Positions 1-32,000 of a stretch of DNA of 32,000 nucleotides are shown here, piece after piece. Position 1 is the stretch's first letter, and each line of letters begins with the position of its first letter. Origin of the DNA: Patescibacteria group bacterium. GTDB lineage: Bacteria; Patescibacteriota; Gracilibacteria; BD1-5; UBA2023. The DNA is taken from assembly GCA_049293675.1 (NCBI GenBank), contig JBAQBR010000001.1:174915-206914 (forward strand), in the 5' to 3' direction. Under the pieces are notes generated by a model. That model had not been told where the DNA came from and made no database searches. It worked only from the letters and a program-made list of their open reading frames with translations. The translations under genes and the position numbers were made by a program.

Positions 1-446
1 ACGAGATATATGAGACTATTGGAACCCTTGTCGTAGAACCTGACGATACGGAGTTTTTTAAAAAAGAAACTGGATGACTCATTCCATATCTCCTCAACTT
101 CTGCAATCGGCTTCACGAATGTTATCTTGCCTATCTGCCTACATGCGACAGATGCATCACTCGTATCTTCGGCAAGTCCGAGTCCTCAAGCGATGCCACC
201 AGTCTTGGCGCGACTATAGAAACACGTAACACCAGACACCTTAGGATCCGGTACGCCTCCAACCTCTATCTTGTGATCTGGACCAATAAGCTTGAATGCT
301 GTATCCACAGTCCCTATCTCATATGGCTCTGTCATGCCTGTACCTTGTGAAGTCGCAGGTCTGACTTGGGTGACATTGTCCGCGATATCTCCGCTAAGAG
401 AACACGATGAGAGAAAAAGCACACTGAGAAGAAGAATTTTTTTCAT
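1..446 (-). CDS. creA: CreA-family exported lipoprotein (3-prime end runs off the window edge)
   Basis: ATG at 446-444. Signal peptide with lipobox [15 protein letters not shown]. The frame is free of TAA/TAG down to base 3 once TGA (188-186) is read as Gly. The block [52 protein letters not shown] matches the conserved CreA-family core as I recall it, with the TGA on the conserved GG. Confidence 0.75.
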
Positions 447-504
447 AAAAATAGGTTAGGAATTGCGATCATTTTTGTTTTCAACTATTAACTATCCCTA
501 TCCA

Positions 505-990
505 CTATCTCTTCTTCCAATATTCTATAATAAACTCTTCTCTCTTGTCTGTATGCATAAGTTCAAAGTCTGATTCGAATGCAACAAAGAATGCATCAGC
601 ATCATCAACTACCATATTGACCCGTGAAAGGATAACCTCATCTATCTTCCCGAGGTTGAAGAATAGCTTATATATCTCTCCTCCTCAGCAAATAAATACT
701 TTTTCTACTCAGATTGAGAGTAGATACTTATCAAGTTCATGGGCAGAGTGCATCACTGTCATTCATTCCGCAGTAAATTCTCCACGAGTAAGGACGATGT
801 TTTCCCTTCCTGGAAGTGGCCGTCCGATAGATTCGTAGGTCTTACGTCCCATGATTATAGGACTTCAGGAAGTAGTCTCTTTGAAGTGCTTAAAATCCTC
901 GCTTATATGCCAGGGGATTTTTCAGTCCTTCCCTATTGCACGATTCTCAGACATTGCTGCGATAGCGATGTAGTGTGGTTGTTGATTCAT
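505..990 (-). CDS. folA: dihydrofolate reductase
   Basis: 161 aa, ATG 990-988, TAG stop 507-505. [69 protein letters not shown] carries the DHFR signature. Four in-frame TGAs are read as Gly; the two in the quoted motif (e.g. 924-922) sit at Gly positions. Confidence 0.9.
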
Positions 991-1023
991 GAGGGGATTA
1001 TATTTTTTTGATTATCGAATGCA

Positions 1024-1057
1024 ATAAAAAAGCCCCACTTTAGTGAGGCATTTTTTT
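1024..1057 (-). terminator. rho-independent terminator after the MFS gene (looks bidirectional)
   Basis: Stem gccccac (1032-1038) / gtgaggc (1043-1049) with one G-U pair and loop ttta. It is flanked by an A-run and a T-run. Confidence 0.6.
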
Positions 1058-2288
1058 ATTTTTTGATTGCGAGTGAGACTCAGAATAACACGACGAATAT
1101 AGCAGTCGATGCAAGGAATGGCACATTGGTTCCAGGTGTGATATAGAGGAGTCATGCGAGTATCGGTCATGCAATCTGTCAGATACTCTGGATAGACGTA
1201 TTATAGCCCATGACTTTTCAGACTTCTTTTCCTGCGGTTTTCGCGAGGAGCGATCCAACTGCAGGATTGAACGAACCCATACCAAGAGGAAAGAATATCA
1301 CCCAAAAGAAAAGCCAGTATGGACTCTCATTGAACGAGAATCAAGCAAATCCAATGATAAGTACCACAAAGGCGAATGTAAGCATCTGGTATTCATCGAG
1401 ATACTTTCGTACATACTTCACGAGCCATGCCTGATAGATCACGGCCACGAGTCCCACCATCGCCATAGTATATCCTATCTGTACTGCTGAGAAGGAGAAT
1501 CTATCTGCATAGAACTGAGTCGACATGGCCTGTATCGCAGCGAATGCAAGGGTTGAACCAAAAGAGAGAAACAAAAGCGTCAAAACCATCCGAGAAAAGT
1601 GAAAGTCTACTATATGTACTTCTTCAGTATGGATATGCTTTTTTGGTTCTTGGAGGAATATATAGATAAGTATCACATTTAAGAGTATAACAAAGAATGT
1701 AATCATGATGATATCTCTCGAAGAGATAAAATTCGAGAGTACACCAGAGAGAGCAGGCCCGATGAGAAAAGCAATACCGAAAGCAGCGCCCATGAATCCC
1801 ATATTCTTCATCCGTTCTGTCGGACTCGATATATCTGCTATGTACGCCTGTATCACCGAAAATCCTGCACCCCCGAGTCATCCAACGAGACGAGCGAGGA
1901 GGAATATGAGAAAGAGTGGTGTCCATCATGCAAAAGCTGAGAGGAAGTGACTCCCTCCTATAATACCAACTTCAGAGTGGCTTATATTCCCACTCGTATT
2001 GATAGTGAGAGTCCAGATACTGATGAGCATGATAACATAACTCACGAGGTTGATGATGCTTGTAAAAGCGAGCATGCGCTTGCGGCCATACCTATCCGAG
2101 AGTCGTCAGAATATGAGTCCTCAGATGAACATACCTACTGCATAGACTGCTTGTGTATATCCAGTCCAAGATGGATCCACGGAAAACCCAGCAATAATAC
2201 TAGGAAGAAGCGGGATAAAAAGTGACATTCCTAAAATATCGAGAAATGCTGTTGCGAGAATGAGTGGGAGTTGAGATTTTTGCGTCAT
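1056..2288 (-). CDS. MFS transporter (DHA1/TetA-like)
   Basis: 410 aa, ATG 2288-2286, TAA stop 1058-1056. I checked triplet by triplet that only TGA interrupts the frame. MFS motif A GRLSDRYGRKRM is present, plus YIADISSPTERMKNMGFMGAAFGIAFLIGP and about 12 hydrophobic segments. Confidence 0.9.
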
Positions 2289-2387
2289 AGTGAGTCAGAG
2301 TATATCAATGCAGGACAAATAGGCAAGCAATAATCATAAACTCATCATTGGTTATTATCCAATAATACCCCGTAAGGTATATACTTT

Positions 2388-2432
2388 TTGTCACTATTTT
2401 GTCACTATTTTGTCACTATTTTGGTGTAATAT
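2388..2432 (+). promoter_or_regulatory. Promoter A: three perfect 11-bp direct repeats TTGTCACTATT (plus a degenerate fourth) abutting a -10 TAATAT
   Basis: TTGTCAC cores start at 2388, 2399 and 2410; a degenerate TTGGTGT starts at 2421. The -10 hexamer TAATAT is at 2427-2432, 17 nt after the start of the last perfect core. This geometry is identical to promoters B-D. It lies 31 nt upstream of the ATG at 2463. Confidence 0.7.
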
Positions 2433-2462
2433 TGAATAGTATTAACACTAACTATTCATACC

Positions 2463-3554
2463 ATGGAAATACATGACTTGGCAACCTCTCTCTGAGAAAA
2501 TACGACAAAGAAGGTCAATGAAGACTTAGATCGTCATCTTTTCTCATTTGAAGAATGAGATAATTTCTGAGAAATACTTGCAAGTAATCCAAGTGCATCG
2601 TTTAGCTTGAAGTCAATTAATGTAGCAATACATAATATACTGTGATCAAGATTATGTGTATGAGAATTTTTTAATGATAGATACTGAACTATATACTCAA
2701 CATGAGAATTTTCCTTAGCAAGAGAACTACTACAGATTGAGAGATTACAGGTAAAAGAATTACTCAATAAGGAGTGAAGACTCTCAGAGGGTTTTGTGGA
2801 AGCATCTATTGATAGAATTCAAAAAAAAGTCCAATCACTTCATATAGAAGAGTTACAAAAAAGATATAATCGAATGTTATATTCTCCAGACTGAATAGAT
2901 ACTCTTGGGGATGGAAAGGACTGTTTTTGAGATATATGAAGATTTAGACTACCAACACCTATAGAAAAATGTATAGGAACCCCATGAAGCAAAGAAACAA
3001 TAATATGACCAGGAAGAAGTGCACAACTAGTGATATCAACAGAAAAATGAACCAACAACATTGCATGAGTATGTATGACTTACAAAACAAACAACCTAGA
3101 AGAAGCTTTTAATAATGAGCTAAGTGCACACTACGCTTGAAGGTATTGATACATAAAAAGAGCCATGGAGGAAATATACGATGACATGAATGAGAAGTGA
3201 ATTATGGTCTTTCCTGTTATCTGAATGCTCCCAAAATACGCATCTCTCCGTAGTATGATGAGGATGATGCGAGATTGGGCAAAGGAACTTATAAGTGATG
3301 ATTTTGCAATGATTCCAGGAATTGCAGAGATGGATATGACCAACAATTTTTTCGATCTCTGTTCTCGACAGTTATCAGTCACACCTCTAAAACTCCTCGA
3401 CCATAGAGGAGACCCAATATCAGCTATAAATAAAAGACTTGACTATTGTAGTAGTGTGGTTACCTTTAGGGCAATAGCTGCAATTGAAAAGGCAAGACAA
3501 TGAATCAGTTCGGTTATTCCTAGAAAATCTTTTAACTTACGAGAAAATGAATAA
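2463..3554 (+). CDS. hypothetical protein, translationally coupled to the downstream histidine kinase
   Basis: 363 codons with no TAA/TAG in an AT-rich region (checked codon by codon) and about 20 in-frame TGAs. The stop TAA at 3552-3554 overlaps the kinase ATG at 3547 (ATGAATAA). No signal peptide, TM segment or recognisable motif. Confidence 0.75.
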
Positions 3555-5658
3555 CTATATATTCTTTTACTTTATTGCAACAGCACTCTCAGTATATGGA
3601 TGAATCTGAGTATATAGAAAGTATACCAACCTATGAGGGTTATTCTTTTTACTATACACAATACTTGCATCACTATGGTTAATTTTTTATTTTTTATTTT
3701 TTTCAGATTATCCATTTACAGAAGACCGAAGACTGCTTTTTTCCAGGATAGACTATTGACTCTCGCCTATTACTCTGATATGTTTTGTATTATTTATATA
3801 TTTTTTCTGAAAAAAAGAGGCATGAGATAAAATCTGAATGCAGATAAAAGAAAACGCCATACTTATGGGAACTCTGTTAATCTCATTTGGTATAATATTT
3901 TATGTATCTGTTTTTACGGATAACATCATCTACCAGATAGCGCTCGATAAAACCTGAGTATATAGAGAAATATTCTGAGAACTAACATGGCTCAGCACAT
4001 CAGTATATATTAGCTTCATTCCTATATCCTTTTTGTTCTTTCTTAAAAAACAAAGAGACTTAAGCTATATCGACAAGATAAGAATACTAAAAATAATATG
4101 GGTGAAGCTTATATTTCTTACTTTACTCATAGTACTTCAAGTTATCCTTCCTCTATATGGAATATGGATACTTGAACATGAGATTATTATATTATTTGTC
4201 ATTTCTGTTCTTGTAATAGCAAGCATTATTCAGAGATATTACTTTTCACCAATTTGATATGAGCTTAGTAGGCTTGCATTGATAATAATAGCACTTGTTA
4301 TTATATCATTTATAATATGGGGAGTTCTTCACAACTACGCTATACCCCCCGAAATACTCACAAATAACTTCTCATCATTTGTATTTATTCTTGCATATGC
4401 AAGTCTTGTGTTATGAGTATACCACATAATTGCGGCAATCTTTGATAGATATATCCTCTCAAAGACTCAAATGCATATAGTAGCATGAAAAATGAAAACG
4501 ATAAAAAGAAATATGGTGCAATTTTTGGATATCAAGTTGTTGAATAGATACCTTAGAACAGAACTAAGTAAAATATTTCAAACCAAAGAGATTGAGCTCA
4601 TTAGAATCACTGATTCAAAACAAATTGAATTCTTGTCGGATTCATTTTGAAGAATAAAAAGAAAAGTACTGATTGATGATTTCGTTTTTATGGAGGAAAA
4701 TATGATTCAGTTTGATTTTAAGAAAATAAACTCAAAACTCATTGATCCCTTTCTCTGTATACCCATCTATTACAACTCTAAGGAAATAAAGTGACTCCTC
4801 GTATTAGGAAAAAAGAAGTTCTGAAACTTCTACACTGTCTCTGAAATAGCCTTCGTAGAGGATCTAGCCCACATACTCTCTATACATATGCAGTATATAG
4901 AAGTATATAACCAACTCGAAGACATCTCTCGCAATCTCGACCGAAAAGTTGATGAGAAAACTATTGAATATAATACCCTCATCTCACGACAAAAAGAATT
5001 CATAGCGACTCTCTCTCATGAGATCAAAGCTCCTCTCACCAGTGCCCTGCTCCAGATAGATAATCTCTCTGTAGATATAGAAGAAAAAAGATTATCAGAA
5101 ACAGGTGTTCAAGAAGAAGTGGTATCTATCTGAGAAAATCTTGTTCATACAAAAACTCTACTCTCCCAGTTATTCACAACGGAGTATCTCGAGAAAAGTC
5201 AGGCAGTACTCTATCCCGAAAGGATAAATATCGTGGAATTTATTACCTCACAGTACAATATCCAGAAAAAAGTAAATCTTCATTGTATTTATACTGAAGT
5301 AATTCCAGAAAATAATATCTACGTAGGTCTTGATAAGACACAGTTTACACAAGTACTCACCAATCTCTTCTGAAATGCTGCAAAGTTTGCTGATTCCAAA
5401 AACCCTAAAATCCACTTAGAGATAGAGCAGGATGAGTCAGGTATACTAATTGGTATCGAAGACAACTGACCTGGACTCAACGGTATCGAACTAGATGAGA
5501 TATTCGAGAAGTATACAATAGGCAAGAATTCTATAGGTCTCGGAATAGGACTCTATCTCTGTAAGAGGATTATTGAGCTTCACGGTGGAACAATTGCTGC
5601 AAAAAAATGAAAAAAGCTGTCCTGAATAAGAATAGAGATACACATTCCAATCGAGTAA
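3547..5658 (+). CDS. sensor histidine kinase, about 9 TM segments, cytoplasmic GAF-like linker, HisKA and HATPase_c
   Basis: 703 aa. H-box EFIATLSHEIKAPLTS, N-box QVLTNLF-G-NAAKFA, G1 box IEDN-G-PGL (TGA 5467-5469 on the invariant Gly), G2 box GLGIGLYLCKRIIELHGGTI. The N-terminal 300 aa are highly hydrophobic. In frame with track ORFs 4033..4257 and 4888..5133. Confidence 0.9.
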
Positions 5659-5775
5659 ACTCAACTTCCTGAGCAAAGATACTGTACAAAGATAAAAAAA
5701 TGTGAAAAATATTGTAAAAAAACTTTTGTATTTTTTATACCAAATCAAGGATTCCTATATCTGGAAAGGATTTCT

Positions 5776-5820
5776 TTGTTTTAAATTTGTAACAAATTTG
5801 TCACTATTATGTGGTATACT
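5776..5820 (+). promoter_or_regulatory. Promoter B: 11-bp-phased repeats TTGTTTT / TTGTAAC / TTGTCAC plus extended -10 TGgTATACT
   Basis: Cores start at 5776, 5787 and 5798. The -10 TATACT is at 5815-5820, 17 nt after the last core start. It lies 31 nt upstream of the ATG at 5851. Confidence 0.7.
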
Positions 5821-5850
5821 GTAGTCAATAACATGTAAACACAACTTAAT

Positions 5851-6153
5851 ATGTCTCCTCTTGCGCTCGCCCCATCTTCTGAGTCATCCTCACTTTCACA
5901 TACATCTCTACGCAACTCACTCCCTGTATGAGCTGTACGCGTAATTAGCGCCACAGCGGAAGCGATTAATCAGAGTATGTATGAAACACCTAGGGCAGTT
6001 CGTACTAATGATGTTGAAGCTTTTAAGATAAAGCCTTGAACTCGATATGTGGACTGACTGGAACTTGTGGCCCAGAGGATTATCGCTGATATGCAACTTG
6101 GAAAATCTGTGCCATTGCTTCAGGAACTTGCGCGTAGTCATCTTCCAAACTAA
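5851..6153 (+). CDS. hypothetical small protein (100 aa)
   Basis: ATG 5851, double stop TAATAA at 6151. Three in-frame TGAs and no TAA/TAG. It is bracketed by promoter B and a strong terminator. The opposite-strand track ORF (5917..6141) has a non-protein-like composition. Confidence 0.65.
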
Positions 6154-6182
6154 TAAAAAAACAGCTTTTTTTTAAGAAATCA

Positions 6183-6213
6183 ATGGTTTCCTTTACTGGA
6201 AGCCATTTTTTAT
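6183..6213 (+). terminator. rho-independent terminator (copy 1 of a duplicated terminator-promoter cassette)
   Basis: Stem atggtttcc (6183-6191) / ggaagccat (6198-6206) with one G-U pair, loop tttact, then a T6 run. Confidence 0.75.
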
Positions 6214-6221
6214 TATGTACT

Positions 6222-6255
6222 CTGTAACAGATTTGTCACTATTTTTATATAGTAT
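6222..6255 (+). promoter_or_regulatory. Promoter C: cTGTAAC / TTGTCAC repeats plus -10 TAGTAT
   Basis: Cores start at 6222 and 6233. The -10 TAGTAT is at 6250-6255, 17 nt after the last core start. It lies 36 nt upstream of the ATG at 6291. Confidence 0.7.
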
Positions 6256-6290
6256 ATATCTTATAGATAGATCATTAATGATTTAATTTT

Positions 6291-7799
6291 ATGCGGTCAA
6301 CAGCAGAATATATCCAATATGTGGCACCAAGTCCACAAAAAACAAGTGATCTGAGAGAAAGGTCTGCTCTAGAGGAAATAAAGATATATAGATGACGCGC
6401 TACCACAACACTAGATGTATCTAATATATCTACCAATTCATGAGTAGGCACTGGCCAACGAGCTGCACTATTCGAAGATAATGTTATTGATAATACAGAG
6501 GAGGTAAAATGAGCTTGAGCTATCCTAGCTCGGAGAACCTTCGATGAACTCATGTGAAGATTATGAGTTGCATGACGACATATACGAAAATGAAGAGCAG
6601 CAAATGTGGAAATATTTCCAGAACACCTAGAGAGTGAATACATCGTCCCTACAATCATGCAGGAGACAACAAAGGAGGAAAAATATGCAAAAAACCTAAC
6701 TCTCGAGGTAGTATCAGAGAAGTCTACAATCACAAGTATAGTTGACCCAACGAGTGAGAGAAATATAGAGTCAATACACAAGTTATGAGTAGGATTTGGT
6801 ATAGATCCTTTTTATGTGAATAAGGATTGAGAAATTGTTCCAAATAATATGTTCAAGTTCATGTGTGGAACACTCAAAATAATGCCAAGATTTATCAAGA
6901 TTGAACATGCAATATACGATACAATAATACGGAGTAATGATGCCATATACTGAAAGTTTCGAAAATACTTAGATTATATCAGTAAGCAATGAGCAGAGAT
7001 AATTATATATAACTGAATAAAGCAAAATATATTAATAAAGCAGGATACTCCTCAAAGGACAGAGGATATATTAGGGTTAATTGATAGTGCTTACGTTACC
7101 GAAAAGCCATTCATCAAAACAAATGGAGAAATTGCTGCAAATGAGTTATCAATACGATTCAATTGAGAAATAGACAAGGCTACATGAATCCAGCAAATAA
7201 AAGATGCTTGATATACTTTTATGCTCCTTGAAAAAATACTCAAAAAAGCAATTGAACGAGCAGAAGCATGAAAAAAGACATCATTAAGTGTATATATCAA
7301 AGATGTTAATAATCTACAATTAATGCCCGTAGTCTGGAAGGCTATCAAGCATCTTCCAACTACAACAAGAAACCGAATTTGTATATGGATTAATGGGGAT
7401 AACTACGGCGAATTAGACAGCGTATTTTTCAACCAATTAGAGCTCTTGAAGAAGAGCTGACTACACGTCGGTATCGATAATCTAGGACATATAGAGAGTA
7501 CGGCATTGTTAGGTAAAAAAATACTGGATTGATGTATGGATCCTAATAAGGAAATATCTATCAATATGGTAAGGATACACAGAAGAGTTACAGAAGGTAT
7601 TATTGCGTGAAAACTCAGTGATAATGACTTAAGAAATCTGGATAATAGTCTGGCTATGTTAAAGAATCAGTCATGAGAAAAAATTACAGTTGTATTTGGC
7701 TGAATCAAGGGAACGATGGATATTGATAAGATTGCATTGCGCATGGTGGCGTTGGGAAAATCGAAAAAAGAAGTATTGTATCAATGAGAAAAAATATAG
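6291..7799 (+). CDS. hypothetical protein (502 aa) with a C-terminal degenerate EAL-like domain
   Basis: 503 codons checked individually: about 23 TGAs, no TAA/TAG, TAG stop at 7797-7799. The C-terminal 230 aa can be laid on the EAL-domain pattern: KPFIKTNGEIAANELSIRF (QPI..G.i.g.EaL.R), SLSVYIKDV (vNls), RICIWING (lEitE), GLHVGIDNLG (iAlDDFG), KITVVFGGIKG (vvAEGVE), LYQG (QGy). Most catalytic acidic residues are replaced. Confidence 0.75.
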
Positions 7800-8051
7800 T
7801 AAGTATGCGTACGGTATTAGTTCAATTGAAATAATTTATAATACTAAGTATGCTCCTTCATGATAAATAAATAATTTCACTAGAATACTATCATTGCGAA
7901 AAGGTGAAAAGAACTACCATAAATCAAGATAAAAATAATTGTTTCTATTATGACGGATATAGATTATAAATACATATAGTATACAATTAATCAATTTTTT
8001 TAATTCCATAGAAAATCTATTAAAAACTTTTATATATTCTTACGCATACGT

Positions 8052-8082
8052 ATGCTTTCCTTTACTGGAAGCCATTTTTTAT
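8052..8082 (+). terminator. rho-independent terminator (copy 2 of the duplicated cassette)
   Basis: Stem atgctttcc (8052-8060) / ggaagccat (8067-8075) with one mismatch and one G-U pair. Same tttact loop and T6 run as copy 1. Confidence 0.65.
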
Positions 8083-8090
8083 TATGTATT

Positions 8091-8124
8091 TTGTAACAGA
8101 TTTGTCACTAATCAATTGTATAAT
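8091..8124 (+). promoter_or_regulatory. Promoter D: TTGTAAC / TTGTCAC repeats plus -10 TATAAT
   Basis: Cores start at 8091 and 8102. The -10 TATAAT is at 8119-8124, 17 nt after the last core start. It lies 27 nt upstream of the ATG at 8151. Confidence 0.7.
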
Positions 8125-8150
8125 GTATTTATTAGTTCTTAATATATTAT

Positions 8151-8408
8151 ATGCAATCATTACAAATACATATAAAACCAACGGAAGACACATTATACAA
8201 AAGATTGATCCAACATAGCTTAGGATGAGTTGATTATTACCCGGAGATACGAGCACGTTGATTGGTGGAGGAAACTCTAAAAAAAATAGCCTCAATAGAA
8301 AGACTTCAAGAACAACATGAAGCAGAGGATAATAAAGAACTTTTAGACCTTCTAAAAAGATTGATGCCAGAAAAACTTAAACACTTCTGAAAAGAAAAGG
8401 ATCTATAA
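8151..8408 (+). CDS. hypothetical small protein (85 aa, predicted helical, charged)
   Basis: ATG 8151, TAA stop at 8406-8408, 3 in-frame TGAs. It lies directly downstream of promoter D and upstream of the response-regulator gene. A competing antisense track ORF (8062..8295) would run through the promoter. Confidence 0.55.
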
Positions 8409-8429
8409 TAAAGAGTGTCCTATGTAAAT

Positions 8430-8458
8430 TTGCAAATTTTCTCAATTTATTGTATTAT
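8430..8458 (+). promoter_or_regulatory. sigma70-like promoter for the response-regulator gene
   Basis: TTGCAA (8430-8435), 17-nt spacer, TATTAT (8453-8458), with TG immediately upstream of the hexamer. Confidence 0.45.
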
Positions 8459-8491
8459 CTATATATCTTCCCTTACCGTTGCTAGGAAATC

Positions 8492-9241
8492 ATGAACATC
8501 CTCCTTATCGAAGACAACAATCAGTTTGCAGAACACCTCTCCAACACACTCTTAAAAAATACATATGTTAATAGAGTAGAGAGGATTTCATCGTATGCAG
8601 AATTCGAAGAACTTGTAGGACATATGAGATCTTTTGACATCGTACTCGTGGATCTCGTACTTGAGTGAGATACTATACGCAACCCATCTGGATTCAAGAT
8701 TATCCAGAGTCTCCGTAAGAACTGAAGTTCAGTACCAATTATTGTTATCAGTTCAAGTGATACTATCAACGATATCGAATATTCTTTTTCTCTTGGGGCC
8801 ACAGACTACATGGGCAAGGATATCCGATATAGAGAACTAGAGATAAGGTTATTCCACTGGTACCGTGAATATTGCATGGGCAGCATAAGCAAAAAACGAT
8901 GAGCCCTCTCATACCATGGACTTGAGTATTCACAATCAAAAAACGAATACCTATATGCATGAAAGGTTATCAACTTCACAAAAACAGCAAAATATCTACT
9001 TTCATTGTTCTTCAATGAGCGAGAAAAACTCCTCACGGATGAGTATATCATAGAGAAAGTATGGTGATACAACGAAGAACTCGATATGAAAAATACTCTG
9101 CGCGTCAATATCCGTAGACTCCGTGGAACACTCGAAGAGAGTGGCATCTCTCACTGGCTTCAGAATGACTGGTGAGAAGGATATATTTTCAAGTATAGGA
9201 CTCTAGAAGAGATGGAGGGAGGAGAGAAAAAAGAGGATTAA
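8492..9241 (+). CDS. OmpR/PhoB-family response regulator (receiver plus winged-helix DNA-binding domain)
   Basis: 249 aa. Receiver domain MNILLIEDN...DIVLVDLVLE. Winged helix EKVW-G-YNEE..NTLRVNIRRLRGTLEE...DW-G-EGYIFK, with TGAs at conserved Gly positions (e.g. 9173-9175). TAA stop at 9239-9241. Confidence 0.9.
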
Positions 9242-12200
9242 TTCCTCTTTCTCTTTTTTGTAAGCATATTTTGCAATGAACCATACCATCGACGGATGAA
9301 TGATGGTTCTGGATTCATATAGAGTTCGTAGTAGACAGACTTGAGTACAAAGAGTGATATGAACGTTGTTGCAACAAGTCCGAATATGATAGTGAATCCC
9401 ATACCAGACCAGAATCTATCCTTGAGAGCAATTGGCAATATACCAAAAACTGTGGTCAGGTTCGTGAGGATCATCGGCTCCAGACGACTCGCACCAGCCT
9501 CCACAAGAAGATCTATCTGATCCATACCCTTCGCTCGATTCTTGTTGATGGCATCGATGAGGATAATTCCATGATTGACTCATATACCTGTAAACGCGAT
9601 GAATCATATACCGAAAGGCATCGAGAACTGATTGTCAGTGAGGATAAGTCCTATCATAACGAATGGCAGAGACATGATGACTGAGTACAGTATCACCGCT
9701 GATTGTGAATAACTATTGAACTGGAGCGTTAGGATGGCAAATATCGTCATACACGCAATGAAGAACGAGACTCCAACGGCCACGAGAAGTTCCTTATTTT
9801 CTTCGTTTTCTCATCCAACAGCGTAAGTTATACCCGCAGGAAAACTATATTCCTGAGCGTACGTGAGGAATGCATTCTGTGTGGATATGCTATCTACTCC
9901 AACTTCAAGGTCAGCATCAACAGTTATCTGTATTTTCCCATCCGATCTCTTGATGGAGGCAATAGCATTCTCTGGGCGTACATCGAGAAAATCCCCGACA
10001 CGATATGTCCTTCATGCGAATGCAAATGTAATACCCTGTATATCTTCTGGAGATACATCATCTTGGAATTTTTCCAGTTTTAGTACCACATCCCTATCAT
10101 TTCCGCTATCTTCTATTGTTCCAACTTTTATGCCATTGATATTCTGTGTTATCGTACCATATATGAGTGAAAATGGTATAGAAAGATCTGATAATATATC
10201 CTTTCTGAGGGTAAATATAAACTGTCCAGGAGTATCCTGTGATGAGCTACCGATATTCTTGGTACCAGGTATCTCTCTAAGTCCAGACTGAAAATCCTTG
10301 GATATCTTGATAAGTTCTGAGAGTCGCTCCGGACTATCTGCGATGAGATTGAGTCCAACTGCCTTGCCACCTGGTGGACCATTGGCAAGTGCCTCACTCG
10401 TTACCTTGAGTCACTTGGACTCGAGAGGAGCAAGCTTATGGAGAACCTCTTTTTCAAAGTCATAGACACTCATGAGTCAGAGCTCTTTGCGAGTATCCTT
10501 GAGTATGAGTTCTGTACTGATGGACGTTCTATTCTTACTGGTACTGATGGATATAGTTTTTATCTCCTTGTATCCAGCAAAAAGTGGCGGAATATCTCAG
10601 ACCATCTCTACCATCTTCTCTGTTGTTATACCAGGAGTTCCCTCGATAGCGAAGTTCACGATATTGTTATCATCCGAAGGAAAAAGTTCAAAACCAACAC
10701 GAGGCGCCAAAAGAGCTGATCAGACAAAAAAGAATACTACAGGAATCAGGATTGACTGTCGTCTGAGTGTCTTGTTCATGAGGAATTTCTTGAGTACTCG
10801 CTTGTACGAGTTGATCATCGCCTCTATAAATCTCATTCGAAAACTTCTCTCATTATCTGCGATCTTTGTTTTTCATTCACGTTCTAACTCGAGGAGTTCA
10901 CGCTCATCCTTGTCAGCATATTCGAGTATCTCCTCGTTTTCACGATACGTATTCTGCCTACGTGTAAAAAGAAGATACAGTGCACTATTCACGGTAAGTG
11001 CCAGTATGAGACCGAATGTCAGAACACCAAAAATCGTAATAGGGATATACGCGAGGAACTTGCCGAGGATACCAGGAAGTGTCATCATCGGAACAAATAC
11101 TACAATCGTTGTAGCCACTCCAGATATGATTGGTACCGCATACTCCTTGATAGCAAGCAATATAGCACTTTTTGGATTGTACCCAATCTTGATCTTGGAA
11201 CTCGCGGCCTGTACAATCACGATAATCGTATCGATAGCGATACCGAACGAGAGGATAAGAGAAAAATTCGTAAGGAAATTCAAACTATAACCCATCGCAT
11301 AGAGGAGGATAAAAGTCGCAAGGAAAGCAAGAGGAAGTGTCACACTCGCAAAAACTGCTTCCTTGAATCATACAAAGAGGTATATGACAATAAATACCAA
11401 TACAAGGGTAGTTGTCGCCTCGCGAGCAAGTGCCTTATAGTCTTCGCGAATGGTCTCGGCAAGGTCAGAACCATAGATAAATCCAAGTCCCGAAAATTCA
11501 GGTGTTTTAAATATCTCTTCAATATTTTCTTTTGCTGCATCACTTGCTGCGAAGATACTATATCAGTCTGTTTTGTTGATGGTAAGTCAGATATATTCTT
11601 TTCCACTACCACTGTCACCAACTATTACGAGATCCTGTGTGGTACTCGCATAATCACGCTCTATACGAGATATCTCTCAGAGAGTGATAGTTCATCAGTT
11701 AGGGATAGATAGTGGTGTTGATAGGAATTCGAAACTAGAAGTATTTTTTCAGGAGATACGGTAGTCATACTGCTTGTCTCCGAGAGAAAAGTTGCCAATA
11801 GGAAGGTCGAGATTGAGTGACTTGATAGTACTCGCAATAGTGTTGAGGTCTAAGCCGAGTGCATCTATCTTCTCTTTTTCAAGTATTATCTCAACATCAT
11901 AAGCATCGACACCTCCTGCCCCACCCCCAATAGGAGAAGAATCAGAACTATATCAGATATCCACACTCTCTATTCCAGGTGTTCACTTGAGGTGTTCTTG
12001 TATCTGTTTTGCCTTGTCGAGGAGGTAGGAACGACTCTCTGAATTATCCTCATCGTAGATAAGTATGGAGAAGGCACGGCTCGTATCTGTCTCTATCTCT
12101 TGAATATTGGGGTCAAGGGCATCATCAGGAAGAGATACTCGTGCGACATTACTTCGAACTTCATCGAGAACATCCTGTACAACTGCATCAGTCTTGAGAG

Positions 12201-12516
12201 TGATGACAACACTTGAGACGCCAAGAGATGATGTTGATTCTATCTTATCAATTCATTTGATATCTTTTACTTCCTTGTATATCTTGTCAGTGATAAGGCT
12301 ATCGATATCCTGCGGATTCGTTCCTGGATAGACTGTCGCTATAGATACTATACCGAGCTTGATAGACGGAGAGGATTCTTTTGGTATATTCATCGTTGCA
12401 ACATACCCCACAACTATGAGTAGGAGTACGAGAAGGTATGATATACGATGATTTTTTATCCAAAATCAGAAGAATCATGCCTCAAATTTTTCGATGAGTT
12501 CTGTTTGACGCGACAT
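9238..12516 (-). CDS. RND-family efflux transporter permease (AcrB/ACR_tran-like)
   Basis: 1092 aa, ATG 12516-12514, TAA stop 9240-9238. All 1093 triplets were scanned: about 21 TGAs, no TAA/TAG. It joins track fragments 9238..9525 and 10873..11343. The N-terminus MSRQTELIEKFEA-G-FF..NIPKESSPSIKLGIVSIATVYPGTNPQDID is typical of the family. Confidence 0.9.
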
Positions 12517-12531
12517 AGTTGATAGTTAGGT

Positions 12532-14358
12532 TTATTCTGGCTGAACCGTGAGTGTATGTTTTGTTGTATCGTAGTTTGTTGTATCAGTGAGTATCAACTG
12601 CATAGACGGATCGATGGCATCAATTGTCTCTACAAATCCTGAACGGATTGATAAGATTTTTATATTTCTTGTTGCGATAGTCTCACCAGAGAGATATCGT
12701 ATCTCTCACTCATTCTCAGCTATGATACGTACAGCTTCAAGTGGTATATTCACGAGTCCAGCCCCATCGATAGATTCCTTTGGATAGAAAATAATGGTGG
12801 CAGTCTTACCAATGGCTGAAGTTCCATCTGTAACTGACATACGCAGTGTTGAGAGGAGATTCTTCCCTGCAACAGAAGAGAGTGCTATAATAGTTCACTT
12901 ATATTGCTTATCCTCTACTGATATCTCAACTGTCTCACCAACGGAGAGAGTACGAGCAAGATTGGATTCGATATCGAGGACGATCTCTGGCTCGTTGCTC
13001 GTGAACTCTGCTATAGGTGCACCTGTAGCTACCGATTGTCCGACGCTTGTAAGAACCTTCGATATAGTACCACTTACTGGAGCACGCACAAGAAGATTAT
13101 CAGCATTGCGACGAGCAAGTTCGAGAGATATTTCTGCTGACTTCCTAGAACCATCGAGTTGTGTGAGTGTTGCGTTTCTGAGAGATTTTGCATTTTCATA
13201 GCTATTCTTCGCTTGTTCGAGGGTGAGTTCTGCATTTTTTGCTCGTTCCTGGAGGTCTATCTTGGTGCTTTCATATGTAGTCTTGAGATCCATATCGCTC
13301 GCAAGAAGAGTTACTTCATCTGGAGTAAGTGCACGATCGAGTGTTGCAATAGCAAGCTTGGTTGCTGTTTCTGTTTTTTTATAATTCTTAAAAAATGAAA
13401 CCGTCTGTCACTTCCATGCATTGTATCCTGATTCGCTTCATCCAACTTGACTCCTATATCCATTCCAAGCAAGCATCCAGGCATCTTGTTGAACTTGTGG
13501 TAGTCCACCACCGATAACATTGTTCTGGAGCATATAGAGCATCGTATCGAGGTAGTCCCTGAGTTGTGTATATCCCTGAGCAATCTGTTCGATATCTGCT
13601 TCTGGATCTTCTCGATTGAGTTCGAGTCATTTTTCGATTCGAGAACGTAATTCTCCACGAAAATTATATACAGCATTCCATTTATTTTCAGCATCAACCT
13701 TTACATTGCCTATTCTTGCACCGAGGTATGATTCCCAACTATCGTTGGTGTACTCGAAAACTGTAGTGATACCCAGTATCTTGTCTCATTCGTGGAGATA
13801 TTGTGTCATGGACTTCTCAAGTTCTGTTATATAGCTCCTGAAACTTTCATTATAAGCATCAAGGGTTTTTTTGTTTCCACTTACTGTGAGGTCATACTGA
13901 AGCGCATTGCGATCCAAAAGTGTCTTGTATGCTTGATCTGCACGTTCGTATGCGATACGAGCATTATCAACTGCACTATCGAGGTTGATACTTGTTGTCT
14001 CTCTACTTGCATTCTGCATCTTGAGAGCGTTCTCAGCCTGGGCAAGCTGAAGATCATAGTTCGTGAGAGTATCTTTGAGGCGTGCGATCACTGCTCCAGC
14101 CTTTACTTGCGAACCTTCCTTCACTTCGATCTTTGAGACTTCACCAACTCACTTGGCACCCAGAGTGAGTGTTGAGCGTGCAGTGATACGTCCAGTTTTC
14201 TCTACTTCTTCTTGGATACCATCGCTATCGAGCGAATACACATCGACAAAAAATGGGACCTTCTCCGTAGAAACTGTAACAACTGCCTCTTCTCAGAGAG
14301 AACAACTCGAAAGCACCAAAGAAACAATAAAAATGAATCCAAAAATAAGATTTTTCAT
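12532..14358 (-). CDS. efflux periplasmic adaptor (HlyD/membrane-fusion family) lipoprotein, unusually long (608 aa)
   Basis: ATG 14358-14356, TAA stop 12534-12532. Lipobox FIFIVSLVLSSC. Lipoyl-like segment GEVSKIEVKEGSQVKAGAVIARL and its partner LLVRAPVSGTISKVLTSVGQSVATGAPIAEF, separated by a long helical insert. Frame verified through 13294-13785. Confidence 0.85.
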
Positions 14359-14384
14359 ACAAGTAAACAATATCTAAAAAATAA

Positions 14385-14630
14385 TTATGCTATATTACAC
14401 TCTGACTTGAGGAGGTCGATAAATTCTTCCATATCTTCAGCCTTGATAAATCCTACGAATTTACCATATTTTGTCATCGTCATGAGTGTGTCACCCTCAC
14501 TTATCTCGAGCATATCACGGACATCTTTTGGGATGACTATCTGACCCTTGGTACCAACCGTAACAGAACCATGCATCTTGACACCAATAGTAGCCTTCTT
14601 AGGGAGGTCATTTTTCTTAGATCCGAACAT
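14385..14630 (-). CDS. AbrB/MazE/SpoVT-family DNA-binding protein
   Basis: 81 aa. The SpoVT-AbrB swapped-hairpin signature VTVGTKGQIVIPKDVRDMLEISEGDTL is present. Genuine TAA stop. It ends 26 nt upstream of the adaptor gene on the same strand. Confidence 0.8.
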   Translation of the reverse strand: MFGSKKNDLPKKATIGVKMHGSVTVGTKGQIVIPKDVRDMLEISEGDTLMTMTKYGKFVGFIKAEDMEEFIDLLKSECNIA

Positions 14631-14756
14631 AAGTGAGAAAAGTTAGAAAAGTAATACAAGTAGGTATTGTAGAAAAGAATAAGAAAAAATCAAGTTGATT
14701 TCGTGAGAAAATACATATAATAATTCTTGCATGTATTTTTTAATAATCTAATACGT

Positions 14757-15668
14757 ATGCAAGTTATCAAACGAATATTTTTCTTCCTCCTCACGAACAT
14801 AGCAGTGCTAGCACTTCTCTCTGTCGTGATGCTTGTTATCAATATATTTTTCCCAGGGCTTCTCGATGCCAATGGTGGCATGAACACTATTATTATATAC
14901 GCTGTAATATTTGGTTTTGCTGGATCTTTTATCTCACTCGCAATATCTCGATGGATGGCGAAACGCGCCTATAGCATAGTCCTACTCGACCGCAATACAG
15001 CACACCAAGATGCCAAGCTCCAAGTTGTCTGGGATACAGTCGAGCGTATATCTGTGGCAAGTAACATCTCTATGCCAGAGGTTGGATACTATGAGTCTGC
15101 AGAACCCAATGCATTCGCCACTGGGGCAACCAAGAATAGCTCCCTCGTGGCAGTCTCTACAGGACTCCTGAATCAGATGGACAAGGGTGAGATAGAGTGA
15201 GTTGTCGGTCACGAGATGGCACATATACTCAACTGAGATATGGTAACACTCACACTCCTTCAAGGCGTGATGAATACATTCGTCATACTCTTCTCTCATA
15301 TTGCTGCTCGTGCGGTATCAGCACTTCTCTCTCGAGATGGAGAAGAAAACGGCCTCTCATACCTCGCATATCATGGAGTCTACATGCTCTTCCAAGTACT
15401 ATTCGGTGCCCTTGCCATGCTCGTCATCATGTGGTTCTCACGCCTTCGTGAGTACCGTGCAGATCTCGGTGGTGCTCAGTACACGAGCAAGTCGAAGATG
15501 ATATCAGGACTCCGTAAACTCCAGAAGATGACAAAGATAGTTGATACAGAACCAAAAGATGCAAATATGGCAGCATTTATGATTACTGAGCCAGATTCAT
15601 TTTTCTCAACTCATCCATCACTGGATAACCGTATCCAAGCTCTCGAAGAGAACTACAAGCTCGCATAA
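14757..15668 (+). CDS. htpX: M48-family membrane protease HtpX
   Basis: 303 aa from ATG 14757 (the track's longer start is 14727). MQVIKRIFFFLLTNIAVLAL... NAFATGATKNSSLVAVSTGLL... E-G-VVGHEMAHILN-G-DMVT (zinc motif HEMAH; TGAs at 15198 and 15234) ...FSTHPSLDNRIQALE. Confidence 0.92.
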
Positions 15669-15674
15669 ATACAA

Positions 15675-15703
15675 AACCTCTCACAGATTTTGAGAGGTTT
15701 TTT
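15675..15703 (+). terminator. rho-independent terminator after htpX
   Basis: Stem aacctctca (15675-15683) / tgagaggtt (15691-15699), followed by a T-run. Confidence 0.8.
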
Positions 15704-15753
15704 CGTAAATAATAAGGGTAAATATATACGTTCTGGACTGTAACTCTACCCAT

Positions 15754-16194
15754 ATGAATTCTCCTGTATCAATGTGTGAGCGGTGTGACGGACTCTGTTG
15801 TCGTGTGTATGATATATTCGATCAGACAACAGGGAAACTTGTCAAAAAAGCATGAGAAAAGTGTGGATACCTCGATAGCACTAACCGCTGTCGTATACAC
15901 AAAAAGTGGGATAGACATGCAGGATACAGAGACTCTTGTGATGTATATGACTGTCTGGAAGGTGGCCCTATAGTCACGATATTCGCTCGTCGTATGCCAG
16001 AGACGACACCTATGCGTCATGCTATCATATCAAGTCTCCTTGAGTCTATCCGACTCGCCATATTAGCCAATCCTGAGTCTCGTAAAGAGATACTCCAGTA
16101 CACTGCGGAACTCCTCATGCATATACGCATAGATGAGTCACTCATCTTATCAGTAAAGGTTGCGCGCGTGAAAATAGAGGGATGGAAAGAATAA
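15754..16194 (+). CDS. YkgJ-family cysteine-cluster protein (CxxCxxxCC type)
   Basis: 146 aa. MNSPVSMCERCDGLCCRVYDIF...-G-EKCGYLDSTNRCRIHKKWDRHAGYRDSCDVYDC. One in-frame TGA. TAA stop at 16192-16194. Confidence 0.75.
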
Positions 16195-16197
16195 TAG

Positions 16198-16224
16198 AAA
16201 AATCCTCCGTTTTGGAGGATTTCC
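16198..16224. terminator. bidirectional terminator between the ykgJ-like gene and map
   Basis: Stem aaatcctcc (16200-16208) / ggaggattt (16214-16222), with A/T runs on both sides. Confidence 0.75.
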
Positions 16225-17009
16225 TATGCCTTTGTGAGTATCTCATATCCAGTCTCAGTCACGAGTATCGTATGCTCCCACTGTGCTGAGAGTGAACCAT
16301 CCTTGGTTCGCACTGTCCAATCATCTCGATCGAGCTTGGTCGCGAACTTGCCTGAGTTGATCATCGGTTCGATGGTGAATATCATCCCTGCTTGCATCTT
16401 GGGTCATGAGTTCCTGTCCGCCTTGTGGTAGACATACGGTTCCTCATGGAACTGTACACCAACTCCGTGACCTGTATATTCACGTACCACAGAGCATCAT
16501 TCTGCTTCTGCATACTTAGATATTTCGTACCCTATATTTCAGAAAAAATTCCCTGGTCGCACTTGGGCAATCCCGATTTCCCAAGATTTTTTGGCTACTG
16601 CGACGATCTTCTTGGCTGCGTCACTCACGTCTCCAACAGTATACATACGACTCGCATCACCGAAGTATCCATCGACAATCGTCGTGACATCGATATTGAG
16701 GATATCTCACTCCTTCAGTATCTCGTCTGCGCGTGGAACTCCGTGACAGATGACATCATTGAGCGAGATACACGTACAACGAGTATAGGCGCTTGCTCAC
16801 TTACCCCACTTGTTATTCCCGAGATAATCGATACACGCTGAAGTTCCCCCATTCGAGAGGATGTAGGTATTCATGATATTATCGAGCTCAAGCGTGGAGA
16901 CGCCAGGGCGGATATATTGCCCTATCATATCTAGGGTCTGTGCCGTGAGCTTTCCTGCCTTACGGATTCATGCTATCTGTTCAGGAGTTTTTATGAGAAT
17001 CTTCCCCAT
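16224..17009 (-). CDS. map: type I methionine aminopeptidase
   Basis: 261 aa, ATG 17009-17007, TAG stop 16226-16224. The frame was scanned and only TGA interrupts it. ...[12 protein letters not shown]..[23 protein letters not shown]...[15 protein letters not shown]...[10 protein letters not shown]...[19 protein letters not shown]. Confidence 0.92.
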
Positions 17010-17087
17010 AATTAGTTTTTTATAAAAATAGATTTGCAGTATAGGAAAAAGTGAATATATTGCAAGCAGTTGACAAAATAATGTATT

Positions 17088-17846
17088 ATGCTAAATAAAA
17101 ATTATAACGAACGTACTCTTTGAAATCTCGCTGACGATGCGATTGCTCACCTTACACTTCAGATGGGTGTGTCGGGGTATTCTTGAGACACGATACATAT
17201 AGCCAATAATAATGTATCCTTCTCTGTATTTGAAGCTGATGAAATGAATACCGTAAGAAAAGTGATATTACTCCTTATTGTTGCTGTATCCGACTATGAC
17301 GATGAGAAACTTATTGAGAAATGAGTTGTAGAGCTTCCAAATGACTCATACGTAACAGGGGTATCAAAAAAAGATTGAGGAGACTTATTTGAGGAATTTC
17401 CTATTACAGCAAAAGCATACTGCCTAGATTTGGCTTATAATCTCCTTGCGAGGAAACTTTCCGATAGGAATACAGCCTTATTTAGAGTACTATTTATATG
17501 TACATGTTTGGAGTTATGGAGAATGCAAATACCGCCAGAGATAATCGTATGACCAGCATGAAAAGATGTTCACTGGTGAAATGTTATATTAAATCTTACA
17601 GGAAATTTCTCTAACAACGCTCAAAAAAATCTATCAATTAATGGTTTTGGTGGTTTTATAGATTTCTTAAAGATTGAAGTAGATAAAATCTCTACTCAGG
17701 AAATTCCAAGGAATATATTAGAACACTTATATAGTAAAAACAATGTAGGCACGAAAAAGGAGTGTTCTCTTGTACAATGATACTTATCAAAGATAATGCA
17801 GGAATCAAGAAGTAGTAAACTTACCCAATTACCTCCCTCGGCTTAG
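17088..17846 (+). CDS. hypothetical protein (252 aa)
   Basis: 253 codons checked individually: 8 TGAs, no TAA/TAG, TAG stop at 17844-17846. Its 3-prime end overlaps the convergent ftsK by 26 nt. A possible promoter is TTGCAG (17034) -16- TATATT (17056). No recognisable motif. Confidence 0.65.
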
Positions 17847-20010
17847 ATCCATCAGCAGGACCAACAATTCCCATAGATTCGAGGATATCAACCACACGTG
17901 CTGCTCGACCATATCCGAGCTTCAGATGTCTCTGAAGCATAGAGGTACTACATTTCCCTGATGAGCGGACGAGTTCAATAGCCTCTTCGACAACCTTGGG
18001 ATCCTCATCTCCATACATATCACCACTTGCAGAGCCCTCATAGTTCCCTCTATCTCCGTCAACTATAGACTTGTCATATATCTCTTCGAGCATCGCAGGA
18101 TCAATAGTGCGCTTGATATGTGCAACCACACGCTCGACCTCATCTGTCTCGACGAGGACTCACTGGAGACGATTGGTTGCCATAGCACCTGTCGGGAAGT
18201 AGAGCATATCACCACGACCGAGGAGGTCTTCTGCTCCTATCTGATCGAGGATGGTTCGAGAGTCAACGTTGGATGCTACGGTAAATGCTACTCGTGATGG
18301 TACATTGGCCTTGATGAGACCTGTAATAACATCGACCGATGGACGTTGTGTTGCGAGTATCATATGGAGTCCGACTGCACGAGCCTTCTGAGCGATACGA
18401 GTAATTGCAGATTCAACCTCTTTTTTGTTGCCACTCATCATGAGGTCAGCGAGCTCATCGATGATGATGACAATCGCTGGCATCTTATCTTTCGTAGGGA
18501 CTTTTGCATTGTACTCATCGAGATTACGAGCATTCAGTGGTTTCAGTGTACTATATCGTCGCTCCATCTCTGCCACTCACCACTTGAGAGCATTGAGAGC
18601 CTTGTCTGGAGAGTTGATAACTGGCGTAAGGAGGTGTGGTATGCCATCATAGACTCCGAGCTCGACTTGCTTCGGATCCACCATGATCATACGGAGTTCT
18701 GATGGAGTGTTCTTATACAATAAGGATAGGATAAATCCATTCATCCCTACTGATTTTCCTGAACCTGTCTGTCCTGCTATGAGGAGATGTGGCATCTTCG
18801 CGAGATCTCCGACGATAAAGTCTCACTGGATATCTTTCCCGAGAGCGAGTGCAAGCTTGGACTTGTGTCCGCGGAATGCTGTATCTTCGAGGACTTCCTT
18901 GACTCCTACTGTATCACGTTTTTCATTAGGAACTTCGATACCAACGAGACCAAGTCCAGGGATTGGTGCTTGGATACGGATACTCTTGGCCTTGAGTGCG
19001 AGCGTGAGGTCTTTTTTGAGAGCTTCGATTTTAGATAATCTCACTCATTCAGATGGGCGAAGACGATACTGGATAACCGTCGGACCGACACACTCTTCCT
19101 CCATCTCGACATCGATACCGAACTGGAGAAATGTCTTTTGTATAAGGAGTGACTTTTCCTCTATCTCATCTGGAGTAACGGTGTTGATATGCTTGACCTC
19201 GTTAAGGAGTGAGAGTGATGGAAAATCCCATGCCCCAAAATCCACAGCCTTCGCAGGGGTTTTTGACTCAATAACTTTCCCTTCTGGAGTTTCGAGAGGG
19301 ACTTTTTTGGTCATAGTATCACTCTTGCCTCCACCGAACATCCCTTTGAGGAGGGCTGCTCACTTCGGCTCATGAGCTGATACTTCTGGCTTTTTTGCCT
19401 TATGGAGCTCTGCTATCTTGCGTTCGAGTTCTTCAGCTTTTTTCTTGTAGACATCATCAGACTTGGATTTGCGAACTGGGATATCCTCTTCATAGTCATC
19501 CGCAGGCAATATCGCTTCACGAACACGAGAGAACGATGGGACAGAACTCCGCACCTTGGAGAGGAGAGTACGATATGAGATACGGAGAGTGAGATAGAGC
19601 GCAGCGAAAAAAAGCACAATCAAAAGGATAAATGCACTCGAACGCCCGAGGAACTTCTCAAGGACTCACCAGATATTGAAAAAGCTCACATATTCAGCCA
19701 CATACCAACCGATGAGTGATGTGAGTGAGATATAGAATAAGAGAATCCCAACGAATCGTGCTATCGACCAACTCGCCTTCTTCACGAGTATCATGATACC
19801 GAGGAGGATGAGTATCGGTGCTGCGACGAATCTATGATACTCTCCGAAGAGATACATATCGACTTGTGTGAGATACCTACCGAATACACTTGCCTCTCGC
19901 GTCGCAAGGAACATGAGTACTCCGAGCGTGACGAGGATTCCTCATGCGAGGATATTCTGGAATTCGTATGTAAAAAATGAACGTTGTGTTGTAGTTTTTT
20001 TGCGAGCCAT
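17821..20010 (-). CDS. ftsK: DNA translocase FtsK/SpoIIIE
   Basis: 729 aa. It joins six standard-code fragments, and every junction is a TGA (7 in total). N-terminal TM segments are present. [31 protein letters not shown] (Walker A), [26 protein letters not shown] (Walker B) and a C-terminal gamma-like winged helix [24 protein letters not shown]. Confidence 0.95.
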
Positions 20011-20124
20011 GGGCGTATTATATGAAAAGTATGACTCTATGCAAAAGGAAAAAGAAATATAATTATACGCTAAAAATTAGAAATATATTGACAATCGTCT
20101 ATTTATACTATACTAATCCTTAAT

Positions 20125-21084
20125 ATGTTAAAATTCTCTCACATACCCGTTACAGATAGTATTTTAGATACTAAATGAGTATCTTATGCCAAAGGGCGAC
20201 TATGTGATACTATTGAGAGAATCATACATAGATGATGAGATCAAGAATTATCAATAAGAGAAAGTGTAAAATATTGAAGATTTTATTCAGAAGCAATAGA
20301 ACTGCTGTTTCCATGAGAAGATGATGAGATTGATGGATCTATGTCACACTTTAAAATGCTAGAAAATAGGCAAAAACTAATAGAACTCTATATCTCCCAG
20401 TGAATTAATAATCAAAAGTGAATTAATCAGGCTCTTTTGCAACAATGGCGTGAAGCACATGAATGGCGAGATTCAAGAGTCACAATTTGAGATAGATACT
20501 TTTATGAAATATCTCAAAATATACATGGAGATGTTGCATTAGCGCAGTATCCATTAGTCGATAAAGTACAAAGTGATCTATTTGGAAAAAACTGGTATAC
20601 TGTTGGTGATGTTAAAGGAGATATCATCTCATGTTATCAGGAAACCCTATGACTCGTAGCAGCCCTTCTGCGTTGATATATACTGGCATGATGAGATATA
20701 TGAGAGTTAGAAAGAGTGCTACAAGAGCTCGCAGGTCAAGGTATCAAGGGAGTTTTTGCTACAGATAGTTGAACAAAAGAAGATTCGGTAAAATCTTATC
20801 TGTGAAGCATTGATAGAACCCAAGTTCACCCAAAATATCTTTGATTCTTTATACTCTTACATCCACCAAGTCAGTGATACCAGACAGCTTACAGCTCGGA
20901 CCTAAAAGAATTTGAGTTCTGGGTTGTAGAAAAAACAGATACTGGTTTCCTAGAAAAAAGGATCCTAGGAATTCCTAGTATTGATATACCAAATATACTC
21001 AAAGAATTATGTATTTTATCTTGAAGAAGTTGAAGTTGACCAAGAATGCTTATATCAGAATATATTAAACTAAAATCCCCGTAA
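20125..21084 (+). CDS. hypothetical protein (319 aa)
   Basis: 320 codons checked individually: about 20 TGAs, no TAA/TAG, TAA stop at 21082-21084. Followed by a hairpin terminator. A possible promoter TTGACA lies at 20088. No recognisable motif. Confidence 0.7.
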
Positions 21085-21106
21085 ACCATTGCGTGGGATT
21101 TTTTCT
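21072..21106 (+). terminator. rho-independent terminator
   Basis: aaaatccc (21072-21079) pairs with gggatttt (21095-21102), followed by a T-run. The loop is rather large, so the call is moderate. Confidence 0.5.
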
Positions 21107-21204
21107 TGATTTTTCCACCTTTTTCCATAGAGTTCAGGAGTCAAAAATACGGAGCAAGATTTATCGACTTCGTCTATCGCCTTCGCTCGAAATGACAGGA
21201 ACAT

Positions 21205-21292
21205 GGAGAGGTCGCATAGTGGCCTAGTGCACACCCTTGGAAAGGGTGCGTATCGCAAGATACCGGGAGTTCGAATCTCCCTCTCTCCGCCA
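21205..21292 (+). tRNA. tRNA-Ser (anticodon GGA), 88 nt, CCA encoded
   Basis: Folded by hand. Acceptor GGAGAGG/TCTCTCC. D-arm with GG. Anticodon stem CACCC/GGGTG with loop TT-GGA-AA. Long variable arm GTATC-GCAA-GATAC (class II). T-arm GGGAG-TTCGAAT-CTCCC. Discriminator G plus CCA. Confidence 0.92.
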
Positions 21293-21325
21293 TCATATTA
21301 TTCAAATTTTTTACTATTCTCTTCT

Positions 21326-21850
21326 ATGATGAATACTCTTGCTAAGCTCGCACAGAAGCCAACAGACCGAAACATTCGCATCACTCGTGTAGTTTTTGCA
21401 CTCATACTCATCGCAATTATCTACTTCGGATACGATGTTACTGCTGTGAACTTCGGACTCCCTACCGAGCTCAAGTACGGACTCTACCTCTTCCCTGCCA
21501 TCGGACTTGTTCGTGGGCTCCTCGATCCAGGAATTGTGAGAAAGTGAATCTGGAGATGGGTTATCACGGGACTCGGAGGACTCATGCTCCTCATCTCACT
21601 CATCCTCATCGATGACGTACAAGAGACTACAACTACAGTTATCCCAACCACTGTATCAGGCGAGACGGGCGTCAGTATCTCTGATCTCACTGCAACTCCA
21701 GAGTCATCATCCCCATTCTCTCTCTCGACTGATAACTGGTTTGGATTCTTCGGGCCGATACTCATAATTATCTGATTCCTCCTCAATGGAAAGAACATCA
21801 CGATGAAGAATGAACGATACGGAGAAGTTATCAAAAAGATACGAGTATAA
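21326..21850 (+). CDS. small membrane protein (possibly DUF2892/YgaP-like N-terminus)
   Basis: 174 aa, 2 in-frame TGAs, TAA stop at 21848-21850. MMNTLAKLAQKPTDRNIRITRVVFALILIAIIYFG plus at least three further hydrophobic segments and a Thr/Ser-rich linker. The functional assignment is weak. Confidence 0.75.
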
Positions 21851-21862
21851 AAACAGAAGTTT

Positions 21863-21893
21863 AAAAAAGAGCAGAAAAACCTGCTCTTTTTTT
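21863..21893 (+). terminator. rho-independent terminator
   Basis: Stem agagcag (21868-21874) / ctgctct (21881-21887), then a T7 run, with an A6 run upstream. Confidence 0.75.
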
Positions 21894-21920
21894 GACAAAA
21901 AGAAAAATACCTGTTACTAT
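21892..21920 (+). promoter_or_regulatory. near-consensus sigma70-type promoter with no protein gene downstream
   Basis: TTGACA (21892-21897), exactly 17-nt spacer, TACTAT (21915-21920). Confidence 0.5.
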
Positions 21921-21926
21921 TCTTAT

Positions 21927-22186
21927 GTCTACTTCGTGAAGAACGGTATACTTCACATGCCAACCAAAATACATACAAATAATACCTGTATAATCTATAC
22001 AAATCGTGCACACCAAAAAGGTGGCACAAAACACAAATACACGAGCTGGTCATCCTCAATCAACAGACCAAAACGCAGTAGACCATAGATTTTCTCAAAG
22101 TGAAGATAAGAGAAAATATAAAATCCCCACTCTCGGCTCAAAAATTTCATTTTAATAGCCACGTTATGAGAGACGGGGATTTTTAT
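21927..22186 (+). ncRNA. candidate unclassified small RNA (about 260 nt) between promoter 21892 and hairpin 22120-22183
   Basis: The spacer between the two convergent genes is 335 nt, unusually long for this compact genome. It has a promoter at its start and a hairpin plus T-run at its end. Local hairpins: gtgaag/cttcac (21936-21956) and gtgcacacc/ggtggcac (22006-22027). The 5-prime TCTTAT..CTTC can pair with GAAGATAAGA (22102-22111). Only 22-aa and 43-aa ORFs are present. No known RNA family recognised by eye. Confidence 0.3.
22120..22183. terminator. long imperfect hairpin acting as ychF terminator (and possibly for the plus-strand unit)
   Basis: Outer stem aaaatcccc (22120-22128) / ggggatttt (22175-22183). 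Inner stem ctctc (22130-22134) / gagag (22168-22172). T-runs on both strands. It starts 3 nt after the ychF stop. Confidence 0.6.
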
Positions 22187-23274
22187 TACGCACCAAACTT
22201 AAACAACATCACATCTCAGTCCTGGACGATATATTCTTTCCCCTCCATTCGGACTTTTCCCTTCTCACGAGCACCACTCCATCCACCGAATTCAACAAGG
22301 TCTTTCCAATTGACGGTTTCTGCTTTTATGAACTTCTTCTGGAAGTCAGTATGTATCACACCTGCAGCCTCAGGTGCTGTATCACCCTGATGGATTGTCC
22401 ATGCGCGCACCTCTATCTCCCCTGCTGTGAAGTAATACTGGAGACCGAGAAGTGTATAACACGTCTTGATGATCGCATCCATAGGATTGAAGTCGATACC
22501 CATATCTGCAAGGAACATCTTTTTGTCCTCTTCAGAGAACTCGAGCATATCCATCTCGATCTTGGCACTCACAGGAAGGACTGGAATCTTGGCATCAGTA
22601 ATCCCTGTGATAGTACGGAGTTCTGATTCTGGAGTATTGACCTTGTCCTCTGTGAGATTGACCGCATAGATGAACGGCTTGTTCGTGAGGAGATGGAGAT
22701 CATATATAGACTTTTTCTCTTCATCAGTCATCTCCATAAGAGATGTAACCTTCCCATCTTCGAGGTGAGCCTTGAGGCGAGCATAGACATCTTCACGAGA
22801 CTTGGCTTCCTTGTCACCTGCACGGACCTTTTTACTATTGTCGCCAATTCGCTTGTCGAGGGTCTCGAGGTCAGCGAATATGAGTTCGAGGTTGATAATC
22901 TCGATATCTCGCTTCGGGTCGACAGAACCTGATACATGATGCACATTGGAGTCATCAAAAGCACGCACCACCTGAAGAATCGCATCAACAGATCGGATAT
23001 GTGAGAGGAACTTGTTTCCGAGGCCTTCGCCCTTGGACGCTCATTCGACGAGTCCAGCAATATCGACGAATTCAACATTGGCAGGAATAGTTTTGGCTCC
23101 GTTCACTACAACGCGTATCTGCTCGAGACGGTCATCGTTGACATTCACGATACCAGTATTTGGTTCGATAGTACAGAATGGGAAGTTCGCAGCCTCGGCT
23201 GCATATGACTTGGTGAGAGCATTAAAGAGAGTGGATTTACCAACATTCGGGAGACCGACGATACCAACTTGCAT
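22186..23274 (-). CDS. ychF: redox-regulated ATPase YchF (Obg-like GTPase family)
   Basis: 362 aa. [21 protein letters not shown]...[26 protein letters not shown]...[14 protein letters not shown]. The track ORF end at 22216 is a TGA; the real TAA stop is at 22188-22186. Confidence 0.95.
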
Positions 23275-23292
23275 GAGAAAAAAGAAAAAGTA

Positions 23293-23535
23293 TTAAAATT
23301 CACGTATTACCTTCGAGGAACTATCTTTCAGTGAACTGGGCTGTATATCATCAGTGAGGACACGATATCCACCGAAGAGTGCTATCAAGACAACGAGAAC
23401 GATATAGATCCTAAGAACAGGATTGATATATCGTGAATACTGTCTGAATTCACCTATGTGCATCATCACAATAGCGATAAATACAAAAAGTGTGAGAACA
23501 CAGAGAATGTATATGCCAAAAAGAATCCAGTTCAT
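23293..23535 (-). CDS. small membrane protein (80 aa, 2 TM)
   Basis: Intact in the standard code, with a genuine TAA stop. Two hydrophobic spans: WILFGIYILCVLTLFVFIAIVMM and VLRIYIVLVVLIALFGG. Confidence 0.6.
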   Translation of the reverse strand: MNWILFGIYILCVLTLFVFIAIVMMHIGEFRQYSRYINPVLRIYIVLVVLIALFGGYRVLTDDIQPSSLKDSSSKVIREF

Positions 23536-23605
23536 AAATTCTAAAAAAGTAAAAGGAGTATATAATATTTGGATTATTTCGCAAGAATAATAAGAGAATA
23601 TTATA

Positions 23606-24187
23606 CTAATTACAGAGGTCTTCCCCTGAACGTCGTATCTCAGTACGTCCCGTTCTCCGATCGAATACGATTTTTTTGGCCATATCTATGTATCGAACTT
23701 GGATTTCGAGAACGTTGGCATCAGCAGGAAAAGGTGCACTTGCACCAGTAAATGTAGTTCCATTTTTATCTATGATGATATCGACGGTATCCGTCATCCC
23801 ACTATTAGTTCATCGGCATCACTTGATAGACTGGATCTCGTACTTGGGATCATTGTCAAAAAATGGAGAAACAAGTGTTCCACTGAGAACCGTAGGGACA
23901 TAATGCCAAGAGACTCCATGATCGATACTTCCTGACCTAGATATAGTAATATTGGCTCAAGTTGTGCCTGTACTATACTGATCCATGCGTCACATCATCA
24001 CAGATACAGAGCTTGTATGGAGAATTCCTTGAATCTTATTAGCGATACGCTCAGCTTTTGTCATATTTTCTTGTGAACGAAAATTTATCTGAGAGACAAG
24101 AGCAAACATTGAACCAATTATGGCTATAACCACCATAATTTCTATCATTGTAAAGCCTGATTTGGAAAAAGAAAATTGCGTTTTCAT
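23606..24187 (-). CDS. type IV pilin-like / pseudopilin protein with prepilin N-terminal methylation motif
   Basis: 193 aa, joined across 6 TGAs (frame scanned), TAG stop at 23608-23606. The class III signal KSGFTMIEIMVVIAIIGSMFAL (G/FTMIE) is present. Confidence 0.8.
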
Positions 24188-24240
24188 AGCATTTTTTTAT
24201 GATATACGGGAAGTGTATATTTTCTTATCCTTTTTGCAAC

Positions 24241-24927
24241 ATGAAATCATCTATCCTTTTCGTCGCTTTCGGTTGTATTCTCAGTTTTGGACTCACCTCA
24301 ACTCTCTCAGCAGCAAGTGGTGACGCCGTTGAGTCTACTACCACAGAATCGGTTGTCCAAGTTGAGAATCCTCTTCTCATCGACTCTATAGATACTACAG
24401 ATGACATGCATATCAATGTTGTATTCAACCAGGATGTTATCCGCGAATCTGTACGTGTACGCATATCTAAGCAGAGTGACGAGTCCAATGTTCGTATTGA
24501 CTCATTCACAGGCGGGGAAGATGGTCGCTCTATCCAGGTTATACTCTCTGACTCTCTTGAAGCTAATACATCATACAAGATGACTATCATCAGTGCTATC
24601 TCTGAAGATGGAGTTATCATCAAGGATGGTGCTGACGGAATCAAGGAATTCAGTACTCCAGAAGATCTCAAAAAATACGTCGAAGAAACTATCGAGCTCA
24701 GCGCACCTGCCAATCCGAATGCAGTAATCGTAGAAGCATCTGGATCTCAGACAGGAGAACAGACTGGTGGTACAGTTCTCCCAAAACCAACTGAGCCAAC
24801 CGGAGAAAATCCACTCCCATCTACGACAGCAGAGGAACTCCCACTCACAGGAGTCAACTCAACAATATTTCTTGCTGTTGCTGGCGTACTTGCTCTTATA
24901 TTTGTATTACGTAGACGCCAAGCATAA
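24241..24927 (+). CDS. LPXTG-anchored surface protein with Ig-like (SbsA/Big_5-type) repeat region
   Basis: Signal peptide MKSSILFVAFGCILSFGLTSTLSAASG (the track's upstream ATG at 24199 adds 14 atypical residues). C-terminal sorting signal EELPLTG plus hydrophobic NSTIFLAVAGVLALIFVL plus RRRQA. No TGA inside. Confidence 0.85.
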   Translation: MKSSILFVAFGCILSFGLTSTLSAASGDAVESTTTESVVQVENPLLIDSIDTTDDMHINVVFNQDVIRESVRVRISKQSDESNVRIDSFTGGEDGRSIQVILSDSLEANTSYKMTIISAISEDGVIIKDGADGIKEFSTPEDLKKYVEETIELSAPANPNAVIVEASGSQTGEQTGGTVLPKPTEPTGENPLPSTTAEELPLTGVNSTIFLAVAGVLALIFVLRRRQA

Positions 24928-24939
24928 TACATCCACTTC

Positions 24940-24963
24940 AAACCGAGCTAGCCTCGGTTTTTT
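24940..24963 (+). terminator. rho-independent terminator
   Basis: Stem aaaccgag (24940-24947) / ctcggttt (24953-24960), followed by a T-run. Confidence 0.75.
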
Positions 24964-24982
24964 ATAGCCCTCTACCAAAATC

Positions 24983-26221
24983 ATGGAAAAGAAACATATT
25001 GACGCTACTCTCGTTTTTCTCATACTTGCCCTCGTAATATTCGGGCTTATTATGATGAGCTCTGTAAGTGTGTACTCGTCCAATACTGTAACAACGAAGA
25101 TGGTTGCTCTTGGTAAACTCACAGAAGGTAACAATTATTTTTATCTCTTGAGACACATGATGTATGTGGTTATCGGGGTGGTTGCTCTTGGTATCACATC
25201 GAAGATTCCATACACTTTCCTCGAAAAATACGCGAAACATCTATTTGGAGTTACACTGATTCTTCTTATATTGGTACTTTTTGTTGGTGAAGAGTACAAT
25301 GGTGCTAAGTGATGGCTCAATATCCCGTGAGTACCATCGATTCAGCCAGTAGAATTCATGAAGATAGGAATCATCATCTTCCTTGCATACTTTGCGAAGA
25401 AAAAAAGACATGTTATCAGTAGCCTCTTTGATGGATTTATTCCGTATTTTCTGATTGTTGGAAGTGTATTCTTTCTCCTTATTCTCCAACCAGACTTCTG
25501 ATCTATACTCATTATTGCACCAGTGGTTATTGCTCTGTATTTTGTGAGTGGAGGGAGCTCTCGCTATATTGGCTTCTCTATACTGATATGTCTTATCGGC
25601 GCTGTCAGCATCTATAGCATAGGAAAGATAGACCTAAAAAATAGTGAATGAAGGAATACAAATCCCCTCAATTATATCTCCCAGAGAATTGATAATTTTA
25701 TACGAGACAACAAGGAGCTCATCGAAAAACCAAACCCAGATGGAAAGGACTATCAGACAAAACAAGGACTCATCGCTATAGGAAGTGGTGGATTCTTCTG
25801 ACTTGGATTCTGAAAATCAATACAAAAATTCTGATATCTTCCTGAAGTTCAGTGAGACTTCATATTTTCAGTTATCGTAGAAGAACTCTGATTCCTTGGT
25901 GCATGTGTACTCATAGGAATCTATCTCATGATTGCATATCGCTGATATATAATTGCCCGTTCAGTCAAGGATATATTTGCTCAATACGTTGCGTTCGGAA
26001 TCACAACACTTATCTTTGTTCAGGCAGGGATCAACATCGGAGTCAACCTCAATATCATACCACTTACAGGAGTTACTCTCCCCTTCGTGAGCTATGGATG
26101 ATCTTCCCTCCTCTCTATGATGATATGTGTCGGAATCCTCCTCTCTATCTCTCGACATCGTGAATACCGTCCACAGAAGATTACGGATATATTCTCAGCC
26201 GAGAGACGTATTGTAATCTAA
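24983..26221 (+). CDS. ftsW: SEDS-family peptidoglycan polymerase/lipid II flippase (FtsW/RodA/SpoVE)
   Basis: 412 aa; frame scanned, 11 TGAs. SIQPVEFMKIGIIIFLAYF; GSGGFF-G-LGF-G-KS..YLPEVQ-G-DFIFSVIVEEL-G-FLG; IIPLTGVTLPFVSYG-G-SSLL (TGA 26099-26101 on the invariant Gly). FtsW and RodA cannot be told apart from this sequence alone. Confidence 0.9.
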
Positions 26222-26248
26222 AAAAAGACCGAATATTCGGTCTTTTTT
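26221..26248. terminator. bidirectional terminator between ftsW and ferredoxin
   Basis: Perfect palindrome gaccgaat/attcggtc (26227-26242), flanked by A6 and T6 runs. Confidence 0.8.
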
Positions 26249-26262
26249 GTGAATGTACGTAA

Positions 26263-26532
26263 CTAGATATCCTGATGCTCTATTGCGCCATTGGCGTACT
26301 CGCCATTTTCGTCCATTGGTTGCCAGCTGATGGCATTGACTGGACACGCAGATATAGAGTCATCAACATCACATCCTTCGTAGGTATCGAGTTTTTGTAC
26401 ACGAGAGAGTCCGTTGTCATCGAGTTCAAAAACGGTTCCAGATATAGCAGTACAAGCACTACAACCAATACACGTTGAGTTAACGTGTGGTTTTCGGAGC
26501 TTGGCGAGTTGTTCGGGAGTAAGGAGAGACAT
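26263..26532 (-). CDS. small ferredoxin (single Fe-S cluster)
   Basis: 89 aa, with CIGCSACTA ... SACPVNAI cluster ligands. Genuine TAG stop. Confidence 0.8.
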   Translation of the reverse strand: MSLLTPEQLAKLRKPHVNSTCIGCSACTAISGTVFELDDNGLSRVQKLDTYEGCDVDDSISACPVNAISWQPMDENGEYANGAIEHQDI

Positions 26533-26684
26533 AGAGGGTAATAGGTAATATTGTATAGTGAGTAATTAATCAAAAAAGTATATATACTCTTTTGATTTTT
26601 AGTTTTTATCTTTTAATTATTGATTGTTTTGTTTGCCTATTGTACAAAAATGATTAGTATTCGCAAGTAATTTTTTGCTTTCTT

Positions 26685-27977
26685 ATGAAAATTTCTCTTA
26701 AAAATATCTCTGTTTTTGATATCTGTTTTCGAATACTACTTATCTTGCTTCCTTTTACTACCATACTCTCGATATGGATGAAGCAAAAATTTGGACTTGG
26801 AGGTTTTGGTTTTTATAAAGAAGGACTCCTAGCTCTCATGTTCCTCTCTGTTGCTTGGTATCACGTACGTGGTAAGCTCAAGATACAGTGGTCATGGCTT
26901 GATGGACTCATCCTCGCATATATTGTGACGATGATTCTTGTGAGCTTTTTTACCACTGGAATTCCTGGGATTATCTATGGCGGTAGATATGATTTTAGTT
27001 TTCTCCTCGCCTTCTGGATACTCTATCATGGCTCAACACTCCTCTCTGGACATGTGAGTTATTATCTCAAGATATTTCTTATCTCTGGAGGTATTATGTT
27101 GTTCCTCTCAGGACTCCTAAAGTGGCCACTCTCAGAAGATATACTCCTATGGTTCGGATACTGTGGTAATCCCTCTAACTGGCAGGCCTGTGACGGTGTT
27201 CCACCAATATTTCATGGGATAGATGGGGCCAATGTGCGTAGATTCCAGTGACTCCTCGATGGACCTAATACTATGTGAGCCTTCCTCATACTATTCTCTG
27301 GTATATTTGCATATTATATGCGTATGAAGCGAGAGTGGTACTTCGTGACAGGGATCATAATGATCGGACTCCTCATGATGATTGTCTATACATACTCTCG
27401 CAGTGCACTCCTCGGAGCACTCTGAGGCATAGGTGTTGCCGTAATATGGAGCATCAGGCCACTCTATAAAAAATACAAAAAACAATTCTTGACGATGATT
27501 GTAATAGGGATAAGTATCATGGGAATTCTTGGGATAAAATACGCAGACAGTGCTGGAGCAATACTCTGAAGGGCTGGGTCAACCAAGTGACACTTCGAGC
27601 GTATGCTTACCAGTATCGAGCGCTTCCAGGAGCATCCTATGGGTCAGTGACTCGCAAGTTCTGGACCTGCATATAGATATATCATAGATGTGGATGCGAG
27701 CAATATGGAAGAAAAAGATAAGTTCTATATCCCCGAAAGTTGGTATATCCAACAATTTGTCGAGTGAGGCGTCATAGGAGGTGTGCTTTTTCTCGCCATC
27801 ATGCTTCTGTTGTTCATTGCTCTCGTTGCCAAAAGTCCTATTCTCGGAGGGATGTTCGTGGGAGTTGGTATTATGAATCTTTTTCTCCATACGTTTGAGT
27901 CAAGTATCCTCGTGCTCCCTCTCTTCATGCTCATCGGACTCCTCCTGGGGGAAAAGAGGAGAAGCCATAAACAATAA
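26685..27977 (+). CDS. O-antigen ligase/polymerase (Wzy_C)-family integral membrane protein
   Basis: 430 aa; frame scanned, 7 TGAs. Ten or more TM segments. YTYSRSALLGAL-G-GIGVAVIW and -G-HFERMLTSIERFQEHPMGQ-G-LASSGPAY resemble the Wzy_C loop region. TAA stop at 27975-27977. Confidence 0.8.
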
Positions 27978-27982
27978 TCCCT

Positions 27983-29089
27983 GTGATAAAAATCCTCTTC
28001 GCATCCCGTCTCGTCCATGAAAAGTGAGTCGATATACTCATAGATTGTATAGAGTCTTTTGATCACGATGCTACACTAAAAGAGCAAATTGAGTGGCATA
28101 TATGTTCTGATGGTGATGCTCGAGAGACTATAATAGAACTCACAAAAAAATATAAAAACGTCACATACTATAGACGACTCTCTCAGGATAAGCTCCAAGA
28201 ACTCTATAAGCAAGTAGACATCCTCTTCATGCCGTCACGATTCCTTGAGACCTTCGGCCTCACGGCACTCGAGGCACTCACGAGTGGTACTCCTGTCTGC
28301 GCGCCAGCGAAGTGAGGTCTTCGTCCTTTTGTCACACTCGAGCTCACACTGGATGAATCACGTCCAGTAGAGTCCTTCCGTGAGATACTAGAAGAAAAAC
28401 TCCGATGAGAAACATGGGAACTTCCTGATATTCGGAACTTCAGTGAAAAAAATTGGAACAATAAACTCTCAGAGTTATTTGAATCAAGTAGCAATATCTT
28501 GATAGTACACGACTATGAGGAAAAAATAGGCTGAGCAGAGTACTATATCGAACTCGTGATAGAGTCACTTCGGAATCTATGAAAAAATGTGTCTTTTTAC
28601 GGATACAGAGGACAGACGACAGTATGGAAGAGGCGCATTATGTTCGTACTTTCTATATTTGCATTCTGGCGAGGTATCGCACTCTACAAGACACTCGAAG
28701 AGAGACAAATAGATACTATATGGATGCATTCAGTACTCAGATATATCGGACCTTGGTGAGTACTTGCCATAAGACTCTATAAGAGAAAACAAAAGATATA
28801 TCTCTCACACCATGATATCGGACTTCTTGCGGCTTTTCCTCAGGATATCACAGAAGAATCATCTATTCCGGTGGGTTCATCTCTTCAGGAATTTATCCCT
28901 GATACGAGCATGACAAAAAAGATCATCAGCGTAGGAAAATATCTCTACGTAAGAATTATCATTGCTCTATTACCAACAGAAACAACTCATATCATATTTG
29001 CACCGTTTCTTGAGGCGAATATCAGAGGACAATTCAGAAAAGATACAAAAATAGATACTTTCCCCCATAAGGCTATCGTCCGAACATAG
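27983..29089 (+). CDS. GT-B (GT4/group 1) glycosyltransferase with inverted domain order (C-terminal-type half first, N-terminal-type half second)
   Basis: 368 aa from GTG 27983 (5 nt after the preceding stop); frame scanned, 7 TGAs. Residues 1-115 are ILFASRLVHEKGVDILIDCI...DILFMPSRFLETFGLTALEALTSGTPVCAPAK-G-GL, the donor-binding C-terminal half. Residues about 170-368 are NILIVHDYEEKIG-G-AEYYIELVIESLRNL-G-KNVSFYGY...IDTIWMHSV...IYLSHHDIGL, the N-terminal-type half. TAG stop at 29087-29089. Confidence 0.8.
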
Positions 29090-30089
29090 TCTTGAGAAGG
29101 AGGATAAATCTCCCTTTTGGCGAGAGGGATATACAGAGTTTCGGTGAGAGCTTGACGAGATAGCCTCCGAACTTTTCCTTGAAGTCAGAGACTCACTTGA
29201 GGTGATCATCTGGATTATCTGGATCAGCAACTCAGAGGAAATCATAATATGGAATATTTTTCTTCTTGGCTTCCTGTATTGCGTGCCACTGGAGGAGGTA
29301 TGAACCCATGCGCTTACGATCTTCCTTGTCTGATGACGATGCACCATAGTAGTATATCGCACGAGCAGGCGTGAAGACGAATATACCTGCAACAATAGCA
29401 CGGCCTTCTGCCATACCGAAGTAGAGTCCACATCCATACTGAGCATATATCTCACGAAGGAATACCTCATAATATGCACGACTATTCCCTGCGAATCCAT
29501 CACGCGCAAGGGTATCTCCGAGAAGTCACATCCAGATATCGATATTTTCTTCTGTTAGGGGAACTGACTCAATAGTCACTCACCGCTTGACGGCGAGATT
29601 GATATGATACCTCCCCTTCTCTCGCATCTGTGCGAATATCTCATCTGGGGTTCCAGAGAGGTCAACTACGCGGTTGTATGGCGTGAGGAATTCCTTGTAC
29701 ACACGATTTCCACTTCCCTTGAGGAGGAGCATGAGAGGATTCTTTTTCTTATCAACTCAGAGTCCAGAGGCAATCATCCCAGTATCCTCGATTGGCTCAA
29801 CTTGGAGGAGAACGATTCCTTTTTTTCCTAGCTCCACCTTCAAGGCATCTATACAGAGGGTAAAATCAGACTGAATCTGAACAGTATTGGGTCCAAGAAC
29901 AAATGCTCCAAGCATCCCAAGCTTGAGCGTACGCACCTCCACCAAGAGAAAGGTTCCCTCTGTATTACCAAAATAAAATACCTCCTCTGCCTGATGGGAG
30001 TCTTCGAGTATGCGCTTCCAAGTATGTGACTGCCAGAATGAGAGCCCAGAATCATCGATAGACTCAGGCGGGAGAAAACTATATAACAT
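29073..30089 (-). CDS. FemAB-family peptidoglycan interpeptide-bridge aminoacyltransferase
   Basis: 338 aa; frame scanned and joined across 5 TGAs. ...GRYHINLAVKR-G-V...AIVAGIFVFTPARAIYYYGASSSDKEDRKRMGSYLLQWHAIQEAKKKNIPYYDFL-G-VADP..LK-G-VSDFKEKFGG. TAG stop at 29075-29073. It overlaps the convergent GT gene by 17 nt. Confidence 0.85.
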
Positions 30090-30133
30090 ATGAGAGAAAG
30101 TGTAGTAAAATCAAGGAAAAAGCAAGGAAAAAG

Positions 30134-30162
30134 TTGCGTAAAAAGAGAAAACATGTTATAAT
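30134..30162 (+). promoter_or_regulatory. sigma70-like promoter with extended -10 upstream of the STAS gene
   Basis: TTGCGT (30134-30139), 17-nt spacer that includes TGt, then TATAAT (30157-30162). Confidence 0.5.
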
Positions 30163-30183
30163 TCTCACCAAAGTTATAGGATT

Positions 30184-30588
30184 ATGGGTTCAATCTCATT
30201 TCCTAGCTCCTATTTTCTATCTCTTTCCACTATGCTCACGCAACTCGAAGTCAAAAAATCTAGTACCAATACAGGCGTAAAAATCTTCTCTTTCCATGGA
30301 GAACTCGATGAGACCAATGTTGACACAACTTTCCCGAATATCATCGCTGATATCGGTGATTTTACTGGTGCTCGTATCCTCTTCAACCTCGTTGAACTCA
30401 AGTATCTCAACAGTAAATCTATCGGATATATTGCTGACATAGCTCAACGCACTGAAGACGGAGGTGGCAAGTTCGCACTCTCCAATATCGGTACAGAAGT
30501 CCGCGATACGCTCGACCTCGTGGGTATTACTTCTATTGTTCCAGTGTTTGATGCTGAAGATGTTGCTCTCACAGAGTTGTCAAAATAA
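30184..30588 (+). CDS. STAS-domain protein (anti-sigma-factor antagonist, SpoIIAA-like)
   Basis: 134 aa from ATG 30184. An internal ATG at 30232 would give a canonical 118-aa STAS protein starting MLTQLEVKK. FSFHGELDETNV...ARILFNLVELKYLNSKSIGYI...GGKFALSNIGTEVRDTLDLVGI. TAA stop. Confidence 0.8.
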   Translation: MGSISFPSSYFLSLSTMLTQLEVKKSSTNTGVKIFSFHGELDETNVDTTFPNIIADIGDFTGARILFNLVELKYLNSKSIGYIADIAQRTEDGGGKFALSNIGTEVRDTLDLVGITSIVPVFDAEDVALTELSK

Positions 30589-30647
30589 TAAAATGCATTG
30601 ACGAGAGATATAAAATAATTATTATACAAATATACAATATTAGAAAT

Positions 30648-31910
30648 ATGACAGTTTTTTTTCAAACCATCGATAGATCAGAAAGTGTACGAAACACTCC
30701 TGAGAAACCATCTCCATCTATACAAGAACAACTTGCTACTCTACGTGCAGAACTAGAAAAAAAGCCAGTAAAAAATATATACGAGCGTAAGGAAATACAG
30801 AGAAAGATTAAGCGACTCGAGCGACTCAACTCTGTGATGGAGTGAAAAAATATAGACGAGAAAAATCAGAAAGATGTTGCAGCTATACTCAAGGGAAAAA
30901 GCGCGGATACTATCAAAAACTCTGATATCCTCACTCTCCGTAAGAAAGGTGTAGATATAGCTAACCTCACTCTCGTAGACGAGAAAAATCCCGAAAAAGA
31001 AATCAAATCCTCTGAGATGGCCGTAGGAGAGAGTTTTGTTGTGAACTTTGGAAGCAATACCTCACTCCGAGATAGGACTGGAGCTGGAGATATCCTCCCG
31101 CCAAATATCAAAAATATTACAATTAATGGTGTTCCCTGTGAGAGAAGAAATACTCCCCGTCCAGGATATTATAATGAAAGATGAAAGTATCAGCCAGTAT
31201 ACGATGGATACAAAATTACAATCGTAGCATTGGGCACAACAACAGAAGAAGATACCAAGGCAAATGAGAGACAGTGGAAGAGAGAAAGACTAGAGGATAT
31301 GATACTTAATGAAGATAAGCCTCTAACAAACATACAAGACGATCTGGATTTAAAAGATGGCATTGAGGAATATAAAAATCGTTCAGAAAGAATAACTAAA
31401 TCTTTTACCCGTTGAGTGGATACTGTGCGGGCTAACTCATTTCGTCTTTCTGACTCTTGATGGGAAGGGATTGCCAATTCTGTCGGACTCTCATCTGATA
31501 AGATAAGCAATGTAAAAGCAATTATGTCTGCAATTGGTGAACACGAAAGCAACTCAAATTACCAAGCAATGGGACAGGTCTTACCAAGTGGTTCTCATGT
31601 ATGAACTGCCGCAATTTGAAGATACCAAGTAATGCCAAAGAATTGGGTTAGTTGGTCTGAGATATATTTTTGAGAACAACTCGAACCAACAGCTGAAAAT
31701 CAAGATAAAGTTGCCTTTGCAAGAATGTCTGAATATTATCTAAAGTACTCTCAGCGTTATGGAGATGATGAAGAATCAATATTTAGAGAAATTGCATGAG
31801 ACTGGTATGGAAGAGGTTCTGCGCAAATTGCATGACACCCAAACACATGAGGATACCAGTGATCTGTACTTGCTATATATAGGAGAATTAGTGATGCTAA
31901 TCAAGCCTAA
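30648..31910 (+). CDS. protein with N-terminal coiled/charged region and C-terminal lysozyme-like (lambda-R/GH104-type lytic transglycosylase) domain
   Basis: 420 aa; frame scanned, 11 TGAs, TAA stop at 31908-31910. C-terminal AIGEHESNSNYQAMG...SHV-G-TAAI-G-RYQVMPKNWVSWSEIYF-G-EQLEPTAENQDKVAFARMSEYY resembles the SEG...STGAGRYQLL..WW......F.P..QD.VA pattern of lambda endolysin R as I recall it. No signal peptide or TM segment seen. Confidence 0.75.
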
Positions 31911-31934
31911 AACAATCTCCCCTGCCCCTCATCT

Positions 31935-31958
31935 CCCGCCAATTCGGCGGGTTTTTTT
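31935..31958. terminator. rho-independent terminator
   Basis: GC-rich stem cccgcc (31935-31940) / ggcggg (31946-31951), followed by a T7 run. Confidence 0.8.
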
Positions 31959-32000
31959 ATGGTGTAGAGTTTTTTGAGTGTATCCTTGAGATCGTATCAG

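Follow-up and report, generated by a model that had tools for sequence, protein, structure and literature searches.

In-frame TGA codons indicate glycine decoding (genetic code 25) in a 32-kb window of probable Gracilibacteria origin

The stretch of DNA analysed here (32,000 nucleotides, referred to as the window) is almost certainly chromosomal DNA of a Gracilibacteria bacterium (BD1-5-type, CPR/Patescibacteria) that uses genetic code 25. Under this code, UGA is an ordinary glycine codon, UGG is the sole tryptophan codon, and UAA and UAG alone terminate translation. The relatives and the literature suggest that a dedicated tRNA-Gly carrying the anticodon UCA decodes UGA and that the organism no longer has release factor 2 (prfB), which would leave no competitor at UGA. 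Depending on the code chosen, the window contains about 27 intact genes or seems full of pseudogenes, and code 25 itself points to a Gracilibacteria (BD1-5-type) origin. The reassignment is not new biology, as UGA has been known to encode glycine in these lineages since 2013, with confirmation from proteomic data on a BD1-5 bacterium (PMC4032931).

The stop-to-stop ORFs of the window were compared between alternative codes. Under table 11, the longest ORF is 274 aa and no ORF reaches 300 aa, which agrees with the claim of the initial annotation that the conserved genes are fragmented under the standard code. Reading TGA as sense restores the lengths, as had been proposed, and gives 18 ORFs of at least 300 aa with a maximum of 1095 aa. 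Only 2 ORFs of this size are obtained when TAG is freed and only 1 when TAA is freed. The initial annotation had also reported ftsK (17821..20010, - strand) in six pieces; this count has to be corrected, since the gene contains 7 in-frame TGA codons and is therefore cut into 8 pieces under table 11.

Full-length Pfam matches were obtained from 16 ORFs when TGA is read through. On the minus strand, they are folA encoding DHFR (505..990; DHFR_1, 1e-42; 5 TGA, ends at TAG), the MFS transporter gene (1056..2348; MFS_1, 1e-44; 12 TGA), the AcrB-type RND efflux pump gene (9238..12516; ACR_tran, 2e-120, profile positions 2-1018 of 1021; 21 TGA), the HlyD-type membrane fusion protein gene (12532..14370; 8 TGA), map encoding the M24 methionine aminopeptidase (16224..17009; Peptidase_M24, also PDB alignments; 6 TGA), ftsK (alpha, motor, and gamma domains), ychF (22186..23274; 2 TGA), the pilin-like gene with an N-terminal methylation motif (23606..24187; 4 TGA), and the FemAB-family gene (29073..30125; 6 TGA). 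On the plus strand, they are the sensor histidine kinase gene (3484..5658; HATPase_c and HisKA; 20 TGA), the OmpR-type response regulator gene (8492..9241; Response_reg and Trans_reg_C; 6 TGA), htpX encoding the M48 protease (14727..15668; Peptidase_M48, also PDB 3cqb; 2 TGA), the LPXTG-anchored surface protein gene (24199..24927; 0 TGA among 17 glycine codons), ftsW/SEDS (24983..26221; FTSW_RODA_SPOVE, 3e-91, also PDB alignments; 11 TGA), the gene of the Wzy_C (O-antigen ligase-like) membrane protein (26685..27977; 7 TGA), and the glycosyltransferase group 1 gene (27983..29089; 6 TGA).

These 16 genes contain 123 in-frame TGA and 64 TGG codons, and they have no in-frame TAA or TAG and no frameshifts across 6928 codons. 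TGA is thus the sole internal stop, as the initial annotation had stated for the junctions that it traced. The genes end at TAA (11) or TAG (5). The fragmentation of all conserved genes under table 11 could be taken to mean that the standard code applies and that the genes are pseudogenes with nonsense mutations, or that the TGA codons are sequencing or assembly errors. This is scarcely conceivable, because nonsense mutations would have to produce 123 TGA and not a single TAA or TAG without any frameshift, while the Pfam domains are complete and the TGA codons are concentrated at glycine positions. An independent assembly, Logan contig L001, lies entirely inside the window and is identical to it over 8059-22516 with 0 mismatches, and in-frame TGA codons are also present in the orthologues from dozens of relatives.

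The amino acid at TGA was assessed using solved structures from standard-code organisms, where the TGA positions of the queries had been masked as X. Glycine is found opposite 17 of the 30 TGA positions (binomial P about 1e-11 at an assumed glycine background of 8%) and tryptophan is found opposite none. The eight codons cited in the initial annotation are all TGA at the coordinates, strands, and peptide contexts that had been given. Seven of them face glycine, and the first two named here come in addition to the 30 positions above. They are the histidine kinase G1-box codon in IEDN-x-PGL (5467..5469, + strand; HK853 structures), the C-terminal OmpR-type codon in DW-x-EGYIF (9173..9175, + strand; RpaA structure), the htpX codon in HILN-x-DMVT (15234..15236, + strand; 3cqb), the ftsK codon upstream of Walker A in GKDIQ-x-D (18823..18825, - strand; Pseudomonas aeruginosa and Escherichia coli FtsK structures), the ychF codons in the peptide beginning GLVE (23041..23043, - strand) and in IVQD-x-DVM (22216..22218, - strand), which are the only two TGA codons of that gene and face glycine in three YchF structures, and the ftsW codon in PFVSYG-x-SS (26099..26101, + strand; FtsW and RodA structures). 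The claim that the cited codons sit on invariant glycines does not extend to the eighth, the DHFR codon in GKD-x-KIPW (922..924, - strand), which faces asparagine in the structures shown for Bacillus anthracis DHFR and is therefore not an invariant glycine. Altogether, 3 of the 5 folA TGA codons face glycine and 2 face asparagine. Glycine is compatible with the GKD-x-KIPW position.

The genes of the window were also aligned at the codon level with 80 related genome loci. The codons opposite window TGA are GGN in 40.1% and TGA in 23.7%, and TGG is found in 0 of 2675. The codons opposite window TGG are TGG in 58%, and the substitutes are F, Y, I, and L. Both claims of the initial annotation, that UGA encodes glycine instead of tryptophan and that TGG is kept for tryptophan, are supported by these alignments. 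The replacement spectrum of TGA (S, A, N, and T) is that of GGN, and non-glycine codons make up about 36% opposite window TGA compared to a similar 27% opposite window GGN. Four of the relatives are nearly free of TGA; in these, the window TGA positions are glycine in 75 of 120 (62%) and tryptophan in none. The glycine content of each gene falls in a normal range (3.9-11.9%) only if the TGA codons are included as glycine.

Code 4, known from Mycoplasmatales and several insect endosymbionts, would instead make UGA a tryptophan codon. Code 4 (Mycoplasmatales, Hodgkinia, Zinderia, Nasuia, and others) shares with the window the change of UGA from stop to sense. It recovers the ORF lengths equally well, and the public database copy of the RND protein (P0001) has W at all 21 TGA positions. 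However, code 4 inserts tryptophan at UGA whereas the window inserts glycine: no TGA position is opposite tryptophan in the PDB alignments, and TGG is absent opposite TGA in the relatives whereas the true TGG columns are filled by TGG or by aromatic and hydrophobic substitutes. W in the database relatives is also found at 22% of the window GGN columns; those entries are therefore artefacts of code-4 translation, and code 4 is extremely improbable for the window. Large protein catalogues hold the proteins of this organism in code 4, with tryptophan where a conserved glycine belongs, and the alignments, profiles, and structure predictions built on those entries are harmed as a consequence.

None of the other sense codons departs from its standard meaning in the codon alignments to relatives. 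The extension to CGA/CGG as tryptophan, which has been proposed for Absconditabacteria, was considered and rejected because both codons align as arginine and CGA is common. CGA and CGG are used at 7.5 and 1.4 per 1000 codons, respectively, and for each of them R is the main aligned residue (45-52%), followed by K. DHFR residue 57, the conserved arginine of IGRPLPGR, is encoded by CGG.

The only tRNA gene in the window is tRNA-Ser(GGA) (21205..21292, + strand), which is not the UGA decoder, and no tRNA-Gly(UCA) was found within the 32 kb. ARAGORN identified a single tRNA(UCA) over the 80 related loci, in a distant relative, an Absconditabacterales MAG (L068:15943-16016), and labelled it tRNA-SeC. 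This 74-nt tRNA has no long variable arm and is scored by Rfam as an ordinary tRNA instead of tRNA-Sec. It carries all four glycine identity elements (G1:C72, C2:G71, G3:C70, and U73) by which tRNA-Gly(UCA) has been called (Shulgina and Eddy, PMC8629427). As for the release factor, prfB is reported to have been detected in none of the available BD1-5 genomes (PMC6851277), and the loss of RF2 has been reported as a hallmark common to UGA reassignments (gTranslate preprint, 10.64898/2026.05.24.727570).

The tRNA-SeC label is the one point in keeping with local recoding, where UGA would be selenocysteine or be subject to programmed readthrough without a genome-wide reassignment. In total, the window has 211 TGA codons across 27 ORFs. 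They make up about 29% of all glycine codons, which is far too many for selenocysteine. The TGA codons are at glycine columns instead of cysteine or selenocysteine columns, the tRNA itself is ordinary as described above, and no gene ends at TGA. Local recoding is accordingly given almost no credence.

Ambiguous decoding is very unlikely as well. UGA would then be read mostly as glycine and sometimes as a terminator, or there would be tryptophan misreading through wobble of U34 of the tRNA(UCA) on UGG and the reverse. A potential UGA/UGG ambiguity in such lineages has been noted (Shulgina and Eddy, PMC8629427), and the housekeeping genes of the window have few TGA codons. However, TAA or TAG is the stop codon of all 26 ORFs whose termini lie in the window. 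The Pfam matches of YchF, FtsK, and the histidine kinase stop only a few residues short of the C-terminus, and that of MAP stops no more than 9 residues short. The scarcity of TGA in the housekeeping genes is explained by GC3, as shown below.

The genome records closest to the window by RND-pump similarity carry the titles Candidatus Gracilibacteria, Patescibacteria group, or Absconditabacterales, and this placement by nearest-neighbour record titles fits the Gracilibacteria/Absconditabacteria origin put forward in the initial annotation, with a Gracilibacteria (BD1-5-type) source as the probable one. The best relative of the RND pump (92-93% aa identity) is from HEM.3 (L002), a MAG titled Candidatus Gracilibacteria. 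HEM.3 is the closest sequenced relative; it is only 72-86% identical to the window at the DNA level and is therefore a different species. NCBI now lists Candidatus Gracilibacteria under Candidatus Altimarinota, Patescibacteria group, and the organisms that use table 25 correspond to the GTDB class JAEDAM01 with the orders BD1-5 and Absconditabacterales.

The window resembles the known code-25 Gracilibacteria (BD1-5), such as 28_42_T64 (CP042461; PMC6851277) and the BD1-5/SN-2 bacterium of Hanke et al. (PMC4032931), in having in-frame UGA at glycine positions. UGG as tryptophan, termination at UAA/UAG only, and CGA/CGG as arginine are also common to both. CP042461 is among the related loci that were recovered (L066). 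The GC content of the window (39.9%) is higher than that of 28_42_T64 (28.9%; PMC6851277), and the TGA share of glycine codons is correspondingly lower, with 26% in the RND gene of the window compared to 68% in its L066 orthologue. Absconditabacteria (SR1) also share UGA as glycine with the window, and the tRNA(UCA) with glycine identity elements was found in the Absconditabacterales locus L068. In contrast, their CGA/CGG codons are predicted to encode tryptophan (PMC8629427) whereas those of the window encode arginine, and the RND orthologues from Absconditabacterales share only 41-42% identity with that of the window.

The use of TGA differs among the genes of the window. The TGA share of glycines is 47-75% in lineage-specific, low-GC genes (orf363, orf502, orf319, orf252, and the histidine kinase gene) and 7-12% in the housekeeping genes ychF, ftsK, and htpX. 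The share is correlated with GC3 (Spearman -0.70): no other glycine codon is AT-rich, so the use of TGA in each gene tracks base composition, and the housekeeping genes have a low share because their GC3 is higher. Should the usage exceed what base composition accounts for, the TGA-rich genes might have come recently from lower-GC code-25 donors or the phages of such donors, or a scarce tRNA-Gly(UCA) might serve to tune their expression; we regard this as unlikely. If either were true, the reassigned codon would be the signature of a separate pool of accessory genes or of a layer of translational control.

The five unassigned TGA-rich ORFs gave nothing significant in PADLOC or relaxed Pfam searches. 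The lineage-specific orf363 (2463..3554, + strand; low GC) uses TGA for 20 of its 27 glycine codons and is 67% identical in amino acids over its full length in L002. Between orf363 and an overlapping candidate on the other strand (ORF 2405-3061), orf363 was retained, as it shows the better conservation in L002. Two lineage-specific TGA-rich genes are in segments missing from this closest relative. They are orf502 (6291..7799, + strand; 23 TGA) and orf319 (20125..21084, + strand; TGA in 20 of 31 glycine codons), both of no known family, and orf319 is 46% identical in amino acids in L003. The low-GC orf252 (17088..17846, + strand; 8 TGA) and orf420 (30648..31910, + strand; 11 TGA) also belong to no known family. 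The CreA-family lipoprotein gene (3..446, - strand; Pfam CreA, 5e-38), which is cut at the window edge, has 1 TGA and 14 GGN, and the STAS-domain gene (30184..30588, + strand) has 0 TGA. The MazE/AbrB-like small gene (14385..14630, - strand; Logan gene call with PF04014) also has 0 TGA and is kept in 57 loci.

UGA in the window is translated, as glycine, and has no role in termination. The GC content of the 32,000 nt is 39.9%. ORFs were called from stop to stop with a length cut-off of at least 300 aa. No ORF of this length was identified under table 11, where the maximum was 274 aa, whereas 18 were identified when TGA was set to sense, the longest being 1,095 aa. This comparison bears out the fragmentation of conserved genes under the standard code that the initial annotation had reported. 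Freeing TAG instead gave only two such ORFs, and freeing TAA gave one. Full-length Pfam matches were found in 16 ORFs that span TGA. These are DHFR, an MFS transporter, a HisKA/HATPase histidine kinase, an OmpR-type regulator, the AcrB-type RND pump (profile positions 2-1018 of 1021), an HlyD-type fusion protein, HtpX, methionine aminopeptidase (MAP), FtsK (alpha, motor, and gamma domains), YchF, a pilin-like protein, an LPXTG protein, FtsW, a Wzy_C protein, a GT1 glycosyltransferase, and a FemAB protein. The 16 genes hold 123 TGA, 64 TGG, and no TAA or TAG codons in frame, as expected from the earlier claim that every break traced is TGA, and they terminate with TAA (11 genes) or TAG (five genes). 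All eight TGA positions that had been cited are TGA in the context described for them. However, ftsK had been counted as six pieces; it holds seven TGA codons and would therefore fall into eight. The TGAs are not sequence errors, since the independent Logan assembly SRR28011844_760 matches the window over positions 8059-22516 with no mismatches.

The amino acid at TGA was identified by masking each TGA as X and comparing the proteins with solved structures of standard-code organisms, using the best hit per protein. Glycine faces TGA at 2/2 sites in YchF, 3/5 in DHFR, 3/6 in MAP, 5/11 in FtsW, 3/4 in FtsK, and 1/2 in HtpX. The six proteins together have glycine opposite 17 of 30 TGA codons (binomial P ~1e-11 with an assumed background of 8% Gly) and tryptophan opposite none, in line with the earlier assignment of TGA to glycine and not tryptophan. 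The TGA in the G1 box of the histidine kinase faces glycine in HK853, and the C-terminal TGA of the OmpR-type regulator faces glycine in RpaA. The DHFR TGA that had been placed on an invariant glycine faces asparagine in the structures shown, so this site is not an invariant glycine. Conserved tryptophans, such as those of YchF ('VRAWT'), DHFR ('IPW'), and FtsK ('ALKW'), are encoded by TGG, which was rightly described as kept for tryptophan.

The codons of relatives give the same picture. GTDB species genomes were scanned once with an alignment of RND-pump relatives, which yielded 80 loci. Ten window proteins with X at TGA were compared with these loci by tblastn, and the subject codon was read at 152,471 aligned positions. 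Window TGA (n=2675) is aligned with GGN at 40.1%, TGA at 23.7%, and TGG at 0, with S, A, N, T, and K as common replacements. Window GGN (n=8593) is aligned with GGN at 55%, TGA at 17%, and TGG at 0, with S, A, N, T, and D as common replacements. Window TGG (n=833) is aligned with GGN at 2.3%, TGA at 0.7%, and TGG at 58%, with F, Y, I, and L as common replacements. In four loci where in-frame TGA is nearly absent (L018, L021, L022, and L038), window-TGA positions are glycine at 75/120 and tryptophan at none. Of 75 TGA positions in the accessory ORFs without a family, 45 face TGA or GGN and none faces TGG. The glycine content per gene is normal (3.9-11.9%) only if TGA is counted as glycine; otherwise that of orf363 (2463-3554, +) is 1.9%.

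All sense codons were also tabulated because CGA and CGG in Absconditabacteria, and CGG in some Gracilibacteria, have been predicted to encode tryptophan (Shulgina and Eddy, PMC8629427). For each of the 61, the best-aligned amino acid is the standard one. CGA and CGG, with frequencies of 7.5 and 1.4 per 1000 codons, both align with Arg, then Lys, in contrast to the prediction for Absconditabacteria, and DHFR residue 57, the conserved arginine of IGRPLPGR, is encoded by CGG. The window thus shows no deviation other than UGA=Gly, and table 25 was the right choice.

The share of TGA among glycine codons ranges from 0 to 75% by gene and shows a negative correlation with GC3 (Spearman -0.70, n=27 genes). 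Six low-GC genes, all on the (+) strand (2463-3554, 3484-5658, 6291-7799, 8151-8408, 17088-17846, and 20125-21084), have GC3 of 0.22-0.32 and TGA at 47-75% of glycine codons. The share is 7-12% in the housekeeping genes ychF, ftsK, and htpX, and zero in the LPXTG, STAS, and MazE-like genes. Among the 80 RND orthologues, the share falls as locus GC rises (rho -0.79), from ~90% at GC 0.22-0.26 to zero at GC ~0.55; it is also zero in L022, at GC 0.44. The TGA-rich end consists of L040, L043, L048, L054, L072, and L075, and the TGA-free end of L018, L021, L022, L038, L078, and L079. The TGA-free relatives (identity ~50%) may use the standard code. Each has one TGA among the codons aligned by code-25 tblastn, which could be a stop codon that the search read through. 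The simplest reading of the variation in usage is compositional because TGA is the sole AT-rich glycine codon.

The TGA-richest genes are lineage-specific and belong to no known family. Two are located in segments that are missing from the MAG HEM.3 (JALQWG010000002.1, L002). HEM.3 is the closest relative and is syntenic elsewhere, with DNA identity of 72-86%, and thus belongs to another species. The segments without a counterpart are 5838-8022 (orf502) and 20060-21325 (orf319). In L003 (46% aa) and L005 (31% aa), homologues of orf319 occupy the corresponding position, and the sole match of orf502 is a weak one in L052 (20% aa). Neither has a family match in Pfam or PADLOC. The best RND-pump relatives in the protein database and GTDB genomes are labelled Candidatus Gracilibacteria, Patescibacteria group, 'Peribacteria', and Absconditabacterales, the last with identity of only 41-42%. 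NCBI taxonomy now places 'Candidatus Gracilibacteria bacterium' under Candidatus Altimarinota, Patescibacteria group. The table-25 users in GTDB are class JAEDAM01, with orders BD1-5 and Absconditabacterales (gTranslate preprint 10.64898/2026.05.24.727570).

The public copy of the RND pump (9238-12516, -), P0001 from Logan SRR28011844, is a code-4 translation with W at 21/21 TGA. Its relatives in the public collection have W in 22% of the cells of the window's GGN columns, and a 29-sequence RND alignment has no invariant glycine column. The W in these columns is a code-4 artefact, as in P0001.

UGA=Gly here is a known phenomenon that was correctly called. Hanke et al. (PMC4032931) are cited in PMC6851277 as having confirmed it by proteomics. 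UGA would be decoded by a tRNA-Gly(UCA), and RF2 is probably absent; Sieber et al. found prfB in no available BD1-5 genome (PMC6851277). The only tRNA in the 32-kb window is tRNA-Ser(GGA), with no tRNA(UCA). ARAGORN identified one tRNA with anticodon UCA over the 80 related loci, in an Absconditabacterales MAG (L068:15943-16016, +). It is 74 nt long and has no long variable arm. Its G1:C72, C2:G71, G3:C70, and U73 are the features by which Shulgina and Eddy identified tRNA-Gly(UCA) (PMC8629427). It scores as an ordinary tRNA in Rfam (56.7 bits), not as tRNA-Sec, the label (tRNA-SeC) wrongly given by ARAGORN. It lies ~9.7 kb downstream of the RND pump gene of that locus.

Other genes were also observed in the window. 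The product of the gene at 27983-29089 (+) opens directly with Glycos_transf_1, the C-terminal half of GT4-type enzymes, and its residues 3-118 match profile positions 17-132. Another ~230 residues follow, and their start, NILIVHDYEEKIGGAEYY, resembles a GT4 N-terminal half. This arrangement points to permuted domains, a fusion of two gene fragments, or a rearrangement. A small MazE/AbrB-like gene (14385-14630, -) lies between the efflux operon and htpX. Its place beside the fusion-protein gene is conserved in 57/80 related loci, with aa identity of up to 89%. No toxin partner is obvious, so the gene product may regulate the efflux operon rather than act as an antitoxin. A pilin-like gene with an N-terminal methylation motif (23606-24187, -), a gene for an LPXTG-anchored Ig-like surface protein (24199-24927, +), and a FemAB-family gene (29073-30125, -) are found around ftsW. 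They point to a Gram-positive-like wall that has peptide cross-bridges and proteins anchored by sortase.

Follow-up and report, generated by a model that had tools for sequence, protein, structure and literature searches.

The 32,000-nucleotide stretch of DNA analysed here (the window) probably carries the central, chromosomal part of a two-component regulon specific to its clade, in an uncultivated Gracilibacterium that uses genetic code 25. The genes preceded by its regulatory boxes are an operon of g363 and a sensor histidine kinase, two small ORFs, one of which leads into the response regulator gene, and a gene for an EAL-fold protein. In relatives the same element stands before the same core units and also before genes outside this island.

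Genes of the island and their genetic code

The island comprises the following genes.

2463..3554, + strand: g363, cytoplasmic protein; its last 8 nt overlap the start of the kinase gene
3547..5658, + strand: sensor histidine kinase with nine TM-like segments (aa 4-296), a cytoplasmic linker, a HisKA-like H-box and HATPase_c
5851..6153, + strand: g100, small ORF predicted to be driven by site B (ORF list, homologue search)
6291..7799, + strand: g502, EAL-fold protein with degenerate catalytic motifs (family Pfam EAL matches, proxy model)
8151..8408, + strand: g85, small ORF predicted to be driven by site D, directly 5' of the response regulator gene
8492..9241, + strand: OmpR/PhoB-family response regulator, receiver and winged-helix Trans_reg_C (Pfam Response_reg and Trans_reg_C)

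These ORFs are open only when TGA codes for an amino acid. One in-frame TGA falls on the G1-box glycine of the kinase (DN-G-PG), and TGA-encoded residues of g502 fall on the glycines of the EAL-family EG(I/V) and QG motifs. The position of TGA at conserved glycines of both proteins supports code 25 (UGA=glycine). Some of the small ORFs may be non-coding. No counterpart of g100 was detected at the equivalent position of other genomes. In L001, g85 has a homologue at 44% identity (E = 3e-20); in L134 there is a weak match at its C-terminus.

An operator-like element in place of the -35

TTGT(C/A)AC cores in 11-bp phase occur at four intergenic sites on the + strand of the window.

2388..2416, + strand: site A, predicted response regulator operator, three perfect 11-bp units TTGTCACTATT with cores at 2388, 2399 and 2410
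2427..2432, + strand: -10 hexamer TAATAT of promoter A, exactly 10 nt 3' of the proximal core
5776..5820, + strand: site B, boxes TTGTTTT at 5776 (degenerate), TTGTAAC at 5787 and TTGTCAC at 5798; -10 TATACT at 5815-5820
6222..6255, + strand: site C, boxes CTGTAAC at 6222 and TTGTCAC at 6233; -10 TAGTAT at 6250-6255
8091..8124, + strand: site D, boxes TTGTAAC at 8091 and TTGTCAC at 8102; -10 TATAAT at 8119-8124

The initial annotation had placed the four sites at these positions, all of which we verified in the sequence. It had also put the proximal core 10 bp upstream of the -10, and the distance from the end of this core to a TAnnnT hexamer is indeed exactly 10 nt in four sites out of four, with an ATG 26-35 nt downstream of the hexamer. 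The hexamers at the canonical -35 position are non-consensus, in agreement with the claim that there is no separate -35; the proximal and distal boxes lie 11 and 22 nt from the -10, and therefore neither is usable as one. The proposed core, TTGT(C/A)AC, describes most boxes but not the distal ones of B (TTGTTTT) and C (CTGTAAC). With up to two mismatches, TTGTMAC-N4-TTGTCAC has six matches in the window for 0.49 expected, a number that none of 100 shuffles reaches; with up to one mismatch it has five, all intergenic and on the + strand. The statement that the pair is absent elsewhere in the window is borne out; about 0.5 matches are expected. We showed, then, that TTTGT(C/A)AC units, two or three per site and phased at 11 bp, make up a conserved operator-like element that stands in place of the -35.

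Conservation of the boxes and their distribution among genomes

The initial annotation had proposed a comparison with related genomes and a genome-scale scan. In the comparison, the boxes proved conserved in seven related lineages though flanks diverge. Site A is 100% conserved in L001, L002, L003, L134, L139 and L129, is found as TTGTCACTAAT units in L142, and its boxes are identical where the neighbouring g363 is only 42-52% identical; HEM.3 has two units against three in the near-identical L002. Orthologous A sites hold TAnnnT at the same offset while the intervening bases differ. Contigs L139 and L140, from the same species, carry an identical site B, and equivalents of it lie 3' of the kinase in L001, HEM.3, L102, L134, L141 and L142. 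Site D, together with its spacer and -10, is near-identical in L001, L102 and L134. The further lineages L141 and L142 also retain boxes, and the response regulator is 76-91% conserved among genomes with identical boxes. In the distant system of L135, where the kinase is 30-35% identical, TGTTAC/TGTAAC occurs three times, followed by 10 nt and TATAAC: the box core has shifted in step with the divergent regulator and kinase. The consensus of 22 sites from five genomes is TTTGT(C/A)AC-N3-TTTGTCACTA-N7/8-(G)TATAnT, with uninformative spacers. In 137 kb of related DNA, 24 of 30 box pairs have TAnnnT exactly 10 nt downstream; five more are distal pairs of triple arrays, the last has TATAAA, and none lies outside a promoter context. 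By phylogenetic footprinting, this pattern of sequence conservation shows the box element to be functional.

A scan covered 185,579 species genomes. Only Ca. Gracilibacteria HEM.3 has nine matching sites, which, like the metagenome sites, were found by a pattern already demanding boxes and TAnnnT, and provide independent evidence only through their unconstrained positions and genomic contexts. Other taxa have essentially one match per genome, the only recurrences being orthologous sites in related species. All nine HEM.3 sites face an ORF. Five are off-island, on four other contigs; three of these five precede secreted proteases or an Rhs-like protein, and two of the off-island targets are found again in a third genome. 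Small proteins are also among the off-island targets in relatives. The island had been described as self-contained; this does not hold, since in HEM.3 the box/-10 architecture is found at no fewer than five off-island promoters on four other contigs, which it would drive.

The response regulator and the resemblance to pho boxes

The Pfam domains of the regulator agree with its earlier description as an OmpR/PhoB-family protein and the sole DNA-binding protein of the island. Direct repeats with an 11-bp period are the typical site of this family. The boxes had further been assigned the sequence class and geometry of pho boxes, and the search pattern indeed also retrieves probable genuine pho boxes in gammaproteobacteria (Rheinheimera, Shewanella, Moritella), upstream of PAP2-like and nuclease-like genes. 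As in E. coli, there is a 7-bp TGTCA-type core, a 4-bp A/T spacer and an 11-bp period, and the repeats end 10 nt before the -10, replacing the -35. Like PhoB/PhoR, the system pairs an OmpR/PhoB-family regulator with (here predicted) autoregulation of the two-component genes. The best NCBIfam match of the regulator is a PhoB model, and its recognition helix NTLRVNIRRLR aligns with RTVDVHIRRLR of PhoB (common T-x-x-V-x-IRRLR).

Could the boxes then be genuine pho boxes, the regulator a divergent PhoB and the whole a true phosphate-starvation regulon? We consider this highly improbable. The PhoB model scores lie far under the cut-offs (92.7 vs 270; 74.1 vs 296.2), and the regulator is neither a PhoB orthologue nor an equivalog. 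The kinase has a hypervariable sensor with nine TM segments and lacks the PAS architecture of PhoR, and it is encoded 2.8 kb from the regulator in a separate unit. No pst, phoU or phosphatase genes occur among the window ORFs examined or the HEM.3 targets; the targets are instead small ORFs and an EAL-fold protein here, and secreted proteases and an Rhs-like protein in relatives. A hypervariable sensor block also fits poorly with sensing through the conserved Pst/PhoU pathway.

The module had been called autoregulated. This is plausible because the g363-kinase operon and the g85-regulator unit sit behind boxes, the latter with no terminator predicted between its two genes. Yet the regulator also has a boxless promoter of its own.

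8430..8458, + strand: sigma70-type promoter of the response regulator, TTGCAA-N17-TATTAT, conserved in L001 and L134

Cassettes, terminators and the EAL-fold protein

Sites B, C and D are parts of a longer common cassette that includes a terminator hairpin, and cassettes C and D are 82% identical over 84 nt. Site B has a degenerate copy of the hairpin upstream.

6182..6207, + strand: terminator-like hairpin and T-run, 5' part of cassette C, AATGGTTTCC-TTTACT-GGAAGCCATT TTTT
8054..8072, + strand: terminator-like hairpin and T-run of cassette D (from the sequence)
9230..9250, + strand: terminator-like hairpin at the convergent ends of the response regulator and RND genes (from the sequence)

The hairpin sequence of cassette C is kept in cassette D of the window and in HEM.3, L102 and L134, a between-species conservation exceeding what a simple terminator needs.

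A shared module of at least 84 nt, hairpin included, recurring between species, might suggest that B, C and D are REP/MITE-like copies without a regulatory role; the boxes might also be bound by another factor or act as repressor sites, with the regulator gene next to them by coincidence. Readings of this kind are quite unlikely. No hairpin accompanies site A or any off-island site, yet all of these have the boxes at the exact 10-nt distance from the -10. The sites are without exception intergenic and point towards an ORF. Moreover, the boxes accompany this two-component system in every lineage examined, their core shifts with the L135 regulator and kinase, and repeats of this period are typical of the OmpR/PhoB family, as in the PhoB-DNA (1GXP) and PhoB-sigma4-DNA (3T72) structures. 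Under the two-component regulon that we favour, B, C and D would be insulated units (terminator hairpin, then boxes, then -10) whose cargo turns over between genomes, and a copy of cassette D would have come to drive g502 in this lineage.

The g502 gene is missing from L001, HEM.3 and L134 and occurs in this lineage only; together with site C it is a lineage-specific addition to the conserved core island. Its protein family matches Pfam EAL, and the top 50 structure matches of a proxy model are all EAL (E down to 6e-12, target TM-scores 0.63-0.76); they include the receptors FimX and LapD. The nearest known counterparts are degenerate EAL-domain c-di-GMP receptors (FimX, LapD) and active EAL phosphodiesterases (RocR, YahA/PdeL, BifA). 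Unlike these, g502 itself is not recognised by the Pfam EAL model, has no GGDEF partner domain and carries an extra N-terminal partial EAL-like module. Among its catalytic motifs (alignment A4), E..R and the Q are kept, while N is replaced by S, ExxE by WxxG, DD by DN, K by R and E by G. We predict that it lacks catalytic activity and may serve as a c-di-GMP receptor. The regulated products had all been called unknown; this no longer applies to the 502-aa protein. For g363, searches of Pfam, NCBIfam, PHROGs, PADLOC and PDB gave no match, and only four relatives were found.

A hypervariable sensing block

The kinase had been credited with about nine TM segments and no PhoR-like architecture. 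Hydropathy indeed gives nine TM-like segments joined by short loops only (residues 4-296), and Pfam finds HATPase_c and HisKA (E = 5e-5). Its sensor region has only seven relatives in the protein database. The initial annotation did not mention that this region and g363 together form a hypervariable block, which is a new finding.

2450..4850 (about), + strand: hypervariable block of g363, kinase TM sensor and linker, ending near kinase residue 435

The block has sharp edges at promoter A and just 5' of the HisKA domain. In a sliding comparison with L134, nucleotide identity drops from about 82-88% in the flanks to about 50-60% in the block and rises again to 71-83% over the kinase core. At the protein level, g363, the TM region and the linker co-vary, with 71-77% identity within the class formed by the window, L001 and HEM.3, and 41-53% to L134; the kinase core (84% to L134) and the regulator (91%) track the flanks (MFS 92%, RND 95%). 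Pairwise identities of the block are thus discordant with those of flanks, kinase core and regulator, and L003, P0022 and P0024 represent further divergent classes. Judging from these identities, the sensing half of the system appears to have been exchanged or to have diverged among close relatives, much like that of bacterial cell-to-cell signalling loci.

A model for the regulon and its input

We infer binding, activation and the signal; the regulator is tied to the boxes by co-occurrence, family-typical geometry and recognition-helix similarity. In the model that we prefer, the phosphorylated regulator would bind the direct repeats head-to-tail and recruit RNA polymerase like PhoB, activating in class II mode through sigma region 4. 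The kinase operon would be under positive feedback, and so would the regulator, by transcripts running on from site D; the boxless promoter would supply the basal level of regulator. The input would be set by g363, the 9-TM sensor and the kinase linker, evolving as one exchangeable specificity block.

A tentative refinement, possible though rather doubtful, is that g363 makes or processes a diffusible signal sensed by the co-varying sensor. The co-variation, sharp edges and additional classes of the block point this way, as do the polytopic sensor with short loops, the translational coupling of g363 and kinase behind a predicted autoinduced triple-box promoter, the secreted proteases and Rhs-like protein of the HEM.3 regulon, and the exporter genes (MFS, RND/HlyD) flanking the island in every genome examined. 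Yet g363 could be assigned to no enzyme family or fold, the small ORFs include no evident precursor of the signal-peptide-like or double-glycine kind, and a physical g363-kinase complex could equally produce the co-variation.

Comparison with known systems, in the case of agr from general knowledge, runs both ways. Like staphylococcal agr (agrBDCA) and streptococcal comCDE, the locus has a hypervariable polytopic sensor half with an adjacent co-transcribed gene, set beside a conserved kinase core and regulator and discordant with the genome background, a predicted autoinduced operon, and secreted proteases and a toxin-like protein in the regulon (in HEM.3). Unlike them, its regulator is OmpR-type rather than LytTR, its operator is an 11-bp-phased TGTCAC repeat rather than a LytTR site, and no peptide precursor was identified among the island small ORFs; nor does the island have AgrB or AgrD homologues, and g363 is cytoplasmic. 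As with LuxM-LuxN and CqsA-CqsS of Vibrio, a candidate signal-producing gene lies directly 5' of a co-expressed multi-TM kinase without a large periplasmic domain, but g363 resembles no known synthase and the kinase is not hybrid, its output passing directly through the OmpR-type regulator. If the signal refinement is true, the locus would be an autoinducing circuit resembling quorum sensing, with allele classes akin to pherotypes and control of exoproteins, a functional analogue of agr, LuxM/LuxN and CqsA/CqsS built around an OmpR-type regulator.

Gene content of the locus and its surroundings

Translation table 11 splits the region into short ORFs, and long ORFs emerge once TGA is taken as a sense codon; those listed in the initial annotation were then recovered at the same positions. 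The island comprises the following genes, the anonymous ORFs being named by their length in amino acids.

2463-3554: g363
3547-5658: sensor kinase (HK), overlapping g363 by 8 nt
5851-6153: g100
6291-7799: g502
8151-8408: g85
8492-9241: response regulator (RR)

The G1-box glycine of the kinase (D-N-G-P-G) is an in-frame TGA, and in the g502 protein family TGA positions correspond to the canonical EAL glycines of EG(I/V) and QG. Hence UGA is read as glycine (code 25).

The surroundings are ordinary chromosome, with genes for DHFR, MFS, an AcrB-type RND protein, a HlyD-like MFP, M48 and M24 peptidases, FtsK, YchF and FtsW. The order DHFR-MFS-island-RND-MFP-M48-M24-FtsK is common to the window, to locus L134 and to HEM.3, a genome labelled Candidatus Gracilibacteria. 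This synteny rules out a mobile island: the locus is a stable chromosomal one. We found no description of it in the literature searched. The MFS gene, which is divergent, is served by a conserved sigma70-like promoter of its own at 2299-2326 (- strand; TTGCCT-16-TATACT, with TG), some 60 bp away from the site-A boxes, and the gene probably starts at the ATG at 2288 (MTQKS...) rather than 2348. Farther away lie a tRNA gene overlapping a spurious ORF (21205-21289, + strand; Rfam, 48.8 bits) and a gene for a signal-peptide, Ig-like protein with an LPXTG cell-wall anchor motif (24199-24927, + strand).

Pho-box-type promoters in the window

Four intergenic promoters had been proposed to carry phased TTGT(C/A)AC repeats, at 2388, 5776, 6222 and 8091 (sites A to D), and the sequence confirms this. 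A search of the window for TTGTMAC-N4-TTGTCAC with at most two mismatches gave 6 matches against 0.49 expected; the five with at most one mismatch all belong to these sites, and every one is intergenic and on the + strand. The proximal TTGTCAC is followed after exactly 10 nt by TAATAT (A), TATACT (B), TAGTAT (C) or TATAAT (D). Since the proximal and distal boxes lie 11 nt and 22 nt from the -10, neither is usable as a -35, and the canonical distance is occupied by a non-consensus hexamer, which bears out the proposal that there is no separate -35. At least two 7-bp direct repeats with 4-bp spacing and an 11-bp period, 10 bp from the -10 and with no functional -35, are what defines pho-box-type (class II, -35-replacing) sequences, and this geometry is found at the four window sites and, in related DNA, at 24 of the 25 proximal pairs. 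The sites can thus be regarded, on sequence, as predicted activator-dependent promoters of the pho-box type.

Sites B, C and D belong to a longer shared module (cassettes B, C and D), in which a terminator-like hairpin and T-run immediately precede the boxes; over 84 nt, cassettes C and D share 82% identity. A different block, CAATAATACCCC(G/A)TAAGGTATATAC, lies directly 5' of the site-A boxes (2360-2384) and is as conserved as they are, occurring at the same position in L002, L003, L134, L129 and L139. It could be an additional protein site or an UP-like element.

Conservation in relatives

Relatives of g363 and of the HK sensor led to the syntenic loci L001, L002, L003, L134, L139, L141 and L142. 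The triple array of site A, TTGTCACTATT x3, is 100% identical in L001, L002, L003, L134 and L139, whereas the flanking bases have diverged and g363 drops to 42-52% identity. L142 has TTGTCACTAAT units at this site. In the relatives a TAnnnT again lies exactly 10 nt 3' of the boxes, and cassettes of the B or D type follow the kinase in L001, HEM.3, L102, L134, L141 and L142 too. The distant loci L135 and L136 (HK 30-35%, RR 40% identity) keep the architecture with a shifted core, TGTTAC-N5-TGTAAC-N5-TGTAAC, 10 nt, TATAAC, placed 5' of an accessory-gene-HK-RR operon. A conserved promoter-specific direct-repeat element with a fixed -10 offset co-occurs with one OmpR/PhoB-family two-component system across lineages. 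Site A has two box units in L042 (HEM.3) and three in the near-identical L002, which suggests that the number of 11-bp units in the operator varies by slippage.

A multi-locus set of targets

The pattern TGTMAYNNNTTTGTCACTANNNNNNNNTANNNT, which fits every known site, was scanned against 185,579 GTDB species genomes, representatives that do not include the window's own genome. There were 47 matching stretches, of which 8, with 9 sites, come from HEM.3 alone. These sites were chosen by the pattern itself, and only their contexts and unconstrained positions are independent evidence. Of the nine in HEM.3, three belong to the island (site A and two cassettes), one is 5' of an 82-aa ORF, and the other five precede genes for:

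a signal-peptide Trypsin_2 protease
a signal-peptide Peptidase_C39_2 protein
a >971-aa protein with Peptidase_S8, Laminin_G_3 and DUF6531 domains and Rhs-like repeats
an 85-aa Zn-ribbon protein

The island had been described as self-contained, a view that the multi-locus target set of HEM.3 contradicts. JGI metagenomes gave six sites on five recoded contigs of one sample (Ga0209639), among them sites at orthologues of the Zn-ribbon and secreted-protein targets, where in each case the leader is conserved. The motif might have been abundant irrespective of promoters, but none of the 30 box pairs in 137 kb of related DNA falls outside a promoter context. Metagenome matches L056, L085, L084 and L105 were treated as due to chance in spite of a recoding signal, given their different contexts and lack of a downstream ORF.

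Two of the leaders deserve description. In L043 (HEM.3, ~4839-5000) and L055 (Ga0209639, ~338-495) the box promoter is followed by a conserved leader of ~60 nt, ACGCTGGAGCGCTCC...TTAGGACGnTTCGGCTTTTTTGTT, with a hairpin and T-run, after which the 85-aa Zn-ribbon ORF starts at +158/+166; this leader could be a small RNA or an attenuator. In L025 (HEM.3, ~2127-2210) and L119 (~1068-1155) a conserved leader of 83-89 nt, GGCTCCTCGGAnATA..TCTGAGTGnGTCAGGTGAAAAGCCTG..., follows the box promoter and precedes a secreted protein that begins MNALKK and is C39-like in HEM.3. Rfam had no matches to the conserved leaders of HEM.3 and Ga0209639.

Outside Gracilibacteria, the site is conserved at eight Rheinheimera loci (L007, L008, L017, L024, L026, L031, L038, L041) as TGTCAT-N3-TTTGTCAC, 10 nt, TAAGCT, 5' of a 174-aa PAP2-like membrane protein. 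Sites in Shewanella (L028, L030) and Moritella (L012) precede large secreted nuclease-like proteins of 766-942 aa. We take these downstream genes to be plausible members of the Pho regulon, and the sites in the three genera are probably genuine PhoB pho boxes. Because the scan catches them as well, the motif is indistinguishable from proteobacterial pho boxes at this resolution.

A regulator of the OmpR/PhoB family that is not PhoB

Such likeness raises the question of whether RR is PhoB itself. Its assignment to the OmpR/PhoB family stands: an N-terminal receiver (PF00072, 56.2 bits) precedes a C-terminal winged-helix Trans_reg_C domain (PF00486, 51.8 bits), both over their cut-offs. With PhoB's effector domain from E. 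coli (sequence checked against 1GXP and 3T72) it shares 28% identity, and the recognition helices align as NTLRVNIRRLR in RR and RTVDVHIRRLR in PhoB, a region that in the PhoB-DNA structure holds the residues reading the TGTCA core. Yet RR scores far under every NCBIfam equivalog cut-off, the PhoB models giving 92.7 (NF053854, cut-off 270), 74.1 (TIGR02154, 296.2) and 52.4 (NF007546, 471), and the PDB entries most related to it are generic regulators of the OmpR family.

The kinase is of the HisKA class, with an H-box DHp (SHEIKAP; HisKA 23.7 bits, E = 5e-5, slightly under the 26.9 cut-off) and a HATPase_c domain (63.8 bits, cut-off 26.4). As had been noticed, it does not resemble PhoR: it has nine TM-like segments with short loops and no PAS match, and scores 66.5 with the PhoR model against a cut-off of 334. 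Neither pst nor phoU genes turned up in the HEM.3 targets or in those window ORFs that were examined. Within this range the locus differs from PhoB/PhoR in both the PhoR-type partner (two TM segments, PAS and DHp/CA) and the pst/phoU regulon; model scores and kinase architecture rule out PhoB orthology.

A hypervariable block of g363 and sensor

Comparison with three relatives uncovered a pattern absent from the initial annotation.

Amino acid identity between window proteins and the corresponding proteins of L134, HEM.3 and L001
DHFR: 79%, 74%, 54%
MFS: 92%, 79%, 68%
RND: 95%, 94%, no value
RR: 91%, 84%, 78%
g363: 42%, 71%, 77%
HK TM region: 47%, 76%, 73%
HK linker: 53%, 72%, 73%

By its flanks L134 is the nearest of the three (M24 93% and FtsK 98%, compared with L134 only), but its g363 and sensor are the ones that differ most; its HK core is 84% identical. 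In the full pairwise matrix g363, the TM region and the linker co-vary: the window groups with L001 and HEM.3 in a single class that excludes L134. HK core and RR track the flanks. Sliding nucleotide identity to L134 falls from ~85% to ~50-60% right after the site-A boxes (~2450) and is restored at ~4850, i.e. HK residue ~435, just before HisKA; 5750-8450 is unalignable, and identity exceeds 80% from RR onward. L003, P0022 and P0024 represent additional divergent classes. There is thus a bounded hypervariable block made of g363 and the sensor. Such a mosaic requires allele exchange or ancient allele classes.

We liken this block to the hypervariable region of agr, where a hypervariable sensor and adjacent gene, discordant with the genome background, sit inside a conserved kinase core and regulator. 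The likeness is in evolutionary pattern only. The agr regulator is of the LytTR family whereas RR is OmpR-type, and as candidates for an AgrB-type protease or AgrD-type precursor, g363, g100 and g85 had no Pfam or NCBIfam matches; none of the three has TM segments. Searches with g363 of Pfam, NCBIfam, PHROGs, PADLOC and PDB, by sequence and profile, returned nothing credible, nor did a permissive Pfam scan of its 6-member alignment. An AF2 model from 4 sequences (pLDDT 37) was not used as evidence, and a by-eye impression of a GNAT-like protein was dropped as computational support was absent.

Cassettes and the EAL-fold protein g502

All products of the island had been called unknown, which holds for g363, g100 and g85, without family matches (for g100 and g85 in Pfam, NCBIfam, PHROGs and PADLOC), and fails for g502. 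Database proteins P0001 and P0002, called with code 4 and thus carrying W at TGA positions, served as proxies for window proteins. P0001 is the only close relative of g502 (95% identity), and an exhaustive phmmer search with it gave 14 distant relatives of ~500 aa (best E = 7e-28). Pfam PF00563 is matched neither by g502 nor by P0001; across the family, the EAL model is matched in the C-terminal half by 11 of 12 aligned members (best E = 4.6e-17), and P0006, P0008 and P0013 exceed its gathering score. A PDB sequence search gave no match for the C-terminal half of P0006, and one with the family profile matched in the N-terminal half only, a half that in g502 also has some likeness to part of an EAL domain. 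Residues 260-500 of P0001 were modelled by AF2 with pLDDT 80-95, and the model's best 50 Foldseek matches in PDB are all EAL domains, including FimX and LapD, which are catalytically inactive EAL receptors. The fold search was decisive where the PDB sequence searches were not, and so settles the EAL question: g502 is an EAL-fold (TIM-barrel-like) protein. We mapped its residues by eye onto canonical motifs from established EAL signatures: in alignment A4 the E, R, first D and Q are kept, with N->S, ExxE->WxxG, DD->DN, K->R and E->G. As the catalytic and metal-binding motifs are degenerate, enzymatic activity seems unlikely.

The g502 family is not always linked to this two-component system, since its nearest member, P0006, adjoins an rRNA operon and has no boxes there (L137 1-2818, - strand, carries a complete 16S and a partial 23S rRNA gene beside it). 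In L135 a family gene adjoins the distant HK-RR pair, broken into two ORFs of 250 aa and 280 aa, each with an EAL match; the association may therefore be recurrent. The split ORFs overlap (11968-13532, - strand), by frameshift or sequencing error, and 5' of them (13533-13605) a long palindrome, CTTACAAATATTAATA-ATG-TATTAATATTTGTAAG, followed by TATAGT, is an operator of another type.

Both g502 and cassette C are missing from L001, HEM.3 and L134. In L139, of the same species, the contig ends inside the cassette-C hairpin and T-run, just 5' of the boxes, as expected of repeated elements, which break assemblies. Between the g502 stop and cassette D, ~250 nt of AT-rich, apparently non-coding DNA (7800-8050) may be what the insertion of g502 left behind. 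The cassette hairpin, ATGGTTTCC-loop-GGAAGCCAT, occurs at 6182-6207 and 8054-8072, in HEM.3 L023, in L102 and in L134 (~12205-12240 and ~12600-12640); with ~30 nt 5' of it (AAAAAnCTTTTGTATTTTT) it is kept between paralogous copies and species, beyond a plain terminator's need. L001 has other hairpins at the same cassette places. Homologues of g85 occur in L001 (E = 3e-20) and, weakly, in L134, and were not found in HEM.3 or L102. Among the ORFs at the B position, comparison between genomes gave no conserved column.

A possible signalling circuit

These observations fit a circuit in which phosphorylated RR would bind the boxes and activate transcription as PhoB does, creating positive feedback on the locus, with RR additionally expressed from its own conserved promoter (TTGCAA-N17-TATTAT), while g363 and the sensor would set signal specificity. 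One might speculate, with low confidence, that Gracilibacteria have here a cell-cell (or host-cue) signalling system not recognised before, in which g363 and the 9-TM sensor form exchangeable specificity classes (pherotypes) feeding a conserved autoinducing OmpR-type regulator that switches on secreted proteases, Rhs-type toxins and the EAL-fold effector.

Most Gracilibacteria and related CPR bacteria are uncultivated, and to our knowledge almost nothing is known of how they regulate their genes. The locus offers a complete testable circuit, with regulator, operator consensus, promoter geometry and cross-genome targets that include secreted proteases and an Rhs-like protein, and the box motif is a marker for finding more members of the regulon. 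New genes, here the EAL-fold protein, would enter it by a simple route, through a copied terminator-plus-operator cassette, and the clear modular replacement of the sensor suggests strain- or species-specific signals. Were the signalling reading true, an uncultivated, recoded and possibly epibiotic lineage would have built an agr-like exoprotein or attack regulon from unrelated parts.

What the first reader, a model, noticed from the sequence alone, without database searches (positions are those of the whole stretch)
27983..29089. GT-B glycosyltransferase with its two Rossmann halves in swapped order (possible circular permutation)
The single 368-aa ORF begins with what is normally the C-terminal, donor-binding half of a GT4 enzyme: ILFASRLVHEKGVDIL...DILFMPSRFLETFGLTALEALTSGTPVCAPAKGGL. 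It then continues, with no stop in code 25, into a textbook N-terminal half: NILIVHDYEEKIGGAEYYIELVIESLRNLGKNV...IYLSHHDIGL. It ends where a normal enzyme would enter the C-terminal half. Joining the C-terminus back to the N-terminus recreates the canonical order.

This could be a circularly permuted but functional GT-B. It could be the remnant of a tandem GT duplication that lost both outer halves. It could also be a misassembly across tandem paralogues. The gene sits between a Wzy-like protein and a FemAB gene, so it probably acts on an envelope polymer.
Basis: partly seen in the sequence, partly recalled or inferred. Interest (0 to 1): 0.65.

Follow-up and report, generated by a model that had tools for sequence, protein, structure and literature searches.

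The report
Naturally circularly permuted GT4 glycosyltransferase
This gene encodes an ordinary-looking sugar-transferring enzyme whose two halves are joined in the reverse of the usual order; the arrangement is real, conserved and under selection across a whole group of uncultured bacteria that read TGA as glycine, and an unpermuted sister family exists in the same kind of bacteria.

Summary
ORF 27983-29089 (+) is open only under genetic code 25. Pfam places a complete Glycos_transf_1 (donor-binding, normally C-terminal) domain at aa 3-118. A Glyco_transf_4 (normally N-terminal) domain follows at aa 182-280. In several homologues the latter passes Pfam's threshold over its full length, always second.

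It is not a misassembly or a decaying remnant. About 100 near-full-length homologues (23-98% identity) from independent assemblies have the same order. That corresponds to 169 representative clusters at 50% identity with E <= 1e-30. dN/dS is 0.15-0.19 in both halves. Donor-binding residues R9/K14/E89 and the N-domain GG loop are invariant. AlphaFold gives pLDDT 93.8 and pTM 0.88.

Canonical GT4 proteins align continuously to the protein concatenated with itself. A canonical-order sister clade of 24 clusters, also code 25, shares the family-specific motifs.

In Gracilibacteria the gene always follows a Wzy_C gene in an FtsW-ferredoxin-Wzy-GT cluster, so an envelope-glycan role is likely but unproven.

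The only precedent I found is the reverse-order Alg13-Alg14 fusion in Amoebozoa, a different GT-B branch. This is a new variant of a known kind, of moderate interest.

The parts
27983..29089 (+). Complete gene for the permuted GT4-type glycosyltransferase (368 aa under code 25; GTG start, TAG stop; six TGA = Gly codons).
   Evidence: Database copy P0001 is identical except for W at the six TGA positions.
27983..28486 (+). First half, aa 1-168. This is the Glycos_transf_1 Rossmann domain (normally C-terminal, nucleotide-sugar binding) plus the two helices that end a canonical GT-B (H128-140, H155-165).
   Evidence: Pfam. The PDB profile search maps aa 7-~170 to P. abyssi GlgA 252-412/439 and PimB' 201-337/381. 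Foldseek superposes about 150 aa at 2.1-2.5 A on PaGS, and at 2.8-3.0 A on MshA and PimA.
28004..28027 (+). S8-R9-L10-V11-H12-E13-K14-G15, the 'GRLxxEKG' phosphate-binding motif. G15 is encoded by TGA.
   Evidence: R9, E13, K14 and G15 are invariant in 25 G- and S-type sequences.
28247..28273 (+). E89-x7-E97, the GT4 'EX7E' motif inside MPSRFLETFGLTALEAL.
   Evidence: E89 is invariant in all members. E97 is invariant in the Gracilibacteria type only and is T, N or D in the four SR1-type sequences printed in full.
28478..28492 (+). Short junction (aa 166-170, ESSSN) joining the old C-terminal helix to the old N-terminal strand beta1.
   Evidence: AF2 secondary structure shows H155-165 followed by E171-178. 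The doubled-sequence alignment runs across this point.
28493..29086 (+). Second half, aa 171-368. This is the Glyco_transf_4-type Rossmann domain (normally N-terminal, acceptor side). It ends at the position of the canonical inter-domain linker.
   Evidence: Pfam. The half-2 HMM hits residues 2-~90 of about 14 canonical outgroup GT4s and residues 2-197 of canonical-order P0227 at 116 bits. The order of secondary-structure elements is identical to the N-domain of the canonical model.
28526..28540 (+). I182-G183-G184-A185-E186, the glycine-rich loop after beta1 of the N-domain. G184 is encoded by TGA.
   Evidence: G183, G184 and E186 are invariant.
28808..28816 (+). H276-H277-D278, a family-specific conserved motif in the N-domain.
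   Evidence: H277 is invariant and D278 nearly invariant. The canonical-order sister clade also has it, as 'YHD'.
29060..29068 (+). F360-P361-H362, a C-terminal motif at the position of the canonical 'PNG' hinge motif. The new C-terminus follows six residues later.
   Evidence: H362 is invariant. In canonical-order P0227, 'LPHF' is followed by the linker and then the C-domain.
26685..27977 (+). Upstream Wzy_C (O-antigen ligase/polymerase family) membrane-protein gene. It ends five bases before the GT start codon and is the likely functional partner.
   Evidence: Pfam. It lies immediately upstream of the GT in every Gracilibacteria-type locus examined.
26263..26532 (-). Small 4Fe-4S ferredoxin gene, conserved between FtsW and Wzy.
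   Evidence: Pfam. Conserved at 48-83% identity in the loci.
24983..26221 (+). FtsW/RodA (SEDS) gene, the conserved first member of the FtsW-Fer4-Wzy-GT cluster.
   Evidence: Pfam, (E 3.4e-91). Synteny.
29073..30089 (-). FemAB-family gene, convergent with the GT gene. Their 3' ends overlap by 17 nt. It is a neighbour only in close relatives.
   Evidence: Pfam. Present downstream in L002, L029, L032, L085 and L086 only.

Best explanation
The gene encodes a functional, naturally circularly permuted GT-B glycosyltransferase of the GT4 (Glycos_transf_1 / Glyco_transf_4) type.

Compared with a normal GT4, the chain is cut at the inter-domain hinge. The new N-terminus sits just before the 'GRLxxEKG' strand, and the new C-terminus sits just after the 'FPH' (= 'PNG') motif. 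The old ends are joined: the last C-terminal helix runs through about five residues (ESSSN) straight into strand beta1 of the old N-domain. The two Rossmann domains are therefore still connected, but by one tether instead of the usual two crossings.

Shown: the swapped order, its conservation across code-25 bacteria (Gracilibacteria and SR1/Absconditabacteria-type genomes), purifying selection on both halves, retention of the nucleotide-sugar-binding residues, and the existence of a canonical-order sister clade in code-25 genomes.

Inferred: the protein is a cytoplasmic, probably retaining, NDP-sugar-dependent transferase. In Gracilibacteria it probably builds or decorates a lipid-linked or membrane-associated glycan that the adjacent, probably co-transcribed Wzy_C-family protein then polymerises or ligates in the cell envelope. 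The permutation probably arose either by tandem duplication, in-frame fusion and loss of the outer halves, or by gene fission and re-fusion.

My confidence is about 0.9 that it is a real, selected, permuted GT-B. It is about 0.75 that it is catalytically active as a glycosyltransferase. It is about 0.4 for the specific Wzy-coupled envelope-glycan role.
For: Domain order: for the window protein; Glycos_transf_1 in 82/82 members, Glyco_transf_4 in 29/82; Glyco_transf_4 above cut-off, up to profile 1-169/170, always second.

Permutation test: cyanobacterial canonical GT4 (L047) residues 214-391 match GT 4-171 (E 1e-16), and residues 3-112 match GT 172-273 (E 1e-3). A single continuous alignment of residues 3-413 runs onto positions 172-565 of the doubled sequence. 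Half-profiles hit the opposite ends of about 14 canonical outgroup proteins. Canonical-order code-25 protein P0227 matches the second-half profile at residues 2-197 (116 bits, E 9e-38) and the first-half profile at 208-362 (E 6e-18). It aligns continuously to doubled permuted sequences at E down to 1e-43.

Not an artefact: about 100 collinear homologues from independent assemblies; collinear matches at 23-67% identity in about 45 species-representative genomes; 169 representative clusters with E <= 1e-30; no DNA repeats.

Selection: dN/dS is 0.158, 0.159 and 0.180 for half 1, and 0.158, 0.163 and 0.176 for half 2, against three relatives. There are 28 invariant residues spread over both halves, including R9, K14, E89, G183, G184, H277 and H362.

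Structure: AF2 gives pLDDT 93.8 and pTM 0.88, with two beta-alpha-beta domains. The C-domain superposes on PaGS at 2.1-2.5 A and on MshA and PimA at 2.8-3.0 A. The canonical-order relative's model aligns end to end with MshA (TM 0.63/0.65), PimA (TMt 0.67), GlgM, BshA and PglA.

Context: FtsW(+)-Fer4(-)-Wzy(+)-GT(+) is found in all Gracilibacteria-type loci with enough flank. The Wzy-GT gap is small or the genes overlap.
Against: The N-domain match in the window protein itself is below Pfam's cut-off (19.5 vs 28.5 bits). The second-half profile finds no solved N-domain by sequence and nothing against single canonical sequences with hhalign.

I could not inspect model coordinates or run a permutation-aware superposition. 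The claim that the halves pack into a normal GT-B cleft therefore rests on pTM 0.88 and the order of secondary-structure elements only. The model was also built from P0001, which carries W instead of G at six positions.

The second Glu of EX7E is not conserved in the SR1-type members read in full.

No enzymatic or genetic data exist. Donor, acceptor and stereochemistry are unknown. The Wzy linkage is absent from SR1-type members (trmD neighbour) and from the canonical-order clade (PBP1A or LysM/CHAP/Dus neighbours).
Confidence: 0.85

Rival explanations
1. Assembly artefact: two tandem paralogous GT4 genes were collapsed or mis-joined, so that the C-half of one appears fused to the N-half of the next.
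For: Nothing positive. It is conceivable a priori for short-read metagenome assemblies.
Against: The identical architecture appears in about 100 homologues at 23-98% identity from independent samples and assemblers, on contigs up to 1.1 Mb and in a record titled 'complete genome'. The flanks are tight: the Wzy stop is five bases upstream and FemAB overlaps the 3' end. There are no repeats. The two halves share no DNA similarity that could cause a collapse.
Confidence: 0.01
2. Non-functional remnant: a tandem duplication or fusion lost both outer halves, leaving a decaying ORF.
For: The duplication-plus-truncation route is a standard way to generate permutations, so such a remnant could exist transiently.
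Against: dN/dS is about 0.16-0.18 in each half. There are 28 invariant residues over both halves across sequences as low as 23% identical. The ORF is intact in all lineages. AF2 confidence is very high.
Confidence: 0.02
3. The protein is folded and selected but is not an active transferase. It could be, for example, a nucleotide-sugar-binding regulatory or scaffolding subunit for the Wzy_C or FtsW machinery. The hinge cut would then have disabled the open-closed motion needed for catalysis.
For: The second Glu of EX7E is lost in SR1-type members. The N-domain is strongly diverged from solved GT4 N-domains. Family-specific HHD and FPH motifs of unknown role are present.
Against: R9, K14, E89 and the GG loop are invariant. 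In characterised GT4 enzymes the first Glu and the Arg/Lys pair are the key donor-binding residues (general knowledge of PimA and MshA, not tested here). The canonical-order sister clade keeps the same motifs, so they are not a consequence of the permutation.
Confidence: 0.1
4. The second half is not a GT-B N-domain but an unrelated Rossmann-like domain fused behind a stand-alone Glycos_transf_1 domain. That would be a domain fusion, not a circular permutation.
For: The Pfam match in the window protein is weak. The second-half profile gets no PDB sequence hit.
Against: Glyco_transf_4 is above threshold, over up to profile 1-169/170, in several members. The half-2 HMM hits position 2 onward of about 14 canonical GT4 proteins. 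It hits the N-terminal half of canonical-order P0227 at 116 bits. The canonical relative's N-domain superposes on MshA and PimA as part of an end-to-end alignment. The order of secondary-structure elements is identical.
Confidence: 0.02

Closest known systems
Canonical retaining GT4/GT5 GT-B glycosyltransferases (MshA, PimA, BshA, GlgM, PglA, P. abyssi glycogen synthase)
   Same: It has the same two Pfam domains (Glycos_transf_1 and Glyco_transf_4). It has the same donor-binding motifs: GRLxxEKG, EX7E and the GG loop after beta1. The C-domain superposes on PaGS at about 2.1-2.5 A, and on MshA and PimA at 2.8-3.0 A. The canonical-order sister clade superposes end to end, with TM up to 0.65.
   Different: The domain order is reversed. 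The chain is cut at the hinge and the old termini are fused. The N-domain is diverged, with family-specific HHD and FPH motifs. No NCBIfam equivalog reaches its cut-off, so no specific donor or acceptor can be transferred by homology.
Reverse-order Alg13-Alg14 fusion proteins of Entamoeba histolytica and Dictyostelium discoideum (MurG/Alg13-14 branch of GT-B)
   Same: These are a natural GT-B in which the C-terminal-type half precedes the N-terminal-type half in one polypeptide (PMC8993221, citing Bickel 2005 and Averbeck 2007).
   Different: They belong to a different GT-B lineage (Glyco_tran_28_C/Alg14, inverting). They are eukaryotic and are explained by a gene split followed by re-fusion of two separate subunit genes. 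Here the domains are Glycos_transf_1 and Glyco_transf_4, the hosts are CPR bacteria, and I found no split-gene intermediates.
Canonical-order code-25 sister clade (P0227, P0245-P0267; 407-425 aa)
   Same: It has the same family-specific motifs: SDY..IGGIETY, HSVSRFLG, YHDLGY, LH.VPS.FM, LPHF, FGR..EKG and PS.F.ETFGLSA. It also uses code 25, and it sits in cell-wall-type neighbourhoods (PBP1A, LysM/CHAP). With the permuted proteins it forms a 100%-bootstrap clade against outgroups.
   Different: The order is N-domain, then a roughly 20-residue linker, then C-domain. It is not next to Wzy_C in the three loci seen. Branching order relative to the two permuted groups is unresolved.
Other natural circular permutations among carbohydrate-active enzymes (GH70 glucansucrases versus GH13; MalS)
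   Same: An evolutionarily fixed circular permutation of a carbohydrate-active enzyme with the catalytic motifs retained (PMC11046441; PMC10223318, title and abstract).
   Different: Those are TIM-barrel glycoside hydrolases or transglycosylases permuted within one barrel. Here, whole Rossmann domains of a two-domain Leloir transferase are swapped.

Membership tests
GT4-type GT-B glycosyltransferase (Pfam Glycos_transf_1 + Glyco_transf_4) | Glycos_transf_1 (donor-binding Rossmann domain) match above the gathering score | tested here: met
   72.9 bits against a cut-off of 26.4, aa 3-118. Found in 82/82 family members.
GT4-type GT-B glycosyltransferase (Pfam Glycos_transf_1 + Glyco_transf_4) | Glyco_transf_4-type acceptor-side Rossmann domain | tested here: met
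   The window protein scores only 19.5 bits against 28.5. Homologues P0019, P0020, P0031, P0086 and P0096 score 32-35 bits, over up to profile 1-169/170. The half-2 HMM matches canonical N-termini. The feature is met for the family and below threshold for the window protein alone.
GT4-type GT-B glycosyltransferase (Pfam Glycos_transf_1 + Glyco_transf_4) | Donor-binding residues: Arg/Lys of GRLxxxKG and the first Glu of EX7E | tested here: met
   R9, K14 and E89 are invariant in 25 sequences spanning both permuted groups. E97 is invariant only in the Gracilibacteria type.
GT4-type GT-B glycosyltransferase (Pfam Glycos_transf_1 + Glyco_transf_4) | Glycine-rich loop after beta1 of the N-domain | tested here: met
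   I182-G183-G184-A185-E186. G183, G184 and E186 are invariant.
GT4-type GT-B glycosyltransferase (Pfam Glycos_transf_1 + Glyco_transf_4) | Canonical topology: N-domain first, C-domain second, C-terminal helix crossing back | tested here: not met
   The order is C-domain, then C-terminal helices, then N-domain. This is the finding. The protein works like a GT4 but is not a topologically canonical member.
GT4-type GT-B glycosyltransferase (Pfam Glycos_transf_1 + Glyco_transf_4) | Two Rossmann domains facing each other across a catalytic cleft | tested here: inconclusive
   AF2 pTM of 0.88 and the order of secondary-structure elements fit.
GT4-type GT-B glycosyltransferase (Pfam Glycos_transf_1 + Glyco_transf_4) | Glycosyl-transfer activity from a nucleotide sugar, with retention of configuration | not testable with these tools
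   Needs biochemistry.
Circularly permuted protein (relative to a canonical homologue) | Each half is homologous to the opposite half of a canonical relative, and the canonical protein aligns continuously to the query concatenated with itself | tested here: met
   (L047: E 1e-16 and 1e-3; continuous 3-413 onto 172-565). (P0227 against doubled sequences, E down to 1e-43; against the doubled window protein, 3-366 onto 172-502, E 3e-13). (about 14 outgroups).
Circularly permuted protein (relative to a canonical homologue) | The arrangement is inherited and under selection, not an assembly or annotation artefact | tested here: met
   independent assemblies; dN/dS 0.15-0.19 in both halves.
Alg13-Alg14 / MurG-type reverse-order fusion | Glyco_tran_28_C (Alg13-like) and Alg14-like domains | tested here: not met
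   Pfam reports Glycos_transf_1, Glyco_trans_1_4, GT4-conflict and Glyco_transf_4 only. The resemblance is in architecture, not in family membership.
Wzy-dependent envelope-glycan pathway component | Conserved genetic linkage to a Wzy_C-family gene | tested here: met
   A Wzy_C gene lies immediately upstream in all Gracilibacteria-type loci (and the truncated upstream gene in 74). It is absent from SR1-type loci.
Wzy-dependent envelope-glycan pathway component | Other pathway genes (initiating phosphoglycosyltransferase, flippase) and a demonstrated lipid-linked acceptor | not tested
   I did not search the window or the genomes for a Wzx-type flippase or a WbaP/WecA-type initiating transferase. 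Testing the acceptor needs experiments.

The most novel reading that the evidence does not exclude
Within the TGA=Gly bacteria, one GT4 lineage has changed chain topology at least once and possibly more than once. The NJ tree does not group the two permuted groups to the exclusion of the canonical-order clade (G+S 5%, C+S 44%). That would leave natural matched pairs of permuted and unpermuted orthologues of the same enzyme. The permuted form would be a GT-B that works with a single inter-domain tether and free ends at the hinge. It would show that the hinge linker is dispensable for GT-B catalysis, and it would give a natural system for studying domain closure and how permutations arise (duplication and truncation versus fission and fusion).
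Probability: 0.3. Interest if true: 0.65.

Novelty: new variant of a known kind. Interest (0 to 1): 0.5.

Why it matters
GT-B enzymes are among the most abundant enzyme folds, and their catalysis is thought to depend on closure of two Rossmann domains about an inter-domain hinge. A permuted version that is conserved across a whole clade, selected, and cut exactly at that hinge, with a close unpermuted sister family for comparison, is a ready-made natural experiment. It bears on what the hinge and the C-terminal cross-over helix contribute.

There is also a practical point. Public protein sets mistranslate these genes: W for G at TGA, or fragments from code-11 gene calls. Architecture-based annotation would flag the order as anomalous.

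Finally, the gene marks a strictly conserved FtsW-ferredoxin-Wzy_C-GT cluster. This is a candidate envelope-glycan module in Gracilibacteria, whose cell envelopes are essentially uncharacterised.

Tried and rejected
I used P0001, which has W at the six TGA sites, heading the same 82-sequence alignment.

2. hhalign of the whole family profile against canonical P0099 and P0102 reported only the C-domain match. The second half alone against those single sequences gave nothing.

3. The second-half profile against PDB sequences gave only one chance-level hit.

4. Foldseek on the permuted model aligned one domain only, because it aligns sequentially. Model coordinates are not exposed, so I could not run a permutation-aware superposition or inspect the cleft.

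5. L047, whose tblastn match appeared to run past the C-domain, turned out to be an ordinary canonical GT4. It became the partner for the permutation test rather than a permuted member outside the CPR.

6. I checked for a hidden upstream C-domain next to canonical-order P0227, which would indicate a C-N-C duplication intermediate. There is none: in-frame stops lie just upstream of its ATG.

7. Half-length hits (P0240, P0197, P0241, P0226, P0135) were examined as possible split genes. They are contig-edge or code-11 fragments.

8. The listing of cluster members returned no organism names, so the taxonomy of the canonical-order clade beyond 'uses code 25' is unknown.

9. The first tree attempt timed out. 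The numpy NJ tree resolves the family as a whole but not the order of the three groups.

10. The Alg13/Alg14 family was considered and rejected as the family of membership (Pfam).
Full report
**1. What is in the sequence.**

Under table 11, the frame 27983-29089 (+) is interrupted six times. All six interruptions are TGA, and the frame ends at TAG. With TGA = Gly (code 25) it reads as one 368-aa protein. Three of the six TGA codons (15, 111, 184) fall on glycine positions that are invariant in 25 family members, and a fourth (200) on a nearly invariant one. This confirms the code independently.

The frame is closed upstream by a stop at 27968-27970. A Wzy_C gene ends at 27977, five bases before the GTG start. 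A convergent FemAB gene overlaps the 3' end by 17 nt. There is no room for lost flanking halves, and the region contains no meaningful DNA repeats.

**2. The domain order really is swapped.**

Pfam places Glycos_transf_1 at aa 3-118 (72.9 bits). It places Glyco_transf_4 at aa 182-280, but at only 19.5 bits, below the 28.5-bit cut-off. NCBIfam models match only the first about 120 residues, always to the C-terminal part of their profiles, and none reaches its cut-off.

In an 82-member alignment of homologues, Glycos_transf_1 is found in 82/82 and Glyco_transf_4 in 29/82. In five members Glyco_transf_4 passes the cut-off. It spans up to profile 1-169/170 (in P0019, P0020 and P0031) and starts at residue ~179-198, always after Glycos_transf_1.

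A profile search of PDB sequences maps aa 7-~170 onto the C-terminal domain of canonical enzymes, such as P. abyssi GlgA 252-412 of 439 and PimB' 201-337 of 381.

**3. Formal test of circular permutation.**

A canonical cyanobacterial GT4 (L047, 413 aa) matches the window protein in two pieces in swapped order. Its residues 214-391 match GT 4-171 (E 1e-16), and its residues 3-112 match GT 172-273 (E 1e-3). It also aligns in one continuous path, 3-413, to positions 172-565 of the window protein concatenated with itself.

HMMs of the two halves hit opposite ends of about 14 canonical outgroup GT4 proteins. The first half hits residues ~213-330, and the second half hits residues 2 to 38-101.

The exhaustive search of 1.84 billion representatives turned up P0227, a 409-aa canonical-order protein. 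The second-half profile matches its residues 2-197 at 116 bits (E 9e-38), and the first-half profile matches its residues 208-362 (E 6e-18). It aligns continuously to doubled permuted sequences at E down to 1e-43. Its gene is complete, has 14 in-frame TGAs, and has no C-domain hidden upstream.

It is not a one-off. Twenty-four clusters of 407-425 aa (38-51% identity, 93-100% coverage, contigs up to 88 kb) share this canonical order.

**4. It is not an artefact and not decaying.**

About 100 near-full-length collinear homologues (34-98% identity) come from NCBI, JGI, ENA and Logan. Collinear matches over query residues about 2-362 occur in about 45 species-representative genomes. These cover Gracilibacteria, records labelled Peribacteria, SR1 and Absconditabacteria, down to 23% identity. 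All of them have in-frame TGA codons. Outside this group, only the C-domain matches. The exhaustive search gives 169 clusters at E <= 1e-30.

Nei-Gojobori dN/dS against three relatives is 0.15-0.19 overall and nearly identical in the two halves: 0.158, 0.159 and 0.180 for half 1, and 0.158, 0.163 and 0.176 for half 2.

Twenty-eight residues are invariant over both permuted groups. They include R9, E13, K14 and G15 (GRLxxEKG), P84, S85 and E89 (the first Glu of EX7E), D177, G183, G184 and E186 (beta1 and the glycine loop), R253, H277, P286, K319 and H362. E97, the second Glu of EX7E, is invariant only in the Gracilibacteria type.

**5. Structure.**

AlphaFold2 with the 82-sequence alignment gives pLDDT 93.8 and pTM 0.88. 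The first half is a six-stranded beta-alpha Rossmann domain followed by helices 128-140 and 155-165. After five residues, strand 171-178 opens a second Rossmann domain. The elements of that second domain follow, one for one, the order seen in the N-domain of the canonical-order relative's model.

Foldseek aligns sequentially. It superposes only about 150 residues of the permuted model on PaGS (2.1-2.5 A), and on MshA and PimA (2.8-3.0 A), with TMq about 0.35. The canonical-order relative aligns end to end with MshA (TM 0.63/0.65), PimA (TMt 0.67), GlgM, BshA, PglA and others. A permutation predicts exactly this contrast.

Two caveats apply. The modelled sequence carries W for G at six sites. 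I also could not inspect coordinates, so the cleft geometry is inferred rather than shown.

**6. Anatomy of the permutation.**

The new N-terminus lies immediately before the strand 'ILFASRLVHEKG', which opens a canonical C-domain. The new C-terminus lies six residues after 'FPH', which aligns with the canonical hinge motif 'PNG(V)D'. Many homologues end '...FPHSxDxxIFHP', mirroring the canonical 'PNGVDxxxFxP'. The old ends are joined by 'ESSSN' between the last helix and beta1.

The enzyme therefore keeps the C-terminal cross-over connection as its only inter-domain tether and has lost the hinge linker. This follows from the alignments and the predicted secondary structure. Its consequences for domain closure are inference.

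**7. Genomic context and likely role.**

In every Gracilibacteria-type locus with enough flank, the order is FtsW/RodA (+), a small 4Fe-4S ferredoxin (-), Wzy_C (+), GT (+). The GT starts within a few to about 90 nt of the Wzy stop, or overlaps it. FemAB follows only in close relatives: L002, L029, L032, L085 and L086. SR1-type members lie next to trmD. Canonical-order members lie near a class A PBP, or near LysM/CHAP and Dus genes.

I infer a cytoplasmic NDP-sugar transferase. In Gracilibacteria it probably supplies a glycan handled by the Wzy_C-family partner. The donor, the acceptor and the product are unknown.

**8. Evolution.**

After un-permuting in silico, three groups can be compared: the Gracilibacteria-type permuted proteins (G), the SR1-type permuted proteins (S) and the canonical-order proteins (C). 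Together they form a clade against canonical outgroups with 100% bootstrap. C is monophyletic at 100%. The order among G, S and C is unresolved: G+S 5%, C+S 44%, C+G 7%.

The number and direction of topology changes therefore cannot be decided here. I found no split-gene or C-N-C intermediates.

**9. Comparison with what is known.**

The searchable literature holds no description of a natural GT4-type permutation. The closest precedent is the reverse-order Alg13-Alg14 fusion of Entamoeba and Dictyostelium, which is attributed to gene split and re-fusion (PMC8993221). That is a different GT-B lineage, and Pfam shows no Glyco_tran_28_C or Alg14 domain here. Circular permutation is also known among glycoside hydrolases, for example GH70 against GH13 (PMC11046441).

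**10. Verdict.**

It is a new variant of a known kind: a clade-wide, selected, circularly permuted GT4-type GT-B enzyme with an unpermuted sister family. Interest is moderate, at 0.5. It would mainly attract people who work on glycosyltransferase mechanism, protein-topology evolution and CPR cell envelopes.

Noticed in passing
window 27983-29089 and database proteins P0001-P0098: Public protein collections mistranslate this gene family. Many copies carry W where TGA should be Gly (for example 'EKW', 'IGW'), as if translated with code 4. Several JGI entries are about 290-aa fragments starting at M83 ('MPSRFLETF...'), as expected from code-11 gene calling.
   Followed up: partly
L081 1664-2893; L082 7001-8233; L083 7001-8224; proteins P0227, P0245-P0267: A canonical-order (N-domain then C-domain) sister clade of the permuted family exists in code-25 genomes. 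It sits near a class A PBP (L083, L084), or near LysM/CHAP and Dus genes (L082). Dus(-) also directly follows the permuted GT in L001, which hints at positional correspondence.
   Followed up: partly
window 26263-26532 (-): A small 4Fe-4S ferredoxin gene on the opposite strand is wedged between FtsW and Wzy_C. It is often the best-conserved gene of the cluster (48-83% identity across loci). Its link to cell-envelope genes is unexplained.
   Followed up: partly
window 29073-29089: The GT and the convergent FemAB gene overlap by 17 nt at their 3' ends. The same overlap is seen in L085 (6091-6107) and L086 (2069-2085).
   Followed up: partly
window 30184-30588 (+) and 30648-31910 (+): A STAS-domain protein (Pfam E 3.6e-12) is followed by a 420-aa ORF with no Pfam match. 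The same pair follows FemAB in L085.
   Followed up: partly
L037, L042, L043 (SR1/Absconditabacteria-type loci): In these genomes the permuted GT lies just downstream of trmD rather than Wzy_C. In L037 and L042 a small ORF of 126-131 aa lies between them. The second Glu of EX7E is replaced by T, N or D.
   Followed up: partly
P0007, L086 (homologues), corresponding to window aa ~268-270: Some close homologues carry an insertion of about 30-50 residues in the loop after helix 257-265 of the N-domain half (408-416 aa against 368).
   Followed up: no
L003, L007, L016, L019, L040 and others: Many records titled 'Candidatus Peribacteria' carry this gene. In L040, one of these, the gene has 10 in-frame TGA codons. 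At least that genome therefore appears to use code 25, which suggests the label reflects a taxonomy mapping rather than standard-code Peribacteria.
   Followed up: partly
window, whole: G+C content varies from 0.31 to 0.48 between 1-kb windows (low at 4-5 kb, 7-8 kb and 20-21 kb; high at 16-19 kb). I did not investigate this.
   Followed up: no
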